Of a DNA stretch of 64,000 nt, positions 1 through 64,000 are shown one piece after another (the first letter of the stretch is position 1; each line of letters starts with the position of its first letter). The stretch spans positions 119,642-183,641 of the forward strand of contig JAZKAU010000002.1 of assembly GCA_040388985.1 (NCBI GenBank), in the 5' to 3' direction. The translations under genes were made by a program, and so were the position numbers. Source of the DNA: Patescibacteria group bacterium (lineage in GTDB: Bacteria > Patescibacteriota > Minisyncoccia > Phycocordibacterales > Phycocordibacteraceae). The notes beneath the pieces were generated by a model that did not search any database, had not been told where the DNA came from, and saw only the letters and a list, made by a program, of their open reading frames with translations.

Positions 1-429
1 TGGGGCGGGCTGGACTTGCGCTGCGGCGACTTGCATGACCGGTACTTCGACCGGCGTTGGCGCGCTTGCAGGCGGAGCTTTAGGAGCAGCTTGCGGCTCG
101 CGAAGCTCCTGCTCGCGAAGCCTCTTGAATACCTGCTCGTTCACGTCATTCGTGAGTCCCTGAACTGTGTCCGTACCGATTCCGGCATTTCGTAAGTCCT
201 GTACGAATTCGTCCGGAGTATCTACCCCAAGCAGCATGTATACGTAGGCGCGTTCAAAGGCGGCCGCTTGGTCGGCGTGGAGATTGTATTTCTGAGTCAG
301 CCGGAGTGATACTGCATCGCGTTCGGGACTCGTGAGGAAGTCTCGGACAGGCGCTGGGAGTGCGCCCACAAGGACACTAACTTTCTCCTCGAATGAAAGG
401 TCGTCGATGTTCGGTGAGTCGTCAGGCAT
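1..429 (-). CDS. hypothetical protein, partial (N-terminus in window, runs off the 5' edge); next gene downstream in the operon of 448..5632
   Basis: ATG (rc of cat at 427-429) lies 18 nt after the stop of the upstream gene; the frame stays open for 429 nt to the window edge; not in the ORF track because no stop is present. Confidence 0.35.
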   Translation of the reverse strand, partial: MPDDSPNIDDLSFEEKVSVLVGALPAPVRDFLTSPERDAVSLRLTQKYNLHADQAAAFERAYVYMLLGVDTPDEFVQDLRNAGIGTDTVQGLTNDVNEQVFKRLREQELREPQAAPKAPPASAPTPVEVPVMQVAAAQVQPAP

Positions 430-447
430 ACTGGGGATTATTGTACC

Positions 448-2988
448 TTAGTGGGCAGGCGCCGCATGATCTGCAGCATCGTGTGCTTCTTCGTGTGCTT
501 CGTGAAGTTCATGCTCTATGTGCTCGAGCGTGTGTCCAGTATCGTGACCGCTTTCCTTAAGATATTTTAGTATCTTATCGAGGCCTTTCTCGGTAGGGTC
601 TTTCTTGATCTCCTTACTTATCGCGGCGATTGCCTGCCTATTAGCCATAAACGTAGCATTTATAACCCTCTTGAAATGACGGTTATCTACGTTATTGAGA
701 GGAGCGGAAAAAGGACCGCCGAGATTTGCTGCATAGCGTTGCTGCTGCTGCTTCGCATCCATCTGTATACGACCACCTTCGCGAGCGCTCTTTTCTGCCG
801 CCCTAGCTGCAGCAAGCTTATTAGTCTCTTCCGTGAGCTTAGCCTCAGCCGCCGCTTCTTCTTTTTGGCGTTCTTCAAGTATCTTTTCTTGCGCTTCGAG
901 GCTCTTCTTAAGACCTGGAATACCAGGGTTGTTTGTAGCAAGCCTCCGGGCCTCCTCCACTTTCTGTTCCTCTGCCTCTCTGCTGGTAACAGCATCTTGA
1001 TGAGCCGAACTCGCCGCATTTGTCGCTTCCAGTTGCGTGGTGGTCTCTCCAGAGATCTTAGCGATGCGCGCTTCGTAATCCTTCTTGCCCTCCGTACCGC
1101 CCTTCAAGCTCTCTGCGTATTCGGTGCGCGCTTCTTTCGCCTTCTTTACGGAACCCGCGAAGCCACCCTTCTGCGCTCCGCCGAAGTCTATGCCGCCCAG
1201 AGCTTTGCCGCCGGCACCCTTGGCAGCGCCCTGGAACGCCTTAGTTCCGCGCAGGTCGAAGCTAGCCTTTGCCCCCTTGTCTCCGATGAGCGCGAGACGT
1301 CTGCCGGTCTCGGTCGCTCCAAGCCTTGAATTCCGTATGGCTTGCGAGAATGCGGAACCGCCGCGGCCGATGGTCTGCCGGGCACCCCAGGCACTAAGCC
1401 CGAGGGTCGCTCCACCCGTCATCTTGCCGGCCGTGCTTATGGCGAAGCTCGCGCCCGCTGCCCCGAATTTCTTCGCGGCAATGAGCGAGGCCATCATGAA
1501 TCCGGTAACCAGAACGAATATCATGATGATGCCCATGACCGAGGCACCTGGCTGAGTGATGGCAGCAGCGAGGCTCTGCCGGGTATCGGATCCCGCGAAG
1601 CCATCGGTTATCTTAAGGCTCACGAATATGAGCAGTATCAGTATGGGGGCGAAGAACGACTGGTGTAGAAGAGTATTCCACCACTGCTCCCCCATCTTCT
1701 TGAGCGGCGGCACGGCCATGGCAGCGAAGCCTATGGGCGCGAATATCATGAGGAAGGTAAGCGTTATGGCACGTATGGCGAGCATGATGGCAGTCGAGAA
1801 CAGGACTACGGCACCTATGGTCGCAAACAGAGCCATACCCACGAGCGCCGAAGCTTTTATATTCGGGTCGCTATTCTGACTCACCGCGTACATCGAGCTA
1901 AGGCCCGTGGCCTGCATGATATGCCCGGCGATACCGTAGTTCTCGGAACATTGCTCTGCTGTCTGTCCGGCCGTCCCCGATTCAGCGACGTTCCCGCTCG
2001 CTACTCCTGCACACGGGTCCGTATTCGCCTGGCTATAGAAGACGGCGGAGAGCACGTTCGAGCTATCGATGACCGCTTCAGCTGCGAAGAGGCTGAAGTT
2101 CATGAGAATGGCGAAGATGATAAGCCGCGGAAGCGCCTTCTTCGCGGTATAGGTATGCAGATCGAGAATGGTCGCAAGGCCGATGAATATGAATCCGAAG
2201 AGCAGGATCATGTTCCCGATGTCGCGCAGGATGCCCCAGGCGATGAGGAGGCCGGGCGAATTCCCCATGAGGTCCGAGAACTTAAAGACCGTCTTCACCA
2301 CCACCCAGTTGAGCAACGTGCCGGCGATGCCCAGCATGAAGTTCGCTATCTCAAGAATGAGGTAGGCAACAGCACTTATTGCTCGTGAAACGACATCCGA
2401 AGCGGTGCTGATAGCCTGATTCGCCAGCCTCTGACCTGAGCTGACTTCCTCAGCCGGAGCAGCCTCTACGCCAGCTGCGTTGTAGTGATGTATCTGTTGC
2501 GGCGCAGTGAAAAGACCTTGGCTGTAGTAAGTATCATAGCTGCCATCCCCGTGGGTCATTACACAGCTGTAGGCATTCTGGACAGGTGTAAAGGACAGAG
2601 ATACGACTCGGGCTGCCCTACACTTCACCGTGTCTCCCGCGGAAAAGATGGCACCGGCAAAATTTGGAACAGTACCTGCAGCTGTGGCCTTGAAGCCGCA
2701 GGTATATTTAAGTCCGACAAAGCCGAGTCCATTGCCAAAATTATTCGGAAGACAGCTTTCAGCAATATCATCCGGGATGTTGATGCTGGTATAGGTGGCC
2801 GGCTTGCTCCCGGTCCCGGTCCCGCTATCGGGGGTTATGTAATACAGGGCACAGTCCTTTTGTAGGCATGTAGGTGTGGATGCGGTCGATGTTCCTGCCG
2901 CATGCGCCACTGGACCCAAGAAGAAGATGCTTCCGAGCGCGAGAACGCCCAGATACAGGAGCGGAAGATTTTTTAGGGAAATCCGCAT
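448..2988 (-). CDS. large polytopic membrane protein with N-terminal signal peptide, Cys-rich extracytoplasmic domain, ~7 TM helices and a long Gly/Lys/Glu-rich C-terminal tail ending in a His-rich stretch; possibly TrbL/VirB6-like
   Basis: 856-aa ORF. The start is likely at internal ATG (MRISLKNLPLL), 9 nt after the upstream stop; hydrophobic signal followed by AHA; multiple long hydrophobic segments; coiled-coil-like EEQKVEEARRLA C-terminus. Family assignment is by architecture only. Confidence 0.55.
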   Translation of the reverse strand: MRISLKNLPLLYLGVLALGSIFFLGPVAHAAGTSTASTPTCLQKDCALYYITPDSGTGTGSKPATYTSINIPDDIAESCLPNNFGNGLGFVGLKYTCGFKATAAGTVPNFAGAIFSAGDTVKCRAARVVSLSFTPVQNAYSCVMTHGDGSYDTYYSQGLFTAPQQIHHYNAAGVEAAPAEEVSSGQRLANQAISTASDVVSRAISAVAYLILEIANFMLGIAGTLLNWVVVKTVFKFSDLMGNSPGLLIAWGILRDIGNMILLFGFIFIGLATILDLHTYTAKKALPRLIIFAILMNFSLFAAEAVIDSSNVLSAVFYSQANTDPCAGVASGNVAESGTAGQTAEQCSENYGIAGHIMQATGLSSMYAVSQNSDPNIKASALVGMALFATIGAVVLFSTAIMLAIRAITLTFLMIFAPIGFAAMAVPPLKKMGEQWWNTLLHQSFFAPILILLIFVSLKITDGFAGSDTRQSLAAAITQPGASVMGIIMIFVLVTGFMMASLIAAKKFGAAGASFAISTAGKMTGGATLGLSAWGARQTIGRGGSAFSQAIRNSRLGATETGRRLALIGDKGAKASFDLRGTKAFQGAAKGAGGKALGGIDFGGAQKGGFAGSVKKAKEARTEYAESLKGGTEGKKDYEARIAKISGETTTQLEATNAASSAHQDAVTSREAEEQKVEEARRLATNNPGIPGLKKSLEAQEKILEERQKEEAAAEAKLTEETNKLAAARAAEKSAREGGRIQMDAKQQQQRYAANLGGPFSAPLNNVDNRHFKRVINATFMANRQAIAAISKEIKKDPTEKGLDKILKYLKESGHDTGHTLEHIEHELHEAHEEAHDAADHAAPAH

Positions 2989-2996
2989 AGGAGTTC

Positions 2997-4598
2997 TTAT
3001 CCGCCGCTCGTCGCGCACGACTTCTGAAGGTCGACCATCTGGCCATAGAGACTGTCGCTCGAAGCGCTCGATTCGGAGGCAGCTTCCTGCTCATCAGCGT
3101 CGTTGGGGGAAGTTTTCAGGTACCCGTTATATTCGATAGTGATGGCGCTGATAGCGGTAGAGTTGTTTGCGCTCAGTGACGTCTTGGTCGCCTGTATCTC
3201 CGAACTGATCTTGTCGATGGACGCGAGCGCCTGCGTCGCCTTCGAGATTGCCTTTGACGCCCGGTCGCTCGCCGCCGCTATCTCGGGACGTACTCCGCAT
3301 TTCTGTTGCGCCGCTTGCGTTGCGCTCTGTATCTTCTCCCAATCCGCCTCGTACACGACGATGTTCTGTCTATCCAGCGTCAGCTGCTGCAAGATGCCGT
3401 CAGAAAGGCTCGTGTTGAGCGTAGTGTAGTCGCTGCCGTTGGTTGCTTGGCTCAGGTACGATGCTCCTCCCCCTGCCGACGGCTGGGACACGCCTGACAA
3501 GCCGCCGCTTCCAAGTACTTGGTTCACGAGCTGGCCCACAAGCGCGCCGACGATCTCGTTGATGGAGTCGGCTAGTTCGAGCTGACGGATACCCGAGCCA
3601 AGCGCACCTTCGAGCTGACTCTCGATGACGGATCCCGGCGTCTTGATCGAGTTGAACGGACACTTCTCGGTCAGCTTTAGCGAGATCGCGTCCGTCTTCG
3701 AGTTTCCGGTACTTGCCGGACAATCCCCTCTCCACGGCAGGAACCCCTTACCCCAACCGATCTCGTCCTTGCGTTGCTGCGCCGCCTGATCTATCTGCGC
3801 CCAGAGCTGATTGCTCGCGAGCTTATAGGCGCCGAACGGGTTGTTCGCCGGGTTCTGAGTCGCGGAGAAGAACGCGTTGAAACCGCCCTTAGAGAAGTCT
3901 CCTCCTTGCACGAAGGCCTTAGGATCCTGACTCTGCTGACCGAGCGTATAGTTGAGTCCCCAGCTCCCGGTCGTGCGATAGTATTCTGCTCTCAGCTGTT
4001 GGTTTATCTGGTCCTGGAACGGGGACGTGAGATTAAAGCCGGTCTGTTTCTGCACTTCCGTATTCAAGTGAGTGAAGAAATCGTCTGCGACCGCGTCCCC
4101 AAGATTTTGCAGGTTAGCCTTCAGATCGCTCACGAAGGCAGGAGAGCCTTGGAAGCCGGAATTTATCCAGTTGACGGTGCTACGCGTTATCGATTGAACG
4201 GCAACCTTGGCAACGCTCCAAGCTATCGCATCGAGCGAGCATTTTATAGTATTTTGATATGAGGTATTGGCTGCAACGGTAGTATTGGCGGCTAGGTTCG
4301 CGGTTTCAATGAGGCCTAGCGCCGCATCATGCACAGGGAAGCCGCTGGCTACTCCCGCAGCGTCTACTGCTGTTCCGCCTGCCGCTCCTCCCACCGCAGC
4401 TCCGCCTCCAATCAATGCAGATAAACCGCAAACCGCAGCTGACCCGGCAGCTTGGGCTGCTGAGTCACTTATCACGTTCCCTCCTCCCCCTGTCTGCGCA
4501 TGCGCCGTAAGCGGCTGGTACGCGAATATCGAAGAAATCAAAAGAGTCGCCGCTAAGAACGCACCCAGCTGATGTCGTATATGCGTAGTCATGGTCAT
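2997..4598 (-). CDS. secreted Gly/Ala/Ser/Asn/Gln-rich protein (cleavable signal peptide ...TAHA|QT), unknown function
   Basis: 533-aa ORF; overlaps the upstream gene by 4 nt (operon); N-terminal signal peptide; low-complexity G/A-rich N-terminal region. Confidence 0.55.
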   Translation of the reverse strand: MTMTTHIRHQLGAFLAATLLISSIFAYQPLTAHAQTGGGGNVISDSAAQAAGSAAVCGLSALIGGGAAVGGAAGGTAVDAAGVASGFPVHDAALGLIETANLAANTTVAANTSYQNTIKCSLDAIAWSVAKVAVQSITRSTVNWINSGFQGSPAFVSDLKANLQNLGDAVADDFFTHLNTEVQKQTGFNLTSPFQDQINQQLRAEYYRTTGSWGLNYTLGQQSQDPKAFVQGGDFSKGGFNAFFSATQNPANNPFGAYKLASNQLWAQIDQAAQQRKDEIGWGKGFLPWRGDCPASTGNSKTDAISLKLTEKCPFNSIKTPGSVIESQLEGALGSGIRQLELADSINEIVGALVGQLVNQVLGSGGLSGVSQPSAGGGASYLSQATNGSDYTTLNTSLSDGILQQLTLDRQNIVVYEADWEKIQSATQAAQQKCGVRPEIAAASDRASKAISKATQALASIDKISSEIQATKTSLSANNSTAISAITIEYNGYLKTSPNDADEQEAASESSASSDSLYGQMVDLQKSCATSGG

Positions 4599-5599
4599 GA
4601 GTTCTGCAGGCGTGCCAGTCCGATGAGTAGGTACCCAGGCTCGCCTTCCTGCGGTTCGCCCCCTACCAGGATCACGTTTGCGAGAGAGCTTAGGGCTGCA
4701 GAGAATGATCCTGCCGAACCGGTATAGGTCGATAGTGCGCCCATAGTCGCAAGCGGATCTTTCTCATAGTCGCTGACTATCCTCGTCGCTTTCGCGAGTT
4801 CATCCAAAGAACGTACAAGTTTCACGTGTGAATCTACGAGCGATGGCGGTACCTGCGCGTCCCGCAGATCCTGCGCCATGGCCGCATATGCGTTCGATAC
4901 CTTCACGAGTTTCGAAGCCGCGCTCTTGTCATTTTCTTCGATGACCTTCCCTATGAGTAATAACGGATTTCCTCCGTCATCTTTAATATCGTGCGCTCCC
5001 AGAGTACTTTCTACGGTAGCTGCATATTGCAAAACGGAAGTGGAAGTATTGGTATGCACCGAAACCGAAGCATAGGTCGAGGACAGTGCTTCCCCGGCTT
5101 TGGCGCTGAACTCGCCTAGTAGTTTTGTGACAAGCGCTTGTTGCGCTTCCTCAGTCATTGGCTGCCCATTGCTTGCCGCGACATATTCCTTGAGGAATTC
5201 TTTGGAGAATTCGTCCGTGATGCTGCCTGGAGCAGCTGCAGTAACAGGAATATCGGCGTCCGTGAGAGTAGTCGTTCCCTGCTGGTCTGACGGAAGCTGT
5301 GAGGCGAGGGCATTCGGAGTCAGCAAGCCTCTACGGGCTGCGTCTCCGTCGGATATGCCGTCGCCGTCAGTATCTGCCTTGTTAGGATCGGTTCCATAGA
5401 GGGCCTCCTGCCAGTCAGGAAGACCGTCCCCGTCTGTGTCTTTCGAGGCATACGCCTTCAAAAGTGCATCGGTCGACTCAGCACTCGCGGTCTTGCTTGA
5501 AAGGAAGGAAGGACCTGACAGGACATAGGAGGCCGCAACGAATAAGAGCGCCAATAGAGATGCACCACCAATGCGAAGCGTACGTTCAGAAAGTCTCAT
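4595..5599 (-). CDS. membrane-anchored protein with thrombospondin type-3-like calcium-binding repeats (DTDGDGLPD / DTDGDGISDGD)
   Basis: 345-aa ORF whose M1 is a TTG. The internal ATG (MRLSERTL...) gives an N-terminal hydrophobic anchor; repeated DxDGDG motifs. Confidence 0.5.
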   Translation of the reverse strand: MRLSERTLRIGGASLLALLFVAASYVLSGPSFLSSKTASAESTDALLKAYASKDTDGDGLPDWQEALYGTDPNKADTDGDGISDGDAARRGLLTPNALASQLPSDQQGTTTLTDADIPVTAAAPGSITDEFSKEFLKEYVAASNGQPMTEEAQQALVTKLLGEFSAKAGEALSSTYASVSVHTNTSTSVLQYAATVESTLGAHDIKDDGGNPLLLIGKVIEENDKSAASKLVKVSNAYAAMAQDLRDAQVPPSLVDSHVKLVRSLDELAKATRIVSDYEKDPLATMGALSTYTGSAGSFSAALSSLANVILVGGEPQEGEPGYLLIGLARLQNS

Positions 5600-5665
5600 A
5601 AAAGCTAAAGAAATAGTAGCATGAACGCACAATTAAGACGGAATACCCTATATAGGATATGTGCA

Positions 5666-6460
5666 TTACTTTCTGAGCTTTCGAGCCGTATGTGCGAGCC
5701 TCTTCCAGGACGCCAAATCCACATCCTCCGATCGCGCGTCAGGCATCACCCCTGCCTCTTGGAGGAGCGTTTTCGCTGCCTCGCCAGATACGAGCGCTTC
5801 GAGATTCTTCGCTAAGCGCTTGCGCTTATGCGCGAAGCCCGCCTTAAGCACCTCGAAGAAGGCTTCTTCGTCTGCAAGGCTTTCAAAGCAGTCGCCACGA
5901 ATGTCTTGTATGGAGAGTACTGCAGAGTCGACGTTCGGCGCGGGGCGGAAGGCTCCGCGCGGAACTGTAAAGGCGTATGTGGGCGTACCGTACGCCTTTA
6001 CCGAAAGCGAGAGGATGCTCTCTTTCCCGCGCGACCGCGCGACACGCTCGGCAACCTCCTTCTGTACCAGGACCGTCATCGAATACGGTTTGTGAGGAGC
6101 GGTGAGGAACATGCGCATGATCTCCCCGGTTATGTAGTACGGGATATTCGCGACAAGGCCATAGGAGCCTGTAATACGAGCGGGATCGAAGGTACGGATG
6201 TCCGCATGGACAAGCTCAAGCCTTCCCTTTTCGATCTCATCCGCGAATGTTTCGGCAAGCTCGGGGATCAGTTGATCGTCCGCTTCGACCGCGATTACTC
6301 GTGCCGCCTTCGCCAGTAGCGCACGGGTGAGCATACCGGTCCCGGGACCTATCTCGAGCACCGTCGCGTTCTCTGGAAGATTCGCAACCATAACGATGCG
6401 CTCCGCGATCCTCGGGTGCATGAGAAAGTTCTGTCCGAGTGATTTCTTAGGATGTCCCAT
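5666..6460 (-). CDS. rsmA: 16S rRNA (adenine1518/1519-N6)-dimethyltransferase RsmA/KsgA
   Basis: N-terminal KKSLGQNFL motif; SAM-binding LEIGPGTG; 264 aa. Confidence 0.92.
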   Translation of the reverse strand: MGHPKKSLGQNFLMHPRIAERIVMVANLPENATVLEIGPGTGMLTRALLAKAARVIAVEADDQLIPELAETFADEIEKGRLELVHADIRTFDPARITGSYGLVANIPYYITGEIMRMFLTAPHKPYSMTVLVQKEVAERVARSRGKESILSLSVKAYGTPTYAFTVPRGAFRPAPNVDSAVLSIQDIRGDCFESLADEEAFFEVLKAGFAHKRKRLAKNLEALVSGEAAKTLLQEAGVMPDARSEDVDLASWKRLAHTARKLRK

Positions 6461-6589
6461 GTCTCTTGAGTGTGCTCAAAAATCCCTCAGATGCAAGGCG
6501 CGAGAAGTTCGACGAATGAGCCGTACTCCGCCGTACGGTGAAGAGGAGAACTGAGCGGCAACGCAGCAGATGAGGATTTTGGAGTATAC

Positions 6590-8566
6590 TCACGCCTCGA
6601 TGATGTTCTCCGCGCCGTATTCATCCGCTTCGTCGTATTCGATAAGGAGCGGATCGATGTCTCGCAGGAACGATGACGGTTCGGAAAGGTAGTCCGTACC
6701 GTAAATGCGACGGATGCGCGCGAGCGTAAGGATAAGTCGCTTCTTGGCGCGCGTCACCGCGACATAGAAGAGACGGCGTTCTTCTTCCTCGTCCCGATTC
6801 TCGTCCGAAGCATTGCCCATGCCTTCGTGCGGGAAGAGACCTTCCTCAAGTCCGGTCACGAACACCGTATCGAACTCCAGCCCCTTAGCCGCATGCACGG
6901 TCATGAGCGTCACGCCCTTCTTCTTCTCACCGCTTTCGGTCGGGCGATCCATCTCGTCCTGGTCTCCGGCGAGCGCTGCTTCTGCAAGGAATGCGCTCAG
7001 GCCTTCGAGTCCCGGCTGTCCGTCATGCCGGCTCGCGAGCGTACCGAGCTCTTTCGCGTTCTCGAGCCGTTCCTGTCCGTCCTCGCCTTCCTTTAGGAGT
7101 GCACTTTCAAGTCCGCTGCGCTCGATCACGAGCTTCACGAACTCGGAAGGCACGAGCGTCTGCGCCGCTTCCTGCAGTCCTCCCAAAAGCGCCTCAAAGC
7201 TATCTATCTTGGCCCTGTCGCTCGCGCGAAGCTCGTCCCGTTTGCCGGCCAGGAGCTTCCCGAGCGTCACCTTCCCGATGCCGCGCGGCGGCGACTGGAC
7301 CGCGCGCATGCGATCAACTTCCCGGCTCGGATCAAGCGCGAGCCGTATCCACGCCAGTACGTCTTTCACCTCCTTCCGATCGAAGAAGCGGGTGCCGAGG
7401 AGTCGATACGGAATGCCCGCGTGTAGGAACGCTTCCTCAAGCGCACGCGATTGGAAATTCGTTCGGAAAAGCACCGCGATCTCTTCGGCTCTCGTACCTC
7501 TGTCGAGCGCACGCGCCGCTTCGCGTGCTACCCACCGCGCTTCCGCCTCCGCATTTGTCGCCGGATGTATCTTGATCCGTTCGCCGTCCGGGTTATCGGT
7601 GACCGCATGCTTGTCCTTGCGATTGCGATTCTTCTCGATTATTTCGTTTGCTGCGCTCACGATGGTCTGCGTGGAACGGTAATTATGTTCGAGCACGATG
7701 TGCTTCGCGTTCTCGTACGTCTCTTCGAACTTTAGGAGGTTGTCGATAGTCGCTCCGCGCCAGGTATATATCGACTGATCGATATCGCCCACGACGAAGA
7801 GGTTACGCCTGTCTCCGGCGATAAGGTGCGCGAGCTTCCCCTGGAGTTCATTCGTGTCTTGGAACTCGTCGACATGCAGATGGCTGAAGCGCTCCTGCAC
7901 GCGAGCGCGCACCTCTTCGTGCTCCTGGAGGAGCCGCACGGGCAGCACGATGAGGTCGTCGAAGTCGAGCGACTTCTCGCGCTTCAAGGTCTCCTCATAG
8001 CGTATCCACGCTTCAGCGACGATGCGCGAACGGAAACTCTCTCGTCCGTGCTTCTCGCGGAACTGCTGGAGCGTCTGCCCTTCCCCTTTGGCCCTCGAGA
8101 TGCGGCCGAGTATCGCGCTCGGCGGCACTTCCTTCGGATCGACGTCGAGCGCCTTGAGCGCTTCGCGTATCGCGCTCTTCGAGTCGTCGCGATCGTAGAT
8201 AGTGAAGTGACGCGGAATGTCCATCACGCTGCCGTAGGTCTGCAGAAGTTCCCGGCCCAGCCCATGGAACGTAGCCACGAACGGAAGACCGTATGCGCCC
8301 GGCCTGCGGTCGCGTCCTGATTCGACCTTGAGCAATATCTGGAGACGTTCGCGCATCTCGCGCGCTGCCTTGTTCGTGAAGGTCACGGCGAGGATGCTCC
8401 CTGCAGGTATTCCCTGCCGTATGAGGTGATAGATGCGGGTGGTAAGCACCGAGGTCTTTCCTGACCCCGCTCCTGCGAGGACGGACACTGGTCCGTCGAC
8501 GGCGAGTACCGCTTCCTTCTGAGCCGGATTAAGGTGCGAAATATACTCAGGAGGAGATGAGGACAT
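6590..8566 (-). CDS. pcrA: ATP-dependent DNA helicase PcrA/UvrD family
   Basis: LNPAQKEAV...AGAGSGKTSVLTTR Walker A and UvrD motifs. The long ORF begins at 8755, but the helicase N-terminus aligns to the internal ATG at 8566 (MSSSPPEYISHLNPAQ). Confidence 0.9.
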   Translation of the reverse strand: MSSSPPEYISHLNPAQKEAVLAVDGPVSVLAGAGSGKTSVLTTRIYHLIRQGIPAGSILAVTFTNKAAREMRERLQILLKVESGRDRRPGAYGLPFVATFHGLGRELLQTYGSVMDIPRHFTIYDRDDSKSAIREALKALDVDPKEVPPSAILGRISRAKGEGQTLQQFREKHGRESFRSRIVAEAWIRYEETLKREKSLDFDDLIVLPVRLLQEHEEVRARVQERFSHLHVDEFQDTNELQGKLAHLIAGDRRNLFVVGDIDQSIYTWRGATIDNLLKFEETYENAKHIVLEHNYRSTQTIVSAANEIIEKNRNRKDKHAVTDNPDGERIKIHPATNAEAEARWVAREAARALDRGTRAEEIAVLFRTNFQSRALEEAFLHAGIPYRLLGTRFFDRKEVKDVLAWIRLALDPSREVDRMRAVQSPPRGIGKVTLGKLLAGKRDELRASDRAKIDSFEALLGGLQEAAQTLVPSEFVKLVIERSGLESALLKEGEDGQERLENAKELGTLASRHDGQPGLEGLSAFLAEAALAGDQDEMDRPTESGEKKKGVTLMTVHAAKGLEFDTVFVTGLEEGLFPHEGMGNASDENRDEEEERRLFYVAVTRAKKRLILTLARIRRIYGTDYLSEPSSFLRDIDPLLIEYDEADEYGAENIIEA

Positions 8567-8703
8567 ATGCTGACTATACAAGAGCGTCTGAGGTATTGGA
8601 ACGTGCGCGGCGCACGAGCCAGCACGCGAGCGCACTTGCGAATGTATAAAAGTCGAACTCCGAGAAACGATCACGTCCCTCGGAGCCCAATCCCTGATGC
8701 TGG

Positions 8704-9078
8704 CTAACTCCAGTCGCCCTCGACGTCCCGGCACGTGTGCCAGGCGAAACCGCACACCAGCAGATGCCAGCCTAGGAACACAGCGTCGAACGCCAGGGCG
8801 ACCGAATCATGGCGCGGATCGAGGGACGCAATGGTGACGAAGGTGGAAAGCGTGAATCCCAGCAGTCCGAGCCACGCGTGTTCACCGATCTCGTCATGCG
8901 TGCCGATTTGGCGAAGCCGGTGGCTTAGATAGAGGGACGGCACGAAGAGAACGAGCGCCGACCCGATAAGATACAGGGTCACGGCAGTTCTCCCAGTTGT
9001 TTTGCCATTATATTCATACAACGAATATGGACAGTCAGTCAATAATCGGGTCTTCATACGTTCTCCACACTTCATCAA
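8704..9078 (-). CDS. small hypothetical membrane protein
   Basis: 124-aa ORF with two hydrophobic helices; the start is uncertain. Confidence 0.3.
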   Translation of the reverse strand: MMKCGERMKTRLLTDCPYSLYEYNGKTTGRTAVTLYLIGSALVLFVPSLYLSHRLRQIGTHDEIGEHAWLGLLGFTLSTFVTIASLDPRHDSVALAFDAVFLGWHLLVCGFAWHTCRDVEGDWS

Positions 9079-9239
9079 TTGTCAAGAATTGACCCGCATC
9101 CTGGCCACGCTATACTTGCCAGGTTGATTGATACGACCGTACTCAAGAAATGGCCTAGGTAAGCCATTTTTGTATTCTGAAGATTGTCTGAAGAACCCTC
9201 ACCCTGTTTATTTTAAAGACCCCGAATCCTTCCCGCCAC

Positions 9240-10382
9240 ATGCCTTCGGGCACACGCAGGAACGCATATAAGGCTCTAGCGGTTGCCGGCTCATCGGCGC
9301 TTCTCCTGGGTACGATTTCGCTCCTCTCTCCCTCGACGCTCGGGGCATTTTTTCCGTTCGCTATCACGCACGCAGCTGATGGCGATACTCCGCTCCTCCA
9401 TGACCCGTCTCTCAACCTGCTCGAGGCTGCAATAAATTCTGATCCTAATCCGACCAAGGGCGACACGCTCCTTTCCCTCTCCGAAGGTTCGGCACTCATG
9501 AATACCTCAGGCCCTGACGGAACCATTCCTGCGGGTACGGCAGCCGAGAATCCTTCCGTAGGAGCCATTTCCGTATATACCGTCAAGAACGGCGACTCTA
9601 TCTCGGGCATCGCTGATCACTTCGGCGTTTCCGTGAACACCATCCTCTGGGCGAACGACCTCACTACCAAGAGCACCATCAAGCCTGGCATGTCGCTCGT
9701 GATCCTGCCGGTCTCGGGCACTCGTCATACGGTAGCCGAAGGAGAAACCCTTTCATCGATTGCCACGAAATTTCATGCCTCTACAAGCGAGATCGCAACT
9801 TTCAACGGTCTTGATACCGATGCGACCGTCGTCGTAGGTTCGACCCTGATCATTCCAGGAGGTGAAGCGGCGAATACTACTGCTCCTGCGCCTGCCAAGA
9901 AGAGCAGTGCAGCATCAAAGCCCGCTGCGACATCTGCGAAGAAGACGACAAGCAAGAGCACGACGAAGACTGGCAAGGACATCGGGGCAGCGTCCGCCGG
10001 TAGCGGCTACTACGAGAATCCTGTTCCTGGCGCGATCCTCTACCAGGGAATACACGGCAATAACGGCGTCGACCTTTCCGCACCGAGCGGCACACCGATA
10101 CATGCAGCAGCAGATGGCACCGTCATCATCTCGAAGGCCGACGGCGGATGGAATGGCGGTTATGGCTCCTATGTCGTCGTAAGCCATGCCAACGGCACGC
10201 AGACTCTGTATGCCCACATGAGCAAGGACATCGCGACCGTAGGCGAGACCGTCTCGAAGGGCGAACTTCTGGGCTACGTAGGCGAGACCGGCGAGGCTAC
10301 CGGCAATCACCTCCACTTCGAGGTCCGCGGCGCGAAGAATCCGTTCGGCTACTCGTGCACGCTGATGAAGAAGTGCTACTAG
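9240..10382 (+). CDS. LysM-domain M23 family peptidase (peptidoglycan hydrolase)
   Basis: N-terminal anchor, two LysM repeats (NGDSISGIADHFGVSVNTILWAN; GETLSSIATKFHASTSEIATFNGL), Ala/Ser/Lys-rich linker, M23 motifs (HxxxD...HLHFEVR). Confidence 0.85.
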   Translation: MPSGTRRNAYKALAVAGSSALLLGTISLLSPSTLGAFFPFAITHAADGDTPLLHDPSLNLLEAAINSDPNPTKGDTLLSLSEGSALMNTSGPDGTIPAGTAAENPSVGAISVYTVKNGDSISGIADHFGVSVNTILWANDLTTKSTIKPGMSLVILPVSGTRHTVAEGETLSSIATKFHASTSEIATFNGLDTDATVVVGSTLIIPGGEAANTTAPAPAKKSSAASKPAATSAKKTTSKSTTKTGKDIGAASAGSGYYENPVPGAILYQGIHGNNGVDLSAPSGTPIHAAADGTVIISKADGGWNGGYGSYVVVSHANGTQTLYAHMSKDIATVGETVSKGELLGYVGETGEATGNHLHFEVRGAKNPFGYSCTLMKKCY

Positions 10383-10399
10383 AGGTTCTCGAGGTTCTT

Positions 10400-11167
10400 T
10401 TAGTGCAATTCTCTCCCCATTTCCCTGCTCCACTTCTCACGAATCGCACCAAGGTCGTTGTAGTATCCGTGATCAAATCCAGGCATGGGTTTGTATATTT
10501 TTATTTCAGACCACAAGGTCGCTTTTTCTAGGTACGGTATAGAGCGTGCAACAAGTTCTCGCGTTGAAAGCCAGTAGCGCTCGTCTGCAAATGGCCGTAG
10601 CGATCGTTCCTTATCTGTAGCAACCGTGCTGACTTCAAAGAATACGGAATGCACCAGGCCGTCCGAATTCTCTGCAAATATCCGCATACGTTCCCGCAGC
10701 TTAAGCTTTGCGCGTGAATAAGACCGCCAGTACTTAATGTCGTATGGATCGCTCAGAGAGCCGAAGGCGCACGCCGTGATTGGTATCGGTCGGCGTTCCT
10801 TATTAACGCAAGCAAGTAAAGGAAAGAAGACGTTCTCGAACGTTTTAATATTAGACGCGAGAATCTCGTCATCAATACCATCCTCGTCCTTATCCCATTC
10901 AGGAATCCCCTCAGCTTCGAATTTAAACATCCCCACCGGATGGATGAAAATTATTTCACCCACCTCCTTTAATGAGATTTCTCTAATGCTTACCTCAACT
11001 GCTTTCGTTTCGAGCAGGTCGACAATAATGTCGTCCGGTCTTGTCGATTCCATCGCTCTACGTGAGATCCCGATACACTTCGTTTTGGGTTTCTTGCTGA
11101 AGTAATCCATATACGCGCGCCCGAGCGTGCCACTTGCGCCTGACACGATGACCAGTTTATTTTTCAT
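10400..11167 (-). CDS. NAD(P)-binding Rossmann-fold protein, atypical SDR-like
   Basis: N-terminal VSGASGTLG glycine motif; 255 aa; divergently transcribed from the wHTH gene at 11263. Confidence 0.45.
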   Translation of the reverse strand: MKNKLVIVSGASGTLGRAYMDYFSKKPKTKCIGISRRAMESTRPDDIIVDLLETKAVEVSIREISLKEVGEIIFIHPVGMFKFEAEGIPEWDKDEDGIDDEILASNIKTFENVFFPLLACVNKERRPIPITACAFGSLSDPYDIKYWRSYSRAKLKLRERMRIFAENSDGLVHSVFFEVSTVATDKERSLRPFADERYWLSTRELVARSIPYLEKATLWSEIKIYKPMPGFDHGYYNDLGAIREKWSREMGRELH

Positions 11168-11262
11168 TCCGCGAGCGTATCGCAGATATTTGACTTACTA
11201 AAATAAATGTTGCATTCAGTACAATAAGTAAAATATATTTTTACTTCTGCTATGCTAGATAA

Positions 11263-12087
11263 ATGGATATATTGAAGCCGAAGAGTATAGAAGAAATGGT
11301 CATCTCCCTTCTACGGCAAGGACCCCTATCGAATGCTGAACTTCTGGCGAGCGTCCGAATCCAACGCGGCGTACTTACGAAACAAGGATTCTACGCAGCA
11401 CTTCGAAAGCTTAAGAAAGAGGAAATCGTAGTCGTATATAAAAAAATCACCGCACTTAATGCAAGTTGGATAGAGCGCATGCAGCGATTGGTCGAGACCA
11501 TGCGTGACTCTTATGTCGGGAGCGACCAGGCCCGCATCACTGACTTGGCAGATCGTGAAAGTGTTTCGTATGTATTCCTGAACATTCGCCACCTTGATGT
11601 CTTCTGGGGTCACGCCCAGAATCTGCTCATAAGTGCTGCCCCGAAGGGAGCCGCCCTGCTTGCTTACGACCCGCACTACTGGTTCTATATCGCGCGCAAA
11701 GAGACAGAACAGGAACTCTTGAAGCAAGTCGTATCAAGCGGACGCCAGTTTCTCATGACGGTCGGCGGCAATACGAAGCTCGATCGCTCCATCAAGGCAG
11801 ATTTTAAAACGGATATGCAGCAATACCACATTAATCGTGCATTTGAACGGAATACATACTATGTAACTGTCATTGGAGACTTCATATTAGAAGTGTATCT
11901 AGATGCTTCGGTTGCGCGGACAGTCGAAGATATTTACGCGCTAGGCTCTGTAGACGCCGAAACCAAACTTGTGGATCTGCTTACAAGACGCAGCAGAAAC
12001 CGATTACGCATATCCAGGAATTATGCTCGGGCGGAGCAGATACGGACACGTCTCAGCAAACACTTTTATATAAAGAACGAGGCTTAG
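11263..12087 (+). CDS. winged-helix protein, paralog family 2 (member A); putative transcriptional regulator
   Basis: 274 aa; shares motifs with 37959..38783 (HLD.FW, YDPHYWFY/YNPHNFWAY, GDFILEV/GDFIITV); N-terminal wHTH-like segment. Confidence 0.5.
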   Translation: MDILKPKSIEEMVISLLRQGPLSNAELLASVRIQRGVLTKQGFYAALRKLKKEEIVVVYKKITALNASWIERMQRLVETMRDSYVGSDQARITDLADRESVSYVFLNIRHLDVFWGHAQNLLISAAPKGAALLAYDPHYWFYIARKETEQELLKQVVSSGRQFLMTVGGNTKLDRSIKADFKTDMQQYHINRAFERNTYYVTVIGDFILEVYLDASVARTVEDIYALGSVDAETKLVDLLTRRSRNRLRISRNYARAEQIRTRLSKHFYIKNEA

Positions 12088-13665
12088 TCACTCGAATCCG
12101 AACAACCCACGCGGACGATACTGGAGCGCTTCAAGTATGTGTGGAGCTTCCACGCTGTCGGAGTCCGCGAGGTCGGCGATGGTGCGAGCGACACGCATGG
12201 TCCGGTGATAGCTGCGCGGCGAGAGATTGAGCTTCTTGGCAGATGCAAGTAGGGCGGCATTGGCCTCACTCGTGAAGTAAGACTGTTCTTCAAGCTCGCG
12301 CGAGGTAAGGCGTCCGTTCACCGCATCGTCTCGTTCCAAGCGCCGCGCCATCCGACTACGCGCCGCCTCTACCCGCGCCCGTACTATCTCTGACGGCTCG
12401 CCTTCCCCGAGACTCGCTAATGTCTCGTGCGGAATGTGCGCGACCTCGACCCAGAGGTCGAGACGGTCCGCGATGGGGCGTGATATCTTCTTCGCCTGCT
12501 TCAACGCCTGACGCACGGCGACTTCCGCATCTGCTGAAAGCGTTTCTGCCGGATTCATCGCGGCGACGAGCATGAAGTCGGCGGGGAATACTATCGTCGC
12601 CTTCGTTCTCGCCACGGTGACCATGCGGTCCTCAAGCGGCTGACGCAGCGCCTCAAGCGCGCGTGCGTCGAACTCCGCGAACTCGTCCAGGAAGAGTACT
12701 CCATAATGGGCGAGCGTCACTTCGCCCGCGCGCGGATAGGCTCCACCGCCCACGATGGCGGTGTGCGAGACCGTGTGATGCGGCGCACGGAAGGGCGGCC
12801 AGCGGAGCAGGCCGCCCGCAGGAAGTGCACCTGCCGTCGAATGTATGGCGGTTACCTCAAGGAGCTCGTTCTCCGAAAGTGCCGGGAGTATTCCCGGGAG
12901 TGCGCGAGCGAGCATGGTCTTGCCGGTACCGGGAGGGCCATAGAGGACGAGATTATGCCGACCCGCGGCCGCTATCTCAAGCGCGCGCTTGGCACCTTCC
13001 TGTCCCTTCACATCCCTGAGGTCGATTGCCGGAGGACGCACATCTGGCAGTGGCGAGCGTTCTGCGGCCACGAGCTTCTTCTTACCGCTGATGTGTTCGA
13101 CTATCTGCCGCAGACTTTCAGCCGCATAGATCTGTACGCCCGGTACGAGAAGCGCTTCGAAGGCGTTAGCAGACGGCACGAATACGTCAGCGATACCTTC
13201 TTGCTTCGCTCGTATGACTTGTGCGACCGCGCCGCGCACGCTGCGGAGCGTTCCATCGAGCCCGAGCTCACCCGTGTAGAGCGCGGGAGTCTCCGGAAGA
13301 GTGATATCTCCGGCTGCAGCCAAGTAAGCGAGCGCCAGCGGCAGGTCATAGTGAGAGCCTTCCTTCTTGAGGTCAGCCGGAGAGAGCGAGAGGATGATGC
13401 GTTTATTCGTGGCCTTCGGCGACTTGAAACCGGCGTGGCGTATGGCGCTTGAAATACGGTCTCGAGCTTCTTCCACCGCCTTGTCCGGCAACCCCACGAC
13501 CGAGAACGCATGCAGGCCGCGCGATAGATCAGCTTCGATGGTCACAAGCTCAGCGCCAGCGCCCACTGGTTGCGCAGCGAAGACGCGAGCATAGCCGCCT
13601 TTCTCCTTATTTTTCTTATCGGTTTCTTCGACACCTCCCATACCTCCATTTTCCAGAACAAGCAC
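12088..13665 (-). CDS. comM: YifB/ComM family Mg-chelatase-like AAA+ ATPase
   Basis: N-terminal Lon-like domain, Walker A GPPGTGKT, ChlI-type AAA module, C-terminal Mg-chelatase domain. The start may be GTG at 13665 or ATG at 13641. Confidence 0.85.
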
Positions 13666-13715
13666 CCTCGAAGTGTCTTAGTAGACTGTGGAAATCACAG
13701 AATATACTTTATAAA

Positions 13716-13753
13716 AAATACATCGAGTCCTCTTTAGAGGACTCGATGTATTT
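13716..13753. terminator. perfect 17-bp stem hairpin flanked by A-tract and T-tract (bidirectional intrinsic terminator-like)
   Basis: aaatacatcgagtcctc-ttta-gaggactcgatgtattt; downstream of the minus-strand membrane-protein gene and upstream of the comM start. Confidence 0.6.
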
Positions 13754-13769
13754 TCGTTTGAACCGATAC

Positions 13770-14435
13770 TTAACTTGCAGCAACTATTTCCGGTTCCTTA
13801 TATTCCCGAGAAAGCACGCGATACGCATGCACGACGGCAAGAGCTGAGACGGGCAAGGTTACCAGAAGCCCTACGATAAGCGCGATGAAGCCGACGATAT
13901 TTATACCCACAAGCGCAAGTCCGAGTAAGAACATCCGCCAACGATTCCCTTTCGTGATCGCGCGGCTGCGCTTGAGCGCGTCTACAGGGCCGAGACCGTC
14001 CTCGATAACGCCATAAAGCGCAAAGCCGAACATGATGCCAAGGATGATACCCGGGACGATGAGCAGAATGAAGCCTATGAGCAGGATTACCGTGAGAAGG
14101 ATAGACGTCCCAACGAACTTCAAGTATGGAGATGGGTGCCACAGAGTGCGTACTGAGACGTCGGACACCACGTCATGCGCTTTCAGGAAGAAGGAAATCT
14201 TTCCCATGCTTACGAGGAACGTGAGTGCCATACCGGCTATCGCTGAGATGATCGCAACGACGGTCGACTCCGGTCCGAGCACGTATGCTCCGCCGACTTG
14301 CAGCATCGACTGGAATCCGCTTATGAGCATGTTGACGAGCAGGAGAAGTACGCCGACGCCGATGAATATCCACGGGCGAGTCTTGAAGGTGTTCCATCCA
14401 GACGTCAGGCACTCTTTTACCGAGAGGGTGTACAT
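13770..14435 (-). CDS. polytopic membrane protein of unknown function
   Basis: 221 aa with 5-6 hydrophobic helices; ATG lies 4 nt after the dksA-like stop (operon). Confidence 0.5.
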   Translation of the reverse strand: MYTLSVKECLTSGWNTFKTRPWIFIGVGVLLLLVNMLISGFQSMLQVGGAYVLGPESTVVAIISAIAGMALTFLVSMGKISFFLKAHDVVSDVSVRTLWHPSPYLKFVGTSILLTVILLIGFILLIVPGIILGIMFGFALYGVIEDGLGPVDALKRSRAITKGNRWRMFLLGLALVGINIVGFIALIVGLLVTLPVSALAVVHAYRVLSREYKEPEIVAAS

Positions 14436-14439
14436 ATGA

Positions 14440-14832
14440 TTATCCGTTCATATGCGCCTTGCAGGTCTTTGCTGACGGGTCGGCGTTCAGCCGATCTTCC
14501 TCGATGGCTTCGCCCGACACTGCGCATATGCCGTAAGTGCCCTTTTCAATGCGTTCAAGCGCAGCGAGGACGTCGTTGTAGCGTATCTCGAGCTCCTTGA
14601 GTATCGCCGTATTATCGCCGAAATGCTCTATGAGGTCGGCACGATCGTTGGGGTCCGCCTCGAGCCCGGTTTCCTGAGGCACTGGTTCCCAATCGTTCGG
14701 GTTCGACGGATTACGCCTTCCTACGCTCTCAAGCTCGGTCTCAAGGACCTTCTTTTCGTCTTCAAGCCGCCCTTTGTATATGCTGGTGTCGTTCATGACT
14801 GAAACTGTAGCATGGCCCTGCCCTGCCAGCAC
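14440..14832 (-). CDS. dksA: DksA/TraR family transcription factor with degenerate (2-Cys) zinc finger
   Basis: N-terminal coiled coil, C-terminal C-x(n)-RL-A-P-A-x-C motif with only two Cys; 130 aa. Confidence 0.65.
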   Translation of the reverse strand: MLAGQGHATVSVMNDTSIYKGRLEDEKKVLETELESVGRRNPSNPNDWEPVPQETGLEADPNDRADLIEHFGDNTAILKELEIRYNDVLAALERIEKGTYGICAVSGEAIEEDRLNADPSAKTCKAHMNG

Positions 14833-14841
14833 GGGAATCCA

Positions 14842-16494
14842 CTAATTCCCTGAGGCAGGACTAAGTCGGGCGATAAGCGCGGAGAATGCCGCCTCGTCGC
14901 GGGCGATGATAAGCGTATCCTTCCCGTGATAGCCATAAAGTAGGAGACTGCGTCCTTGTGCATCTCTGAGCACCCGCACGTCCTGGTTGGCGACGACCGC
15001 GTCCGAGAAATAAGGAGACGCTGGTGCAGGAAGGGGGGCTGCTGTCGGAGTGCTACTCGACGTCGTTGCGACCGACGGCGTGATCGCCGTCGGATACGGT
15101 GGGAAGAGTACTGCCAAGTCAGTTGCCATCGTCGGTTCCCAGGCCAGCATGCCCGCGAATGTCCGTTCATAGGAGTTTACGCGAAGCACCAAGAACGGTT
15201 TCGACTCGCTTCCTGCGTGTATGGCGCCCACGGTGCTCGTCGTATCGATATTGCGCAGGAGGATGTCAGGCGCCGGAAGCGCGAACGCTGAAATGACCGC
15301 ACCCCCTGGTTGCGGGATCGAAGCCCCGGTTGTCCCAGGTTGCGAGAGGTATGTGATCACGACATTGCCGGCGACTGAGGCGCCGCCCGCTACGTCCGCG
15401 ATATTCTGCATGAGCGCGCTGCCCGTGCCATGCACTTCCACGCTTTCGTCGAAGGCCACGAGCGACGGAACACTTGCGACAAACGGGGCGGATGCGGGTC
15501 TATTCATGAATACGACGACCGCACCCGCGATGATGCCGATACCCAAGATCAGTAGCACGACTCCGATGACTAAGCGCGGCTGGATGCGGCGCGTCGGCTT
15601 CAGGCTCTGCACGGCGGGGGCGTCGTTCTGGGCTGCAAGTACGGAAAAGGTCGACGCGTTCTGCCGGTCGATGCGATCAGCGAAGTCGGAGCTGAAGGTG
15701 TGGAGCGGTGAAGCTAGTGGAGCAGGTACCACTACAGGCGCAGGTACCGGCTGCGGGCGCTCTGCTGCAGGCGTAGCAGAAGACAAGGTCGCTTTGAAGG
15801 CAGCTTCCGAAGGGTTGAAGACAGGCGCGGCGGTTCGCAGTAGCTCCGGCTCCTGTAGCGCGCTCGGAGGTGGCGACACTATCGCTTCTGGTACCACTCT
15901 TGGTTGCGGCGCAGGTTGAGGTGCTATTACAGGCGCAGGCTCCTGCACTGCCGGAACGGATGCTTGCAGAGGACTTGGTTCCGTACCGTGGCTCGCAAGC
16001 TTAGCACGCAGGCGTGCGAGCACGGCCTCGCGTCCTGGATCCGGAGGCAGCTCTACGGCCGGCGCAGGGATTGGAGTAGGAGCCGGTGCAGGAGCCGGCA
16101 TAGGCACAGGAGCCTTAGGCAGATCCGGAATGACATTTACCCCTGCCTGCGGCATGAGCGGCGTCTTTTGCGGCTCCGATTTCGAGACGAAGATACCATC
16201 CGAGTCATCTTTGGATAGCGTGACCATTTCCTGCTCGAATTCCTTCGGAGAGACGGGATCGTTCTTGTGATCCACAGGTGATGCGTCGAATTCAGGAAGC
16301 GTCACTGCCGCATCTTGAACGTCTGGAGTCACGGTGGGTGCAGAAGATACTGCGGAGGCGGGCGACTGCTCGGCCTTCGGCGGGATCTTAGAGAGCTGCG
16401 CGACGTCTTTGGCGTACGTGCGTATGTACTGCGACGGGTCGTCGGGCGGAGTAAAGGTGCCGTCTGTCTGTGGCTTCACGTCGTCAGCATTCAT
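14842..16494 (-). CDS. Pro/Ala-rich bitopic membrane protein (cytoplasmic proline-rich N-terminus, one TM, extracytoplasmic C-terminal domain)
   Basis: 550 aa; PAPAPAPTPIPAP-type low complexity; one TM segment (VIGVVLLILGIGIIAGAVVVF); ATG start confirmed. Confidence 0.5.
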   Translation of the reverse strand: MNADDVKPQTDGTFTPPDDPSQYIRTYAKDVAQLSKIPPKAEQSPASAVSSAPTVTPDVQDAAVTLPEFDASPVDHKNDPVSPKEFEQEMVTLSKDDSDGIFVSKSEPQKTPLMPQAGVNVIPDLPKAPVPMPAPAPAPTPIPAPAVELPPDPGREAVLARLRAKLASHGTEPSPLQASVPAVQEPAPVIAPQPAPQPRVVPEAIVSPPPSALQEPELLRTAAPVFNPSEAAFKATLSSATPAAERPQPVPAPVVVPAPLASPLHTFSSDFADRIDRQNASTFSVLAAQNDAPAVQSLKPTRRIQPRLVIGVVLLILGIGIIAGAVVVFMNRPASAPFVASVPSLVAFDESVEVHGTGSALMQNIADVAGGASVAGNVVITYLSQPGTTGASIPQPGGAVISAFALPAPDILLRNIDTTSTVGAIHAGSESKPFLVLRVNSYERTFAGMLAWEPTMATDLAVLFPPYPTAITPSVATTSSSTPTAAPLPAPASPYFSDAVVANQDVRVLRDAQGRSLLLYGYHGKDTLIIARDEAAFSALIARLSPASGN

Positions 16495-16567
16495 TTCCCT
16501 CTATTCTACATGCAGGGCCCCCTTGGCGGGGGCCCTGCATGTGTACTGACTATGATCCGAGGGCCTG

Positions 16568-17080
16568 CTAGCGCTGCCCTATGAGAAACTTTTTCGGATC
16601 GTCGCACATATCCGTGAAGGCATGCGCCGCTTCCTTGAGCTTCGCGCTTGAAGACTTCCCGAAGGAGATTACTTCTACCTGGCAGCCCATGTGCATGTCC
16701 AAGTATTCGATGAGCGGTACAAAGTCACCGTCACCGGTCGCAAGTATCACCGTATCAAGCTTGGGACCGAGCTTAACCGCGTCTATAGCGATGCCTACGT
16801 CCCAGTCCGCTTTCTTAGCGCCGTCGGAGAATATCTGAAGGCCTTTCACCTTCGTCTCGATGCCGATCTTCGTAAGCGCATCGAAGAAAGCCGATTCGTC
16901 CCCGCTTTCCGTGGAGATTACGTAGGCGATAGCACGAACGAGCGTGCGGTCCCCCACCGCCTCTTTGAGGACATTGGCGAAGTTCACGCGGGTCTTATAA
17001 AGATGCTTTGCGCTATGGTACAGGTTCTGCGTATCGATGAATACGCCTACGCGCTGTGCCGGATGTTTTATGACTGCCAT
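16568..17080 (-). CDS. NYN/LabA-like domain protein (DUF88)
   Basis: VGVFIDTQNLY...DVGIAIDAV...ATGDGDF motifs. The ORF M1 is TTG, so the internal ATG at 17080 (MAVIKHP) is the likely start. Confidence 0.7.
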   Translation of the reverse strand: MAVIKHPAQRVGVFIDTQNLYHSAKHLYKTRVNFANVLKEAVGDRTLVRAIAYVISTESGDESAFFDALTKIGIETKVKGLQIFSDGAKKADWDVGIAIDAVKLGPKLDTVILATGDGDFVPLIEYLDMHMGCQVEVISFGKSSSAKLKEAAHAFTDMCDDPKKFLIGQR

Positions 17081-17231
17081 ATGAAATGAGTTATAGGAGC
17101 AGGAAGGGCTGCATGCCAGCAATCCTGCGAACCTTAAAATAATTATGTAAACCGTAACGGTGTGTTACAAGAGTATTCTAACACTTACAAAACGTTCCGA
17201 TACGCCTAATCTGCATGGAGCGAGGTGTTTT

Positions 17232-17282
17232 AAATAAAAAGGGTCAAGCGTAATGCAGCGAAGCGAAATGCACTTTTTATTT
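17232..17282. repeat. palindromic-armed element A (AAATAAAAAG ... core tgcagcgaagcgaaatgca ... CTTTTTATTT) in the rpsO 3' region
   Basis: 10-bp perfect inverted AT-rich arms; the core is 30/31 identical to the element upstream of rny (46134-46206), in opposite orientation relative to the adjacent gene. Confidence 0.6.
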
Positions 17283-17300
17283 AAAATTCCGAGCGGAACT

Positions 17301-17576
17301 TTACTTCTTGAGGCCCAGCTTCTTTATAAGAGAGCTGTACTGACGCTTGTTATTCTTCTCCAGGTAGCGGAGATGCGTGCGACGGTCAGCGACCATCTGC
17401 AGGAGTCCGCGGCGGGAGTGAAAATCCTTCTGATTCTTCTTGAGGTGGCTCGTAAGCTCCTCGATCTTGCGGGAAAGGATACCGACCTGGACTGCGGCTG
17501 AGCCGGTGTCCGTAGCATGCAGCGCCGTGTTCTTAATAACGGCTGTTTTTACGCGTTTTGTAAGCATTGAAGGCAT
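17301..17576 (-). CDS. rpsO: 30S ribosomal protein S15
   Basis: 91 aa; HSRRGLL...LIKKLGL S15 signature. Confidence 0.92.
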   Translation of the reverse strand: MPSMLTKRVKTAVIKNTALHATDTGSAAVQVGILSRKIEELTSHLKKNQKDFHSRRGLLQMVADRRTHLRYLEKNNKRQYSSLIKKLGLKK

Positions 17577-17656
17577 GGTACCACACCTTGATTAATCACG
17601 CAAGGGTGTTCTAGTTTCAAGCTCCGATGGCAGTCTGGGACAATGTTGAGAACTCT

Positions 17657-17953
17657 TTAGAACAGCTTTCCTCCAACAATAGCCTCGTCCCTATCGGGAC
17701 GTATTAGAATTACCTTCCCATTTTCGTCAGGTACTCCCAAAGTAAGAACTTCTGATTCAAATGGGCCGATCTTTCTAGGGGGAAAATTAACAACTCCCAA
17801 CACTTTCCTGCCAAGCAACTCGTCTTTTGTATACAAATCGACTATCTGAACTGACGAATTCTTTACACCAACTTCTGCACCAAAATCTATCTTTAGCTTA
17901 TACGCTGGCTTCTTTGCTTCTGGGAAGTTGTTAATTTCTACTATCTTACCCAC
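17657..17953 (-). CDS. tRNA-binding domain protein (CsaA/YgjH/EMAP-like OB fold)
   Basis: 98 aa; KLKIDFG...VVNFPPRKIG...S.GM motif typical of the MetRS C-terminal/CsaA tRNA-binding domain. Confidence 0.75.
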   Translation of the reverse strand: MGKIVEINNFPEAKKPAYKLKIDFGAEVGVKNSSVQIVDLYTKDELLGRKVLGVVNFPPRKIGPFESEVLTLGVPDENGKVILIRPDRDEAIVGGKLF

Positions 17954-18071
17954 ACGGATATCTAGCTGGAGAAAGTCATCAATGGTTGCCAGGCAGTAAG
18001 TGTAGCAAATATTGCTGGGAGAGTAGGTTTGGAAGCACTTCGCACAATACGCAGTGCGATATACTTAGTCC

Positions 18072-18980
18072 ATGAACGCTGAGCAGATGAAACGTGAATT
18101 CCTCGAATACACGGAAATCGAGCGTGGCCGGGCCGTGAAGACCATTCAGAACTACGACCATTACCTCACTCGCTTCTTCAAGCAGATGCAGATAGCCAGT
18201 GTGGGTGATATTACCGAAGACAAGGTCCGCGAGTTTCGCCTGTGGCTCAATCGTCAGCCCGGTACGAACAAGGACTCCATGAAGCGCAAGACTCAGAACT
18301 ACTACCTCATCGCGCTGCGCGCCTTTCTCAAATATCTGCGCAAGCGTGGCATCGAAGGTCTGTCCCCTGAACGCATTGAGCTTGCGAAGGTTCCTGACCG
18401 CCATCTCGATCTGATTTCCTCTGCTGAACTCGACCGCTTGCTCAACTCCGCTGACGGTACTGACGAGCGGGGGCTTCGCGATAAGGCCATACTTGAGCTC
18501 CTGTTCTCTACAGGGCTGCGTGTTTCTGAGCTCTGTTCGCTCGACCGCGATCTTGATCTCGCGCGCGACAGCTTCCCTATCCGGGGAAAGGGAGAGAAGG
18601 TGCGCGTCGTCTTCCTTTCGGACGCGGCCAAGGATGCGGTCCGCGCATATCTCAAAGCCCGGAAGGACCTCGAAGACGCGTTGTTCGTGAATGTGCCTCG
18701 TAGCAGGACTATCAAGACCGCACCGTCGCGCCTCACTCCCCGCTCCATCGAGATGATGATAAAGATATATGCCGCCAAGGCCGGCATCACGAAGAAAGTC
18801 ACGCCGCACGTCATGCGTCACTCATTCGCCACCGACCTGCTCAATAACGGCGCTGATATTCGTTCCGTACAGCAGCTTCTCGGTCACGCCTCAATCACCA
18901 CCACCCAGATCTACACGCACGTTACCGACGCGCACCTCGCCAACGTCCACAAGCAGTTCCATTCCCGCGATCGCAAGTGA
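18072..18980 (+). CDS. tyrosine site-specific recombinase, XerC/XerD family
   Basis: Phage-integrase N-terminal SAM-like domain; catalytic R...HxxR...Y (HVMRHSFATDLL...LGHASITTTQIYTHV); 302 aa. The antisense ORF 17979..18821 was rejected. Confidence 0.9.
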   Translation: MNAEQMKREFLEYTEIERGRAVKTIQNYDHYLTRFFKQMQIASVGDITEDKVREFRLWLNRQPGTNKDSMKRKTQNYYLIALRAFLKYLRKRGIEGLSPERIELAKVPDRHLDLISSAELDRLLNSADGTDERGLRDKAILELLFSTGLRVSELCSLDRDLDLARDSFPIRGKGEKVRVVFLSDAAKDAVRAYLKARKDLEDALFVNVPRSRTIKTAPSRLTPRSIEMMIKIYAAKAGITKKVTPHVMRHSFATDLLNNGADIRSVQQLLGHASITTTQIYTHVTDAHLANVHKQFHSRDRK

Positions 18981-19046
18981 CTTTGACAGTGGAAGCCGGC
19001 GCGGGTACCGTCTCTATAGGGCAGCATAAATAGTTAGGAGCGTCGC

Positions 19047-19535
19047 ATGCGACCGAGTAACCCACCAAGGAAATACTTCTCGGTTCATGCGGAGCTTACC
19101 GCACGCTTGGAGTCCGAGACATATCCCATCAATACGCTCGAGGAATACAGAGCGTATGCTGATTCGATCCCCTATTCGGAAGTGGGACGTATCATCGTCG
19201 AGGCCATCGATAGGATCACGCTTCCCTTGCGGAATCCTGATGGTTCGCCTGATCGGAAGGCCATCTATGAGCGCAGGAAGCTATTTAAGGGAGGGTCGTT
19301 GCCGCTCAGCGCCGAGATAGACCTGAATGTCTTCGCTGCATTGAGTAATACGCTCGAAAAGCGTACTGGAGAGTTCGCGGCTTTCGGCGAAGCGGCGAAG
19401 CAGAGCTCCTTCCGCGAATACGGGACATCGACCCCGCTCGAACTCGCGCACGACATAACCAATATGGTCAGCCGCCGGATCTTTGAGAATTCGAGCGTGC
19501 GCGCCCGCAACTTACTACCGGATGGCCTCCGGTAG
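19047..19535 (+). CDS. hypothetical protein
   Basis: 162-aa ORF with no recognisable motif. Confidence 0.35.
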   Translation: MRPSNPPRKYFSVHAELTARLESETYPINTLEEYRAYADSIPYSEVGRIIVEAIDRITLPLRNPDGSPDRKAIYERRKLFKGGSLPLSAEIDLNVFAALSNTLEKRTGEFAAFGEAAKQSSFREYGTSTPLELAHDITNMVSRRIFENSSVRARNLLPDGLR

Positions 19536-19557
19536 TATTTTTATGGACCATATTTCT

Positions 19558-20145
19558 TTAGGATTTCGACGGCTCGGATATCACCAACGGCAGCGTCTTA
19601 AGGTCATGTATGACCGGCCATTGGCCATTCCCCTTTCCTTTGTCCCGCCGCATCTCTATGACCTGCACCTGCGGGCACCACTTGGAGACTGAGGCGAGCT
19701 GGAAATGCCGGTCGTCGACGAAGGTCCAGGGACCCGGTTCCGTTGCAGTGAGTCGTGCGATAGTCCTCCCCTTTCTCCTGCTCGTGTATACGATGTCGGT
19801 GAGCTGCAACCCGAAGACTGCAGTGGTCACTTTCGCCGTTATGAATGCCCGTACTCCGTAAGTGACGATAGTGCAGTCGTGTGACGCCAGGAACCCGGGC
19901 GTATCTTCATATAGGAAGCATGCAAGTTCGCCTGGAGCGAATGAGAAACGACCGTGACTCAGAAACGTACCCCATGTACGAGAGAATCTCCGACGTCTGC
20001 TCATCGTTTCATCGTGACCAAAGAACTCGACCACTGCGGCCTTGAACTGAGTCAGTAGCTCGAGCAGTGTCGGTCTCTTCGCGAGACTCGCCTTGAAGGC
20101 GTCAGTGTCGAAGATCGTCCTATCAAAATCAAGAAAGTACTTCAT
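19558..20145 (-). CDS. HAD superfamily hydrolase
   Basis: Motif I FDFDRTIFD at the N-terminus when started at internal ATG 20145 (16 nt after the upstream stop); the longer ORF to 20226 is an N-terminal over-extension. Confidence 0.55.
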   Translation of the reverse strand: MKYFLDFDRTIFDTDAFKASLAKRPTLLELLTQFKAAVVEFFGHDETMSRRRRFSRTWGTFLSHGRFSFAPGELACFLYEDTPGFLASHDCTIVTYGVRAFITAKVTTAVFGLQLTDIVYTSRRKGRTIARLTATEPGPWTFVDDRHFQLASVSKWCPQVQVIEMRRDKGKGNGQWPVIHDLKTLPLVISEPSKS

Positions 20146-21025
20146 CGTGAGGAACGAGCGCAGTAAAGGCGATCGAGAGGAACTCGATACTGACTTCTCG
20201 ACCGACCTCGACCGTTTCGCCGTCAAGGATTATAGGCACATCACGGTCGGAGGATACGACGACTTTCTTGGTGCGGATTACCTCGACGCGCTTTGCTTCT
20301 CGCCATCCCTTGAATGCTGCAGCAGTAGCAAGCGCAAAGACTTCCCCCGCGTCGTTCACGTCTATAACCGCGGCCTCGAATACCTCACGGTCGTCCGCGA
20401 GTCCGCTTGAAACGAGCGGACAGGTAACCGTGAGCGCTTCGACGTCTCCCTCAGTGGCGTCGTTAAATCGGTAATGGATCTTCTCCGCAAACATGCGACT
20501 CATCGCGACTTTTCCGTATTCGACCACGCCTTTGATATCGCCCGCGCGCAGCGCCTCACGAGCATCCGCCCAAAGTGCAGGCGCGCCGCATATAGCCGAG
20601 ATGAAAAAACGATGCCCCGCCACTTCCCCACCCGAGACTTGTTTTGTCACGGGATTCGCGAGAACGCGGCCAAGTATCTCCTGCCACGTACCGCCTCCGT
20701 AGAGAGCCCTCGGAAGAATATTCATCGTGCCGCCCGGAAGCGGAATAAGTAACGGTCCGTCTGCAGTACAGAGCTCAGCTGCGCTGCGAATCGTGCCGTC
20801 TCCGCCGAGGACCACAAGCACATCAAGGTCACGCTTCTCTACCTCTGCGAAGGCCGCAGGCAACTCATTGGAATCTCCGCACCAGATACGAACAGGCTTC
20901 AGGCCGTATGTCTGGAAGATAGCCTCCATCTCTGGTACGGACTCGTTCGTGCAACTCCCGCTCGCGGTATTAAGGACTGCGCCTATCTTTCGAGTACGCA
21001 GGTCTACCGCAGCAGGTTCGTTCAT
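20129..21025 (-). CDS. diacylglycerol kinase catalytic-domain lipid kinase (YegS/BmrU family)
   Basis: VLGGDGT and PLGTMN-like motifs (LVVLGGDGTI...PLPGGTMN); good SD (AAGGTGG) before the ATG. Confidence 0.75.
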   Translation of the reverse strand: MNEPAAVDLRTRKIGAVLNTASGSCTNESVPEMEAIFQTYGLKPVRIWCGDSNELPAAFAEVEKRDLDVLVVLGGDGTIRSAAELCTADGPLLIPLPGGTMNILPRALYGGGTWQEILGRVLANPVTKQVSGGEVAGHRFFISAICGAPALWADAREALRAGDIKGVVEYGKVAMSRMFAEKIHYRFNDATEGDVEALTVTCPLVSSGLADDREVFEAAVIDVNDAGEVFALATAAAFKGWREAKRVEVIRTKKVVVSSDRDVPIILDGETVEVGREVSIEFLSIAFTALVPHDEVLS

Positions 21026-21138
21026 TCACCCACCTTACCAGGTTCACGTGAAGCGTTCATTAACGATCGAATCAACAGACCAAGTAACTTACATTGGATA
21101 TATTTCGAACGTCATGCAAATCGGGCTACAATAGGGCG

Positions 21139-21903
21139 ATGAAAATCGTGTCATGGAATGTAAACGGCTTGCGGGCCGTACACCGTAATGGTTATTGGGA
21201 AGCATTCCTGCGTGGCACGAAGCCTGACATTTTCTGCTTCCAAGAAGTGAAAGCCGAGCCGGATCAATTGCCTGACGAAGTGCGCGAAGTAGGCGGCTTC
21301 TCTTCCTTCTTTTCCCCTTCTCTCACCAAGAAAGGCTACAGCGGCGTCGCGCTCTATTCCCGGATCGAGCCACTCTCGGTCATATACGGCATGGGAATCA
21401 AGGAGTTCGACGAAGAAGGGCGTTTGATTGGCGCAGAATATGATGATTTCTGGCTTCTCAATATCTACTTCCCCAACGGTGGACGTGGGCCCGACAGACT
21501 TGATTTCAAGCTCCGCTACTACGAAGCCTTCCTTGCCTTCTGCGAAGGACTACGTAAGAGCAAGCCAGTGATATTCTGCGGCGACGTTAATACCGCACAC
21601 TTCCCTATCGACCTTGCACGTCCGAAGGAAAATCAGAACACGACCGGCTTCCTGCCCATTGAGCGCAAATGGCTCGACGAAGTCGTTGGAGCTGGGTATG
21701 TGGATGTCTTCCGACACTTCCATCCAGAGCAAAGCGAAATATATAGCTATTGGGACAACTTTACCCATGCGCGCGAGCGCAATGTGGGATGGCGCATCGA
21801 TTACTTTTTCGTAGCACAGGAGTTCCTTAAGCACATAAAGAAAGCGGAAATACACGTTGATATTTTCGGCTCCGATCACTGCCCCATATCTATAATCTTA
21901 TAA
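21139..21903 (+). CDS. xth: exodeoxyribonuclease III (AP endonuclease)
   Basis: MKIVSWNVNGLRA...FQEVK...GYSGVA...SDHCP EEP-family motifs; starts at the internal ATG. Confidence 0.9.
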   Translation: MKIVSWNVNGLRAVHRNGYWEAFLRGTKPDIFCFQEVKAEPDQLPDEVREVGGFSSFFSPSLTKKGYSGVALYSRIEPLSVIYGMGIKEFDEEGRLIGAEYDDFWLLNIYFPNGGRGPDRLDFKLRYYEAFLAFCEGLRKSKPVIFCGDVNTAHFPIDLARPKENQNTTGFLPIERKWLDEVVGAGYVDVFRHFHPEQSEIYSYWDNFTHARERNVGWRIDYFFVAQEFLKHIKKAEIHVDIFGSDHCPISIIL

Positions 21904-22308
21904 AGGACACTTATCCCCACAAATGTCCTTTACTCTGTCCTATACAAGCGTAGTATCAGTAAAGGAAGGGGAGCGGCAAGGCTTGTGAAGGGTTTGCCGG
22001 TTCCCGAAACCGGCTGATCTTTGTTGTTCTTTGTTCTCTATCAGGCGCATGTAGTGTGGTATCTCTAACTCTCTACTTACATCTTCGGGATGATTCCCTG
22101 ATACTTAAGCGAGCTAGACAGTGATGTAGGTTCCACGTGAAAGCGCAGTTTACACAAGCCGCCAGGACCATATCTCCCGGAGGCCACCAATTCTTGCCCC
22201 CGCTCAATATTTGGTCTCCTGTGCTCGGTCTCAAGCAGCTTACGACAAAGAGGTCGCAGTGAGTGATTTCAACAGATTGGAATCCCTCCCTGCGGCCTCT
22301 TTTCTTTT
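21904..22308 (+). ncRNA. candidate structured non-coding RNA region, unidentified (~400 nt gap between convergent genes ending in an intrinsic terminator)
   Basis: No credible ORF; ends with hairpin gaggtcgcag...ctgcggcctc followed by TTTTCTTTTC. A non-coding gap of this size is unusual in this compact window. Confidence 0.25.
22250..22308 (+). terminator. rho-independent terminator-like hairpin with U-tract
   Basis: 10-bp stem (one G-U), 30-nt loop, then tttcttttc. Confidence 0.45.
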
Positions 22309-22376
22309 CACATGAAACAGGAGCAAAAGTGCCGTAATCGCTAGCGATTACGGCACTTTTGCTCCTGTTTCATGTG
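22309..22376. repeat. perfect 68-bp palindrome (33-bp arms around a central ctag)
   Basis: cacatgaaacaggagcaaaagtgccgtaatcg|ctag|cgattacggcacttttgctcctgtttcatgtg equals its own reverse complement; 20 nt downstream of the cca stop. Confidence 0.8.
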
Positions 22377-22396
22377 GAACTATCTATGGGAAGCCT

Positions 22397-23863
22397 TTAG
22401 CAAACGTGGTGCTTGGACATAATAGCGTTAATCTCCTCCTCTTCCTTTTCCTCCCGTTTCTTCTTACCGGAATCACCCAGTTCCTTAAGTTCTTCATCTG
22501 AAAGCTTTAGCAGAGTCTCTGTCTTAGAGTCCAAATATTCAGGAGTATTCTTTGTAGGGTCTTCCAGTACTTCCTCCAGAAGGGCACTAAGAACCCAGCC
22601 GATTCTGGGACCTGGTTTCATGTGGAACCTATCCATGATATGGCCACCATCGGTCTTAAGCATGCCAACTGAAATAGGATCACGGAGAGCCTCCTCAACC
22701 ATGGCCTTATATTTACGGAACCTGAAAGGCTGCTCTTTAGGACGTCCCGTACCTATGCGGTCGCAGATACGTAGATTAAGCAAATCCCATATATTCTCCT
22801 CTCCCACATTCCGAATCACGCGCCGAACAGCCGAAAGGGTAATCTGGTCAGGATCTGAGAAGAACATATGCCAACGCACCAGTTTAGTCACTTTTTCTAT
22901 AGTTTCACGTGAAAAGCGAAGCTCCTCAAGGGCCTTCTTAGTGACCCGGGCGCCAACAACCTCATGTCCGTGAAAGGTCCAATCATTCTTTTTCTGCTCG
23001 AAACGTCTTACTGCAGGCTTTGAAACGTCATGAAATACAGCCGCAAGGCGAATATCAAAGCTCCAGCCTTTGTCCGCCGCATGCTGAAGAGACCGCATGA
23101 GATGTCCAAAAACGTCATAACTGTGGGCCTGATTCTGCTCTATGCCGATTCCGCGCGTAAGATCACGCGCAATGAATTCCAAGAGTCCGAGCTGCTGGGC
23201 GAGTACAAGTGCCATCATCGGCTGATCGGAATTGAGAATACGAACGAATTCATCACGTACTCGCTCTCGTGAGATATGGCCCAGATTCTGGGCCTTTTGC
23301 TGTATGGCAGCGGCCGTATCGGCGTCTAGTGCAAAGCCGAGCTCAGCCACCAGACGCACTGCGCGCATGAGCCGGAGAGCATCTTCCTCGAAGCGTTCAG
23401 TAGGATTTCCGACCGTCCGTAGCACCCGAAGCTCGATGTCCTTTTGTCCTTTAAACGGATCGATTATCTGTCCTTTAGATTCATCGTAGGCGACAGCGTT
23501 TATCGTGAAGTCCCGACGCGCCAGATCTTCCTCAAGGCTCTGTCCGAACTCCACCGCGTCAGGTCGTCGCTTATCGCTGTACTCGCTCTCCGTACGGTAG
23601 GGGGTAACCTCGATCACTTTCAATCGATCATCCTCGGTCTCGCGCTTAACCCCTACCGTTCCGAAGTCGTTGGTGTAGAACGACTCAGGGAATATGCGCT
23701 GGATATCTTCGGGCTTCGCGTTCGTCGTTACGTCCCAGTCCTTTGGGGTTCGATTAAGAAAGAGGTCGCGTACACAGCCGCCTACCAGATACGCTTCGAA
23801 TCCCGCTTCTCGCAGTCCTTCCGCAACCTGTCGTACTTCGCTGGGGACTCGGAATTCCATCAT
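22397..23863 (-). CDS. cca: CCA-adding tRNA nucleotidyltransferase with HD domain
   Basis: GGCVRDLFL...DWDVTT polymerase-beta motif; C-terminal HD phosphohydrolase region; 488 aa. Confidence 0.85.
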   Translation of the reverse strand: MMEFRVPSEVRQVAEGLREAGFEAYLVGGCVRDLFLNRTPKDWDVTTNAKPEDIQRIFPESFYTNDFGTVGVKRETEDDRLKVIEVTPYRTESEYSDKRRPDAVEFGQSLEEDLARRDFTINAVAYDESKGQIIDPFKGQKDIELRVLRTVGNPTERFEEDALRLMRAVRLVAELGFALDADTAAAIQQKAQNLGHISRERVRDEFVRILNSDQPMMALVLAQQLGLLEFIARDLTRGIGIEQNQAHSYDVFGHLMRSLQHAADKGWSFDIRLAAVFHDVSKPAVRRFEQKKNDWTFHGHEVVGARVTKKALEELRFSRETIEKVTKLVRWHMFFSDPDQITLSAVRRVIRNVGEENIWDLLNLRICDRIGTGRPKEQPFRFRKYKAMVEEALRDPISVGMLKTDGGHIMDRFHMKPGPRIGWVLSALLEEVLEDPTKNTPEYLDSKTETLLKLSDEELKELGDSGKKKREEKEEEEINAIMSKHHVC

Positions 23864-23918
23864 TCAAATACTAGCTCGCAGCTACCTTTTCGCCTAGCGT
23901 GTAGTAAAGTGCTTATAC

Positions 23919-23990
23919 GCTCCTGTGGTGAAATGGATATCACAACAGTCTTCGGAACTGTCGTTCCAGGTTCGAATCCTGGCGGGAGCA
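23919..23990 (+). tRNA. tRNA-Arg (anticodon TCG), no encoded CCA
   Basis: Manual fold: acceptor GCTCCTG/CGGGAGC, D-arm GTGA..TCAC, anticodon loop CTTCGGA, T-arm CCAGG-TTCGAAT-CCTGG, discriminator A. Confidence 0.8.
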
Positions 23991-24010
23991 CAGAAGGAGG
24001 TGAGTCAGGT

Positions 24011-25396
24011 TTATCGCTTAACGACCAATCGCTGCAGAATCAGGCCTGCGACGATCACTCCGATCGATGTGTATGCGCTCAAGTGAAATGGTGCCGGAAT
24101 CGTGAAGAGAGCTAGCTCCGCCACTATCCAGCAGGCGGCTATCACTATCACCGGCATACGCCAGAGACCCAGAGAGAATGTATCTGGAGAGGGAAGCTTT
24201 TTCATGTTCAGTGCAAAGCTCAGAATAGTTATGAGGTATACCAGCGAGAGTAATATTATAGTCGTCGCATACAGCGCCGTCTGTCCGTAGGCGAATACGA
24301 TAAGTAATATCTCGATTGTGGCTACGAATATGGCTGCATTTGCCGGTACGCCTCGTCCCGAGACTTTCTTCAGGATGTGCGAGCCGCGCGTGGCCTCGTC
24401 TCGTGCCATGGCGAACGTCAGACGCGCTGCATTAGTAATGACGAGAAGGCCTACCGCCAGCATCGCTATGAGGACGCAGACTAGGAATATATACGTCGGT
24501 ATCATGCCCAAGTGATAGAAGAATATGCTCGAGACAGGATCAACTTCACTGGCGATAGTGGCTGCGTTTGGAATCGCAAGCGTAAGGATCAGCAAGAAGA
24601 TAAAGCCAAGGATGGCTGAAGAAGAGACGGCAGCTATAACACTCTGCGGCGCAGTCCGGCGGGCATTAAAGGTTTCTTCCGATACGTCAGAAGGAGCTTC
24701 ATAGCCGAATATCGTCCACGCCGCGAGAAGTCCCGAGATAAAGAACGCTGGCAAGTACGGAACGGGGTCGTGAGGAATGGTAGTGAGAAGGGCAAAATGC
24801 AAGCCACCATGTAGTACGGATGCGATCACGAGCGCCGTGCCGAATACGACGAGGGCTATCATCTCGATGATGACCGCATACCGGTTCAAGAGACCAGCGA
24901 AGGCTATGCCGTATATGTTTATGAATAGCTGGACGAGAACGATACTGATACCAATGACCTGCACCGTACCCGGACTGAACGTGTGGCCGAGCAGGGAGCC
25001 CAGAGGCGCCATCATGGCCGCTATGAGGCCGACGCCGGCGACCGCATAGCCGAAGATCGTAAGCCACCCTGCCTGCCACCCGACGGAATGCCCGCTCATG
25101 CGGGTATTCCAGTTATAGAGAGAGCCGGTAAGAGGAAGACGCCCTGCTATCTCAGCGAATACCAGCGCGACGAACATTTGACCGACAGCAACGATTGGCC
25201 ACGTCCAGATGCTGAAGGGTCCGGCCGATGCAAGAGCGAAGCCGTAGTTCGAATACACTCCCATTAGGACTGACATGAATGAAAAGGCAGCGGCGAAAGA
25301 AGCGAATCGGGTAAGCTTGCGACGCAGTTGGGGCTGGTATCCGGAATCAAGGATGAGCTGGTCATCTGCAGAGACTCTCTCGAATTGTGTTTCCAT
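24011..25396 (-). CDS. APC-family amino acid/polyamine permease
   Basis: 461 aa, 12 predicted TM helices, amino-acid permease-like N-terminus. Confidence 0.75.
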   Translation of the reverse strand: METQFERVSADDQLILDSGYQPQLRRKLTRFASFAAAFSFMSVLMGVYSNYGFALASAGPFSIWTWPIVAVGQMFVALVFAEIAGRLPLTGSLYNWNTRMSGHSVGWQAGWLTIFGYAVAGVGLIAAMMAPLGSLLGHTFSPGTVQVIGISIVLVQLFINIYGIAFAGLLNRYAVIIEMIALVVFGTALVIASVLHGGLHFALLTTIPHDPVPYLPAFFISGLLAAWTIFGYEAPSDVSEETFNARRTAPQSVIAAVSSSAILGFIFLLILTLAIPNAATIASEVDPVSSIFFYHLGMIPTYIFLVCVLIAMLAVGLLVITNAARLTFAMARDEATRGSHILKKVSGRGVPANAAIFVATIEILLIVFAYGQTALYATTIILLSLVYLITILSFALNMKKLPSPDTFSLGLWRMPVIVIAACWIVAELALFTIPAPFHLSAYTSIGVIVAGLILQRLVVKR

Positions 25397-25544
25397 GCCC
25401 GTACCCTACGTTCAGGGCGTTATATTAGAAGGACATGTCTGCATTCAGTATATTTTCACCACAATAACGAATAAAAACAGTTAATTTGACTATAATTTTG
25501 TCAGAATAGTTGACATAAAATGGGTGGTCCCGGAGAATGATGGG

Positions 25545-26282
25545 ATGGATATGGCGATTTTCAAAGCCCTCGGTATAGACGAAAAGGCTGCCGCTATCTA
25601 CCTTGCCACTCTTCTCCTTGGAACCACATCCGTACAACACATCGCCAGAAAATCGGGCCTCAAACGCCCGACCGTCTACTTGCACTTAGATGACCTTATT
25701 AAGCAAGGCTTGATCGAACATGTCCCGCTCCATAAGAAGAACTATTACCGGGCCACTGACCCCGTGGTAATCGAAGAGCGTTTAAAGAAGAATCTGTCTA
25801 CATTCCAGGCGCAAATGCCGAGGATGCAGTCCTTGCGAGCCGACACGATGGGGAAGCCGCAGGTACGGCTCCTCGAAGGGCAGGAGGGCATAAAGCAGGT
25901 CTACGAGGAGATACGGAAGACTAACAGCTTCAGAGTCTGGTCGAATGTCGGTCAGGAATATGGTCCGTTCCACAATACCTATATGGAGCTCGCCGAAACC
26001 ATCAAGGAGCAAGGGATAGGAGTGCGGGAGATAAGCGCGAATACCAAGGAATCTCGGCGCTATATACGCCTTATCGCCAAAGTCGCCGGCCCATCCTACA
26101 GCGTCCGCATGGCCACCGTTGATGGCATAGAGAACGATACGATCATATATGGGGATGTCATCGCATTGTTCCGCCTACCTGGCTTGAATCAATTTGTGGT
26201 GCGTATTGAGGACAAGACCATGGCCGATACTATGCGCGCCATGTTCGACATGGCCTGGAAGACGGCGCGACCTTTCAAATAG
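25545..26282 (+). CDS. TrmB-family winged-helix transcriptional regulator, paralog 1
   Basis: N-terminal HTH (IFKALGIDEKAAAIYLATLLLG...IARKSGLKRPTVYLHLDDLIKQGLI); C-terminal F..MAW motif shared by all seven paralogs. ORF M1 at 25524 is GTG, so the start is placed at an internal ATG. Confidence 0.7.
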   Translation: MDMAIFKALGIDEKAAAIYLATLLLGTTSVQHIARKSGLKRPTVYLHLDDLIKQGLIEHVPLHKKNYYRATDPVVIEERLKKNLSTFQAQMPRMQSLRADTMGKPQVRLLEGQEGIKQVYEEIRKTNSFRVWSNVGQEYGPFHNTYMELAETIKEQGIGVREISANTKESRRYIRLIAKVAGPSYSVRMATVDGIENDTIIYGDVIALFRLPGLNQFVVRIEDKTMADTMRAMFDMAWKTARPFK

Positions 26283-26331
26283 AACTCGAGGAATTGATGA
26301 AACGCCCAGGTTGTGAGAATATATACCCGTT

Positions 26332-26402
26332 GCGGGTATAGTTTAGTGGTAGAACGTGACGTTGCCAATGTCAAAGCGGGGTTTCGATTACCCCTACCCG
26401 CA
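26332..26402 (+). tRNA. tRNA-Gly (anticodon GCC), no encoded CCA
   Basis: Acceptor GCGGGTA/TACCCGC, anticodon loop TTGCCAA, T-arm GGGGT-TTCGATT-ACCCC, discriminator A. Confidence 0.85.
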
Positions 26403-26431
26403 CTCGAGTTTAGACAGGAAGCATAATGCGA

Positions 26432-26875
26432 TTAAGTAGAGTCCGATTCTCGGCGTTTCAAACTTACGCCTATTCCTGCATTTTCAGAGACATACTTAAT
26501 AGCCTTAGAAAGTAGCTCAGGCTTATCTTTAAACTGCCCTAGTCCTATATTGCAGTTGGAACAAAGTAAGCCTCGAACGACCATGGTTTTATGGCAATGA
26601 TCCAGAACAGGCCTCTTCATAGGGTTTTGACATATACCGCAAAGCCCTCGCTGCCTCTCAAACAAGTCTGCATATAGCTGTCTATGTGGCCCGGCAGTTC
26701 CAAATTTTTGGTTTAGCTTTTTATCCTCAAGACATTGTATGCAACACACTCGGCCCTCTGCCGAAGGATTTTTCGTGCAACTTGGACAAATACCCTTCTC
26801 CTTAAAAGCAGCCTTCCGGCGTCGCTGGTACGCTAAAAAATGTTGTCTTTGTTCCTCGGATTTCCAAGCGCTCAT
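26432..26875 (-). CDS. recombination endonuclease VII family protein (phage T4 endo VII-like)
   Basis: LDHCHKTMVVRGLLCSNCNIGLG motif matching Endonuclease_7 (DHxH...RGLLC..CN); multiple CxxC; 147 aa; adjacent to tRNA-Gly. Confidence 0.65.
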   Translation of the reverse strand: MSAWKSEEQRQHFLAYQRRRKAAFKEKGICPSCTKNPSAEGRVCCIQCLEDKKLNQKFGTAGPHRQLYADLFERQRGLCGICQNPMKRPVLDHCHKTMVVRGLLCSNCNIGLGQFKDKPELLSKAIKYVSENAGIGVSLKRRESDST

Positions 26876-27032
26876 ATTGCTTATATATCCACAATATACT
26901 TCTGTGGAAATAAGAAAAGGGGAAAAGTCTGTTAGTACTGGGGATAAAGGACAAATATTTTAAAAGATATTTATAGGGGCTTTAGGGATATTTTATAAAA
27001 TATTCAGTAAATACAAGCTATTCTTAAAGGCC

Positions 27033-27428
27033 GTGGAACTCAGCAATTCTTCACGTAAGGACATCGGGAACCTCGGAGAGCAGATCGCGGCCGAATATCT
27101 GCGTCGCCGCGGATTCACCGTCGTCGACCGCAATATCGTCCGAAAGACCGGCGAGCTTGATGTGGTAGCGCGCAAGGGAGACGTACTCCACGTTGTCGAG
27201 GTGAAAACCGTGCTCTGCGACAGCTTTCCGAACGACGCAACGAGCGACGACCAGTACGATCCGTCCGTGAATTTACACGCGCACAAGATTCAGAAAGTCG
27301 CGCGGACCGCCGAGTGGTATGTCGCGAGCAAAGACTGGAAAGGGGAGTGGCAGGTGGACGGTATCCTGGTCTGGCTACGCGCGCACGATGGCTTAGCCAG
27401 GGTCCGCTATTTCCCCCAAATCCTCTAG
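27033..27428 (+). CDS. YraN/UPF0102 family endonuclease-like protein
   Basis: GNLGEQIAAEYLRRRGFTVVDRN...GELDVVARKGDVLHVVEVKT matches YraN; GTG start. Confidence 0.7.
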   Translation: MELSNSSRKDIGNLGEQIAAEYLRRRGFTVVDRNIVRKTGELDVVARKGDVLHVVEVKTVLCDSFPNDATSDDQYDPSVNLHAHKIQKVARTAEWYVASKDWKGEWQVDGILVWLRAHDGLARVRYFPQIL

Positions 27429-27629
27429 GACACCTCCCAAAATACCCATCTACTTTGTTGCTCGCTCCGTTGCTCCCTCACCGTATAGCCCAATACGCCT
27501 CGGTACGCTCCTCACTCGCGCCTCGTAGCTGAGCATTTTTGAAAGTGTCCTGATTAGACCTTATATAAAAACCTGATAGAATAGGCAAAACAGGGGGTTC
27601 GAGACCATCTCGGTTCCCATTCTGTCATT

Positions 27630-27700
27630 CGGGGTGTCGTATACCGGTAGTACGACTGCTTTGGGAGCAGTTAGACGGGGTTCAATTCCCCGCACCCCGA
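27630..27700 (+). tRNA. tRNA-Pro (anticodon TGG), no encoded CCA
   Basis: Acceptor CGGGGTG/CACCCCG with C1:G72 and discriminator A, the bacterial tRNA-Pro hallmark; anticodon loop TTTGGGA with G37; T-arm CGGGG-TTCAATT-CCCCG. Confidence 0.75.
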
Positions 27701-27911
27701 CAAATTAGCGAGCGCAGCGAGACAATTTGTCGGGGCGAGCAGGCAAACTGCTTTGCCTGAGTCGGGGAATTGAAAGGCGGAACATGTCTGAGGCTCTGCG
27801 AGGACAGTGAGCCGGGGTGGCGGATACTTAGCGAGTCTTCGAGCTTAGTAAACCGTGACCAATCCCCGCACAATTTAATAAGCAGCAGCCAGTTCTCCAA
27901 AATACTAAGTA

Positions 27912-29003
27912 CTAGTCCGCAACAATCTCCCCACCCTTCACCTTCGGGAAATACACATTCGGTACTCGCAGTCCTGCGTTGTCGAAGTATACGTCTCCAT
28001 CTGCACCGACGAATCTTGCGTCTTTCATATTCTGGATCCACTGCATAGAATCCTTGCTGTACGTCTTAGCTAGAAGCTCAAAGGAGTCGTACCCGACTTC
28101 TGAGCCGAACGGGGGCTGCTCGCCATATTTAGCCACATACTGCTTAGTAAATTCAGCCGTAGGTGCGTTATTGGAAGCCGATACGATACTTCCTTGGATT
28201 CCCGCCAGATCGCTACCCAGTACTGCTTGATATTCTGGTAGTCCCGACTGGATACTCTGATCGAAGACGAAGTACGGGCGAGTGGCAGCAGTTGTAATCG
28301 TGAGGATCTCTTTCACGAGCAGTGCCCCGTCTCTCGGAGCCATGAATAGGCAGACGACATCAGGCTTTGACGCGACTATCGCTAAAGCTTGAGAACGGAT
28401 ATCACTTACATCGCTACCAATATTGAATTTCGGCACGTTCCCGCCATACCCGTCGTTGAAGCCATTATAGAAGTTCTGATACACGGAGGTGGAGTTGCTT
28501 ACGGCCGCTACCGGTTTCTTGTATCCGAGTCGCCTTACTTCAATGCCAAGCGCGTGCTGGACAGGGTTAGCTGCAGGGACTACCTGGAAGATATTGTCAT
28601 CTTCGGCGGGCTCCGTTTGCTCAAAGCCGAGTGCAACCGGCTTCTTCTCCGTATGAACGGCGTCATATATGACGTCTATAGTGAATGTCGTAAGCACCGC
28701 GTATGCGTCAGGAGCATTGAATTCTTGAAGCTTTTTGTATGCGGAGAGTCCGGTCGTCGAATCGAAGTGATCGTCCTCAGTCGTTGCTTCGAACTTGAGA
28801 TCATGAGAACCGTTCCACTGCTCTAGTGCGAGATTAAAGCCCTTCACATATCCCTCCCCAACCGCAGCATACTGACCGGTCATGCCGGCAATGACTCCTA
28901 GATGAACCACGGATGCTTCCTTCTTGTGGCCGATAGAACTTACGGCATAGGCAAGTATGCCAAGAATAACGATTGCGACAGCAACGACCAGAAGTTTCTT
29001 CAT
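27912..29003 (-). CDS. ABC transporter substrate-binding protein, LivK/branched-chain amino acid-binding type (orphan, no permease adjacent)
   Basis: N-terminal signal anchor, periplasmic-binding type I fold motifs (GVIAGMTGQYAAVGEGYVKG); 363 aa. Confidence 0.7.
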   Translation of the reverse strand: MKKLLVVAVAIVILGILAYAVSSIGHKKEASVVHLGVIAGMTGQYAAVGEGYVKGFNLALEQWNGSHDLKFEATTEDDHFDSTTGLSAYKKLQEFNAPDAYAVLTTFTIDVIYDAVHTEKKPVALGFEQTEPAEDDNIFQVVPAANPVQHALGIEVRRLGYKKPVAAVSNSTSVYQNFYNGFNDGYGGNVPKFNIGSDVSDIRSQALAIVASKPDVVCLFMAPRDGALLVKEILTITTAATRPYFVFDQSIQSGLPEYQAVLGSDLAGIQGSIVSASNNAPTAEFTKQYVAKYGEQPPFGSEVGYDSFELLAKTYSKDSMQWIQNMKDARFVGADGDVYFDNAGLRVPNVYFPKVKGGEIVAD

Positions 29004-29213
29004 AAATATAAGGGTTAGGGAAGTAAAGGCGCACGGAGATTCTTTACTTATGTGGGCAATCCTGGCGTAGTTATATTATAACGTCAAGTATTTTGTCTAA
29101 AATATGAGCATCAAATATCGCAAAAACCTTCATTCTATAAGGTTGTATGAAAAACTTGCTACTTATCATCAAAATTATTGACTATTTTATAACAATGCAT
29201 ACACTTCAAATAT

Positions 29214-29960
29214 ATGGACGTCTCCGAGTCGCTAACGGCCCTGGGCTTGAATGAGAAGCAATCGACTATCTACGTAGCATTACTGCAACTCGGGCGAGGA
29301 AGCGCGTATTCGATCGCCGATAAGGCGGGGATAAAGCGACCGACCGCCTACGTCATTCTAGGAGAACTTATTGAGAAGGGGCTCGTGTCTCGGGTGCCAC
29401 GGGTGCGCAAACAGCTATACGTTGCCGTATCACCGGAACAAGCCTTCGCATCTGCCGAGGAGAGACTGGCCGCGGCCAAGCAAAAACTGCCGGAGCTGCT
29501 AGCGATGACCAAGGGCGCAGATTCGAAAGTGAACGTGCTTTTTTTCGAAGGCGTGAAGGGTATAAAGCAGGTTATGGAATATAAGCGGGAGGAAGATAAA
29601 GGTAAAGAGTTCGTGGGCTTCTACGCTATGACGAAGAACGTGCCCAAAGACCTGCTTGAATATTTTGAAGAATGGAATGAGAAAGTCCGCAAGAGAGGTA
29701 CAACCATGCGCGGTATCGTACCGGATCACTCAACCCTTGCCTTCCATCGCTCGCAGGACAAGCACTTGGGAAGGGACATGAAGATAGTGCCGTATAAGCA
29801 ATTCTCGTCGGAGGTCGCCATAGATATCTCCGAACGCATAGTGCGTATCCACGACTATAAGAATCTCCAAGGCGTTGCCATAGAGAACGCGGACGTAGCG
29901 AAGACGATGCGAGAGATATTCGAGATGTTGTGGAGTCGCATCCCTGAGCGGGAAACATAG
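29214..29960 (+). CDS. TrmB-family winged-helix transcriptional regulator, paralog 2
   Basis: LTALGLNEKQSTIYVALLQLGRGSAYSIADKAGIKRPTAYVILGELIEKGLV HTH; C-terminal REIFEMLW motif; ATG start. Confidence 0.7.
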   Translation: MDVSESLTALGLNEKQSTIYVALLQLGRGSAYSIADKAGIKRPTAYVILGELIEKGLVSRVPRVRKQLYVAVSPEQAFASAEERLAAAKQKLPELLAMTKGADSKVNVLFFEGVKGIKQVMEYKREEDKGKEFVGFYAMTKNVPKDLLEYFEEWNEKVRKRGTTMRGIVPDHSTLAFHRSQDKHLGRDMKIVPYKQFSSEVAIDISERIVRIHDYKNLQGVAIENADVAKTMREIFEMLWSRIPERET

Positions 29961-29997
29961 CCAGACCGAGTCCGAATATGGTATCCTCGCTCTTACA

Positions 29998-30068
29998 GCG
30001 GGATTAGTTTAATGGTAGAACATCAGTTTTCCAAACTGAGAGCAGGAGTCCGATTCTCCTATCCCGCA
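29998..30068 (+). tRNA. tRNA-Trp (anticodon CCA), no encoded CCA
   Basis: Acceptor GCGGGAT/ATCCCGC, anticodon stem CAGTT/AACTG with loop TTCCAAA, T-arm AGGAG-TCCGATT-CTCCT, discriminator A. Confidence 0.8.
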
Positions 30069-30189
30069 CATAACCATAACTCCATCCTCGTCTAATAATG
30101 TTTCTCGATGAGCCAACGAATGTTCGCGGGCTTAAAAGAGCGGAGGAATTTTGTGAACTCCTCCGATGACAGTTTCTTTCGGCAGGATG

Positions 30190-30477
30190 TCAGCCCGCCA
30201 CAGGGATGCCGTGCGCTTCATGCCAACCAGCGTATGTGCACGTGTCGGTTTCCGTGTGTTCCGTCACGTAGCGCCGGTATCGCCTGAACGCCGCCTTGTT
30301 CTTTCCGAAGTCATACATCGCCCCGCAGTCTGCGCACGAATGTGGGACTTCGCCTGCCAGGAACGCATCCAACGTCGCCTTAGGCACGGGCGGTTGCGGC
30401 CGCAGCTCTTTTGGCTGAAGGCACACGGCGCATTTGAAAGGGTTGGATGGGCGTGACAGGGTCATCATCATTTTCAT
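30190..30477 (-). CDS. small hypothetical Zn-ribbon-like protein (CxxC...CxxC)
   Basis: Internal ATG preceded by GGAGAA SD; KCAVCL and SCADCG pairs; the opposite-strand ORF was judged spurious. Confidence 0.4.
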   Translation of the reverse strand: MKMMMTLSRPSNPFKCAVCLQPKELRPQPPVPKATLDAFLAGEVPHSCADCGAMYDFGKNKAAFRRYRRYVTEHTETDTCTYAGWHEAHGIPVAG

Positions 30478-30594
30478 TGCATTCTCCACGGGTTTGGGTT
30501 GTCTCAAGATCAGTCTCGATGAGGCTCCCATTCGTATGCGCGAATCGTTGCCTCAATGAAGGGCAGGAATTACTTCCTGCCAGTCAGCACTTAT

Positions 30595-30891
30595 TCACGC
30601 TTTCGGATCGCGATCCCACGAGGGGTCGCATCCCCAGGATTTGCATACCTCAGCGTGAATCTGGACCACTCTTTCTCGGACCCTTGTCGGAGTGTCGGAG
30701 GGGAAATCCAGCTTGACGATCGTGCCGTTGTTGAAGAGAGGGAGGTCGATTTTTTCACGAAGCGCGGCCTCGATATCCTTTTCCTCGTACCCCGACTCCG
30801 TCTGTGCCTGAGCAAGCAGCTCGAGAAGTTGCTTGAAGGGGCAGCACAGCAGTCGGTGGCGAAGGTCATCGCGCTCTATTTGGGTAAGCAT
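30595..30891 (-). CDS. hypothetical protein
   Basis: Internal ATG (MLTQIERDD...) preceded by GGGGAGA SD; 98 aa; forms a two-gene unit with 30190..30477, divergent from TrmB paralog 3. Confidence 0.4.
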   Translation of the reverse strand: MLTQIERDDLRHRLLCCPFKQLLELLAQAQTESGYEEKDIEAALREKIDLPLFNNGTIVKLDFPSDTPTRVRERVVQIHAEVCKSWGCDPSWDRDPKA

Positions 30892-31023
30892 GCTGGTCTC
30901 CCCGATTGGTTGAAGGTGCTTTACTTCTAGAGTAACTATATTATAATTAATTGGTAATGTCAAAAAGTACTGATGATATAAAAGCGATATAATTGTATTG
31001 ATAAACAATGCTAATATAGATAT

Positions 31024-31791
31024 ATGTCAAAGAAGACTGATGAAGTCGATTCAGAGGAATTGCTTAAAAAATTAGAAGAGATAGGTCTTTCTAAGAAGGA
31101 AGCCCAGGTATATCTGGCCCTTTTGCCACGTCGGGACACGGGAACTTCTAACATCATCCGTGCCACAGGACTCCATGGGCAGTTCGTCTACGATGCTCTG
31201 GAACGTCTTGAGACACTCGGCCTGGCGAAACATGTCATCCAGAAAGGCAGAAAGAAATTTAGTGCGAACACACCCGGCAGACTCATCGCTCTTGTTGATG
31301 AGAAGCGACTAGCCGCACACTCGATTGCGCGAGAACTTCAAAGTCGCTTCCAGGGGGCGCACGAGCAAGATTTCGAAGTGTATCAAGGGCGCGACGCGTT
31401 CGTTGCGCATGAATTTGAGCTTATGCAAGAAATGCCCGAAGGCTGCACAATCGATATTCTTGGTGGGGGTGGTAGTAAATATATGGGGATACTCGCGGAA
31501 GAAATGAATGAGCTGGAGATTCTTCGCAACAAGCGCGGCATCAAGATTCGCTACATAAGCACGGTGAGCCAGGGGGAGTCACTCCGAAAAATGGCAGGGA
31601 ACAGGAAGAACTTTGAGTATCGAATCTTTCCGAACCTTGAAGGCGGCATTATAGACACCGATATCTGGCCCGACAGGCTGATCTTGCAGTTCTATGGCGA
31701 ACCCATCCTCTCATTCTCTATTACGAGTAAGGAGATAGCAACCAGCTATCGCGAATTCTTTAACGCGCTTTGGACTTTGTCGAAACCTTAA
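31024..31791 (+). CDS. TrmB-family winged-helix transcriptional regulator, paralog 3
   Basis: LLKKLEEIGLSKKEAQVYLALLP HTH; C-terminal REFFNALW motif. Confidence 0.7.
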   Translation: MSKKTDEVDSEELLKKLEEIGLSKKEAQVYLALLPRRDTGTSNIIRATGLHGQFVYDALERLETLGLAKHVIQKGRKKFSANTPGRLIALVDEKRLAAHSIARELQSRFQGAHEQDFEVYQGRDAFVAHEFELMQEMPEGCTIDILGGGGSKYMGILAEEMNELEILRNKRGIKIRYISTVSQGESLRKMAGNRKNFEYRIFPNLEGGIIDTDIWPDRLILQFYGEPILSFSITSKEIATSYREFFNALWTLSKP

Positions 31792-31864
31792 AGAGAGAAA
31801 CTGACTTCGGCTCTACCTGCATATTACTGAACAACGCGTACGAGCTGATCTACTAACTTCCACA

Positions 31865-32275
31865 CTAGTTACTAGCCTTTACCAAAGCCAACACCCTTTC
31901 TTTAATCTCCGCCCCGACTTCCTTCTGGACTTCTTCTGAGGCTGAGACAATGTCCGGAATATCAGACCAATTAATAAGTTTTTTGGCTTTTTGTACAAAG
32001 CCAGGTAAAGGGTAGGTGGTAAGTATCACAACAATGTCGGCCTTCGTTACCATTTCTTTCGTAAGCCACTTACGCTTTTGAGAATGCGCATCAATTCCAA
32101 AATGTTCTAGAAGTTCATGTACCATTGCCGGCACCTCCATATCGATACCCTGTATGGAGTTAATGAGATCAACTCCGGCGCTCGAAGCGCTTTCGGTTGT
32201 CGAAAGATGACGGTAGAACGCCTCGGCGATCTGACTTCTGATCGCATTCGCACGACAGATAAAGAGAGTTTTCAT
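31865..32275 (-). CDS. low-molecular-weight protein-tyrosine phosphatase / ArsC-type arsenate reductase family
   Basis: CRANAIRS P-loop (CX5R) at the N-terminus; 136 aa; start immediately after the upstream stop. Confidence 0.8.
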   Translation of the reverse strand: MKTLFICRANAIRSQIAEAFYRHLSTTESASSAGVDLINSIQGIDMEVPAMVHELLEHFGIDAHSQKRKWLTKEMVTKADIVVILTTYPLPGFVQKAKKLINWSDIPDIVSASEEVQKEVGAEIKERVLALVKASN

Positions 32276-32276
32276 A

Positions 32277-33037
32277 TTAATCCGAGATCTTTTTAGTGAA
32301 GAGAAGACCGTTATCTAGCGCTGCAAGATAGTAGCTCTTTACGCGGTGATCAGTTCGAGTCTTGGGTAGATGAGTGCCGCAGACTTTCTGTAGGTAATCT
32401 TCCATCAAGTGGCCGTAGTCGTTAATATTGTCAGCTACGATAAGTCCGTCGACGGACATAAGGGGAATGAGCTGCTCTAGGTACTTGCCGTAATTTTCCT
32501 TATCGGCGTCGAGAAACACAAAATCAATCGGCCCGTATTGCCAGTTCCTCAGTACTGCAGACGCTTCTGCTTCGATCAGATTTATATTTTTAACCCTTGC
32601 TCCCGTAAAGTACTTTCTCGCTAACTTGGCCTTTATGGGAAGAAGTTCAATGGTATGTACGACTCCCCCGGTAATGCTGGCAGCATGAGAGAGATGTAGG
32701 GCTGCGTAGCTAGCAGAAGTACCAATTTCGAGAATCGTCTTAGCGTCGGTGAGAATGACCAGGTTCTCAAGTACCTGGGCACTCTTAGCAGGGACGCTCC
32801 AGAGTTTTATACTTTCTCCCCCGTGCTTACGTCCGTAGGTGTGTGCTGCGTCAGCGTCGGTATACTCCCAAGAGTCTTCAATTAATTCGATATCCTCAAT
32901 GGCCTGGCGCATAGAGCGTGATTTTTCTTCAAAGAGCCTTTCCCCACCTTTGTTTGATACGGATATTCCTAGTCGAGCTAAGACCAGCCTACTGATGACC
33001 TGAGTATCTATATGTTCTAGTGCAGTCAACATGCTCA
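32277..33037 (-). CDS. class I SAM-dependent O-methyltransferase (family 3, caffeoyl-CoA OMT-like)
   Basis: LEIGTSASYAALHLS...VFLDADKENY motifs; the start was moved to the internal ATG directly abutting the upstream stop. Confidence 0.75.
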
Positions 33038-34006
33038 TTACTCGGTTAGGCTCTTGAAGAAAGCCGGGCCTCCACCCCAGATCGGTCCACCAGAACACTG
33101 AACGGCCGCAGCACCTGCTTCCAAGTAGTCAGATACGTCTTGAGTGGTAAGCACGCCCCCACAACCAATGATATCGACCGCAAGGTCGTGAGCCCTTAAG
33201 AATCTTATAGTCTTGAGATTCCCGGCCTTAAGAGCTCGCCCCGAGAGTCCTGCGCTCCTACTGACCGTTCCATCAGCTCTTTTAATCTGGATTTCTGTAC
33301 CGCGGACGACTTGCGGAAGGCCGTTTGAGACGATAACGGCTGAGATAATCTCGGAGTATTCTTTCAATAGTTTTTGCAATTCATCCATAAAGGTCTCGGT
33401 AACAGTAGGGCAGTCACTAAAATCATAAGACGGATACTCAGCACCAAGCTGTGTGAGATCATTACTGGTTAGATACGGGGATAGCTTGAACCAGAGGGGT
33501 TTGGTAACTGACAGTTTCTTGATCTCGATAAATAGCTCCCTCAATGAATGAATTGAGTACGCAAGCGGCGCATGTCCCATAGTCGGACAGCTGCAATTTA
33601 TTTCGATTGCGCCTACTCGTGATACATTCTGATGCGTTGCGATAGCTTTAAGAGAACGAAGATATTCATCCGTGCTATATCCCGCAATGCTGATGACTAT
33701 CGGCTTCGGAGAGTTGGGTGGAAGGTTATCCATTGTATCGATAATGCCCAAATTGCGCATGCCATTAGCATGCAGCCCTCCCTCGGCGAAGAACGTTTGG
33801 TAAGCGCCATGCACTCCCGGCCAATTCAGCACGCCGGCATTCCCCGTACGCTCATTAGGAGTGATAGAACCGATGGTCACTGCTCCTACTACGTCTACGA
33901 TATTAAGATAATCCTTAATATCTGGTGAGAGGGGAGACTTTACTACGCCTCCACCCAGGAAGACAGGGGAGCTAACGCTTAGGCCTCCCACGCGGTATCT
34001 TTTCAT
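33038..34006 (-). CDS. dihydroorotate dehydrogenase-like FMN-dependent oxidoreductase (class 1 DHOD/DHPD family)
   Basis: TIM-barrel DHOD motifs (VGAIEINCSCPTMGH; IIGCGGVLTTQDVSDYLEAGAAAVQ); the ORF N-terminus to 34108 is over-extended, so the start is at MKRYRVGG. Confidence 0.7.
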   Translation of the reverse strand: MKRYRVGGLSVSSPVFLGGGVVKSPLSPDIKDYLNIVDVVGAVTIGSITPNERTGNAGVLNWPGVHGAYQTFFAEGGLHANGMRNLGIIDTMDNLPPNSPKPIVISIAGYSTDEYLRSLKAIATHQNVSRVGAIEINCSCPTMGHAPLAYSIHSLRELFIEIKKLSVTKPLWFKLSPYLTSNDLTQLGAEYPSYDFSDCPTVTETFMDELQKLLKEYSEIISAVIVSNGLPQVVRGTEIQIKRADGTVSRSAGLSGRALKAGNLKTIRFLRAHDLAVDIIGCGGVLTTQDVSDYLEAGAAAVQCSGGPIWGGGPAFFKSLTE

Positions 34007-34111
34007 TGACATAAGTATAATAGATTGCATAAATACATACAAAAATGTATACAGATTATCAAAAAATATGATTTTACTGTTATAATATATAGTATTAATG
34101 TTGTTCAAGTT

Positions 34112-34852
34112 ATGGACAGAAATATAAAGATACTGGAAGAATTTGGACTTTCTGAAGAAGAGGCGCAGGTATATCTGGCTGGCCTCTCCCTTGGGCCCAC
34201 TACTATTCTCAAATTAGCTAAGACGGCTGAGGTCCAGCGGACTTCTGTGTACCGAGTAGTCGAATCGCTGCGCCAACACGGTCTGATGAAAACCGAGCTC
34301 AAGGGCTTGAAGAAGCTTTACGCGGTTGAAAGTCCACATAACCTGAAACGGGTCCTCGAGGAGAAGGTGGAGCAAATGAACGATATCCTTCCCGGATTGC
34401 TATCGATTTATAAGAAGCAAGGTAAGGATACGCTGATTAAATATCACGAGGGGATAGAGAGCGTTAAGAGCGTATACGAATCTCTTTTGCGTGAGAATCG
34501 TAGCGGAGAGCCATATTATGTCATCTCCTCTCATCAAGAATGGTACAAGCTGGATGAAAAATGGTTTGAAGATTTTTCTGAACGTAGAAACCGAGAGCAT
34601 TTCGACTTCAGATTTTTCCTTCTTGATTCTGAACCAGCGCGCTTGCTTAAGGAGCGAGAGGAAGCTCTAGGTATAAAGGTAAAGATATTACCTTCTAGCC
34701 TTGATTTCACTTCGATACTTATCCTGACAAAGGATAAGATTTACATTCATAACTTCGAACCGCCGATCGAAGGCCTGGTGATCGAGAACCAGGACATGAT
34801 CACCATGATGCTGCAGGTATTTAAAATAATGTGGGAAGCAATCCCCGAGTAG
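34112..34852 (+). CDS. TrmB-family winged-helix transcriptional regulator, paralog 4
   Basis: ILEEFGLSEEEAQVYLAGLSLGPTTILKLAKTAEVQRTSVYRVVESLRQHGLM; C-terminal LQVFKIMW; the ORF N-terminal extension was rejected. Confidence 0.7.
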   Translation: MDRNIKILEEFGLSEEEAQVYLAGLSLGPTTILKLAKTAEVQRTSVYRVVESLRQHGLMKTELKGLKKLYAVESPHNLKRVLEEKVEQMNDILPGLLSIYKKQGKDTLIKYHEGIESVKSVYESLLRENRSGEPYYVISSHQEWYKLDEKWFEDFSERRNREHFDFRFFLLDSEPARLLKEREEALGIKVKILPSSLDFTSILILTKDKIYIHNFEPPIEGLVIENQDMITMMLQVFKIMWEAIPE

Positions 34853-34861
34853 CTAAGTCAA

Positions 34862-35581
34862 TCACTTCAAACTCCGCCACTCCTTATCAAATATATCTTC
34901 GTGATATTCGGCGATCATGTCGTTCGCTATAAGCACACCGAACAGATTTTCGAATGAGATAAGTGCCACGTGACCGTTAAAGACGATCATATTGATTGCC
35001 GGCGTGTATCCCTTCTCTAGGAATCGATATCGGTAATTCTCGCTTCCCTTATATTTTCTACGTTTTACTCCCAACTCTGTCCTTTCGATAAGCACCTTCG
35101 CATCAATACCTTTTTCTTTCACTCTTTCGACGAATCTGTCTTCCTTTGCAGCAAAGACTTCCAGATACTTATCTGGAGAGAAGATACTTTTTATATATCC
35201 CGCCTTCTGCACAATTTCCGTGTATAAGTCTTGCAGCCCGTCCTTATCCTGATATAGCGTAATGCTCGGCGTCTGCTTCACCGATGAAAAGACGACGGTT
35301 AGCGCTTCCAAGTTCTTCTCAAATTCAAATGCTGCGCTGTGATACTTCGTTACGAGCGATTTCGGATTTTCTGCCAAATAATACAGTCGTTTCCCGAGTA
35401 CGGTCTTCTTTATATAGTTCTTCTCCAAGAGATTCTCTAGATACGCATACAGCGTCGTCCTGTTTATCCTTGTCGCACTCGATATGCCTGCCAGATTTAG
35501 TCGGCCTCCTCGCAAGATAGCCAGGTATACGCGAGACTCATTCTTTGTCAGGCCCAACTTCTCCAATCCCTGGGTTTCCAT
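34862..35581 (-). CDS. TrmB-family winged-helix transcriptional regulator, paralog 5
   Basis: LEKLGLTKNESRVYLAILRGG...RINRTTLYAYLENLLEKNYI; C-terminal EDIFDKEW. Confidence 0.7.
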   Translation of the reverse strand: METQGLEKLGLTKNESRVYLAILRGGRLNLAGISSATRINRTTLYAYLENLLEKNYIKKTVLGKRLYYLAENPKSLVTKYHSAAFEFEKNLEALTVVFSSVKQTPSITLYQDKDGLQDLYTEIVQKAGYIKSIFSPDKYLEVFAAKEDRFVERVKEKGIDAKVLIERTELGVKRRKYKGSENYRYRFLEKGYTPAINMIVFNGHVALISFENLFGVLIANDMIAEYHEDIFDKEWRSLK

Positions 35582-35771
35582 CCATATACAGTATGCCTAT
35601 ATGAATAAATGTCAAAAATAATGAATCTTTTATCTATATAACTTAATAAGATGGCTCATTACATAGCTAATAAAACAGAATATTTGAATATTTTGTCAAT
35701 AAATAATAAGGTCACCGCAGAAGGGAAGGCAGCCTCTTCAACGACTCGATTCGCTGTTTGGGAGAGAAACG

Positions 35772-36146
35772 ATGGGAAACGTTCGTGATCAAGGAAGAAA
35801 AATTAGGATTCTCGAATCTGCTTACCGTGTGGCAGATGCCTTCGCAAGAGCAATCTTAGTAGCGGTCCTAACGGCTTTGACTGTTGTGATTGGACTTCTA
35901 GGTGCTCAGCTTGGAGCTGTCTGTGGTGCCGTCGCATGTGCACTCGTAGGCGTCCTCTTGGTTGTCACTACTGTGTTCCTTTGCGTGTTAAGTATCGGTG
36001 CACTGGAACCGTTCCCTGATCCTCAACAGCTCGAAGCTATGTGGGCATGGGGGTGGGCTGCAGGAGGCTGGGTTGGGGCGTTCTTGCCTCCAATGATCTT
36101 CTTGTGGACGTTGTTCCTACTTCTCAACCGTGAAGATTACCCGTGA
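35772..36146 (+). CDS. small membrane protein (3 TM), unknown function
   Basis: GGGAGAG SD; hydrophobic helices; 124 aa; followed by a 9-bp hairpin. Confidence 0.45.
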   Translation: MGNVRDQGRKIRILESAYRVADAFARAILVAVLTALTVVIGLLGAQLGAVCGAVACALVGVLLVVTTVFLCVLSIGALEPFPDPQQLEAMWAWGWAAGGWVGAFLPPMIFLWTLFLLLNREDYP

Positions 36147-36278
36147 AAAATAATTAGAATCGGTCGCTCCATCTATGGGGCGACCGATCTACATATCGAG
36201 ACCGATCACTCATGATAAACGAGCAAGCTTAAACGAAAATCTCTCAATAGCAGTTCATTCATAGGGTAGAATATCCAG

Positions 36279-37403
36279 ATGCAACTTCCTCGTTACGAAT
36301 ACAGCCGCAGCAAGATCAAAGAGCGTCTCGACTATCTGATTAGTCTCTCCGCGCCCTATGGGCTCACGGTGCGCTTTGCCGCCAAGGCTAATCCGCATCC
36401 GGAGGTGATTAGCTTGATGCGTGAAGCGGGACTCCACTTTGATGCGAGTTCGAGTTATGAAGCTGCAGAGCTTATGCAGCAAGGCGTGCCAGGCAGCTCG
36501 ATATCCCTCTCGTCGCAGCAATCGCCACATAACCTCCCGGAACTGCTGAAGGAGGGAGTCCTATTCGTGGCGACGTCTCTCAAACAGCTCGGGGTATTCC
36601 TTGCGACCGAGGACCGGCCGAATACGGTAGGCATACGCATTAACCCGAGTACGGGCCACGGACACAATAAGCGCACTACTACCGGGGGAGTGAGCGCCAG
36701 CTTCGGCATCTGGCACGAATACGCGAAGGAGGCGGTGGAGATAGCGCGCGCAGAAGGGGTGTTAGTCGACCGTATACATATTCATGTGGGCTCAGGCGCG
36801 GATCCTGCCGTATGGGGAGGCGTCATGGACCGGTCGCTCGAAGTTATGGAAGAGTTCGAGCACGCGACATCTCTCGACATCGGCGGCGGATTCAAGGTGG
36901 AGCGATACGAGGGAGAACAAGAAGCGGACCTCAAGGCAATCATGGCGGTATTTGCAGAGAAGCTGGTAGCCTTCAAGGAACGGACCGGGCGCGAGCTACT
37001 GCTCGAGATAGAGCCGGGCACGTATGTGATGGCGCACGCAGGTACCTTGGTCGCGCACGTCGACGATATCGTCGACACGGGCAGCGATGGGCACACGTTC
37101 TTGCGGCTCACTACCGGCATGAACGACTTCATGCGAAGCGCTCTCTATGGCGCACGCCATCGTATAGAAGTAATGAATGATGCGCAGACGACGAAAGAGT
37201 ATATCGTCGTAGGTCATAACTGCGAATCGGGAGATATATTCACCCCGGCGCCAGGGAATCCTGAAGAGATCGAAACACGAACACTCAAAGAAGCCGCTAT
37301 CGGAGACGAGGTGCGCATATACGACACCGGCACCTATTGCGCGAGCATGCGAGTGAAGGGATACAACTCATTCCCTGATGCGACAGAGGTGGTGGTCGAT
37401 TGA
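36279..37403 (+). CDS. type III PLP-dependent decarboxylase (diaminopimelate/ornithine decarboxylase family)
   Basis: FAAKANPHPEV (PLP lysine region), HVGSG, and CESGD motif of Orn/DAP/Arg decarboxylase family 2; 374 aa. Confidence 0.75.
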   Translation: MQLPRYEYSRSKIKERLDYLISLSAPYGLTVRFAAKANPHPEVISLMREAGLHFDASSSYEAAELMQQGVPGSSISLSSQQSPHNLPELLKEGVLFVATSLKQLGVFLATEDRPNTVGIRINPSTGHGHNKRTTTGGVSASFGIWHEYAKEAVEIARAEGVLVDRIHIHVGSGADPAVWGGVMDRSLEVMEEFEHATSLDIGGGFKVERYEGEQEADLKAIMAVFAEKLVAFKERTGRELLLEIEPGTYVMAHAGTLVAHVDDIVDTGSDGHTFLRLTTGMNDFMRSALYGARHRIEVMNDAQTTKEYIVVGHNCESGDIFTPAPGNPEEIETRTLKEAAIGDEVRIYDTGTYCASMRVKGYNSFPDATEVVVD

Positions 37404-37429
37404 GAGTAGCGCAGCTCGGGATATAAAAG

Positions 37430-37457
37430 TTCAGGCGGCCGGAAGTGGCCGCCTGAA
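37430..37457. terminator. 11-bp perfect stem hairpin between convergent genes (bidirectional terminator-like)
   Basis: ttcaggcggcc-ggaagt-ggccgcctgaa, preceded by atataaaag. Confidence 0.5.
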
Positions 37458-37476
37458 AGGCAAGTGGGGGGCATGA

Positions 37477-37911
37477 TCACGTCGGACGTTCGACCAGATT
37501 CCCGTCTTCGTCGATGTGCAGCTTTTCGAGTTCGTCCTTGAGTTCGAGAATGTAGGCGTCCGCCATGTCCTCGAACCTCGTGGAAGTGCTCGCGCGCAAT
37601 TTGCGCAGCAGATCCTTGTAGAAGCGAAGCGTGAAGATCAGCGCACCGAAGGTCGCTTCCAGGCAGAAGCTCTCGGATTGCCCGGTGTCGCCAGCGAGTA
37701 CACGTTCCATCTGGGCGATCTCGTGCTCGAGGCCCGTCTCAATGGTCGAGTGCTTGCCAGCTTCGATCTCCAGCTGCAGGAGGCGCAGAGAGTCTTCCCC
37801 GAATTCGATAAGCGCGTCTACTCCGCGCTTCCTAAATCCACACGGTGGCATACAGTTCTCCATATCTGTTGAGCCAAGAACTGACCCGAAACAAATATAA
37901 TATTTTGTCAA
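37477..37911 (-). CDS. hypothetical protein
   Basis: 144-aa ORF, no motif; divergent from the wHTH paralog at 37959. Confidence 0.35.
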   Translation of the reverse strand: MTKYYICFGSVLGSTDMENCMPPCGFRKRGVDALIEFGEDSLRLLQLEIEAGKHSTIETGLEHEIAQMERVLAGDTGQSESFCLEATFGALIFTLRFYKDLLRKLRASTSTRFEDMADAYILELKDELEKLHIDEDGNLVERPT

Positions 37912-37958
37912 TCATCGCAAAAGAAATAAGGCTATTTTAAGTATTTTTTGAATATAAA

Positions 37959-38783
37959 GTGCAAAATGATAGCATCATCTCAATGCTATATAGCGCCCGC
38001 CGGAGCCTTGAAGACCGTGTCACCGAGCTAGTCATGTCAGGACCGACTTCAATCAAGAAACTGCATGCGCAACTGCAAGCGGTAGACTCGCCGCTCAGCT
38101 TACGAGCCGTATATAAGGCGGCCAACCAGCTCGTCGACTCAGGAGTGCTGTTGAAGGCAGGAAAGATACTGCGAATCAACGAAGAATGGGCGCGAGCCAT
38201 CCGGAAACATCTGGCGCCCGTGGTTTCACTCAAGCTCGCAGCAGGGGAGCGGATGACGCATTCCTTTACCTCCATCGCGCATCTCGATGCATTCTGGACA
38301 ACGATAGCATTCCAACTCGAAGAGTTAGAAAAGGACGGTCAGATCTTTTTCTACAATCCGCATAATTTCTGGGCATATATCCCGGAACGAAGAGAACAGG
38401 AGAATGCGTACTATTCTCACTTTACAGACTCGAAATTGCACGCCTTCTTCACTCTCGGTGGCGAATCGGCCGCTGATCTTGAGTTCAAGAGAAGCCATCA
38501 AAATCAATACTTGCAGATAGACACACGAAATATTCCTTCTTTGCCCAGGACTGACCACATTACGATAATGGGTGACTTCATAATCACGGTGCGCATACCG
38601 AAAGTGCTCTCAGCCCGCATCGACGAGCTTTATTCGTCCGGAAACTCCATAAGCGAATTACTGCCCATACTCATAAAGCTATACAGAACAACGTTCTCGA
38701 GCAGGTTCGTTCTGGAACACAATCCAACCAAGGCAAAAAAGCTCAAAAAGATGCTCTCGACCAACTTCTACTTTCCGAGATAG
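37959..38783 (+). CDS. winged-helix protein, paralog family 2 (member B)
   Basis: 274 aa, same length and shared motifs as 11263..12087; GTG start. Confidence 0.5.
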   Translation: MQNDSIISMLYSARRSLEDRVTELVMSGPTSIKKLHAQLQAVDSPLSLRAVYKAANQLVDSGVLLKAGKILRINEEWARAIRKHLAPVVSLKLAAGERMTHSFTSIAHLDAFWTTIAFQLEELEKDGQIFFYNPHNFWAYIPERREQENAYYSHFTDSKLHAFFTLGGESAADLEFKRSHQNQYLQIDTRNIPSLPRTDHITIMGDFIITVRIPKVLSARIDELYSSGNSISELLPILIKLYRTTFSSRFVLEHNPTKAKKLKKMLSTNFYFPR

Positions 38784-39134
38784 GCCGCTCGGCTTCCTGT
38801 GGTACCATAATCAGCACTATGAGCGAAAGATTTGATCGATATCTACCAAGACAAGAGAAACCCCTAGACTCAGGTATTCTTCCGGACGCGATCCCTGACA
38901 TTGAAAGGACCGCTACTCAATTACGAGAGCAAGGGGCGGCCCGCGGGCTCGTTGAGGCAGGTACTCTAGGACCAGATGAAAGGAATGCGCTTGCCGAGGT
39001 ACTTTCTGGCATTCCAGGCCGTAATCTGGGGATTGAGTGATATATCGCCTTACACCCTCGCCAGGCAAAACGAACGAGCGGCCACTTATAGTGGCCGCTC
39101 TTTCGTTTTGCCCTCAGAAGCGTACACTTTTTAC

Positions 39135-40328
39135 ATGGAACCGCTCGCGAACAAACTACGGCCGAAGACATTGGACGAGATTAACGGCCAGGAGCATTTG
39201 GTAGGCGAGGGGAAGCCGTTACGCGTCGCCATAGAGAAGAAACATCTCTTCTCCTTCCTCCTGTGGGGCCCGCCGGGCACTGGTAAGACGACTATCGCCC
39301 GCATCTACGCACGAGCGCTCGACGCGGAGCTGCACGAGCTCTCAGCGGTGTCAGCAGGCAAAGAAGACATACGCAGGATAGTGGAAGGAGACGTACCGAA
39401 GGGTCGTAAACGAACGGAGCAGGAGCCGTTCGAGTCAGACGCATTCCGCGGGAAGCCGAAGCTCCTGTTCTTGGATGAGATCCATCGCTTCAATAAGAGC
39501 CAGCAAGATTTCCTTCTCCCGTATGTGGAGAGCGGTCAGCTTACGCTCATCGGTGCTACGACTGAGAATCCTTCGTTCGAGGTCATACCCGCGCTCCTCT
39601 CTCGCTCTCGGGTGTTTGTACTAGAACCATTAAGTGAAGAGGCCCTGCGTGCCATCGTAAAGCGCTCGAAGATGAAGCTCGGGAAGGATGCATTCGAGTG
39701 GCTGCTCGGCTATAGCAACGGGGATGCACGGCGTGCGCTTACCTTGCTCGACAGCACGAACAGTCTCTACGGAAAGATAACGGTCGAGAACCTGAACAAG
39801 GCGCTCGAGTCTCCGCATCTGCGCTACGACAAGAAAGGCGACGAGCATTACGACACCATCTCAGCCTTCATAAAAAGCATGCGCGCCAGTCAGCCTGATG
39901 CCGCAGTCTATTACCTCGCGCGTATGGTGGAAGCGGGAGAAGACCCGCTCTTCATCGCGCGCCGCATGGTAATCTTCGCGTCCGAAGACATCGGGCTCGC
40001 TCAGCCTACCGCCCTCGTGGTCGCAAACGCCGTATTCCGCGCCTGCGAGACGGTCGGCTATCCAGAATGCTCCATTAACCTCGCGCACGGCGTCGCATAT
40101 CTCGCTAACTGCAAGAAGACGAAGTCTGCGTATGAAGCGTTACGAGAGGCGCAGGCTGATATCCGTGCCTACGGCAACCTCCCTATTCCCAAAAAGATCC
40201 GTAACGCGCCCACCAAGCTCATGAAAGACCTCGACTATGGAAAGGGATATGAACGGTATGACGATGAGAGCTATATGCCCGATAAGTTGAAGAATAAGAA
40301 ATACTTCAAGAATTCAGATTCCGCTTAG
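39135..40328 (+). CDS. rarA: replication-associated recombination protein A (MgsA/RarA AAA+ ATPase)
   Basis: [15 protein letters not shown]...[11 protein letters not shown] Walker A, sensor motifs, C-terminal MgsA helical domain; the start is at internal ATG 39135. Confidence 0.85.
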
Positions 40329-40998
40329 CGAATGCAAAGACAGAAGCGTCGCGTTCATATCCTATAAATGCGCCGCCACGCCTGACCACCTCTTTGCCTA
40401 TTGCTGCTGTACCCATAAAGGGGTCGAGCACGGTCATACCCGTCTTAAAATAAGCATCAAGAATGAAATTAATAATTCCGACAGGGGTTGGACATGGGTG
40501 TTGCTCAATGGGTTCATAGTCATAATAGAGAATCTTGCCACTGGGGTCGAAGTTGATCGCCGAATCTTTTGACAGGACTAGCAGTTGGGAAGAATTTGAA
40601 TGGGCGTTTATGCGCGTTGAATAGTCTGTATCCCAGTGTTCTTCGGGAAGTTCGACACCTGATACACTTCGCGCAAAGTTAATGTGCCGGGAATGTAAGT
40701 GGAAGCCGAGGGAGATGCACTGTGCCTGCATATAACCTGCAAGCTGAAGATAGGTCCCATTGGTTACAAGAGAATCAGCGCATTCAATAACTAGCATCCC
40801 GGTATCTGTAAGAACACGGTAGCATTCACTAAACACTCGTCTCAAAAGAGCATGGTACTCACCAAGCTCCAAATTATCGGTATATGAGCCGTAGCGCGTG
40901 CCGATATTATATGGCGGGCCTGCATAAATCAAGTCGACAGAGCTGTCCGCGACTTCGGCCATATGTTCAGCCGATTTTCGATGTAGGTGTGTATCCAT
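40306..40998 (-). CDS. beta-class N6-adenine/N4-cytosine DNA methyltransferase (orphan)
   Basis: Motif IV (D/S)PPY (LIYAGPPYNIG) precedes motif I FxGxG (DPFMGTAAIG), the beta-class order; its 3' end overlaps the rarA 3' end by 23 nt (convergent); no REase neighbour. Confidence 0.75.
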   Translation of the reverse strand: MDTHLHRKSAEHMAEVADSSVDLIYAGPPYNIGTRYGSYTDNLELGEYHALLRRVFSECYRVLTDTGMLVIECADSLVTNGTYLQLAGYMQAQCISLGFHLHSRHINFARSVSGVELPEEHWDTDYSTRINAHSNSSQLLVLSKDSAINFDPSGKILYYDYEPIEQHPCPTPVGIINFILDAYFKTGMTVLDPFMGTAAIGKEVVRRGGAFIGYERDASVFAFAKRNLNS

Positions 40999-41175
40999 CC
41001 TGCGTTATTAAGATTCATTAAATAGCTCCTACCCTCGACCGATCATTCCAGTGAAGCGGTCGCTAGAGTCCATGATGATTCTCCTGTCAGGCGCGAAAAT
41101 CTTTCGCGCCTGAATAAGAGGGGCGACCGTGGTCGCCCCAGGTTGGCTAACGGGTGCACCATGCACCCGTTAGCC

Positions 41176-41856
41176 CTAGAGGTGCAGCTTCAGTCCGGCA
41201 GATACCACGTGGCCGGTGCGATCGGTGTCTTCCCAGCTGAGATTGAACGACAGGCGTTCGGTGGCTTGGTAGGAGCCGGTAAGCGAGCCGCGGACCGTTG
41301 CGTAGCCCTGGGTCACGTTGATCGAATACCGGCCGTCGACGCTCACCGTGACCCGGCTGATAGGTTGAAACGAGATACGGCCGCCGGGCTGCAGAAGAGT
41401 GAGCGAGGGCAGGTCCTTCACGCCCACCATCTCTACCACCCGGAACACCGGAGCGACAGTCACCTTGCCGCGCGTTATCGGTACGGACACGTCGCCATAG
41501 AACTCCACGATGTCGTCCTTGGGCTTAAAGAGCGAGCGACCCAGGTTCACGAAGTAATATTGTCCCGAGAGCTGGATCTTGAAGATGCCCTCGACGGTAT
41601 CGTAGTAGAGCGATAGGTCGATCTCGTTCGCGGTCTTTCCCGCGGGTCCTCCGCTCAGGAAGATGTCGTACGAGATCTTTCCGCAGGTGCGGGTGCCTTC
41701 TACCTGCACGACCGGGTCTTTGGAAGCCGTCACGCCTACATCCTTGAGGATGTAGCCGCTCGCAGCCTTGATGGTGATCGTGTCGGAGCAGTCGGCGAGT
41801 GCCGGTGTCGCAGCGCACAGGAACGTCGAAGCGAGAAGAGCGAGCGAGATACGCAT
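41176..41856 (-). CDS. secreted beta-rich protein of unknown function (signal peptide, possible lipoprotein Cys)
   Basis: MRISLALLASTFLCAATPALADC signal; alternating hydrophobic pattern; 226 aa. Confidence 0.45.
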   Translation of the reverse strand: MRISLALLASTFLCAATPALADCSDTITIKAASGYILKDVGVTASKDPVVQVEGTRTCGKISYDIFLSGGPAGKTANEIDLSLYYDTVEGIFKIQLSGQYYFVNLGRSLFKPKDDIVEFYGDVSVPITRGKVTVAPVFRVVEMVGVKDLPSLTLLQPGGRISFQPISRVTVSVDGRYSINVTQGYATVRGSLTGSYQATERLSFNLSWEDTDRTGHVVSAGLKLHL

Positions 41857-41977
41857 TTCATAATCCCCTTGATTGGAGAGCAGCGGCTATCGCTGTCTAG
41901 GCATATAAAAACAAAATCTGTCAAATACGTCAAATAATGTCGGACATTTGTTGACAAATATTCGACAACACTCTAGC

Positions 41978-42745
41978 ATGCGCTCTATGGATGAAGGCCT
42001 CTTGGCATCTTTGGGACTTAGCGATAGTGAAATGAGGCTGTATAAAGCCGTACTCACAGCAAAGGAGCTTTCTCCCCCTGAACTTGCGCGGAAGACCGGG
42101 ATCAAGAGAACTACGGCCTATAGCATGGCGCGCGGTCTTGTTGAGAAGGGACTTCTCATAGAAGACTCAAGCCGACGCCCCCGCGTGTTCAAAGCCTCGA
42201 CTCCCGAGGACATCGCGCTCGTGATGGAAACGGAAAAGAAACATTCAGAGGGACGCCAGGAGTTGCTTAGGAAACTGTCTGAAAATGTGGCTATGGCGAA
42301 CGCGGAGGTCGAATATCCGGTCCCCCGCATCAAATTCATAGAGGAGTCGAAGATAGATCAATATTTCAGGCAGGCGTTCCCGTTCTGGATAGAGAGCATG
42401 AAGGATAGCGGAGAGTACGGGTTCTGGGGATACCAGGACGCGACCCTCGTCGCGCATTTCGAAGACCAGCTGCATCACTGGTGGAAGATCAGTCCGCCGG
42501 AATCGCATGTATACCTTCTTACGAACCTGACCGGCAGTGAGCGTAAGCTGAAGGATCAGTATCCGCAGCGTCATATGAAGTACTGGGGAGAGGCGACTGA
42601 CTTCATCTCGAGCACCTGGATAGCGGGTGACTATATAATCATTATCAATACGCGCAGCCGGCCATTCTATGTCATCGAGATCCATTCGCGCTCACTAGCG
42701 CACGATCAGCGGGAAGTATTTAGGAATCTGTGGGAGATGGTGTAG
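41978..42745 (+). CDS. TrmB-family winged-helix transcriptional regulator, paralog 6
   Basis: LLASLGLSDSEMRLYKAVLTAKELSPPELARKTGIKRTTAYSMARGLVEKGLL; C-terminal REVFRNLW. ORF M1 is TTG, so the first in-frame ATG is used. Confidence 0.7.
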   Translation: MRSMDEGLLASLGLSDSEMRLYKAVLTAKELSPPELARKTGIKRTTAYSMARGLVEKGLLIEDSSRRPRVFKASTPEDIALVMETEKKHSEGRQELLRKLSENVAMANAEVEYPVPRIKFIEESKIDQYFRQAFPFWIESMKDSGEYGFWGYQDATLVAHFEDQLHHWWKISPPESHVYLLTNLTGSERKLKDQYPQRHMKYWGEATDFISSTWIAGDYIIIINTRSRPFYVIEIHSRSLAHDQREVFRNLWEMV

Positions 42746-42756
42746 GCTGGAACGAT

Positions 42757-43323
42757 ATGAAAATAGGCATCATGGGCGCGGAAGGGAGCTTCTCGCAGGA
42801 AGCCGCCGAAGCATATATCAAGAAGGAAGGACTGAAAGACGCTGAACTTGCGTTCTTGGTCCTTACGGAAACGGTCCTGACTGCGCTTGAAGCGGGCGAG
42901 GTAGATCTGGGGGTCTTTCCAATAGAGAACAGCAATGGCGGCATCGTTATCGAAGCGGTACATGCCATGGCAAAGCACCGCTTCCACATTAAGACGATGT
43001 TCGAGATAGACGTGCATCAGAACTTGCTCGCGCTTCCCGGAACGACCGCAGACAGTATCAAGGTCATCACTTCACACGACCAAGCGCTCAAGCAGTGCCG
43101 TATGTATCTGAAACGCGTGTGGCCGGGCGTCGATATCGAGGAATATGAGGATACCGCTAAGGCAGCAGCTGACCTTGCGAACGGTACGCTCCCGAAGACG
43201 ACTGCCGTCATAGCCTCAAAAACCGCTGCTGCGCTCTACGGACTTGATATCCTAGAAGCGAGCATCCAGGACCTGAAGTTCAATTATACGAGTTTCGTGG
43301 TGGCAGAGCGTTTGGAAAAGTAG
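42757..43323 (+). CDS. prephenate dehydratase (PDT) domain protein lacking an ACT domain
   Basis: MKIGIMGAEGSFSQEAA N-terminus typical of the PDT domain; 189 aa; starts 12 nt after the paralog 6 stop (same operon). Confidence 0.6.
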   Translation: MKIGIMGAEGSFSQEAAEAYIKKEGLKDAELAFLVLTETVLTALEAGEVDLGVFPIENSNGGIVIEAVHAMAKHRFHIKTMFEIDVHQNLLALPGTTADSIKVITSHDQALKQCRMYLKRVWPGVDIEEYEDTAKAAADLANGTLPKTTAVIASKTAAALYGLDILEASIQDLKFNYTSFVVAERLEK

Positions 43324-43371
43324 AAACAGAGACGCCCCCGACCGCAGGAGTCGAGGACGCCAGAATGTCAG

Positions 43372-44055
43372 TCACGATACGCGGCCGAGCAGCTCATATC
43401 CGAGGTCATAGTGCGTTTGCAGAAGGACGCGAGCGTCGCCGAGAGCATCCCGGAGCCTTCTTATAAGATCCACTATTCCCCAATAGCCTTGTTTACCGTG
43501 AAGCATGAGGTGCTCATGCAAATACGAGTTAGAAACGATCTCCAGCCTATTCGCCAGGATGACTAAGGCGTTGATCTGTCGCCCTGTAAGCGCGATCATC
43601 TTCCCGTTCACCCATACCTTATAGGCTAACTCGTCGATCTCAAGGACTTGGCCGTCCTTCTCGAATCGAAGAATTCGCGGGCCCAAACTCGTCGTTCGCC
43701 AGAGCGTTTGGCGGATGGCAAGTTCGATAAGCCGTAGGTTCGTCGGCCCAAGCAGCACGTTATCGCAGCCGGCGTCCAGGAATCGAGCGCAGCGATCCGC
43801 CCACGCTTCATCCCACGGTCCTTCCATGATGCGGATAATCGGCGCTTTGAAGCCTGTATCCCGTATGCTCGAGATAGTTTCGATTCCGATTCGCGCGTCC
43901 ATGCCGAATAATACGGACTGATATGGATGCTGTTGAAGAAGCTCGCACAAGTGATGCGGCTGGGTATCCGGAGCCGTAGCGACCGAGTACCCGCCTTGCG
44001 CGAGAAACCACGTAGCCTGGGAATCAATCCCGGCCGTCAATATCTCAGTGCTCAT
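43372..44055 (-). CDS. OmpR/PhoB-type winged-helix DNA-binding protein with degenerate receiver-like N-terminal domain (atypical orphan response regulator)
   Basis: C-terminal trans_reg_C motifs (LTGRQINALVILA...VDLIRRLRDAL); N-domain retains a candidate acceptor Asp (VLFGMDA) but lacks the conserved Lys; AGAGGAG SD before ATG 44055. Confidence 0.6.
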   Translation of the reverse strand: MSTEILTAGIDSQATWFLAQGGYSVATAPDTQPHHLCELLQQHPYQSVLFGMDARIGIETISSIRDTGFKAPIIRIMEGPWDEAWADRCARFLDAGCDNVLLGPTNLRLIELAIRQTLWRTTSLGPRILRFEKDGQVLEIDELAYKVWVNGKMIALTGRQINALVILANRLEIVSNSYLHEHLMLHGKQGYWGIVDLIRRLRDALGDARVLLQTHYDLGYELLGRVS

Positions 44056-44165
44056 GATAGGTACTCCTCTACACTGAGCGCAGTAAACGCTAGTCAATAC
44101 TAAGTGTCAAGAAATGAAGAAAAGGCCGCCCGTGAGGGCGGCCTTTTCTTCATTCGGAACCGATA

Positions 44166-44438
44166 TTACTTAACTGCGTCCTTGAGCGCCTTAGCTGCGC
44201 GGAACTTAGGAGTCCGGGTAGCAGCGATCTGGATGGTCTCACCGGTGCGAGGGTTGCGGCCGGTGCGAGCTGGGCGAGCCTTGGCGGTGAAGATACCGAG
44301 ACCTGCGATAGAAACCTCATCTCCTCCCTTGAGGCCGGAAACGATGCTGTCGATGACGCACTCTACTGCGCGGTCAGCGTCTGCCTTGGTTCCGCCGAGC
44401 ACATCCTGCACCTTCGTTACGATATCTGCTTTGTTCAT
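44166..44438 (-). CDS. hup: DNA-binding protein HU
   Basis: 90 aa; GLGIFTAKARPARTGRNPRTGE arm motif. Confidence 0.92.
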   Translation of the reverse strand: MNKADIVTKVQDVLGGTKADADRAVECVIDSIVSGLKGGDEVSIAGLGIFTAKARPARTGRNPRTGETIQIAATRTPKFRAAKALKDAVK

Positions 44439-44548
44439 AGTATACGTTGGGGACTGTTACGGGTTAAATCCTCCTTTCGGGGGCTTATGACACAAAGTAT
44501 AGGAAATGAGCCATTTTACGCAATAGGGCGGCAAACCCGGAGGGGATA

Positions 44549-44580
44549 GTGAAAAATAGCCCTAAAGGGCTATTTTTCAC
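44549..44580. terminator. 14-bp perfect stem hairpin downstream of rny
   Basis: gtgaaaaatagccc-taaa-gggctatttttcac. Confidence 0.55.
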
Positions 44581-44607
44581 GCACTGTGTCAAGATCTTAA
44601 GCCGCCT

Positions 44608-46116
44608 CTAACGAGCGAATTCGACGACACGGTTCTCGCGAATGACATTTACTTTGATCTCTCCTGGATAGCGGAGCTCTTCCTGCACGCGAAGCGCGAT
44701 CTTTCGCGCGAGCGTGTGGGTTTCGAGGTCTGAAATCTTTCCGGGATTCACGAAGATGCGTATCTCGCGCCCGGCCTGTATGGCATAGGCTTTCTCGACG
44801 CCTTCGAAGCTGCTAGCAAGACGCTCAAGGTCGCCAAGACGCTCAAGGTAGCGCTCTACGGTGTCGCGACGCGCTCCCGGCCTGCCGCCCGAGACGGAGT
44901 CGGCTACCTGTACGATGACGGATTCGGGAGTCTCATACGGGAATTCCTCGTGATGGGACTGCATAGCCTGGATTATGCGCACATCGACGCCGAACTTCTC
45001 GAGGATGCGACGGCCTATTTCCACGTGCGTACCCTGCACTTCATGATCGACCGCCTTGCCGATGTCGTGCAGAAGGGCGCCTGCGCGCGCGATGTCAGGA
45101 TCAGCGCCGAGCTCTTCGGCAAGCATTCCGGCGATGTGCGCCATCTCGACCGAATGGGTGAGAACGTTCTGCCCGTAGCTTGTGCGGAAGTGGAGGCGGC
45201 CCAGGAGCGCGGTGAGCTTAGGGTCGATGCCTACGACGCCGACTTCATATGCGGCCTGCTCGCCTTTCTGTTTCATGAGGCTCTCGACTTCGCTGCGGGT
45301 CTTCTGTACGGTCTCTTCTATCTTGGCGGGCTGGATGCGGCCGTCTTCGATAAGCTTCTCGAGCGCAATCTTAGCTATATGGCGACGTAATGGGTCGAAG
45401 GAGGAAAGGGTTATTGATCCAGGGGCTTCGTCGATGATGACATCGACACCCGTAGCACGTTCGAAGGCCTTAATATTGCGGCCCTCCTTGCCGATGATCT
45501 TTCCCTTTATCTCCTCAGACGGTATAGGGACGGCAAGCGACATGACTTCCGCGTTCACGGGGTTCGCAAGACGCTGGATGACCGAGAGGAGAATGCTACG
45601 AGCCTTCTCCTCAAGCCGTTTGCGACCGGTCGCCTCAAGCTTCTGGATACGCCCGAGGAGCGCGCCTTCCTGGGCCTTCTCGATGTCGGATATGAGTCGT
45701 GCCTGCGCTTCTTCTTCGGAGAACTGGGCGATGCGCGCGAGTTCGGCCTTGCGCTCTTTGAGCACTTCCTCAGCGTCCTTGCGGAGACTCGTTGAGATCT
45801 GCTCGCGCTCGACGAGGCTGCGCTCGCGCTCGTCGAGGAACTCTTCACGCTTCATGAGCCGAGCGTTGAAGCGCTCGAGCCGCTCTTCGCGTTCCTGGAG
45901 AGGAGCGGCGCGCGTGACTTCTACTTCTTCAGCGCGCTCTTCAGCTTCCTCAAGAATGCGTCCGGCGCGTTCCTTGGCTTCAAGGAGCTTCTGCTTCACT
46001 TCAAGCTCCAATGAGCCGCGCTGGCTCAGACCGATGAGCAAGCGCAGGACATAGCCGACCATGACGCCGGCGAGCCCGGACAGGGCGAGCAGGGAAAGCA
46101 CTAATTTTATAGACAT
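44608..46116 (-). CDS. rny: ribonuclease Y (N-terminal TM, coiled coil, KH and HD domains)
   Basis: TM anchor MSIKLVLSLLALSGL, charged coiled-coil, KH (IIGKEGRNIK), HD (LLHDIGKAVDHE). The start is set at the internal ATG because the longer ORF N-terminus overlaps repeat element B. Confidence 0.9.
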   Translation of the reverse strand: MSIKLVLSLLALSGLAGVMVGYVLRLLIGLSQRGSLELEVKQKLLEAKERAGRILEEAEERAEEVEVTRAAPLQEREERLERFNARLMKREEFLDERERSLVEREQISTSLRKDAEEVLKERKAELARIAQFSEEEAQARLISDIEKAQEGALLGRIQKLEATGRKRLEEKARSILLSVIQRLANPVNAEVMSLAVPIPSEEIKGKIIGKEGRNIKAFERATGVDVIIDEAPGSITLSSFDPLRRHIAKIALEKLIEDGRIQPAKIEETVQKTRSEVESLMKQKGEQAAYEVGVVGIDPKLTALLGRLHFRTSYGQNVLTHSVEMAHIAGMLAEELGADPDIARAGALLHDIGKAVDHEVQGTHVEIGRRILEKFGVDVRIIQAMQSHHEEFPYETPESVIVQVADSVSGGRPGARRDTVERYLERLGDLERLASSFEGVEKAYAIQAGREIRIFVNPGKISDLETHTLARKIALRVQEELRYPGEIKVNVIRENRVVEFAR

Positions 46117-46133
46117 AGATAAAGGGTCGCTCA

Positions 46134-46206
46134 GTCCCTGGGCAAATAAAAAGTGCGTTTCGCTTCGCTGCACTCGGCATTCAAGCCTTTTTATTTGCCC
46201 AGGGAC
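46134..46206. repeat. palindromic-armed element B (20-bp perfect inverted arms gtccctgggcaaataaaaag / ctttttatttgcccagggac around a 33-nt core) 18 nt upstream of the rny start
   Basis: The core contains tgcagcgaagcgaaacgcac, 30/31 identical to element A at 17232-17282; the inner segment gctgcactcggcattc resembles element C. Confidence 0.65.
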
Positions 46207-46262
46207 CTCGCTAAAGTTGCGGGATTGCTAGGGCACCGTACCATATTTGGAGTTTCCGGTAC

Positions 46263-46296
46263 AGAAATGGCGACTCCGAGCGGAGTCGCCATTTCT
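46263..46296. terminator. 16-bp perfect stem hairpin downstream of clpP
   Basis: agaaatggcgactccg-ag-cggagtcgccatttct. Confidence 0.5.
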
Positions 46297-46325
46297 ACTA
46301 TCTGCTGATACTCGTTCGCTACAGA

Positions 46326-46928
46326 TTACTTATATACCTGGTCGACGATGCCATACTTCTTCGCTTCTTCGGCAGTCAGGAAGAAGTCGCGGTCCACATC
46401 GCGCTCGATCTTCTCAAGCGGCTGCCCGCTGGTCTTCGCGAGGATCTTATTGAGACGGTCGCGCAGCGACAGGATGCGCTTCGCGCTTATCTCGATGTCC
46501 GCGGCCTGGCCTTCGGCACCACCATGAGGCTGATGAATCATGATATCTGCGTTCGGAAGCGCGAAGCGTTTTCCCTTAGCGCCTGAGGCGAGGATGATGG
46601 AGCCCATGGATGCTGCCATGCCTACCGCAACGGTAGCGACATCAGGCTTGATGTGATTCATGGCGTCGACGATGGCGAGGCCCGAGTGCACGTGCCCGCC
46701 CGGACTATTCACGTAGAGGTAGATGTCCTTCTTCGGATCTTCCGACTCGAGGAAGAGGAGCTGGGAGATGATGAGGTTTGCCACATCGTCATCGATGCCG
46801 CCCCCGAGGAAGACGATGCGATCCTTGAGGAGTCGCGAGTAGATGTCGTAGCCGCGTTCGCCGAACTGCGTCTTTTCGACAACCATCGGTACGAGAGTGT
46901 TTGCGCGCGGTAGTGGGTTCTGTTTCAT
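46326..46928 (-). CDS. clpP: ATP-dependent Clp protease proteolytic subunit
   Basis: 200 aa; catalytic Ser context GMAASMGS, His and Asp present; [10 protein letters not shown]. Confidence 0.93.
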
Positions 46929-47041
46929 ATAAGGGATATTAGTGAGGCAATGATATCAAAATCTACTTGAGAAGACGAGTGAAGAGATGAGATTGAACGC
47001 GGCTTGACGATGGTGGCACACTTTTGATACACTTTTATCAC

Positions 47042-47263
47042 ATGGCAACAACCAAGAAACGTATCAATATAAGCGTGTCCAAAGAGATGGACGACGTACT
47101 CGGAAGACTTGCGAAGCGCGATCAAGTTCCTCAGGCGACCAAGGCGGAACATCTCATCCAGCTTGCTCTTGAGATAGAGGAAGATGAAGCTTTGGACGTC
47201 ATCGCGCGTAAGCGTGATGTGAAGAGCGCACGCTTCATCCCCCATACTCGCGCATGGCAGTAA
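47042..47263 (+). CDS. ribbon-helix-helix type II antitoxin (RelB/ParD/CopG-like)
   Basis: Small basic N-terminus (KKRINISVSKEMDDVLGRLAKRD); overlaps the downstream RelE-like gene by 10 nt. Confidence 0.65.
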   Translation: MATTKKRINISVSKEMDDVLGRLAKRDQVPQATKAEHLIQLALEIEEDEALDVIARKRDVKSARFIPHTRAWQ

Positions 47264-47544
47264 TATACGAGGTCGTATATGAGAGCCAGGTAGTATCGGT
47301 CGATATCCCGAAGCTCCCTCGCGCATTGAAAGAAAGAATCCGAAGCGCGATTGAAGAGAAACTTACTACCCACCCTGACGTGTATGGTAAGCCGCTGCGG
47401 CGCTCGCTCAAGGGATATCGTAAACTGCGAGTCGGCGACTACCGCGTGGTATTCCGCATCGACTCCTCCAAGATAAAAGTCTTTGCCATACTCCACCGAT
47501 CAGTGGTCTACGCCATTATGGAGAGACAGGGCGGAAGTTCCTAA
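47254..47544 (+). CDS. relE: RelE/ParE family type II toxin
   Basis: 96 aa; YRVVFRID...KIKVFAILHR motif. Confidence 0.8.
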   Translation: MAVIYEVVYESQVVSVDIPKLPRALKERIRSAIEEKLTTHPDVYGKPLRRSLKGYRKLRVGDYRVVFRIDSSKIKVFAILHRSVVYAIMERQGGSS

Positions 47545-47717
47545 TACGAAGCGTTTGCAGTGGTACTAGTGGGAACAGGCTGAGGAGTAATGCGCTTGGT
47601 GAGGGTGTAGTAGGCGCCGGCGACGACGATGAGGAGAATGAGGAGGATAGCGATAAAGACCCCCCACGGGGCCGGCTTTGCGGAAGCACGCGGAGAATCG
47701 GCAATTTCAGTTTCCAT
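47541..47717 (-). CDS. small (58 aa) single-TM protein, not in the ORF track (below size cutoff)
   Basis: ATG at 47717 preceded by TTTCAT-17nt-TATAGT promoter-like boxes; METEIADSPRASAKPAPWGVFIAILLILLIVVAGAYYTLTKR...; stop overlaps the relE stop. Confidence 0.35.
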   Translation of the reverse strand: METEIADSPRASAKPAPWGVFIAILLILLIVVAGAYYTLTKRITPQPVPTSTTANASY

Positions 47718-47771
47718 ATCTACTCTTTACTATACTAGTCGTGTAGATTTCATGAAACTTACAGGATAATT

Positions 47772-47809
47772 GAAATCCCCCTGAAGGCTGTGGCCTTCAG
47801 GGGGATTTC
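47772..47809. terminator. 17-bp perfect stem hairpin downstream of ppa
   Basis: gaaatccccctgaaggc-tgtg-gccttcagggggatttc. Confidence 0.6.
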
Positions 47810-47843
47810 ATAAGTTCTTCAGTTTTCTTTTAGAACCGGAAGA

Positions 47844-48362
47844 CTATTTCGACTCTTTGTAGAGTTTCACGGCGCGTTCGAATGCGGCCTGCGCTTCTTT
47901 GCGGTCAGCAAATCCTTCGATAACGACTTCCTTCTTCTGCAGGCCCTTATAGGTCTCAAAGAAGTGCTGGATCTCTTTAAGGGTGTGAGGATTTACATCT
48001 CCCAAATCCTGGACATCGTTGAAGCGTGGATCCTGCGTCGGAACAGCAAGTATCTTGTAGTCACTTTCTCCGCCGTCGATCATACGCACCACTGCGACAG
48101 GACGAGCTCGGACGAGGACGCCGGGCACGAACGGATACGTCGAAAGAAGAATGGCATCCAGCGCATCCCCGTCATCCCAAAGGGTCTGTGGAACAAAGCC
48201 GTATTCGACCGGGAAGTCCTGCGCGGTATGAAGAACGCGATCGAGCGCAATCATGCCGGTCTCCTTATCTATCTCGTACTTGTTCTTCGAGCCGCGTGGG
48301 CATTCGATGATGATATTCATCTCATCGCTGGTTCCCGGTGCTATGTCGTGAAGTAGGTGCAT
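47844..48362 (-). CDS. ppa: inorganic pyrophosphatase (family I)
   Basis: 172 aa; DGDALDAILL...VRMIDGGESDYKILAVP motifs. Confidence 0.92.
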   Translation of the reverse strand: MHLLHDIAPGTSDEMNIIIECPRGSKNKYEIDKETGMIALDRVLHTAQDFPVEYGFVPQTLWDDGDALDAILLSTYPFVPGVLVRARPVAVVRMIDGGESDYKILAVPTQDPRFNDVQDLGDVNPHTLKEIQHFFETYKGLQKKEVVIEGFADRKEAQAAFERAVKLYKESK

Positions 48363-48398
48363 GGATTGTTCTAGTTAGATAGGTAGATGATACCAGCT

Positions 48399-49853
48399 CT
48401 AGGATGCGTCTTTGACGGACTCGGAGCTCTCGTCGCGAGCCTCGCTCGCGTCCGAGGTCGCGCCGTTGTCCGTGAAACCAGTCTCCTCTTCCATGCTGAG
48501 CGAGCCGTTCGTTTCATCCGCTGCGTCAGGGACGATGATGGACTCGGTGCCCACCGTATCAGCCTCAGCGACAGAGTCGCTCTGGGGATCGGTAAGGGCT
48601 TCCTGCATCTCGCTCGCGCCTTCGCTCGCGGCCTCGTCTATGGTCTCTTCGGATGGAGTCTGGTCAGGACGCAGTGATACGTCAGCGTCGGCTTCTCCTA
48701 CGGATTCACCGCCGAGCGAGATGATGTCGATATTCCAGCCAGTGAGCTTCGCGGCCAGGCGTACGTTCTGTCCGCCGCGGCCGATGGCGAGTGACTGCTG
48801 GTCTTCGCTTACGGTAACGAGCGCGCGGTGATCAGCTTCGTCGAGTTTCACCTCGAGGACGGATGCAGGATTGAGCGACTCCTTTATATAGGCAACCTGG
48901 TCTTCGGACCATTCGATGATGTCGATGCGCTCTCCGCCGAGTGCGCCCATGACGGTCGAGACGCGTACGCCGCGCTGACCTACGAGCGCGCCAACAGGAT
49001 CGACATGTGGGTCGATGGAAGCGATGGCGATCTTCGTGCGGCTACCTGCTTCGCGCGCGAGCCCTTTGACTTCAAGGGAGCCAGCTGCAAGTTCAGGCAC
49101 TTCGGCTTCGAAAAGTTTCACAAGGAATTTCGGATGCGCGCGTGAAAGGCGCAGGTATACGCCGCGGAACCCTTCATCCACCGTGTAGAGGAAGGCACGG
49201 ATACGCTCGCCGGCACGGAAGCGCTCTCCCGGAATCTGCTCCTCGTAGGGGATGATGCCGGTCGCGCGACCGAGGTCGACGAAGATGGCACCGCGCTCGA
49301 TGCGCTGGACGATACCGGAAACGATCTCGCCCTTCTTGTGACCGAACTCTTCGAGGATGGAGAGCTTCTCGGCCTCGCGGATCTTCTGGATGACGACCTG
49401 CTTTGCGGTCTGTGCCGCGATGCGGCCGAAGTCGTCCTGCGGCTCGAGCGGGAAGACGAGTTCGCCGCCGAGCGTGGCGTCGCGCTTGATGCGCTTGGCG
49501 TCCTCGAGGAGGATGTGCTTCTCAGCGTCGAAGCGAGGAAGCTCGCCTTCAGGAGTATCGTCGTGCTCGTGTCCGAAGCGATCCTGGTGATGGTCAGCCT
49601 GCGCAAGCTCCTCCACTTCCTCAGGATCAGGGAAGCGCACCATCGTATCGTCCACGATGGTCTTTACCTGTTCGAAGGTGACTCCGCCCGAGTTCATGTC
49701 GAGCTTGGCGCGCACGACCTGGCCGCGCTTGCCGTACTCCTTCTTGTACGCGGTCGCCATGGCTGACTCGATGGCCTCCATCATGGTCTCACGGCTGATG
49801 CCGCGGTCTTCGAACTCTCCGAGCACTGAATGTATCGTCTTTAGGTCCAACAT
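48399..49853 (-). CDS. nusA: transcription termination/antitermination factor NusA with acidic C-terminal extension
   Basis: N-terminal NusA domain, S1 and two KH domains; ~90-aa acidic Asp/Glu/Ser tail; ATG confirmed. Confidence 0.9.
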   Translation of the reverse strand: MLDLKTIHSVLGEFEDRGISRETMMEAIESAMATAYKKEYGKRGQVVRAKLDMNSGGVTFEQVKTIVDDTMVRFPDPEEVEELAQADHHQDRFGHEHDDTPEGELPRFDAEKHILLEDAKRIKRDATLGGELVFPLEPQDDFGRIAAQTAKQVVIQKIREAEKLSILEEFGHKKGEIVSGIVQRIERGAIFVDLGRATGIIPYEEQIPGERFRAGERIRAFLYTVDEGFRGVYLRLSRAHPKFLVKLFEAEVPELAAGSLEVKGLAREAGSRTKIAIASIDPHVDPVGALVGQRGVRVSTVMGALGGERIDIIEWSEDQVAYIKESLNPASVLEVKLDEADHRALVTVSEDQQSLAIGRGGQNVRLAAKLTGWNIDIISLGGESVGEADADVSLRPDQTPSEETIDEAASEGASEMQEALTDPQSDSVAEADTVGTESIIVPDAADETNGSLSMEEETGFTDNGATSDASEARDESSESVKDAS

Positions 49854-49981
49854 ATTCGTGTATTTAATTGTGTATTCCCGTATGTAATTTTCGCCCGATA
49901 AAAAGAAAGGCCCGCGGGTGCGGACATCTCAGACCTCTACAACATACCATATATAGGCTCACTCGGTCAACGAGCCGTTCG

Positions 49982-50056
49982 GAGCCGGAGATAAAAGCGC
50001 CGTTCCGCATAGGAATGCTGCACTTGGCAATCCTGAACCGCTTTTATCTCCGGCTC
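49982..50056. repeat. palindromic-armed element C (18-bp perfect inverted arms gagccggagataaaagcg / cgcttttatctccggctc around a 39-nt core) ~130 nt upstream of nusA
   Basis: The core gctgcacttggcaatc resembles gctgcactcggcattc of element B (13 of 16 positions identical); ATAAAAG/CTTTTAT arm signature as in A and B. Confidence 0.6.
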
Positions 50057-50169
50057 CTCTCTGCGTTACCTCGTTCGCTTTCAGGGGCAGAGCTTGATAT
50101 TTGTTGGTAGTATGGTAAAAATCATTCGGTTGCCAATCCGGCACTGAATAATCTACAGGAGACGTTGTT

Positions 50170-50460
50170 ATGCCGGGAGGAAGCATGAATACCCGCCCCT
50201 TCGATCCCACCAGTAAGCTGGACTGGTTCAGCGCGGATTTCGGAGCTCTGTTCTACACCACGATCGTCGTATGCATCGTACTCGCCGTTCTGGTCGGCGG
50301 AAGCTATGCCATCGTGTCATACTTCTCCGTTCAGACTCAGATCCTGCTGCTGATTGGCGCGAGCGTGGCGATCGCCTTCGTGATCGTGTTCTGCCTCCGG
50401 CGGAACTGGATGGTCCACGGCGAACCGCGGCAATTCCGCTATATCTGCCGCTGGCTCTGA
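50170..50460 (+). CDS. small membrane protein (2 TM), unknown
   Basis: 96 aa with two long hydrophobic helices. Confidence 0.4.
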   Translation: MPGGSMNTRPFDPTSKLDWFSADFGALFYTTIVVCIVLAVLVGGSYAIVSYFSVQTQILLLIGASVAIAFVIVFCLRRNWMVHGEPRQFRYICRWL

Positions 50461-50569
50461 CCGATCGCAGCGGTCAGATGTTCGGGGAGCGCGTCTGACA
50501 AACGCGCTCTTCCCTTTTCCCCTAATTTAAAAAGTTATACAGGCGAAGCTTCGGTATACTGTATGCAGC

Positions 50570-52315
50570 ATGCAAGTACCGGAAAGCGAGCTGAAGAGTT
50601 TCATACTTGATTCGGGACTAGTGTCCCGACAGAATCTCGATGCTGCCGAAGCGGAGGCGAAGGAGCGCGCTCAATCGGTGGGCGACATTCTCGTAAATTG
50701 GGGAATGCTTTCGAGCGACGCGCTTAGGCGCACGAAGGCATACGTGCTCGGCATCCCGTTCGTGAATCTTCGCGACGCGAATCTTTCGTTCGATGTCCTC
50801 TCGCTGATACCGGAACCTATCGCCCGCGGCCGCAATATCGTCGCATTCGTCAGGAACGGGAACGAGCTTGAAGTGGCTATGCTCGACACGCGCGACCTGT
50901 CTGCCGTTGACTCGACCATCGCCAAGACCGGGCTTAAAGTCCTTCCGCGTCTCACTGACGAGGAGTCGATGCGTCATGCGCTCCTGCACTACCAGAAGCT
51001 GCTCAAAGCGGAATTCGGCGACCGCATAGCAAGCGAAGTCGGCAGGCTTACGCCGACACGAGGAGAAGGGAAGGCTGCATCCGCAGAAGAGCTCGCGCTG
51101 GTGGCACAAGATCTTTCCATCGTCCGCATCGTCGATACGTTGCTGCGCCATGCGATCCTGCAGAATGCGTCGGACGTGCATGTCGAACCGCTCGAGAAGG
51201 ATGTCCTCGTTCGCTACAGGATCGACGGCGCCTTGCATGACGCGATGACGCTCCCGTCTACGGCGAATGCTGGCATCGCAGCGCGCATAAAGACGCTCGC
51301 GAACCTCGCGCTCGGAGAGACGCGAGCGCCGCAGGATGGGCGCTTCAAGCTCGAGACCGGCGCGGAATCGGTATCCTTCCGCGTCTCGGTCCTGCCAACG
51401 CACTCAGGCGAGAAGATCGTCATGCGCCTTCTGCGCGAGACGGGAGAGGGCTTCACGCTCGACACGCTCGGCTTCCACGGCGCCTCCCAGGAATGCGTCC
51501 ATAAAGCCATACGCGCGAAGCGCGGACTGATCCTCGTCGCGGGCCCTCGTGGCTCCGGAAAGACGACGACGCTCTACACTATCCTCGACATCCTGAATAC
51601 TCCGGACGTGAGCATCGCGACTATCGAAGACAGGGTCGAGTATAGGATGAACCGGGTGAATCAGACGCAGACGGATCCGGAAATAGGGCTCACGACCGCT
51701 CATGGCCTGCGCGCTCTTCTTCGCCAGGACCCCGACATACTCATGGTGGGTGATATCCGCGATAGCGAGACGGCGGCGCTTGCGGTGAACGCTGCTCTGA
51801 CCGGACACTTGGTAGTCGCGAGCATTACGGGTGATACGGCAGCGGGCGCCGTGCTACGGCTTCTGGATATGGGTATCGAATCATCACAGATAGCTAGGGC
51901 ACTCACGCTCGTCGTGGGGCAGCGCCTGGCGCGCGGGCTCTGCGACCCTAAGGAGGCCTACTCGCTCGACGCCTCGTCGCGCATAGATATCGCAGAGGCG
52001 ACGTCCTTCAAGGCCGCATTCGATGCCTTGGTGTCCGAGGGCTTGGTGCAGCCGGGGACGCTCATAGATACGCTGCCGTTTTATAAAGCCGTTCCGTCTG
52101 CGCTCTGCGATGACGGATATCGCGGGCACACCGCTCTGCAGGAAGTCCTACCGATCTCTCCCGCTATCCGCGATCTCATCCTCGAAGAGGCGTCCGCCGC
52201 TGAGATAGAGACCCAAGCACGAAAGGAAGGCATGCTCACGCTCCTTGAAGACGGTATCTATAAGGCGACGAGAGGGTTCACGAGTTTGGAAGAAGTGCTT
52301 CGTATAGCTACCTAA
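50570..52315 (+). CDS. pilB: type IV pilus/type II secretion assembly ATPase (PilB/GspE family)
   Basis: N-terminal GSPII_E_N-like domain, Walker A GPRGSGKTTTLY, Asp box, His box; 581 aa; TATACT box 9 nt before the ATG. Confidence 0.85.
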   Translation: MQVPESELKSFILDSGLVSRQNLDAAEAEAKERAQSVGDILVNWGMLSSDALRRTKAYVLGIPFVNLRDANLSFDVLSLIPEPIARGRNIVAFVRNGNELEVAMLDTRDLSAVDSTIAKTGLKVLPRLTDEESMRHALLHYQKLLKAEFGDRIASEVGRLTPTRGEGKAASAEELALVAQDLSIVRIVDTLLRHAILQNASDVHVEPLEKDVLVRYRIDGALHDAMTLPSTANAGIAARIKTLANLALGETRAPQDGRFKLETGAESVSFRVSVLPTHSGEKIVMRLLRETGEGFTLDTLGFHGASQECVHKAIRAKRGLILVAGPRGSGKTTTLYTILDILNTPDVSIATIEDRVEYRMNRVNQTQTDPEIGLTTAHGLRALLRQDPDILMVGDIRDSETAALAVNAALTGHLVVASITGDTAAGAVLRLLDMGIESSQIARALTLVVGQRLARGLCDPKEAYSLDASSRIDIAEATSFKAAFDALVSEGLVQPGTLIDTLPFYKAVPSALCDDGYRGHTALQEVLPISPAIRDLILEEASAAEIETQARKEGMLTLLEDGIYKATRGFTSLEEVLRIAT

Positions 52316-52325
52316 GTAGATCGAC

Positions 52326-53060
52326 TCATTTGCTCGCCTTCCAGAGAAAGTCAAAGTAATTCTGGTAGTTCTTTGCAAGTTCAGCGTTGATGATTTCAAC
52401 GACGGTGTACGGCTCAGTGAAGGTTTGGATACAGATACGATCTTGTAATATTTCTACATTATTGGTGTCGCTGCCAATGAGCGGGTTGAAGCGCAGTTCG
52501 GTTAGACCATTGCCTTCTGCAAGCAATGACCGTATCTGCGGGAAAGAGGTCTTAGCGATGCCTCGCAAACGTAACCTCTTTTCTCTTTGTATCCGGGTTA
52601 CTTCCTTTTCTGTCGCAAGACCTACGACGGCATGCCAATGAGGCGAGGTACCAAGATACCGATGAAGCGCACCAGGTTCAGCAAGCTCATAGGAGCGTAC
52701 GACGTGACGACGGAATTCATCGATACCTTCATATACGATCACTTCCTGGCGATTCTTCTTCGTAAGGTGCGAGAGTTCTTCTATCGCATGCTTGGCTATG
52801 CGCTCCTTTTCTTCGACATCAGCCAGAAGACGGGTAGGGGAGAGGAGTTTGAACATTAATATGCCTCGCTCGCGCGCGCTGGTAATAAGTTTCTTTTCGA
52901 CAAGTTCTTCAAGCGCGGTATAGACGATGTTGCGGTGCATCCCTGTCTGCTTTATGAGCTCCCCAGCCTTCGCGCTCCCTGCCTTTGCAAGTGCGAGATA
53001 GAGCACGGTCTGATTCTCCGTGAGGCCAAGCTTCTGCAGATTGTCGAAAATGGCTGTCAT
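52326..53060 (-). CDS. TrmB-family winged-helix transcriptional regulator, paralog 7
   Basis: LQKLGLTENQTVLYLALAKAGSAKAGELIKQTGMHRNIVYTALEELVEKKLI; C-terminal QNYFDFLW. Confidence 0.7.
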   Translation of the reverse strand: MTAIFDNLQKLGLTENQTVLYLALAKAGSAKAGELIKQTGMHRNIVYTALEELVEKKLITSARERGILMFKLLSPTRLLADVEEKERIAKHAIEELSHLTKKNRQEVIVYEGIDEFRRHVVRSYELAEPGALHRYLGTSPHWHAVVGLATEKEVTRIQREKRLRLRGIAKTSFPQIRSLLAEGNGLTELRFNPLIGSDTNNVEILQDRICIQTFTEPYTVVEIINAELAKNYQNYFDFLWKASK

Positions 53061-53163
53061 ATCCGAAGTGATAGTTAGTAAGGAGTGTCGTCGGAATAGA
53101 GCATTTCTATTCTTTTATCATATATCATCATGAATATGTTGACAAATATGCAAGTGGACGCAA

Positions 53164-53967
53164 TTGTTTCGTATAGATGCAGACCTTGAACCTCGGAAGG
53201 AACTCATGATGCGCAAAGAACTGACATCCTCGGAGGAGATTCCGAATGAAATGATAGAGAATGATGCAAGGCGTGCAGAGATGGCCATGTTCCTATCCAA
53301 CTGGGCAGAGGAGTACCTATTGCAGACACAGCAGAACAGACTGTTCGAGAATACTAGTTCGGAGGCACGGGGGTGGAGTGACCGTCAGAAGGAAACGTTC
53401 GTCGCGCTCCTATATCACGCGCGCGGACATTTCTATCGGTTCCTTTGGCATCTTGCAAACCAGGCTTCTCTCGAACAACGAAAGGTAGTATTCGAGAATA
53501 TAAGGGATGAACTCGGCGGAGAATCATACGCCCCGCACGAAGTTTTATTCTCGCGCTTTGCTGCGGAGTTCGGCACGGATGTTCAGAAGGAGATGTTTGG
53601 ACGAACAGCCCTCTGGGATCACTTCCTCGCAGGATTCAACGATGGGCATCTTCGTTTCATCCTCACGCACGAATCTGATGCCAATTGGGCGTTCTTCTCG
53701 GCGTATGAGCTCCTTGATAATGTGGACTACGTGAATTTATTGAATCTGGCAAAAGCAATGGGGGCATGTAAGCCAGAAGCCCTCGAATTCTTCGAAGTCC
53801 ATATTGGAAGCACCCACCATGAAGAGACAAGAAGGCTTCTTTCTGATATCTGGGTAGCGAATCCGGATAGTGTACGAGAGGCGTTTGCATTCATCGCGCA
53901 GCATCAGCTCAGAATGTGGCGAGGGATAGAGAGTGTGATCATGCCGTACGCGCCGGGCGTGCGCTGA
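53164..53967 (+). CDS. heme-oxygenase-like fold protein (TenA/PqqC/iron-containing redox enzyme-like), tentative
   Basis: 267 aa; helical, with HE..F...F..EFG-type motif reminiscent of TenA/CADD-like proteins; divergent from paralog 7. The assignment is weak. Confidence 0.35.
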   Translation: MFRIDADLEPRKELMMRKELTSSEEIPNEMIENDARRAEMAMFLSNWAEEYLLQTQQNRLFENTSSEARGWSDRQKETFVALLYHARGHFYRFLWHLANQASLEQRKVVFENIRDELGGESYAPHEVLFSRFAAEFGTDVQKEMFGRTALWDHFLAGFNDGHLRFILTHESDANWAFFSAYELLDNVDYVNLLNLAKAMGACKPEALEFFEVHIGSTHHEETRRLLSDIWVANPDSVREAFAFIAQHQLRMWRGIESVIMPYAPGVR

Positions 53968-54016
53968 GAACTACAAACATCCGGGGCGGCCCCGGATGTT
54001 TTTTTGCTGAGGAAAC

Positions 54017-54790
54017 ATGACACCGAGTAACTGGTATCATATGCCTATGTTGATTGTCGCTAACTGGAAGGCGTATGTGGAGTCGAGTACGAAAGCCAAG
54101 GTGCTGCTTGCGAGCGCGAAGAAGCTCGCGGCAGTGAGTCCTCACGAGATAGTATTGGCACCGCCTAGCCCGCTGCTGGGACTACTTACTCCCGGCAATA
54201 GGTCAAAGGTCAGGTTCGGCGCGCAGGATGTGTCGGATTCTACCGGAGGCGCCGCTACCGGCGAGGTTACTGCTGCGCTGCTTTCCGGCATGGGAGTGAA
54301 GTACGTCATCGTCGGACATTCTGAGCGCCGCGCGCAAGGTGAGACGAACGAGGTTGTCGCGTCGAAAGTCTCGCATGCGCTCGCGCACGGCCTCACGCCT
54401 ATCGTGTGCATCGGAGAACGGGAACGCGATGCGGACGCGACGTATCTGCACGGGCTGCGAGCGCAGCTCGCAGCCGTGTTCGCGCCGCTTTCTCAGAAAG
54501 AACGCATGGAGGTCGTCGTCGCCTATGAGCCGATATGGGCGATAGGAAAGACGGCAGCGGATGCCATCACCGCGCATGACTTGCGCGAGATGGTGCTTTA
54601 CATACGGAAGGTGCTTGAAGAGTATCTCCCCGGAAAGGGGGCCTCTAGTATACGGGTGATATACGGCGGTTCAGTCGAGCCGGGAGATGTGCGAGAGCTT
54701 GCAAGCGGCAGCGGCGCAGACGGGTTCCTAGTCGGACACGCGAGCGCAGATGTCGGGATGTTTACGAAGCTTGTAAGAGAAATCTCGTGA
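54017..54790 (+). CDS. tpiA: triose-phosphate isomerase
   Basis: ANWKAY, VGHSERR, IVCIGE, AYEPIWAIGKT, YGGSV motifs; GAGGAAA SD. Confidence 0.92.
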   Translation: MTPSNWYHMPMLIVANWKAYVESSTKAKVLLASAKKLAAVSPHEIVLAPPSPLLGLLTPGNRSKVRFGAQDVSDSTGGAATGEVTAALLSGMGVKYVIVGHSERRAQGETNEVVASKVSHALAHGLTPIVCIGERERDADATYLHGLRAQLAAVFAPLSQKERMEVVVAYEPIWAIGKTAADAITAHDLREMVLYIRKVLEEYLPGKGASSIRVIYGGSVEPGDVRELASGSGADGFLVGHASADVGMFTKLVREIS

Positions 54791-55512
54791 CCGCTCCAAA
54801 GCTATTCTTGGGAGCAGTCGGCATACTGATAGCATTCGTATGCGTGTATTGGGGTGTACGCTTCCTGTATCTGCTGAATGCGTCGAAGAAGCTGGTTGCC
54901 GCAGCAGTTCCGTATGAGCATCTAACGGCTGACACGAGCGTATCGATGCTCGTGCTTGGAGACAGTACTGCGGTTGGAGTAGGAGCGTCTACATCTACAG
55001 AAAGCCTGCCGGGTCTCGTAGCGCACTTCACGGGCGCGACCTATGTAGAGAATCATGCGGTCTCAGGTGCTGTGGTGAGCGATCTTGCCGGTCAGATAGG
55101 AAAGGCAGAGCTTACTCGCTATGACCTCATCCTCGTGCAGATAGGTGCGAACGATATCGTTCGGTTCCATGACGCCCGAGAGACTGCCGAACGACTCTCG
55201 AAGGTGCTCGGCACTCTACCGCAAGCCGAGCATGTCGTCGTACTCTCTGCGGGAGATGTCGGCGCAGCGACTCTCTTTCCCGAACCGATCCGTCCTTTCT
55301 ATACTCGCCTGAATCAAGGCTTCCACCAGGAATTCTCGCGAGCGCTTGCGGCGCAAGGCATTACCTACGTGAATCTTTCCACGGGTCCAGGAGTCGAACT
55401 CTTTATAGAGCAGCCGAACGTGTATCTTGCGGCCGACGGTTTTCACCCATCATCCGCAGGATATGGACTATGGTTCGAGGCCGTACGATCCTATCTCAAA
55501 GCGAATAAGTAG
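54787..55512 (+). CDS. SGNH/GDSL family hydrolase with N-terminal TM anchor
   Basis: VLGDSTAVG block I; GxND (QIGANDI) block; GTGA start overlapping the tpiA stop. Confidence 0.7.
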   Translation: MTAPKLFLGAVGILIAFVCVYWGVRFLYLLNASKKLVAAAVPYEHLTADTSVSMLVLGDSTAVGVGASTSTESLPGLVAHFTGATYVENHAVSGAVVSDLAGQIGKAELTRYDLILVQIGANDIVRFHDARETAERLSKVLGTLPQAEHVVVLSAGDVGAATLFPEPIRPFYTRLNQGFHQEFSRALAAQGITYVNLSTGPGVELFIEQPNVYLAADGFHPSSAGYGLWFEAVRSYLKANK

Positions 55513-55719
55513 CTACTGCGTAAGAGAGTCGAGATTCTGGGTATAGGTGTTAAGAAATGAGGGTACGACGAAGAGAAGACCGACGAGCGGAAGGACCACA
55601 GCGACGACCGTAACGATCATGGTCGTGAGAAAGTATTTCCTGGTCTTCTCGACGGATATGTAGATCGCATCTATTTTTTGTTCGAGCGCATGTAACCGAA
55701 GGCCGATATCAGGTTCCAT
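55513..55719 (-). CDS. small single-TM protein
   Basis: 68 aa; TTMIVTVVAVVLPLVGLLFVV helix. Confidence 0.3.
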   Translation of the reverse strand: MEPDIGLRLHALEQKIDAIYISVEKTRKYFLTTMIVTVVAVVLPLVGLLFVVPSFLNTYTQNLDSLTQ

Positions 55720-55880
55720 ATATGGAGTATTATACTCCTATGCCCGGTATGACAACTTCGGATAGATTTCTACATGCGCCAGTAGCTAGTAATGGAAATT
55801 TCTCTCTACGTATACATACGAGCGCTTTATCAGCCGGACCGTTCGAAATCAGGTGCGATACGAAGTTGTCATAACCGGGT

Positions 55881-57017
55881 ATGCGAAGCGTCAAAACTAT
55901 CAAGAAGCTCGAGAACATTCCGGTCCTGCTGCGCGGGTCGCTCAACGTACCCATAGAGAACGGCAAGGTCGCAAATACCTTTCGCCTACACGCCGTAGTC
56001 CCTACTATCGAATATCTCCAGTCGCGCTACGCGCGCGTTATTCTCATCGGACACATCGGCGAACAGGGTACGGAAACGCTCGAGCCGGTATATCAGGCGA
56101 TGAAGGAGTTCATCCCGAAGCTCGAATTCTGTCCGGTCACCATAGGCGCAAAGGCGCGCGAAGCGGTACGCAATCTGCCGCCCGGAGGCGTGCTCATGCT
56201 TGAGAACTTGCGCCGCGATACAGGGGAGACAAAGAACAGTCCCGACTTCGCGACCGCACTCGCAGAACTCGCGGATGTCTTCATACAGGATTCGTTCGAT
56301 GTGTGCCACCGTGAGCACGCTTCAGTAGTGGGCGTGCCGAAACTCCTGCCGAGCTATGCAGGCTTCCAGCTTCTGAAGGAAGTGAAGGAACTCACGAAGG
56401 CACTGAAGCCCAAGAGTCCGTCGTTGGCCGTCATCGGCGGCGCAAAGTTCTCTACTAAGGAGCCGGTCCTGACTTCACTCCTGAAGTCATACGACCGAGT
56501 CTTCGTGGGCGGCGCGCTCGCAAACGATTTCATGCGTGAAGGAGGGTATTCGATAGGGAAGTCGCTTACATCGCTCGAAGCGGATACGCATGCCATCCGT
56601 GCGCTCCTCAAGAATCCGAAACTCATGCTTCCGCTCGACGAGGAAGTGGCGAATCCGGGTGAAGATAGCACGCACGCCGAAGTGGTCACCACTGGCTCGG
56701 TTCCTTCAGGAGAAGCTATCTATGATGACGGTCCGAAGACGGTAGCTGAGCTTGCGAAACTTGCTGCGAACGCAAAGACGGTTCTCTGGAACGGCCCGCT
56801 CGGCCTGTACGAGAAAGGATTTACTGATGCGACCGAGGGACTCGCACGCGCCATAGGGGAGTCTTCGGCGTATTCGATACTTGGCGGCGGCGACACGGTC
56901 GCGGCCGTCGAAGAGCTCGGACTCTCTAAGCGCTTCTCTTTCATCTCCACTGGCGGCGGAGCCATGCTCGATTTTCTCGCAACAGGAACGCTGTCCGGTA
57001 TCGACGCGCTTAACTAG
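55881..57017 (+). CDS. pgk: phosphoglycerate kinase
   Basis: RVILIGHIGEQG..., GGGDTVAAV, STGGGAMLDFL motifs; 378 aa. Confidence 0.93.
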   Translation: MRSVKTIKKLENIPVLLRGSLNVPIENGKVANTFRLHAVVPTIEYLQSRYARVILIGHIGEQGTETLEPVYQAMKEFIPKLEFCPVTIGAKAREAVRNLPPGGVLMLENLRRDTGETKNSPDFATALAELADVFIQDSFDVCHREHASVVGVPKLLPSYAGFQLLKEVKELTKALKPKSPSLAVIGGAKFSTKEPVLTSLLKSYDRVFVGGALANDFMREGGYSIGKSLTSLEADTHAIRALLKNPKLMLPLDEEVANPGEDSTHAEVVTTGSVPSGEAIYDDGPKTVAELAKLAANAKTVLWNGPLGLYEKGFTDATEGLARAIGESSAYSILGGGDTVAAVEELGLSKRFSFISTGGGAMLDFLATGTLSGIDALN

Positions 57018-57408
57018 GTTGCGATACTTTTCGAATCTTCTCGGCGACTTCTTTGAGAGTCTCGTCGCTCGCCATGGGCCCTGGAGCAAGAGCAAGGTGT
57101 CCGCTCACTATCGGATAGAGACGAACGTGTACGTGCGGGACGTCGAATCCTTCTACTATCATGCACGTGCGGAGCGTTCCGAAAGTCTGATCCAAGATCC
57201 TCGCCATCTTTTTCGTGACTTCCATAAGATGAAGATAGGTTTCCGGATCAAGGTCGAAGATATAGGGAGCAGGCTGTTTCGGTATGACTACCGTCTGCCC
57301 TTCGGTATTCGGGAATCGGTCGAGTATGACGATGACGCTATCATCCTCATAGAGGATCTCTGCGGGAAGTTCCCGGTCGATTATCTTCGTGAATACGGTC
57401 TTTTCCAT
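57010..57408 (-). CDS. HIT family (histidine triad) protein
   Basis: VFTKIIDRELPAEILYEDD...HVHVRLYP histidine triad HxHxH-like. Confidence 0.85.
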   Translation of the reverse strand: MEKTVFTKIIDRELPAEILYEDDSVIVILDRFPNTEGQTVVIPKQPAPYIFDLDPETYLHLMEVTKKMARILDQTFGTLRTCMIVEGFDVPHVHVRLYPIVSGHLALAPGPMASDETLKEVAEKIRKVSQPS

Positions 57409-57452
57409 ATGGTGGGCGCGGTTGTGCGTTTGCGTTTATACTACCACCACCT

Positions 57453-59186
57453 ATGTTCTCTCTCTACGATCCGATAGACCCGAGTGTGCGCGAAGCGCTC
57501 AAGGAGCACGACGACTATACTGCTGCGCTTCTCGCGCGCCGGGGCATCACGACGCCTGAAGCGGCTGAAGCCTTCCTCTCTCCGTCCTACGACACACACA
57601 TCGGCGACCCGTTCGGTATCCTCAATATGGAGAAGTCGGCACGACGAATCGCGAAGGCCATAGACGAGCAGGAACGCATCACGGTCTGGAGCGACTACGA
57701 CTGCGACGGCATTCCAGGCGGCGTCGTGCTCCACGATTTTTTAAAGAAAGCGAAGGCGAATTTCACGAATTACATCCCGCACCGGCATCTTGAAGGCTAC
57801 GGACTCAATATCGCGGGTATCGAGAAGCTCGCAGAAGAAGGAACGACCCTTATTGTCACGGTTGACTCCGGCATCACGGACGTGGAGCAGGTCGCGCGTG
57901 CGAACGAACTCGGTATCGACGTCATCATTACCGATCACCACCTCCCGCAGGAAGTGCTCCCGCCCGCATTCGCGGTCGTCGATCCCAAACAAGACGGAGA
58001 GACGTATCCGTATCGGGATTTCTGCGGAGGAGGACTGGCGTGGAAGCTATCGTGCGCGATTCTGAAGGTCGGCTTCAAAGGTCGGGAAGATATTCCAGTC
58101 GGATGGGAGAAGTGGTTGCTTGATATGGCAGGACTCTCCACTATCGCTGACATGGTGCCGCTTACGGGCGAGAATCGTGTGATCGCCAAATATGGACTCC
58201 TCGTGATGCGCAAGACCCCGCGCATCGGCTTCCAGAAACTCTGCCAGGTGGCGCGTGTGAACCAGCGTTTCATAACGGAGGACGATGTCGGTTTCATGAT
58301 AGCGCCGCGCGTGAATGCGGCGAGCCGCATGGGAAATCCGCGCGATGCCTTCGAGCTCTTCACGACGACAGACGAAGTACGCGCCGACGAGCTCGCCAAG
58401 GAGCTCGAACGTATCAACCGTTCGCGCCGCGCGTCTGGAGCTGCGGTCACGCGTGCGGTGCATGAGCGGCTCGAAGAGCGGAAGCTCACGGGCGCACTTC
58501 CTAGCGTTATCGCCATGGGTGACCCTGACTGGCGTCCTGGACTCCTCGGACTCGTCGCCAATTCTGTCGCCGAAGAATATGGCCGACCCGTCTTCCTGTG
58601 GGGACGCGAAGGAGGAACGACCGCGAAGGGATCATGTCGTGCGGGCGGCAACGGCATCTCGCTCGTCTCGCTCATGGAAGAGGCGGCAAGCGTGTTCAGT
58701 GAATTCGGCGGACATGCAGCGTCAGGAGGTTTCACCGTAAAGGACGATCAGATCTTCTTTCTTGAAGAACGTCTGTGCGAAGCTCTCGCACGGTTGCCGG
58801 AAGCGGATTTCAAGGACCGTGCCATGTTCGCTGACCGGGAACTCACGGAAGCCGATGAGTTGCGCGAGCAGATGGCCCGGACAGAACGGTTCGCGCCGTT
58901 CGGAATGGAGAACCGGAAGCCTGCTTTCCTGCTACGCGATATTCGCCTCGAGAAGATTTCTTGGTTCGGGAAGGCCGAGGAACATCTGCGCCTTTCGCTC
59001 ATGCGCGATGATGGCTTCGACGAGCGTCCGCTCGAAGCTATCTCTTTTTATGCGAAACGGGAACTCGGGGACGCATGCAAGCTCCTTGCGCCTGGCACGA
59101 CCGTTACTATTCTCGGCAACTTGGAACGTGATCAGTTCTCGCGCGGGCAGCCGGTACGCCTGCGCATCATTGCATTGTCGGTCTAG
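57453..59186 (+). CDS. recJ: single-stranded-DNA-specific exonuclease RecJ
   Basis: DHH motifs (DYDCDGI, ITDHH), DHHA1 GGGH-like region (GGHAASGG); 577 aa. Confidence 0.9.
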   Translation: MFSLYDPIDPSVREALKEHDDYTAALLARRGITTPEAAEAFLSPSYDTHIGDPFGILNMEKSARRIAKAIDEQERITVWSDYDCDGIPGGVVLHDFLKKAKANFTNYIPHRHLEGYGLNIAGIEKLAEEGTTLIVTVDSGITDVEQVARANELGIDVIITDHHLPQEVLPPAFAVVDPKQDGETYPYRDFCGGGLAWKLSCAILKVGFKGREDIPVGWEKWLLDMAGLSTIADMVPLTGENRVIAKYGLLVMRKTPRIGFQKLCQVARVNQRFITEDDVGFMIAPRVNAASRMGNPRDAFELFTTTDEVRADELAKELERINRSRRASGAAVTRAVHERLEERKLTGALPSVIAMGDPDWRPGLLGLVANSVAEEYGRPVFLWGREGGTTAKGSCRAGGNGISLVSLMEEAASVFSEFGGHAASGGFTVKDDQIFFLEERLCEALARLPEADFKDRAMFADRELTEADELREQMARTERFAPFGMENRKPAFLLRDIRLEKISWFGKAEEHLRLSLMRDDGFDERPLEAISFYAKRELGDACKLLAPGTTVTILGNLERDQFSRGQPVRLRIIALSV

Positions 59187-59227
59187 GGTGGTATCTTTCG
59201 ATTCTGTGCGTTTTTCGGAGGTAGTCG

Positions 59228-59569
59228 ATGTTGAGTTCTTTGGGGCCAGCAGCTGAAAAGCTATATGAAGAAGCGAGGCGGGTGAGTCCTGACTTTACGC
59301 CGCTTGCCAAGGGTGGAGAATTCCGACCCGGACAGCATGAGTGCGTATGCTTCGCTCCAGCTATCGTGGGCCAACTGCTCGCCCGCAAGAAGGAGTTGAA
59401 GGCAGCGAGTCATGGGCTCGGGGAACAAGAGAAGAAGCGCAGCGCCCAAGTGCAGTCGCTTCTTCATCACCTGGCCGAACATGAGCTTCTCGACTTCATC
59501 GAGAAGCAGGAGATGGGCGAGCTGATACTCTGCAAGGCGGGTCAGCTCGTACGGCCCATCTCAAATTAG
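59228..59569 (+). CDS. hypothetical protein
   Basis: 113-aa ORF between recJ and rnhA. Confidence 0.35.
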   Translation: MLSSLGPAAEKLYEEARRVSPDFTPLAKGGEFRPGQHECVCFAPAIVGQLLARKKELKAASHGLGEQEKKRSAQVQSLLHHLAEHELLDFIEKQEMGELILCKAGQLVRPISN

Positions 59570-59660
59570 TGCGGCACGCGTTTCGGATGGGAGATCCGCG
59601 TGCCGCTTAGGGGCCAGGTCTGCGAAGATCTGGCTCTTAACTTTTAGGTATACTACGGCT

Positions 59661-60083
59661 ATGAATTACATCCTCTACGCTGACGGCGGCGCGCGCGGGA
59701 ATCCGGGACCCGCAGGTGCAGGCGCAGTCGTTTTCGATAACATCGGGAAGCGCGTCGCAGAAGTCTCTGACTATCTGGGAACAGCAACTAATAATGTTGC
59801 CGAGTATGAGGCGCTCCTGCGCGGGCTCAAGAGTCTGCGTGATGCCTTCGATGAAGGGCACTTCGCTCACGCTACCCTTACTATTCGCATGGACAGTAAG
59901 CTCGTAATCGAACAGCTCAAGGGCGCGTACAAGGTGAAACATCCGAATCTCGTACCGCGCTATCTCGAAGTGAAGAACTTGATCGCGCGCAGTTTCTCGC
60001 ACGTTACCTATGAACACGTGCGACGTGAATTCAACACTGATGCTGATGCGCTTGCCAACGAGGCAATGGATAGAGGCGCGTAG
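59661..60083 (+). CDS. rnhA: ribonuclease HI
   Basis: DGGARGNPGPAG, TNNVAEYEAL, NTDADALAN motifs; TATACT box 6 nt before the ATG (possible leaderless mRNA). Confidence 0.88.
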   Translation: MNYILYADGGARGNPGPAGAGAVVFDNIGKRVAEVSDYLGTATNNVAEYEALLRGLKSLRDAFDEGHFAHATLTIRMDSKLVIEQLKGAYKVKHPNLVPRYLEVKNLIARSFSHVTYEHVRREFNTDADALANEAMDRGA

Positions 60084-60144
60084 AGAGATTTCTCAGGAAT
60101 AGTTGAGAGACTCTCAGGATTAATTTTACATAGGCGGGAGTAAG

Positions 60145-61671
60145 ATGAGGCCGATGCGAAGCGTCGGCCTGTATATATTCGTGAGCGCGTTCTCGCTTAC
60201 CGTAGTAAGCGAGTCATTCGTCGCGCTTCCGTGGGAGTACGGTATCTTCGCGCTCGTGCTCGTTACTTCATTCACGTTCGTTCGCAGTCGCAGTCACATC
60301 CCTGCGTATAGCTTCATGGTGGGCGTCGCAATCGCTATCGCCATCCTGCGCATGAGTATGATTCCTGCGCACCTACCCGAAGCCTTCGAGTCGCTTGTTG
60401 ACCGGAAGGTCGTGCTTGAGGGCAGTGTCGTCGCGCTTCCGGATATGCGCGAGAGCGAGAACAGAGTCACGGTCGAAGTAACGAAAGACCGTGGGAGAAC
60501 ACGCATCATCGCTGCAGTACCGCTCTACCCGTCAGTACACGTGGGTGACCGCATACGGGTCTCCGGCGTCTTGAAGAAACCACAGCCCTTTGCGACTGAC
60601 GGCGGACGCACATTCGCGTACGATGCCTTCCTGCGCAAGGACGGAGTCTATGCTCTCATGCAGCCAGCTTCGGCAGAGAGTATGGGGGAAGACGGGCGAC
60701 TCACGCTCAGATTCTTGCGAGTCCTCGAGTATATAAAAGACGCATTTATAGAGCTGCTTACTCGCGCGCTTCCCGAGCCCGAGAGCGCGCTCGCTGCTGG
60801 GCTCGTCGTTGGGGGCAAGCAAGGTCTAGGGAAGATTCTGCTCGAGGCGTTTACGACCGCAGGAATGCTCCAGATAGTCGTACTTTCCGGGTATAACGTC
60901 ATGATAGTCGCAGAAACTATCTTCCGCGCGCTTTCGAGATTCCCGAGACGTGCGGCGGGCCTGGTCGCCGGAGCAAGCATCATCTGCTTCGTGCTTGCGG
61001 CTGGCGCAGGCTCTTCCGCGCTTCGAGCCGGACTCATGGCACTGTTCGCAATCAGCGCGCGGGCGTCAGGAAAGAAGTATCAAGTACTGCGCATCCTTAC
61101 CATCACGTTCTTCTTGCTCGCGCTATGGAATCCGCTCCTCATCGTGTACGATCCAGGATTCCAGTTCTCCTTCCTCGCTACGCTCGGGCTGATCATTGGT
61201 TCTCCAATGCTTGAAATACGTCTCGTTCGTCTGCGAAGCCCGTTCTTGCGCGAGGCCGTCGCGACTACGCTTGCCGCTCAGATAGGCGTCCTGCCACTTT
61301 TACTCTGGCAAACAGGGAATCTATCGCTCGTTGCCGTACCTGCTAATGTGCTCGCGATGCCGGCTATACCCTTTGCTATGGGACTGAGCACCCTTGCCGC
61401 TCTTGTGGCCACTCCGCTCGGACTTCTCTTGAGTACGCTCCCGCTTGTCGCAGGCTTTCCCGCGTACGTGCTCCTGTCCTATGTCATACATGTCGCGACC
61501 ATAGCTGCTGCGTTACCGCTCGCGCAGGTCATCCTGCCAGCCTTTTCGTTCTGGTGGGTGGTATTCGCGTATGCACTGCTTACCGTGATCGTTGTCCGAG
61601 CGCAACGACTCGGCCCCGCGCCGGTAGGCGCGGGGCCGAGGAACCCCATCAAACCTTCTGCGTATGCCTAG
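60145..61671 (+). CDS. comEC: ComEC/Rec2 DNA internalization channel, N-terminal DUF4131 plus competence (TM) domains only
   Basis: OB-like DUF4131 region, then competence domain (AAGLVVGGKQGL...QIVVLSGYNVMIVA) with 8+ TM; GGGAG SD. Confidence 0.8.
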   Translation: MRPMRSVGLYIFVSAFSLTVVSESFVALPWEYGIFALVLVTSFTFVRSRSHIPAYSFMVGVAIAIAILRMSMIPAHLPEAFESLVDRKVVLEGSVVALPDMRESENRVTVEVTKDRGRTRIIAAVPLYPSVHVGDRIRVSGVLKKPQPFATDGGRTFAYDAFLRKDGVYALMQPASAESMGEDGRLTLRFLRVLEYIKDAFIELLTRALPEPESALAAGLVVGGKQGLGKILLEAFTTAGMLQIVVLSGYNVMIVAETIFRALSRFPRRAAGLVAGASIICFVLAAGAGSSALRAGLMALFAISARASGKKYQVLRILTITFFLLALWNPLLIVYDPGFQFSFLATLGLIIGSPMLEIRLVRLRSPFLREAVATTLAAQIGVLPLLLWQTGNLSLVAVPANVLAMPAIPFAMGLSTLAALVATPLGLLLSTLPLVAGFPAYVLLSYVIHVATIAAALPLAQVILPAFSFWWVVFAYALLTVIVVRAQRLGPAPVGAGPRNPIKPSAYA

Positions 61672-61681
61672 AAGCGCCGCA

Positions 61682-62278
61682 CTAGACGGCTTCCGAGAGG
61701 AATCGTCGCTCAACGACGCTCCAGTTGAGGTTATCGAGGAAAGCGTCCACATAAGACTTCTTCTCAGCTGGCTTGTAGTCGACCATGAAGGCGTGCTCCC
61801 AGAGGTCGAGCGCGAGCAAGACCGGAAGCCCCGAAAGCTGACCGAGCTGATGGTCGTCCACCCAGGCGGTGTGGAGCGTCGGACCTGCCGGGTCGAAGTA
61901 GGTGACTACCCAGCCGATGCCGCGGGTGCCTGCGACTTCCTTGAGGTGCGACACGAATCCGTCCCAGCTTCCGTACTTCTGCGCCGCCGCATCCGCGAGT
62001 GCCGAATCGCTTGCTGCGGATGTCGACCCGCCTTCGAACTGCTCGAAGTAGTATTCATGCATTCGCATGCCGTCGAATTCGAAACCGAAGCGACGTCTGA
62101 GCTCGTTAATGAGGTATGCATTTCCTTCGGCGTCCTCTTCGCGAAGTTTCGCGATCGTATCCATGATGAGATTGCTGTGCTTCACGTATCCCTCGTAGAG
62201 AGCGAGGTGGACGGCGATCTGGTCCTTAGAAAGTCCTTTGAGCTCGGGGAGCTCGAATGTCCGTACGGGATAGGTCAT
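61682..62278 (-). CDS. sodA: Fe/Mn superoxide dismutase
   Basis: 198 aa; LPELKGLSKDQIAVHLALYEGY...DLWEHAF(M)VDY metal-binding motifs. Confidence 0.9.
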   Translation of the reverse strand: MTYPVRTFELPELKGLSKDQIAVHLALYEGYVKHSNLIMDTIAKLREEDAEGNAYLINELRRRFGFEFDGMRMHEYYFEQFEGGSTSAASDSALADAAAQKYGSWDGFVSHLKEVAGTRGIGWVVTYFDPAGPTLHTAWVDDHQLGQLSGLPVLLALDLWEHAFMVDYKPAEKKSYVDAFLDNLNWSVVERRFLSEAV

Positions 62279-62427
62279 AAAAGTGGTGCTATCGACTGGT
62301 ATACGATCAGTATACCCCGTATGGAAGCCTCATCGGAGCAGATAAATTACTCTGTGAGCTATCTGTGGCACGTGCGCAAGCATATATTCCAATACGGTGA
62401 GTCGGTCCAAACTGCCATACGGGGTAT

Positions 62428-63333
62428 ATGCCTGCGCCTGATGATATGCTCATGAACAGTATGGCGTCTCTTTCCCGTGGACTCACTCTGAAGCATCTCG
62501 CGTGTCTTGCTCTTGCTGGACTCAATATCTATGTCTGGACGGCATATGCCCGACCAGCGCCCGCGAATCTCCGCGTTTCAGTGCTCGACATCGGACAAGG
62601 CGATTCGATACTCATTCAGGGACCCACCGGCATACAGATGCTCGTTGATGGCGGACCAGACCACTCAGTACTCCGGCAGCTTCCGAGAGAGATGGGTCTC
62701 TTCGACCGTTCCATCGATATGCTCGTTGAGACGCATCCGGACAAGGATCACATCGCAGGGCTCGCTGACGTCTTTGACCGCTATCAGGTCTCCTATTTCA
62801 TGAGTCCGGGTATTCCGAATGACACGTCACCGGTGAGGGCGCTCGAGCATGCTGCCCTAAGTGAGCCAAATCTCCAGACGCTTATCGCGCGCCGCGGCAT
62901 GCGCGTTCATCTGGGCGGCACTGCCTATGCCGACATTCTCTTTCCCGATCGCGACGAGTCGACTCAGACAGCGACGAACGACGGCTCCATCGTCATGCAC
63001 GTGGTATACGGAACGACGTCCTTCATGCTTACGGGTGACCTGCCGTCTAAAGAAGAGGACTACCTGGTCGCGCTTGATGCAGGTGACGGGAACCTTCCCA
63101 GCACCGTACTCAAAGCAGGGCATCATGGCTCTAAGTATTCGACTGATGACACGTGGCTCGCGAGCGTGCACCCCAGCATCGTTGCCATCTCAGCTGGAGC
63201 GAATAATCAGTATGGACATCCGAATCCTGAGACTCTTGAACGCATCCGTACGGAAGGCGCGCAGATAGTCTCCACCATCGATAGAGGTACCTTGCACTTC
63301 GTGAGCGATGGAACTTCCGTAGTTCTCAAATAG
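62428..63333 (+). CDS. ComEC-type metallo-beta-lactamase domain protein (separate ORF, TM-anchored)
   Basis: VSVLDIGQGDSILIQ...HPDKDHIAGL...GHHGSKYS matches the ComEC C-terminal MBL domain; N-terminal TM anchor. Confidence 0.75.
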   Translation: MPAPDDMLMNSMASLSRGLTLKHLACLALAGLNIYVWTAYARPAPANLRVSVLDIGQGDSILIQGPTGIQMLVDGGPDHSVLRQLPREMGLFDRSIDMLVETHPDKDHIAGLADVFDRYQVSYFMSPGIPNDTSPVRALEHAALSEPNLQTLIARRGMRVHLGGTAYADILFPDRDESTQTATNDGSIVMHVVYGTTSFMLTGDLPSKEEDYLVALDAGDGNLPSTVLKAGHHGSKYSTDDTWLASVHPSIVAISAGANNQYGHPNPETLERIRTEGAQIVSTIDRGTLHFVSDGTSVVLK

Positions 63334-63429
63334 GGTCCATATGGCATCCCCGATACGCACCAAGCTTCGTTGACACTCTTTCCACACAGGCGTTAACTCA
63401 AGAGAGGAAGTCTTGTAAGGATTTTTGCG

Positions 63430-63714
63430 ATGGAAGAAGCTGCTTCGGCTGGATTCTTTGCGCAAGGATCCGAGTCACAACCACAACAAACAGGGAGGAA
63501 ATACGAATTTGAGTTCGTCAGGCAGGATACGAAAGCGTACCTGACGCGCACGATCTCGTTTACCGCTTCGAATGATGAGGCGGCAATCGATGCGGCGTAT
63601 CGTACGTTTGGACTCAAGAAAAGGGACCCGTACGAGTTTCATCTGCTAGGCGGGATCGAAGTGCGCTATGTTCCCCCGAATGGGCAACGAAGGGTGAGGA
63701 TCCACCCACGATAA
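63430..63714 (+). CDS. hypothetical protein
   Basis: 94-aa ORF; GC-rich hairpin ccggcgcc-aga-ggcgccgg downstream. Confidence 0.3.
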   Translation: MEEAASAGFFAQGSESQPQQTGRKYEFEFVRQDTKAYLTRTISFTASNDEAAIDAAYRTFGLKKRDPYEFHLLGGIEVRYVPPNGQRRVRIHPR

Positions 63715-63827
63715 AAGATCAGAGGAGAGGAAATGAGAACCCGGCGCCAGAGGCGCCGGTAATGTGTAATTAGACGAAAAAGGGGAAATCGGATATGGTT
63801 CTCGGAGTCGTTCTATAGGGGGTGGAT

Positions 63828-64000
63828 ATGATGCAGGTTGCAACTGCCGCGTCCGGCGGCTCCATGCAAAGATTCGGTGTGAGTCGACAGCAGACGCGAA
63901 TGAACTTCGAGCTCAAACGGACGGTGGGCGGGGAAACCGTAATCGAACCGTTCACCGCGTTCGGCCTCAGTGAGGCGATTACTGAAGCCTTCGCGCGTCT
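63828..64000 (+). CDS. hypothetical protein, partial (runs off the 3' edge)
   Basis: ATG preceded by GGGGGTGG SD; open to the window end. Confidence 0.3.
   Translation, partial: MMQVATAASGGSMQRFGVSRQQTRMNFELKRTVGGETVIEPFTAFGLSEAITEAFAR

Follow-up and report, generated by a model that had tools for sequence, protein, structure and literature searches.

The window, a 64,000-nucleotide stretch of Patescibacteria DNA, opens with four closely packed genes on the minus strand (positions 1-5632), all of whose ORFs are present in the sequence. They are as tightly spaced as the first-pass annotation had described, with an ATGA overlap of 4 nt, a gap of 8 nt and a gap of 18 nt at the junctions, and the gene it placed running off the window edge is real: a public contig (L004) with 100% identity to window positions 1-14598, extending beyond the window start, carries it complete. 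These are not chance ORFs, since relatives are found at E values down to 1e-180 for the 846-aa protein and 7e-164 for the 533-aa protein. In GC content the cluster does not stand apart from its neighbours (0.54-0.57). The genes and the features around them are as follows.

1..429, minus strand: 304-aa protein, gene 4 (codons 1-143 of 304 in the window)
448..2988, minus strand: predicted VirB6/TrbL-family protein, gene 3 (846 aa from ATG; alternative GTG at 3018)
2997..4598, minus strand: 533-aa protein, gene 2 (ORF with a family of relatives)
4595..5599, minus strand: TSP3 protein, gene 1 (334 aa from ATG; ORF reaches a TTG at 5632)
5666..6460, minus strand: rsmA/ksgA, 16S rRNA dimethyltransferase (Pfam RrnaAD, from the identical public gene call)
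9240..10382, plus strand: LysM-LysM-Peptidase_M23 hydrolase (the identical public gene call has two Pfam LysM matches and Peptidase_M23)
12088-13665, minus strand: ComM
50570-52315, plus strand: PilB-type ATPase
60145-61671, plus strand: ComEC

The LysM-M23, ComM, pilB and comEC genes had all been named as neighbours and all exist, but pilB and comEC are 45-60 kb distant and fall outside the cluster.

The ORF of gene 1 (4595-5632) would encode 345 aa from a TTG start; the public gene call and the aligned relatives point instead to the ATG at 5599, for a predicted 334 aa. It had been described as a TSP3-repeat anchored protein, in agreement with its match to Pfam TSP3_bac (E=3.5e-9; 36.8 bits, cut-off 25) and with the single N-terminal hydrophobic helix or anchor (residues 10-28) found in a hydropathy scan. 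The motif, a Ca-binding thrombospondin type-3 motif, reads DTDGDGLPDWQE, followed by DTDGDGISDGD, and residues D54, D56, D58, L60, D62, W63 and E65 of its first copy are unvarying across 21 orthologues. The C-terminal domain of about 230 aa is helical, with a fold that has no assignment, and a profile search of PDB sequences with this protein gave no match. A homologue is present at the same position in 73 of 80 related loci.

The 533-aa protein, mostly alpha-helical, begins with a signal-peptide-like segment, which ends after AHA and before Q, and continues with a Gly/Ala-rich insert (residues ~35-85), a core in which the sequence and two pairs of Cys are conserved, and a bundle of helices at the C-terminus. 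Its composition is 10% G, 14% A, 11% S, 8% Q and 5% N. The earlier description of a secreted, low-complexity G/A/N/Q-rich protein holds for secretion, but low complexity was overstated, because only residues ~35-85 are Gly/Ala-rich and the remainder is a well-conserved family. The protein has no match in Pfam or NCBIfam and is a member of a very large family for which neither holds a model: a word-indexed search returned 345 relatives, and an exhaustive search 5084 representative clusters (E<=1e-3). Its AF2 model has a mean pLDDT of 66.5, rising above 95 at residues 390-532, all helical, and a Foldseek search of the PDB with that model found only generic helical bundles. A resemblance to VirB5/TrbJ failed a control. 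In 76 of the 80 loci the gene is immediately upstream of the VirB6-like gene.

Gene 3 encodes a polytopic protein of 846 aa (448-2988, ATG) or 856 aa (448-3018, GTG). In the shorter form, a signal peptide is followed by a beta-rich ectodomain (~95-170) with 6 Cys, by about seven hydrophobic or transmembrane helices (~200-505), and by a charged coiled coil of ~330 aa with a His-rich end (nine His among the final 45 residues). The layout first proposed stands in its signal peptide, its seven or so helices and its coiled-coil, His-rich tail, although "Cys-rich" is a modest matter of 6 Cys within the first 200 residues. The membrane region contains an 80-aa loop, poor in Lys and Arg, with two conserved Cys; for this central loop, hydropathy alone gives conflicting in/out assignments. 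The window protein itself matches Pfam TrbL below threshold (E=0.28), over profile positions 26-212 of 215, and has no match in NCBIfam or among PDB sequences. The signal is clearer at the level of the family, where close relatives come up to or exceed the Pfam threshold. A relative with 51% identity (P0009) scores 28.5 bits against the Pfam cut-off of 25.9, TrbL is matched by 9 of 26 family cores (best E=2e-7), and five of six further relatives match it at E values of 0.002-0.09. TrbL/VirB6 is the sole recurrent family. The AF2 model has a membrane core with pLDDT 80-94; among its best 20 Foldseek matches in the PDB, entries for the R388 VirB5/VirB6 stalk complex occur four times at non-significant E values (0.4-1.9), and the matched chains may be VirB5 or VirB6. 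Sequence similarity places the protein within a divergent VirB6/TrbL family, as the first-pass annotation had tentatively suggested.

Gene 4 begins with the ATG at 429, and the public contig has it in full at positions 14170-15084. The 304-aa product has no Pfam or NCBIfam match, and a hydropathy scan found neither a hydrophobic segment nor a signal peptide; it is thus presumably cytoplasmic. A conserved N-terminal domain of ~105 aa is followed by a Pro/Ala/Gln-rich linker and a C-terminal DPYRE motif, which falls no more than 14 residues from the end in 64 of 70 orthologues. The gene was found in 70 of the 80 loci.

Beyond gene 4, the public contig continues on the same strand with genes for a PrgI/VirB3-like protein (Pfam E=1.2e-10), a TrsD-like protein (NCBIfam E=4e-9 and 1e-3), which is a free-standing piece similar to the VirB4 N-terminus, and a VirB4 P-loop ATPase (E=2.8e-12). 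A VirB4-like ATPase is therefore encoded in the same organism, three genes past the window edge. A complete orthologous VirB4 scores 380 bits against the NCBIfam Gram-positive CD1110 type (cut-off 325, E=2e-113). In relatives, the genes after VirB4 encode, in turn, a secreted protein with a beta-sandwich, a VirB2-like pilin and a membrane-anchored protein; yidC and dnaA come next. The pilin in an orthologous cluster matches PF18895 with 26.9 bits (cut-off 26.6) and has homologues in 49 of the 80 loci.

Gene order was scored, wherever the genes were detected, in 80 species-level Paceibacteria genomes, and it is kept throughout: LysM-M23, UvrD, RsmA, TSP3 protein, 533-aa protein, VirB6-like protein, 304-aa protein, PrgI, TrsD, VirB4, pilin, YidC, DnaA. 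The unannotated genes are conserved together with the VirB6-like gene in 70-76 of these genomes. Directly upstream of the four-gene module, rsmA/ksgA keeps its position in 70 loci; it is context and lies outside the machine. The LysM-M23 hydrolase, whose position and orientation are kept in 64 loci, is possibly a VirB1-like wall-opening enzyme of the system.

We put at roughly 85% the probability that window positions 1-5632 are the upstream, envelope-facing half of a chromosomal Patescibacteria-type T4SS locus of Paceibacteria (Parcubacteria). The gene content, the homology to VirB3, VirB4, TrsD and the VirB6 family, and the synteny are direct observations. The first-pass interpretation is supported, because the protein family does resemble VirB6/TrbL and the operon is kept in relatives. 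The chromosomal T4SSs that the ultra-small Patescibacteria have beside the replication origin were described in 2023 and 2025 (PMC10633639, PMC12102498), resemble Gram-positive conjugation machinery, and have been reviewed (PMC12857230). Quinonero-Coronel et al. (2025; PMC12102498) report an MPF-FATA-related VirB4 clade with TrsD, PrgI, VirB6 and VirB2 pilins and without a relaxase; T4SS loci of Paceibacteria near dnaA/ksgA, with KsgA abundant near virB4; and VirB1-type matches with M23/LysM domains, VirB1 homologues being associated with virB4 mainly in Paceibacteria. The window locus is a member of this group and differs from it in nothing essential. It shares a chromosomal location, a VirB4 akin to that of the monoderm MPF-FATA class, a TrsD encoded by its own gene, PrgI/VirB3, VirB6, a VirB2-like pilin, the lack of a nearby relaxase, the dnaA/ksgA neighbourhood seen in Paceibacteria and a nearby LysM/M23 hydrolase. 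The published surveys report no adhesins and no VirB5 homologue in this clade and do not mention TSP3 repeats (PMC12102498, PMC10633639); the three unannotated window genes may already be catalogued in the surveys' figures or supplementary tables.

With Gram-positive conjugative T4SSs (pCF10 Prg, pIP501 Tra, CTn2/CD1110 type) the system has in common a CD1110-type VirB4 (the orthologue above the NCBIfam cut-off), a PrgI-family VirB3, a polytopic VirB6 analogue (theirs is PrgH), a cell-wall hydrolase and the lack of an outer-membrane core (VirB7, VirB9, VirB10). Unlike them, it is without a relaxase, coupling protein or PrgB-type adhesin, its VirB4 is split between a TrsD-like gene and an ATPase gene, and systems of this type have a VirB2-type pilin and are chromosomally fixed rather than carried on a mobile element. 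Its VirB6-like family matches the TrbL/VirB6 model; likewise, the PrgH profile found just 12 of 480 Patescibacteria VirB6 homologues in the published survey (PMC12102498). The extended Gram-negative VirB6 proteins (P-type TrbL, R388 TrwI) also combine a polytopic core of at least five helices with large extra hydrophilic domains. The gene directly follows that of a secreted helical protein, as in virB5-virB6 on pTiC58 and in trbJ-trbK-trbL, where the small trbK intervenes. However, sequence similarity to these proteins is at the detection limit, and the window protein adds an N-terminal Cys-containing beta ectodomain, a cytoplasmic coiled coil of ~330 aa and a His-rich end, and works in a single-membrane envelope.

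It is improbable that the four genes instead form an independent surface or adhesion complex, with a polytopic anchor and secreted and Ca-binding partners, which sits beside the T4SS through conserved origin-proximal order and does not work with VirB4. Since uvrD, rsmA, yidC and dnaA are equally syntenic, conserved order by itself is no proof that the genes work together. In about nine Kaiserbacteria-like loci whose downstream sequence extends for ~10 kb, the module is intact and PrgI-TrsD-VirB4 does not come next; one of them (L078) continues with EF-G, EF-Tu, L3, L4 and L2. Physical linkage to VirB4 is thus not found everywhere, and the module might function independently of it. Against this, at least 59 of the 80 loci have the module running straight into PrgI-TrsD-VirB4, in the same orientation and with short gaps, and the one recurrent family signal of its polytopic protein is a dedicated T4SS component. 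The four genes are also the fastest-evolving part of the cluster (median identity 33-38%, versus 63-84% for VirB4, TrsD and PrgI), but this is usual in secretion systems, whose envelope-exposed parts normally evolve fast beside a conserved ATPase.

A DNA-handling T4SS, whether a conjugative or integrative element or an uptake machine of the ComB kind working with ComM and ComEC, is less probable still. In its favour, comM lies five to seven genes upstream (within 10 kb in 30 of the 80 loci), comEC and pilB share the window, this VirB4 type is otherwise known from Gram-positive conjugative elements, and the ComB T4SS of H. pylori, which has no coupling protein, can take up DNA (PMC12857230). 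On the other side, a single-sequence test, a weak one, of the window and the ±10 kb flanks of the 80 loci turned up neither a relaxase nor a coupling protein nor an integrase, and most Patescibacteria T4SS loci lack relaxases (PMC12102498). In Saccharibacteria, as the review relates from Wang et al. (2023), deleting comEC abolishes competence but leaves the cells viable, while the T4SS is essential (PMC12857230). The fixed site between housekeeping genes in 80 species and the undistinguished GC content argue against a mobile element; the machine is vertically inherited. The DNA-transfer option raised at first is not supported, and the literature speaks for a role other than conjugation.

In the T4SS reading, the roles that we infer for the TSP3, 533-aa and 304-aa proteins draw on the literature and on comparison with T4SSs of solved structure. 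VirB4, tethered to the membrane by VirB3, would power assembly and transport, and the VirB6-like protein would be a membrane channel or translocon, or an assembly platform. Together with the two secreted or anchored partners, its N-terminal ectodomain would carry the structure through the wall and possibly nucleate a VirB2-type fibre, while the cytoplasmic coiled-coil tail and the 304-aa protein may link it to the ATPase or to substrates. The T4SS would most likely serve host-cell contact or exchange rather than conjugation, by extrapolation from one Saccharibacteria species, Southlakia epibionticum, whose T4SS (SEML1_0006-0019) was shown by Wang et al. to be essential for epibiotic growth (2023; PMC10633639). 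Because the system is already in the literature (PMC12102498, PMC10633639), the identification is correct but ordinary; what is added here is the fast evolution of the four genes, the persistence of the module without an adjacent VirB4, and the large unmodelled family of the 533-aa protein.

The first 5632 nt of the window carry, on the minus strand, three complete open reading frames (ORFs) and a fourth that runs off the window start. In reading order, these genes are:

4595-5632 (TTG start, 345 aa) or 4595-5599 (ATG start, 334 aa; the ATG is used by the public gene call), minus strand, TSP3 protein
2997-4598, minus strand, 533-aa protein
448-3018 (GTG start, 856 aa) or 448-2988 (ATG start, 846 aa), minus strand, polytopic VirB6-like protein
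ATG at 429 and running off the edge (14170-15084 on contig L004), minus strand, fourth gene, encoding a 304-aa protein when complete

In this order, the first two genes overlap by 4 nt (ATGA) and the remaining spacers measure 8 nt and 18 nt, and the tightly packed run of four genes described in the first-pass annotation is borne out by both the ORFs and the junctions. A promoter and terminator scan of positions 1-9500 returned no more sites than were found in shuffled sequence. Farther along, two ORFs without a Pfam match (255 aa on the minus strand and 274 aa on the plus strand) are located at 10400-12087, between the LysM-M23 gene and comM; the related loci L001 and L002 have neither of them there, so the pair is a small lineage-specific insertion. 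The GC content falls to 0.42 at 34000-36000, compared with approximately 0.49-0.59 elsewhere, and this dip contains two divergent genes encoding TrmB-family regulators, at 34025-34852 (plus strand) and 34862-35581 (minus strand).

The genes past the window edge are present on L004, a Logan assembly contig from the same organism that encodes an identical 533-aa protein, shows 100% identity to window positions 1-14598 and extends 3058 nt beyond the edge. There, the VirB6-like gene is followed by genes encoding the 304-aa protein, a PrgI-family protein, a 210-aa TrsD-like protein and a VirB4-type P-loop ATPase, so that PrgI lies two genes and VirB4 four genes downstream of it. The 139-aa PrgI-family (VirB3-like) protein matches Pfam PF12666 above the cut-off (E=1.2e-10). 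The 210-aa protein aligns with the N-terminal parts of VirB4 models in NCBIfam (E=4e-9 and 2e-8) and with the TrsD model (E=1e-3), in all cases below the curated cut-offs, and the VirB4-type gene, which is cut by the contig end, matches P-loop_TraG (E=2.8e-12). A VirB4-like ATPase, which the first-pass annotation had proposed searching for elsewhere in the genome, is present in the same organism, three genes past the edge.

A complete VirB4 orthologue, encoded in the related locus L002, scores 380 bits against NCBIfam conju_CD1110, a Gram-positive-type model with a cut-off of 325 bits (E=2e-113), and the window organism's VirB4 is accordingly predicted to be of the monoderm (FATA/CD1110) type. 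The putative separate TrsD-like gene and the PrgI/VirB3 gene beside virB4 are arranged as in the Patescibacteria-clade type IV secretion system (T4SS). The window organism's contig ends inside virB4; in L002, a 236-aa pilin (17627-18337) matches PF18895, T4SS_pilin, just above threshold (26.9 bits; cut-off 26.6), and a homologue of this VirB2-like pilin is found in 49 of the 80 species-level loci described below. The L002 pilin carries a Cys-rich C-terminal extension of approximately 100 residues past its two pilin helices, unlike the short canonical VirB2.

Quinonero-Coronel et al. 2025 (PMC12102498) describe a VirB4 clade that is specific to Patescibacteria and akin to the MPF-FATA class of monoderms, with TrsD, PrgI/VirB3, VirB6 and VirB2-like pilins near virB4 and almost no relaxases. 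In the same text, the Paceibacteria T4SS is located beside dnaA and ksgA, and VirB1-type matches carry LysM/M23 domains. Using Tn-seq, Wang et al. 2023 (PMC10633639) showed that epibiotic growth depends on the Saccharibacteria counterpart as an essential system; this counterpart has no recognisable coupling protein or relaxase. The window cluster is the Patescibacteria T4SS of Quinonero-Coronel et al. 2025. Given this match to a published T4SS, the finding is a correct identification of an already known kind of system, and the window adds no new kind.

Conservation was assessed using one genome per species, which yielded 80 loci in which genes were located by local phmmer searches. The loci derive from MAGs labelled Patescibacteria, Paceibacterota, Parcubacteria or Kaiserbacteria, a few of which are clearly mislabelled. 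Gene order is invariant. It begins with (ComM), LysM-M23 (opposite strand), UvrD, RsmA, the TSP3 protein, the 533-aa protein and the VirB6-like protein, continues with the 304-aa protein, PrgI, TrsD, VirB4 and (a 133-aa protein), and ends with a 337-aa secreted beta-sandwich protein, the VirB2-like pilin, a 403-aa anchored protein, YidC (opposite strand) and DnaA. In the window, rsmA/ksgA adjoins the cluster; yidC follows it in 48 of the 80 loci and dnaA in 29. Many of the missing genes reflect contig ends.

Conservation of the encoded proteins (loci matched out of 80, where counted; median identity across species)
TSP3 protein: 73/80; 33%
533-aa protein: 76/80, directly upstream of the VirB6-like gene; 38%
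VirB6-like protein: 80/80; 38%
304-aa protein: 70/80; 35%
PrgI: 63%
TrsD: 69%
VirB4: 59/80; 84%
UvrD: 67%

The VirB6-like gene occurs with those encoding PrgI/VirB3 and VirB4 in at least 59 of the 80 loci. The four-gene module is the fast-evolving part of the cluster, changing 2-3 times faster than the ATPase module. Across L005-L084, where the VirB4 ORFs lie at approximately 14-16 kb in most loci, VirB4 matches exceed 1100 bits in phmmer, and the protein is more conserved than UvrD, RsmA and ComM there. In approximately nine Kaiserbacteria-like loci with about 10 kb of downstream sequence (among them L053, L071, L072, L074, L078, L079, L081 and L082), the four genes are found together and PrgI-TrsD-VirB4 does not come next; in L078, genes for EF-G, EF-Tu, L3, L4 and L2 come after the module. 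Because the four genes stay together even without an adjacent ATPase module, they behave as a unit.

The VirB6-like protein has a signal peptide, six Cys in its first 200 residues, approximately seven predicted hydrophobic helices at residues ~200-505 (from a hydropathy scan and AF2 secondary structure, pLDDT 80-94), a charged coiled coil and nine His in its last 45 residues. A signal peptide, a Cys-rich ectodomain, about seven helices and a charged, His-rich tail had been read from the sequence at the outset. Members of the VirB6/TrbL family have at least five transmembrane helices, a number that the predicted helices reach. Against Pfam TrbL (PF04610), the window protein itself gives no significant match (E=0.28; 11.4 bits, cut-off 25.9), with the sub-threshold alignment spanning profile positions 26-212 of 215, and an NCBIfam search with the same protein gave no match. 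Its relative P0009 (51% identity) reaches 28.5 bits, above the TrbL cut-off of 25.9. TrbL is also matched by 9 of 26 family cores at E<=0.1 (best E=2e-7), with no other family recurring, and five of six further relatives have sub-threshold TrbL matches (E 0.002-0.09) that cover nearly the full profile. When the AF2 model was compared with the PDB using Foldseek, entries of the R388 VirB5/VirB6 stalk complex, in which TrwI is the solved VirB6, appeared four times in the top 20, at non-significant E values of 0.4-1.9 and with either VirB6 or VirB5 as the matched chain. A profile of the VirB6 core had no meaningful match among PDB sequences, and the full-length profile matched only coiled-coil or low-complexity proteins there, via the tail. 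On the basis of transitive homology and gene context, the protein is filed as a predicted divergent, extended VirB6/TrbL-family member. Although its own HMM match is below the cut-off, the VirB6/TrbL likeness raised in the first-pass annotation is supported by P0009, the family cores, the further relatives and the VirB3/VirB4 context; the wider interpretation offered there, a cell-surface or DNA-transfer/attachment apparatus, gains support, outside its DNA-transfer option, from the family-level TrbL signal, from VirB4 in the same organism and from the conserved order in 80 loci.

Many relatives of the VirB6-like protein carry a precomputed Pfam label, PF19590. Two kinds of tail occur at the C-terminus of the family (window 448-600, minus strand). 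One, present here, is His-rich with His as the final residue, and at least four His are found in approximately 15 of 63 relatives; in the other kind, a '...G..YW[S/V/R/I]' motif closes the chain.

The TSP3 protein, proposed from the start to be an anchored repeat protein, matches PF18884, TSP3_bac (a DxDxDGxxDxxE-type motif), well above the cut-off of 25 bits (36.8 bits, E=3.5e-9), and the repeat follows a single N-terminal hydrophobic helix, both in agreement with that proposal. Across 21 orthologues, the residues of the motif do not vary. The protein thus carries a bacterial TSP3 repeat and is predicted to bind calcium; its family profile had no meaningful match among PDB sequences. The 304-aa family has no membrane segment and consists of a conserved N-terminal domain of approximately 105 aa followed by a linker that is rich in Pro, Ala and Gln and differs greatly in length between members. 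Near the C-terminus, a DPYRE motif is present in 64 of 70 orthologues, and has the look of a short docking element borne by a flexible tether.

The 533-aa protein has a signal peptide, and its gene ends 8 nt ahead of the VirB6-like gene. The secretion assigned to it in the first-pass annotation holds, but the description as low-complexity was overstated: only a Gly/Ala stretch of approximately 50 residues fits it, and the rest belongs to a conserved family. That family comprises 5084 clusters (50% identity) at E<=1e-3, and neither Pfam nor NCBIfam has a model for it. In the AF2 model the protein is entirely helical, with high confidence for a C-terminal bundle and low confidence for the N-terminal half.

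A VirB5/TrbJ identity was considered for this protein. None of the VirB5, TrbJ and DUF4141 models is matched by the window protein. Five of 62 relatives match TrbJ (NCBIfam, E~1e-5) and DUF4141, which we take to be the TraI family (the best one at the cut-off, with 30.8 bits where 30 are required), over their first ~50-90 residues. TraI of CTnDOT has been treated as a VirB5 homologue (Guglielmini et al. 2014, PMC4027160). With the signal peptide cut off, the TrbJ and DUF4141 matches of the five relatives are lost (E>1), and the identity is therefore kept only as a lead. The VirB5 fold is a three-helix bundle bearing a globular appendage; Foldseek against the PDB retrieved generic bundles and no VirB5, with a single R388 stalk entry at rank 27 (E=1.0, probability 0.25). 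The family profile had no meaningful match among PDB sequences, and tblastn with one family member against plasmids gave none. An hhalign comparison of the family with a single pTiC58 TrbJ was blank, as was that of the VirB6-like family with TrbL; since the latter relationship is supported by Pfam, the comparison is without power. All sequences retrieved in a search for TrbJ homologues shared 85-94% identity with the query, and such a set is useless for a diverse profile.

Some members of the 533-aa family do resemble VirB5 at the N-terminus. In approximately 8% of 257 members, scattered over several subgroups, the mature chain begins with 'hydrophobic x3 - D-P-T-N-L-V-Q-N', a start similar to that of mature Agrobacterium tumefaciens VirB5, 'QFVVSDPATEAETL'; the window protein has only a degenerate version, 'FPVHDAALGLIETANL'. 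The order of a secreted helical protein gene followed by a VirB6-like gene is that of virB5-virB6 on pTiC58, and is comparable to trbJ-trbK-trbL on the same plasmid, where the small trbK gene intervenes between trbJ and trbL. It is rather unlikely that the 533-aa protein is a much-enlarged VirB5-like stalk or tip subunit docking on the VirB6-like platform; the lead is retained because its gene immediately precedes the VirB6-like one, because the protein carries a secretion signal and because of the N-terminal motif in that small fraction of the family. The published descriptions report no VirB5 for the Patescibacteria T4SS clade. If the lead were true, then together with the VirB2-like pilin a single-membrane T4SS would build a genuine fibre of the VirB2/VirB5 type that carries a fast-evolving protein for host recognition at its tip.

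An integrative or conjugative element was also considered, and was rejected on the fixed housekeeping context in 80 species together with the missing relaxase and coupling protein, the latter being a weak test. Single-sequence phmmer searches, which are weak tests, gave no match in the window to pTi TraG, TraA or VirB4, and no coupling-protein or relaxase match to pTi TraG or TraA in the 80 loci including their flanks. The GC content of the cluster does not deviate from its surroundings, and this, with the fixed context, argues against a mobile element.

From established T4SS architecture, we infer a mechanism for the window locus in which VirB4, tethered by VirB3/PrgI and helped by the TrsD-like piece, would energise assembly and transport, with the VirB6-like protein as membrane platform or channel. 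The Cys-containing ectodomain of the latter, the secreted 533-aa protein and the anchored TSP3 protein would form a wall-spanning or surface-exposed part, and a VirB2-type fibre may be nucleated or capped by this part. A link to the ATPase or to cargo could be provided by the 304-aa protein and by the VirB6-like protein's cytoplasmic coiled coil, and the LysM-M23 hydrolase may open the wall. In a 2025 review, a pilus serving as a conduit to the host is put forward as speculation (PMC12857230). Taken as a whole, the analysis makes host contact or exchange, not conjugation, the likely role of the cluster.

The Patescibacteria T4SS is a leading candidate for the means of interaction between these ultra-small bacteria, which are metabolically dependent, and their host cells. 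To our knowledge, no other T4SS is known to be essential for the organism that carries it; the demonstration comes from a single Saccharibacteria species. In Paceibacteria, an envelope module of four genes around VirB6 is now pinned down; its genes are conserved together in 70-76 of the 80 species-level genomes, and it includes a secreted family of more than 5000 clusters (50% identity) that Pfam and NCBIfam do not model. The products of this module are obvious candidates for host-specificity determinants.

Follow-up and report, generated by a model that had tools for sequence, protein, structure and literature searches.

Archaeal regulators of the TrmB type (the sugar-sensing proteins TrmB, TrmBL1, Tgr and VNG1451C) bind inverted-repeat operators placed on promoter elements or on the transcription start, and several of them autoregulate; they adjoin binding-protein-dependent transporters and control glycolytic genes (PMC4158304). 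Residue Y50 of TrmB takes part in DNA recognition (PMC4158304). In archaeal TrmB, the PF11495 effector subdomain holds six of the seven sugar-contacting residues. The related protein TrmBL2 (TK0471/PF0496; PDB 5bpd, 5bpi and 5bqt) is a chromatin protein and global repressor of Thermococcales, which binds coding and intergenic DNA non-specifically (PMC4158304).

The window analysed here, a 64-kb stretch of a MAG from a small, uncultured bacterium of the Patescibacteria (Paceibacteria-type), contains seven ORFs, T1 to T7, spread over about 27 kb (25.5-53.1 kb; Table 1), which had been predicted to code for TrmB-family proteins sharing a homologous C-terminal domain. All seven matched the Pfam TrmB profile PF01978 above its gathering score (E = 9e-16 to 3e-10), while matches to the MarR and IclR HTH models remained below or near threshold and covered the winged helix only. 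The seven proteins align end to end at 17-28% identity, with invariant G, Y, A, Y, L and P residues in the N-terminal half and invariant I, F and W at the C-terminus, thereby confirming both parts of the prediction. An HMM built from T1-T7 and run over the six-frame translation of the window revealed no eighth member, although matches up to E = 10 were admitted. The longest ORF of T1 begins at a GTG codon at 25524, but promoter geometry favours the ATG at 25545; for T4, NCBI uses the start at 34112 (246 aa) and not 34025.

Table 1. Regulator genes, neighbouring genes and candidate sites in the window
Feature	Coordinates	Strand	Details
tRNA set Arg(TCG), Gly(GCC), Pro(TGG), Gly(TCC)	23919..30069	+	spread apart by APC+T1 and LivK+T2 units
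APC-type amino-acid permease	24011..25396	-	divergent from T1; AA_permease_2, E 1e-31
T1-type operator candidate, TTTGTCAG-AATAGT-TGACATAA	25497..25518	+	over -35 TTGACA of T1 promoter
T1, TrmB-family regulator	25545..26282	+	245 aa from ATG; PF01978 E 1.3e-10
LivK-type solute-binding protein	27912..29003	-	divergent from T2; Peripla_BP_6 E 9e-23
T2 site 2 (candidate), GTCAAGTATTTTGTCT (GTCAA-N6-TGTCT)	29083..29098	+	
T2 site 1 (candidate), ATCATCAAAATTATTGACTAT	29165..29185	+	over -35 TTGACT of T2 promoter
T2, TrmB-family regulator	29214..29960	+	248 aa; PF01978 E 9e-16
Two small ORFs	30190..30891	-	divergent from T3; one (30190-30531) with CxxC...CxxC
T3 site A (candidate), TGTCAA-AAAGTAC-TGATGATA	30958..30978	+	complement gives divergent gene TTGACA-17 bp-TATAGT
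T3, TrmB-family regulator	31024..31791	+	255 aa; MES2225535.1; PF01978 E 2e-10
T3 site B (candidate), ATGTCAAAGAAGACTGATGAA	31024..31044	+	within T3 codons 1-7; pattern match
LMW-PTP/O-methyltransferase/DHODH-like operon	31865..34006	-	divergent from T4; LMWPc, Methyltransf_3, DHO_dh
T4 candidate palindrome ATACAT-N6-ATGTAT	34033-34050		possible operator
T4, TrmB-family regulator	34112..34852	+	246 aa; MES2225539.1; PF01978 E 7.5e-14
T5, TrmB-family regulator	34862..35581	-	239 aa; MES2225540.1; PF01978 E 2e-12
Small membrane protein + Orn/Arg/DAP-type PLP decarboxylase	35772..37403	+	divergent from T5; Orn_Arg_deC_N, Orn_DAP_Arg_deC
Secreted beta-rich protein	41176..41856	-	divergent from T6; signal peptide
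T6-type operator candidate, TGTCGGACA-TTTGT-TGACAA-ATATTC-GACAAC	41938..41969	+	over T6 -35
T6, TrmB-family regulator	41978..42745	+	255 aa (database copy 252 aa); PF01978 E 6e-13
Prephenate dehydratase (PDT) domain protein	42730..43323	+	overlaps T6 stop; PDT E 7e-47
T7, TrmB-family regulator	52326..53060	-	244 aa; PF01978 E 3e-10
T7-type operator candidate, TTGTCAA-CATATTCA-TGATGATATA	53121..53145	-	TTGACA faces divergent operon
Haem-oxygenase-like protein, tpiA, GDSL hydrolase, pgk	53164..57017	+	divergent from T7; Haem_oxygenas_2, TIM, Lipase_GDSL_2, PGK

In the AF2 model of T2 (pLDDT 88.8), residues 74-101 form a helix and an alpha/beta domain is present; its best full-length Foldseek match is TrmBL2 (5bpi/5bpd/5bqt, E ~1e-12); the C-terminal domain alone also matches PLD3, PLD and F13 (~1e-4). 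No HxK..D motif was found in the seven proteins, indicating a PLD-like domain without the HKD residues, nor did any of them match PF11495. As modelled, the architecture is that of TrmBL2, namely an N-terminal winged helix-turn-helix, a long helix for dimerisation and a PLD-like domain that is catalytically dead, with a comparable length (~250-265 aa), no sugar-binding subdomain and a C-terminal F..(L/Y)W motif that lines up. One invariant Tyr of T1-T7 aligns with TrmB Y50 in 3qph, a feature of the DNA-binding domain shared with the archaeal sugar-sensing regulators. The same structural match, length and domain set would fit nucleoid-associated proteins that coat DNA non-specifically, as TrmBL2 does, rather than gene-specific regulators. 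We consider this highly improbable given that the seven bacterial proteins are divergent paralogues with different recognition helices, are only ~18% identical to TrmBL2 and score 21 bits against a cut-off of 530 with the NCBIfam TrmBL2 equivalog model, that a canonical HU gene already lies at 44166-44438, and that the well-sampled orthologous groups each have a distinct, sharply bounded site at a fixed distance from the start codon, predicted to be specific and located at a sigma-70 promoter.

The gene upstream of each of the seven regulators is divergently oriented in the window. Each regulator stands head-to-head with a transport or metabolic gene, in agreement with the original prediction of divergent or co-operonic pairing. 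Most of the functions proposed for these neighbours were recovered by Pfam (Table 1). The two-gene "Zn-ribbon" unit beside T3 stood only in part: the cysteine motif is confined to one of its ORFs, and neither ORF has a Pfam match. This pair likely begins at the ATG at 30891, preceded by GGGGAG, and the first gene of the operon divergent from T4 at the ATG at 34006. Hydrophobic helices are apparent in the translation of the small membrane protein beside T5. The protein next to T6 has the signal peptide expected of its predicted secretion, and is weakly similar (E 8e-5) to Gcw_chp-type partners of T1 orthologues. tRNA-Gly genes follow T1 and T2 after 50 and 38 nt, respectively, as had also been noted.

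Across the orthologous loci, 39 of 42 for T1 and roughly 70 of about 80 for T2 have a divergent upstream ORF; these neighbours were called with a longest-ORF heuristic, by which some small ORFs may be spurious. Partners of the Peripla_BP_6, radical SAM, Gcw_chp, aminotransferase and NMT1-type binding protein classes recur. Specific pairs of regulator and cargo are only partly conserved. Pairing of T1 with the APC permease is found in the window only, among 43 T1 loci, and 12 of 82 T2 loci have a Peripla_BP_6 protein as the divergent gene. In L133 and L136, T7 faces a divergent unit of small ORF-TIM-(GDSL)-PGK, and in L135 such a unit lies near it; tpiA-pgk adjoins T7 in three of five loci and lies near it in a fourth. 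T6 keeps its place between mgsA and HU/RNase Y; the PDT gene also lies 3′ of it in L006 and L139, and divergent genes of 225-240 aa adjoin it in L004 and L140. The proposed modularity finds some support here: T1 and T2 orthologues retain a control region of their own and face a divergent gene, the identity of which shifts between genomes. As in the archaeal systems, T1 and T2 orthologues adjoin LivK-type binding proteins and T7 adjoins tpiA-pgk; to judge by the genes nearby, the signals would be amino acids rather than sugars.

A conserved upstream footprint was detected for T1, T2, T3, T6 and T7, but not for T4 or T5. T2 has 121 orthologues in other genomes (52-82% identity). Its site 1 is a 19-bp block with 1.0-1.9 bits per position (0.5 at one central position) in about 80 of 82 orthologous loci, ending 26-30 nt ahead of the ATG and bordered by unconserved flanks; a 17-bp spacer separates the -35 hexamer from TAnnnT, and the ATG follows 5-7 nt further. 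The corresponding PWM gave a single strong match in the window, site 1 itself (38 bits; next best 8 bits), and, on 1.2 Mb, 17 further sites of at least 16 bits, mostly in T2 upstream regions. A second site, usually 84-87 bp upstream of site 1, has the same architecture in 27 of 69 T2 loci compared to 0.4% in shuffles, with a spacer of 6 bp in every case, and coincides with the -35 of the divergent gene in 24 of the 27. The window copy of site 2 is degenerate and has no -10 at the canonical distance, and control of the LivK gene by T2 in the window is therefore uncertain. The T2 patterns are probably TCATCAA-N5-TTGACTA and, ~85 bp upstream, GTCAA-N6-TGACT.

Among the 81 T1 orthologues (45-69% identity), the palindromic consensus TTTGTCAGAAATATTGACAAAAT occurs in 27 of 36 unique upstream regions and ends 24-26 nt ahead of the ATG; the probable pattern is TGTCAG-N6-TGACAA. 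For T3, T6 and T7, three to four orthologous loci per group were examined. Site A of T3 (93 orthologues, the best at 57-80% identity) is conserved in L138 and L014 and, in looser form, in L137; around site B, the T3 orthologues hold the N-terminal MSK..DE residues as well as the DNA pattern, and the residues that follow differ. The arrangement at T6 (27 orthologues, 61-72% identity) recurs in L139, L140 and L004, and the site at T7 (37 orthologues, 52-76% identity) in all four of L133-L136. The candidate patterns are probably GTCAA-N7-TGATGA for T3, GTCAA-N8-TGATGA for T7 and an array of GACAA repeats for T6. The motif GTCAA-N5-9-TGATGA occurs four times in the window (0.15 expected), each time in the control region of T2, T3 or T7; sites A and B of T3 and the T7 site are among these matches. 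A single upstream motif common to all seven regulators was not found; the sites are paralogue-specific. Since the conserved blocks include the -35 hexamer, their conservation partly reflects that of the promoter.

At least four of the regulators appear to own a DNA docking site, and the presence in each well-sampled group of its own ~20-bp site, a TTGAC -35 hexamer with an inverted arm, suggests sequence-specific regulation, both auto- and local. We propose that the proteins of each group would bind as dimers to a TTGAC(A/T) hexamer and to an arm, inverted or otherwise related, at a distance of 5-8 bp. The same hexamer doubles as the predicted sigma-70 -35 element for the regulator gene itself (T1, T2 and T6) or for the divergent neighbour (T3, T7 and T2 site 2), so that the regulator, once bound, would keep RNA polymerase off the promoter. 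The apparently leaderless regulator gene, the divergent gene, or both would be repressed until some signal, likely sensed by the PLD-like domain, releases the regulator from DNA; the controlled neighbours would be solute-binding proteins, a permease, a decarboxylase, PDT and tpiA-pgk, that is, nutrient uptake and central or amino-acid metabolism. Taken as a whole, the reading that the seven genes encode sequence-specific TrmB-family transcription factors, old paralogues that act locally by promoter occlusion at their own sites, has in our estimate a probability of about 0.7. Such regulators would resemble local repressors of the TetR, MarR and IclR types in facing their target across a shared intergenic region, in a predicted operator over the -35/-10 and in expected autoregulation, but the fold of their sensor domain is PLD-like. 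They would differ from archaeal TrmB-type proteins in acting on a bacterial polymerase and at TTGAC-based candidate sites rather than TACT-N3-AGTA or TATCAC-N5-GTGATA.

The original prediction attributed the cluster to one regulator-plus-cargo unit amplified locally, with copies diversifying in place. The seven members found in the window are confined to 27.5 kb, every one has a divergent partner, and several genomes have T2, T3 and T6 orthologues in a common CCA/tRNA/mgsA/RNase Y neighbourhood, so that part of the set may go back to a very old tandem array. As a recent local burst, this scenario is hard to reconcile with paralogues that are 17-30% identical when T1, T2, T3, T6 and T7 have 27-121 orthologues each, at 45-82% identity, in other Paceibacteria; the duplications must predate the divergence of these lineages. 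The identity data point to window copies grouping with foreign orthologues and not forming one clade, the closest pairs (T3-T7, T2-T4 and T1-T2) are not neighbours in a tandem series, and the cargo genes are unrelated to one another. The window differs from L006, its closest relative within the reference collection, by the presence or absence of whole blocks and not by duplication: the L006 backbone, CCA-tRNAs-EndoVII-UPF0102-...-T2-tRNA-Gly-mgsA-...-T6-PDT-HU-RNase Y-ClpP, carries T2 and T6 but lacks both the APC+T1 block, whose flanking tRNA-Arg and tRNA-Gly(GCC) genes stand 40 nt apart there, and the 8.9-kb T3/T4/T5 block. We therefore regard local amplification as decidedly unlikely. By sequence comparison, the seven are old paralogues, at least five of them in separate orthologous groups conserved across Paceibacteria, and the cluster represents a tidy but ordinary expansion of a transcription-factor family whose members are new and whose family is known.

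The absence of these two blocks from L006 and their position next to tRNA genes could also reflect a horizontally acquired island carrying mobile-element- or defence-associated regulators. The GC content of the 8.9-kb block (0.487) and of T4 and T5 (0.444, the lowest of the region) is below that of the window (0.538), T4 occurs at >=90% identity on contigs of several samples, and the vicinity also contains genes for an orphan DNA methylase and EndoVII. T4 belongs to a 10-member cluster at 90% identity, with no more distant orthologue among the matches listed, and T5 forms a singleton cluster. But the cluster showed neither an integrase or transposase nor att-like repeats, PADLOC matched only the generic winged helix of Csa3/CasR, T2, T6 and T7 lie in conserved housekeeping synteny, and the cargo is metabolic. 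An island is unlikely and could account only for how some blocks arose; the function of the proteins would lie outside it.

The cluster of old, local regulators would instead have arisen from a conserved neighbourhood with T2 and T6 in place beforehand (in other genomes also T3), around whose tRNA genes units such as APC+T1 and T3/T4/T5 would then have accumulated at variable spots; insertion in this genome is one reading of the difference from L006, and deletion in L006 the other. At least 10 loci have the same four tRNAs close to a T2 orthologue, and these are compact (~1-1.7 kb) in L021, L054 and L059. Smaller clusters of family members are not rare elsewhere: two to five members lie within 10 kb on either side of the T2 orthologue in 20 of 80 related loci.

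All seven proteins (T1 to T7, listed in the table below; 239-255 aa) match the Pfam TrmB model PF01978 with 40-58 bits against a cut-off of 25.6, placing a winged helix-turn-helix of this family at each N-terminus, as the original prediction had proposed. Their C-terminal domains, likewise predicted to be homologous, indeed align: the proteins match up end to end with 17-28% identity and share an invariant C-terminal F...W. Searching all frames of the 64-kb window with an HMM built from T1-T7 yielded no eighth family member. The recognition helices are unlike between paralogues; one Tyr in them is invariant in all seven proteins and in 42 homologues, aligns with the ...NRVYDT... segment of TrmB (3qph) and falls on the conserved Tyr of the TrmB family, Y50 of Pyrococcus furiosus TrmB, which is a DNA-recognition residue (PMC4158304). 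NCBI labels T2-T7 'helix-turn-helix domain-containing protein' and T1 is without a name in the lists, while relatives carry the JGI label 'sugar-specific transcriptional regulator TrmB'. Relatives of T2 occur in Paceibacteria, Parcubacteria, Adlerbacteria, Kaiserbacteria and similar groups, and the housekeeping genes of the window (NusA, RNase Y, ClpP, PilB-type ATPase, RecJ) are bacterial.

Coordinates of the regulators, candidate sites and neighbouring features in the window, with the homologues assigned to each regulator
Feature	Coordinates	Strand	Description	Homologues assigned	Identity
T1	25545-26282	+	TrmB-family ORF	81	45-69%
T2	29214-29960	+	TrmB-family ORF	121	52-82%
T3	31024-31791	+	TrmB-family ORF	93	best 57-80%
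T4	34112-34852	+	TrmB-family ORF		
T5	34862-35581	-	TrmB-family ORF		
T6	41978-42745	+	TrmB-family ORF	27	61-72%
T7	52326-53060	-	TrmB-family ORF	37	52-76%
T1 site	25497-25518		candidate site		
T2 site 1	29165-29185		candidate site over the T2 -35		
T2 site 2	29083-29098		second candidate, degenerate copy		
T3 coding-region site	31024-31044		operator-like GTCAA-N7-TGATGA		
Start regions	25519-25547, 29186-29216, 31000-31026, 35579-35618, 53058-53074		leaderless appearance		
14-mer copies	35687-35700, 37899-37912		AATATTTTGTCAAT		
tRNA set	23919-30069		Arg(TCG)-Gly(GCC)-Pro(TGG)-Gly(TCC)		
Endonuclease VII-family gene	26432-26875	-	among the regulator units		
N6/N4 DNA methylase gene	40306-40998	-	among the regulator units		
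ORF adjoining HU	43372-44097	-	241 aa		
HU gene	44166-44438		canonical HU		

In the PDB, a profile of T1-T7 matched TrmB (3qph) and TrmBL2 entries including 5bqt, the matches covering the N-terminal 100 residues. An AlphaFold (AF2) model of the T2 monomer, computed with 42 homologues as input (mean pLDDT 88.8), predicts a winged helix, then a long helix (residues 74-101) and then an alpha/beta domain. In this monomer-only model pLDDT falls to 64-81 along the long helix, the equivalent of which, long and amphipathic, dimerises TrmB. With the model as query, Foldseek returned full-length matches to TrmBL2 (5bpi, 5bpd and 5bqt, E about 1e-12), and the C-terminal domain matched proteins of the phospholipase D (PLD) fold (PLD3, PLD and F13, E about 1e-4). 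The architecture is thus that of TrmBL2, which consists of a winged helix, a helix and a PLD-like domain only (about 264 aa). Whereas TrmB sensu stricto (TrmB/TrmBL1) measures about 340 aa and carries PF11495, the sugar-binding subdomain of the C-terminal effector domain, T1-T7 are shorter and none of them matches that model. The NCBIfam equivalog models score far below their cut-offs, both for TrmB and TrmBL1 (15-33 bits against 500-650) and for TrmBL2 (NF041141, best 20.9 bits against 530). The HxK(x)4D catalytic motif of PLD enzymes was not found in the C-terminal domains of T1-T7, so their likeness to the PLD superfamily is at the level of fold only. T1-T7 are therefore TrmB-family proteins of the short TrmBL2 architecture and are not orthologues of any characterised member. 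Two other assignments were discarded: a thiol sensor of the OxsR type, since each protein contains at most one cysteine, and a defence-system protein, since PADLOC gave only generic winged-helix matches, weak (E 5e-8 or worse) and nearly all confined to the winged helix (Csa3, CasR or CARF models).

The original prediction had the array diversify in place, and as a recent local event this is contradicted by the identities. Assignment of 359 retrieved homologues by BLAST gave orthologues for five of the groups at 45-82% identity, while the paralogues share 17-30% with one another, and several orthologous groups occur together on single contigs elsewhere; we conclude that the groups split long before this genome existed. 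T4 has near-identical relatives only (a 90% cluster of 10), T5 is a singleton cluster, and neither has orthologues among the matches listed in the profile searches.

Most of the labels originally given to the genes paired with the regulators were upheld by Pfam (AA_permease_2, Peripla_BP_6, DHO_dh, Methyltransf_3, LMWPc, Orn/Arg decarboxylase, PDT, Haem_oxygenas_2, TIM and GDSL); at E<=1, nothing usable was obtained for the small ORFs adjoining T3, T5 and T6. At roughly 70 of about 80 T2 loci and 39 of 42 T1 loci the first ORF upstream is transcribed divergently from the regulator, and what it encodes varies. T2 faces a radical-SAM protein in 13 loci, a LivK-type binding protein in 12 (the window included) and others elsewhere. 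Opposite T1 stand a LivK-type binding protein (7 loci), a Gcw_chp-type secreted protein (5), an aminotransferase (4) or an NMT1-type binding protein (4); the APC amino-acid permease was found as a T1 partner in the window only. T7 diverges from a small ORF-tpiA-(GDSL)-pgk operon in the window, L133 and L136 (L-numbers denote loci from other genomes or metagenomes) and lies close to tpiA-pgk in L135. The T6 partner in the window shows weak similarity to Gcw_chp-type proteins. The LivK-type gene of the window stands alone, with no permease or ATPase genes. More TrmB-family paralogues occur in L133 (7851-9865) and L135 (5001-9669), within Liv-type ABC transporter clusters that comprise binding proteins, ABC_tran and BPD_transp_2; there they are oriented head-to-head with the genes for binding proteins.

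Alignment of the regions upstream of 82 T2 orthologues (35-100% protein identity) revealed a sharply bounded 19-bp block, T[CT][AG]TCAAAAWTATTGAC[TA]A, in about 80 of the 82. Most of its positions carry 1.0-1.9 bits and the flanks less than 0.8. The block would form part of a promoter: a 17-bp spacer separates its TTGACT from a TAnnnT hexamer, and the ATG comes only 5-7 nt past the latter, so the T2 mRNA is probably leaderless. In the window, a position weight matrix (PWM) of the block has its sole high match at T2 site 1 (38 bits), the next best being the T1 site with 8 bits, and none at the other paralogues. In 1.2 Mb of related loci it found 17 other sites of at least 16 bits, mostly upstream of T2, and this rarity elsewhere indicates that the block is not a generic promoter form. 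One perfect extra copy (L017, 6325-6345, 38.5 bits) closely follows a radical-SAM operon, 2 kb ahead of T2, and was set aside, as no plausible gene comes after it on that strand.

Further upstream of T2, mostly 84-87 bp from site 1, the pattern GTCAA-N6-TG[AT][ACT]T (site 2) is present at 27 of 69 loci (shuffles, 0.4%). The spacer length never varies, and at 24 of the 27 a divergent TAnnnT promoter has the GTCAA arm as its -35. Four loci in which the T2 partner is LivK-type (L051, L052, L053 and L060) carry instead of the usual site 2 a conserved TTACAAAGTTTGAATA-like box, about 75-100 nt upstream of site 1. T1 orthologous loci, taken from one metagenome scan, have TTTGTCAG-AAATAT-TGACAAAAT at the same promoter position as the T2 block in 27 of 36 unique loci.

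Each of the other groups with orthologues has a candidate site of its own. T3 orthologues have GTCAA-N7-TGATGATA in common (loosely in L137); read on the complement, the candidate copy in the window (30958-30978) supplies the divergent small ORF with TTGACA-17 bp-TATAGT. In T7 orthologues the shared sequence is TTGTCAA-N8-TGATGATA, facing the divergent operon (window copy at 53121-53145), and in T6 orthologues it is TTGTCGGACAA-ATGT-TGACAA-N6-GACAAC over their own -35 (window copy at 41938-41969). The form GTCAA-N5-9-TGATGA has four matches in the window against 0.15 expected (0 of 100 shuffles reached four), all in the control regions of T2, T3 or T7. One such operator-like sequence lies within codons 1-7 of T3, where orthologues retain both MSK..DE at the N-terminus and the DNA pattern beneath it but differ in the residues that follow, which suggests a constraint at the DNA level on the coding sequence; its position would fit an operator at the transcription start. 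No single upstream motif was found for all seven regulators, a generic TTGAC theme alone recurring, and T4 and T5, without orthologues to compare, gave no footprint. An identical 14-mer, AATATTTTGTCAAT (complement ATTGACAAAATATT, with TTGACA), is present in two divergent intergenic regions, upstream of T5 and between two unknown genes (37477-37911 and 37959-38783), and may be a shared T5 site.

Judging by their start regions, the regulator genes look leaderless in the window and in loci L006-L136: the ATG comes 5-8 nt after the end of a TAnnnT-like hexamer, with no Shine-Dalgarno sequence visible, in about 80 T2, about 27 T1 and several T3 and T7 orthologues. Unlike them, the divergent small ORF at 30891 has a GGGGAG leader. 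In all T7 orthologues (the window; L133-L136) 'TATCAC' is retained 7 nt ahead of the ATG; lacking the final T, it makes a poor -10. This hexamer matches one arm of TATCAC-N5-GTGATA, the TrmBL1/Tgr motif of archaea, and T7 adjoins glycolytic genes, a likeness that may be coincidence.

Known TrmB regulators bind inverted repeats that lie over promoter elements or at the start site, and several control their own genes (PMC4158304); the candidate sites described here are placed likewise. A role as TrmBL2-like chromatin proteins is unlikely, as conserved sites particular to each paralogue would speak against non-specific binding and a canonical HU gene is present in the window. In the scheme that we favour, inferred as to binding, repression, leaderless starts and ligands, T1-T7 would be old local regulators with separate functions. 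Each would recognise a particular variant of a site based on the -35 hexamer and repress its own gene, the divergent neighbour or both until it sensed a signal; the PLD-like domain would probably be the sensor. The targets would be genes of nutrient uptake and of amino-acid and central metabolism. A wider form of this reading, to which we give about one chance in four, is that a set of at least five orthologous repressors of the TrmBL2 type may serve Paceibacteria as their main system of gene-specific regulation. Their operators would all stem from a sigma-70 -35 hexamer and an inverted arm, with specificity set largely by the arm sequence and a 5-8 bp spacer, and regulator plus bidirectional control region would form a portable cassette, placed head-to-head with different nutrient-uptake or metabolic genes in different genomes and accumulating near a tRNA cluster.

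From archaea this family is already known, along with its architecture and mode of action, and the analysis reveals no new kind of system. In the literature searched, we found no paper on TrmB-type regulators in Patescibacteria or CPR. Patescibacteria have small genomes with few recognisable regulators. The cluster is now assigned to a family and a fold, with predicted operators for five orthologous groups that are tied to solute-binding proteins, amino-acid genes and the tpiA-pgk operon, turning 'helix-turn-helix domain-containing protein' annotations into testable hypotheses.

Small TrmB-family clusters recur, and the window lies at the dense end of the range. Among 80 loci (L004 and L005 included) obtained by scanning species-representative genomes with T2 orthologues, the number of family members within 10 kb on either side of T2 was one in 57, two in 15, three in 4, four in 1 and five in 3; the window has five. 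Its closest relative in the reference collection, L006, has housekeeping proteins 67-93% identical to those of the window and the order CCA enzyme - tRNA-Arg - tRNA-Gly - EndoVII - UPF0102 - tRNA-Pro - ... - T2 - tRNA-Gly - mgsA - ... - T6 - PDT - HU - RNase Y - ClpP. The window differs in having the APC permease and T1 between tRNA-Arg and tRNA-Gly(GCC) (spacing in L006, 40 nt) and an extra 8.9-kb block between tRNA-Gly(UCC) and mgsA. This block comprises small ORFs, T3, a PTP/OMT/DHODH operon, T4, T5, a membrane protein, a decarboxylase and two unknown genes, and has a GC content of 0.487 (T4 and T5, 0.444; window overall, 0.538). No integrase or att repeats were found for it, and an att-type insertion was rejected, neither direct repeats nor tRNA-Gly 3'-end copies flanking the block. 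The two differences may reflect gain in the window genome or loss in L006.

Elsewhere, T3 orthologues adjoin the same Exo_endo_phos and CCA genes, T6 orthologues keep the position between mgsA and HU-RNase Y, and at least 10 loci have the four tRNA genes close to T2, so some of this linkage is old. The array would be a conserved neighbourhood with several family members, together with extra regulator-neighbour units at variable spots around the tRNA cluster. As originally noted, two of the four tRNA genes in the window closely trail regulators, T1 at 50 nt and T2 at 38 nt. A tRNA directly after the regulator was rejected as a family trait, being seen only in the window and L006; in other loci T2 lies within a few kb of the conserved tRNA set. 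That set spans 6 kb here, with gene pairs between the tRNAs, and about 1-1.7 kb in L021, L054 and L059. An endonuclease VII-family gene and an N6/N4 DNA methylase gene without a recognisable restriction partner also lie among the regulator units. The ORF adjoining HU has a sub-threshold match to the OmpR-type Trans_reg_C domain (23 bits against 26.2) and a trace only of a receiver domain, and may encode a degenerate or atypical response regulator.

Follow-up and report, generated by a model that had tools for sequence, protein, structure and literature searches.

A hairpin upstream of rny probably belongs to a low-copy family of dispersed repeats in Paceibacteria

Results

A palindromic element lies in the 5' leader of rny

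Upstream of the RNase Y gene (rny) in the 64-kb stretch of DNA analysed here (the window) there is a palindromic element, referred to below as copy 1, that ends 17 nt before the rny start codon (the ATG at 46116..46114; Table 1), and not 18 nt before it as given in an initial annotation of this DNA. A longer ORF, starting with MQRSETHFLF, is read-through of the repeat, and inspection of the ORFs bore out the earlier view that this N-terminus and that of a second ORF (MQRSEMHFLF) are both translated repeat. On the far side of the element we find a promoter-like block (CCAAATATGGTACGGTGCGCTAG) that is kept upstream of rny in all relatives. With this conserved block upstream and the ATG downstream, copy 1 is placed inside the rny 5' UTR, and since orientation A of copy 1 reads on the plus strand, orientation B is the one present in the rny mRNA. 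The predicted fold of copy 1 has an energy of -45.9 kcal/mol (z = -7.4). Farther along, between ppa and clpP (47024-47544), lies an antitoxin/ParE-toxin pair; three of four relatives (L031–L033) have a Cu-oxidase_4 (PF02578) gene at this place.

Table 1 Positions of the three copies of the element and of features around them in the window.
Feature	Position	Strand	Basis or remark
Gene-end palindromes	13715-13754, 16508-16542, 41145-41175, 44113-44154, 44549-44580, 46263-46296, 47771-47810		
Promoter-like block CGTTTTGTAAGTGTTAGAATACTC of the downstream NYN-domain gene	17171..17194	-	conserved in L036-L043
Copy 2, 15 nt 3' of the rpsO stop codon	17228..17286	- (orientation A)	inverted repeats; covariance-model score 51 bits
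rpsO (ribosomal protein S15)	17301..17576	-	
rny (RNase Y, 502 aa)	44608..46116	-	start MSIKLV, as in all homologues
Copy 1, rny 5' leader	46134..46206	+ (orientation A)	inverted-repeat detection; pattern counts; covariance-model scores 66 and 48 bits
Promoter-like block CCAAATATGGTACGGTGCCCTAG (extended -10, TGgTACGGT)	46228..46250	-	conserved in L031, L032, L033, L035; promoter role inferred
Native clpP terminator, perfect 16-bp palindrome	46263..46296	-	inverted-repeat detection
nusA promoter TTGACC-18-TATGTT (with TG)	49941..49970	-	conserved in relatives
Copy 3, upstream of nusA	49981..50057	+	inverted repeats; pattern count; covariance-model score 88 bits
Promoter-like site TTGATA-17-AAAAAT, with TATGGTA motif, for the small membrane-protein gene at 50170	50094..50122	+	function inferred

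The sequence of copy 1 confirmed the perfect 20-bp inverted repeat around a 33-nt core that had been described previously: its arms, GTCCCTGGGCAAATAAAAAG (46134-46153) and CTTTTTATTTGCCCAGGGAC (46187-46206), are 20 nt long, 100% complementary and spaced by 33 nt. Of this, the conserved unit is 46144-46196, which consists of AAATAAAAAG, the 33-nt core and CTTTTTATTT, and the outer arms (GTCCCTGGGC/GCCCAGGGAC) are particular to copy 1. Copy 2, downstream of rpsO, has a core of 31 nt and perfect arms of 14 bp (17228-17241 and 17273-17286), where 10 bp had been assigned. The rny and rpsO copies are alike at 28 of 29 consecutive bases (AAATAAAAAGTGC[G/A]TTTCGCTTCGCTGCA) and in the right arm CTTTTTATTT, and the other 11–13 nt of the core match only in part. 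Their opposite orientation relative to their own genes, both of which are on the minus strand, stood as described. A third copy, overlooked before, lies upstream of nusA and is oriented like the rny copy, with which it has ATAAAAG/CTTTTAT and GCTGCACTYGGCA in common. Its arms (GGAGCCGGAGATAAAAGCG) pair perfectly over 19 bp, and its core, 39 nt long, is of the type seen in other MAGs (see below).

These matches are far in excess of chance: the pattern AAATAAAAAG-N20-45-CTTTTTATTT occurs twice in the window (0.00 expected), and ATAAAA-N25-55-TTTTAT three times in the 64 kb (0.10 expected). All of the 53 stem pairs in the three window copies are Watson-Crick, with no G-U, and the copies are solitary, 4–29 kb apart. 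The rny and nusA copies are also found in an independent Logan assembly of SRR26324622 and therefore are not an assembly artefact. The Logan contig SRR26324622_12901 (L001, position 1) breaks off inside the nusA-upstream copy, which suggests that the repeat or palindrome breaks assemblies, as repeats do.

Seven copies in four genomes share a unit set centrally in locus-specific palindromes

We scanned one genome per GTDB species with a structured pattern fitting the three window copies, for which the chance expectation was estimated at <0.1. The scan returned four further copies (L002, L003, L004 and L005), all in Parcubacteria/Paceibacterota MAGs and two of them (L003 and L004) in the same MAG, JBDSUM01, giving a family of seven copies in four genomes (three in the window and four in three other Paceibacteria MAGs, JBDSUM01, JAQBRJ01 and CAXUAR01). 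L003 and L004 do not differ in the 44-nt core or in the inner arms (~60 nt in all), and their outer arms are unrelated yet perfectly or almost perfectly paired. This indicates that the copied entity is a unit of 51–62 bp and that the outer palindrome belongs to the locus. Indeed, each of the seven units is exactly central in a longer palindrome whose outer 4–17 bp are unique to the locus; these outer arms are perfectly Watson-Crick in the window, with one mismatch or G-T pair each in L002 and L003.

The unit common to the seven copies has A/T-rich inverted ends of 8–10 bp (ATAAAA...TTTTAT) around an asymmetric core of 31–44 nt. On alignment, the seven copies agree without exception in the inner arms (A)(A)ATAAAA / TTTTAT(T)(T) and in the core stretch TTYCGC...GCTGCAYT. 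The core folds as an irregular hairpin composed of P3, a 2-bp helix, a 3x3 GCA/GRA loop and a small P2 hairpin, with an unpaired tail of ~10 nt on one side. P2 changes from GCAU/AUGC to GCCG/CGGC, a compensatory change, or is reduced to GC-UUC-GC; the 2-bp helix shows one change of G-C to A-U, and the neighbouring 3x3 loop never varies. In the alignment of seven copies 94% of cells are paired and nine pairs have changed on both sides, values matched by none of 500 shuffles. The asymmetry of G-U against A-C, used to find the functional strand, offered only three imperfect pairs, which conflict with one another.

Searches beyond the pattern scan were negative. Two covariance models built in this analysis (R1 and R2) match only the known copies, plus one weak match in a small coding ORF. 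No Rfam 15 family was matched at gathering or permissive thresholds, the whole window giving only four tRNAs; around the copies there were only chance microRNA-type matches (E>1), and a sub-threshold match to STnc250 (E=0.013, 23.6 vs 42 bits) falls on the clpP terminator adjoining the rny copy. A single core scan of JGI metagenome contigs (CGTTCCGC-N3-12-GCTGCACTTGGC) returned 25 loci, all of them GC-rich chance matches. Three of these (L012 at ~9400-9650, L024 at ~6000-6250 and L029 at ~1500-1750) are copies of an unrelated intergenic repeat of JAESGO01, ~200 nt long, GC-rich and of alphaproteobacterial type in a genome of 66–70% GC, which holds GCGTTCCGC-N3-GCTGCACTTGGCC between short palindromic arms and surfaced only because it matches the search pattern by chance. 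The viral contigs scanned contained no match, a phage BLAST gave only A/T-arm matches, and an additional 3 kb of the source genome held no new copy.

Several other identities for the core were considered and rejected. Resemblance to a tRNA, to domain 5 of group II introns or to box C/D RNA gave no significant match. A small ORF in the core is not conserved, as the arms differ between copies, and a promoter inside the core (TTGAAA/TTGAAT as -35) was dismissed on reading the sequence, there being no -10 at a workable spacing. The motif AAGTGCG resembles the Haemophilus USS; an uptake sequence was discounted since the copies are far too few and the other subtype lacks the motif.

The copies lie mostly just after stop codons and are absent from relatives

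Five of the seven copies sit 0–20 nt 3' of a stop codon, and both orientations occur. In the other MAGs the stop codons so followed are those of gyrA, a class-I lysyl-tRNA synthetase gene and a recG-like gene, and one copy occupies the gap between two convergent genes. The rny and nusA copies, two of the three in the window, are outside terminator position.

Copy 2 is the sole hairpin between the rpsO stop codon and the next promoter, and the rpsO mRNA carries orientation A. In relatives (RpsO 90–92% identical), rpsO is followed by an ordinary GC-rich bidirectional terminator (AAGAACAATCCGGC-loop-GCCGGATTGTTCTT) and, beyond it, by the conserved NYN-domain gene promoter; the window is without this terminator, and the element stands in its slot. 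Between the rpsO stop codon and the element (17287-17300) are 14 nt, AGTTCCGCTCGGAA, that form a mini-palindrome and have no counterpart in the relatives. The rpsO 3' UTR and the rny leader had been expected to be complementary over ~20 nt. They are indeed complementary, with a perfect run of 15 nt, a longer near-perfect duplex and a gain on cofolding of -22.8 kcal/mol over the monomers; however, this follows automatically from two inverted copies of any repeat, and we regard it as a by-product.

Copy 3 ends 10 nt upstream of the nusA -35 and has a divergent promoter-like site on its far side. Its position between divergent promoters means that it is probably not transcribed. At 49895-49970 (minus strand) the nusA promoter is followed by a leader hairpin (GTCCGCACCCGCGGGC) and a T-tract, ~50–90 nt before the nusA ATG, an arrangement that is kept in four of four relatives and that looks like a conserved leader attenuator.

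To compare the three sites across lineages we fetched the syntenic loci of relatives (RNase Y 84–87% identical, RpsO 90–92% identical). At rny (all four leaders: L031, L032, L033 and L035), nusA and rpsO alike, the orthologous sites lack the element, and the models R1 and R2 found no true copy in ~200 kb of the relatives' DNA. The rny 5' UTRs of L031 (~9940-9975), L032 and L033 contain a different hairpin, with a covarying 6-bp stem (CCGGTC/GACCGG, CCGACC/GGTCGG) and a 19-nt loop, and rny of L035 is almost leaderless. A precise empty site, sought via relatives of RNase Y, RpsO, MraZ and ClpP, was not recovered, the closest relatives being too diverged or rearranged.

Signs of mobility were sought in the flanks and in nearby genes. 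Neither target-site duplications nor flank homology rose above shuffled flanks, the best case (rny) being equalled in 109 of 2000 shuffles. TCGCT 'wings' on both sides of the rny and rpsO copies were suggestive by eye and were discarded as not above shuffled controls. Among the ORFs scanned in the 64-kb window and in 8-kb pieces of the other MAGs, there was no transposase or recombinase beyond a conserved XerC-like gene of the window.

The outer arms resemble native terminators

The native terminators of the window and of other Paceibacteria loci are perfect palindromes of about 12–23 bp with loops of 0–6 nt and resemble the outer arms of the element, and none of the native hairpins of the window uses ATAAAA/TTTTAT. 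At nearly every gene end there is a perfectly paired palindrome of 14–19 bp with a loop of 2–5 nt and no G-U, a style shared by L002–L005, which suggests that some process keeps terminator palindromes perfect. An unusually long one for a terminator, 74 bp at 22306-22379, lies 18 nt after the stop codon of the CCA-adding enzyme gene and has 37-nt arms (97% complementary, one mismatched pair) with no spacer; it scores 29.6 bits with R1 from hairpin shape alone.

At the RNA level the two orientations of the element differ. In orientation B the irregular core hairpin (-5 to -15 kcal/mol) abuts a (G/C)UUUUUAUUU U-tract, and in orientation A ~10 nt separate the core hairpin from the U-tract. A simple scan for consensus terminators calls none of the copies. 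An element in orientation B would look like an intrinsic terminator, and the full stem of 14–24 bp could serve, in either orientation, as a strong 3'-end-protecting hairpin or as an RNase III-type substrate.

Other features of the window

Four tRNA genes are spread over 6 kb at 23919-30068, interspersed with genes for an amino-acid permease, two TrmB-type regulators and a periplasmic binding protein; a recombination endonuclease VII gene (26432-26875) lies within the same stretch. The CCA-adding enzyme and UPF0102 genes that flank it adjoin closely in relatives, so the stretch may be an insertion. There are at least six TrmB-family helix-turn-helix genes in the 64 kb (25524-26282, 29214-29960, 31024-31791, 34862-35581, 52326-53060 and others). 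At the left edge of the window (1-4600), and in L047 (11611-17655), large secreted or membrane proteins are encoded beside PrgI-like and TraC-like genes in a cluster that resembles a type IV secretion or conjugation system.

Discussion

Genomes of the Candidate Phyla Radiation (CPR) are small and usually thought to be repeat-poor. The reading that we favour, with a probability of about 0.6, is that the hairpin upstream of rny is a member of a low-copy, dispersed and sporadically gained repeat family, of the REP, Correia or MITE-like kind, that is present in a few Paceibacteria and occupies hairpin or terminator positions. The initial annotation had already suggested a small mobile or REP-like element or a family of bidirectional terminators, and the seven dispersed copies in four genomes, their sporadic gain and the preference for positions after stop codons fit that suggestion. 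On our reading the unit would have spread by transposition, or by a copy-and-paste or recombination process. The outer palindrome could have arisen by either of two routes, the unit landing at the dyad or apex of a pre-existing hairpin, or a locus-specific palindrome being gained by template switching after insertion. Units would then be retained at the borders of genes, places that tolerate a hairpin or profit from one: the rpsO copy would fill a terminator slot, and the copy in the rny leader would be an insertion specific to the lineage, with attenuation or processing of the transcript as possible effects. Against a mobile repeat stand the lack of a target-site duplication, of a transposase and of a precise empty site in the DNA searched, and the small number of copies known (seven). 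A bolder version, which we put forward only as a doubtful possibility, holds that a ~55-bp non-coding cassette homes into the dyad centres of hairpins, or builds a perfect palindrome by template switching, and thereafter is a portable CPR terminator. The driver would presumably be an enzyme that recognises single-strand hairpins, and this mode of targeting or propagation would be one not described for MITE or REP elements.

The compensatory changes in P2, together with the strong conservation of the core, could equally reflect a selected RNA function instead of a mobile repeat. The element might be a non-mobile RNA module, a terminator or stability hairpin with an irregular core to which a protein binds (for instance a termination factor or ribonuclease) and which has been recruited repeatedly as it works in both orientations. 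Such a module would account for the P2 changes, the change of G-C to A-U in the 2-bp helix and the invariant 3x3 loop, for the five copies located right after stop codons, for the replacement of the native rpsO terminator and for the U-tract that the orientation-B hairpin abuts. We nevertheless consider it unlikely, if credible: both divergent promoters point away from the nusA copy, which probably goes untranscribed, the identical units of L003 and L004 point to recent copying and not to independent recruitment, the exclusively Watson-Crick pairing of the window stems (53 of 53) fits symmetry at the DNA level, and there is no match to an Rfam family. The pairing of the arms, together with the copy in an apparently untranscribed spacer and the A-tract inner arms, could also be taken to indicate a site that acts as DNA and has no RNA role, namely a hairpin or cruciform recognised by a recombinase, by a nucleoid protein (HU/IHF-like) or by the replication machinery. 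We regard such a site as quite improbable, as no associated recombinase was seen, the large loop of 31–44 nt disfavours cruciform extrusion and the core does not resemble a dif site, although the IHF site in the Correia core offers an analogy (PMC2649163).

Two further alternatives concern rny itself. It is clearly unlikely that the hairpin is dedicated to controlling rny in cis, with RNase Y levels set in the 5' UTR through attenuation or through processing by RNase III or RNase Y, since the element is missing in four of four relatives examined (one of which, L035, is almost leaderless) and the unit is also found at unrelated loci. The location of copy 1, 17 nt short of the ATG and downstream of a conserved promoter-like block, the terminator-like orientation B of the rny mRNA and the presence of a hairpin, albeit a different and covarying one, in the leaders of L031–L033 would nonetheless be in keeping with such a role. 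The idea raised at the outset, that the rpsO 3' UTR pairs in trans with the rny 5' leader as an antisense and so couples the expression of S15 and RNase Y, draws on the 15-nt perfect run, the longer near-perfect duplex and the predicted gain of -22.8 kcal/mol. We judge it highly improbable and have not retained it: beyond being the automatic outcome of inverted repeat copies, the complementarity involves copies of which neither is conserved in relatives, much of the sequence concerned is locked in intramolecular stem arms of 14–20 bp, and the nusA copy, oriented like the rny copy, is apparently outside any mRNA.

A dispersed hairpin cassette that replaces native terminators and enters leaders, such as that of RNase Y, would be a source of regulatory variation between close lineages. 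It would also be a cause of assembly breaks in MAGs and possibly a handle on how mobile DNA recognises hairpins. For annotation, the repeat explains two spurious ORF starts and warns against taking complementarity between UTRs that carry repeat copies as regulation.

Among known systems, the element has two features of MITEs, terminal inverted repeats that are conserved among copies (the inner arms) and dispersed copies that differ in presence between related genomes (three in the window, two in JBDSUM01 and none in the relatives); flanking direct target-site duplications, a further MITE feature, were not found. As for terminators, five of the seven copies lie just 3' of a stop codon where a transcription unit ends, and the rny and nusA copies do not. 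The element is like a bidirectional intrinsic terminator in that an A-tract, a hairpin and a U-tract form one long palindrome after stop codons, which at rpsO replaces the terminator of the relatives. It differs in that a conserved, irregular and asymmetric core of 31–44 nt takes the place of the GC-rich stem-loop, and this abuts the U-tract in one orientation only. TIGR stem-loop arrays (TIGR-Tas), from phages and parasitic bacteria, have variable but palindromic stems and short conserved loop motifs (PMC12045711). TIGR units, however, are tandem, stand beside a tas gene with a Nop domain and have variable spacers in their loops; a TIGR array was rejected given that our copies are solitary and dispersed and that the loops of L003 and L004 are identical. 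No Nop/Tas gene appeared in the Pfam results for the scanned ORFs and the genes called in the fetched loci.

A precedent for mobile DNA that inserts inside palindromic extragenic hairpins is provided by IS1397, ISKpn1 and the ISPpu9/IS110 family (PMC1525189, PMC12288879). Targeting of hairpins or REP loops by a related process would explain why a conserved insert lies centrally in locus-specific palindromes, although those insertion sequences are full elements with a transposase, whereas the unit described here is 51–62 bp, non-coding and has no known autonomous partner. REP, BIME and REPIN sequences are extragenic palindromes found mostly at the 3' ends of genes in either orientation, where they stabilise or attenuate transcripts and form single-strand hairpins (PMC3333891, PMC2817692, PMC3116915). 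The family resembles these sequences, which are associated with RAYT (Y1) transposases, in being palindromic, in lying at gene 3' ends and in occurring in both orientations. Yet in a REP it is the stem, with a 5' GTAG-type tetranucleotide, that is conserved, and a REPIN is made of two inverted REPs with a variable loop; our family has the opposite pattern, a conserved core or loop with a variable outer stem, as well as a far lower copy number and no RAYT in the DNA examined.

The Correia elements of Neisseria (CREE/NEMIS) are intergenic, ~100–150 bp long, and have inverted-repeat ends and a conserved core; transcribed together with the genes beside them, they yield a hairpin that RNase III may cleave or that may block this enzyme, and they can affect the expression of adjacent genes and vary in presence between strains (PMC2649163, PMC10969869). 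The likeness lies in the combination of inverted ends and a conserved core in a short intergenic element. Correia elements, however, have conserved terminal repeats of 26 bp, a TA target duplication, an IHF site and hundreds of copies, whereas in our family arm conservation extends over only 8–10 bp, the outer arms vary with the locus, copies are few and a search for target duplications was negative. The element thus lacks defining features of both the Correia and the REP/BIME/REPIN families, and its unusual feature with respect to known small palindromic intergenic repeats is a conserved core held within locus-specific palindromes.
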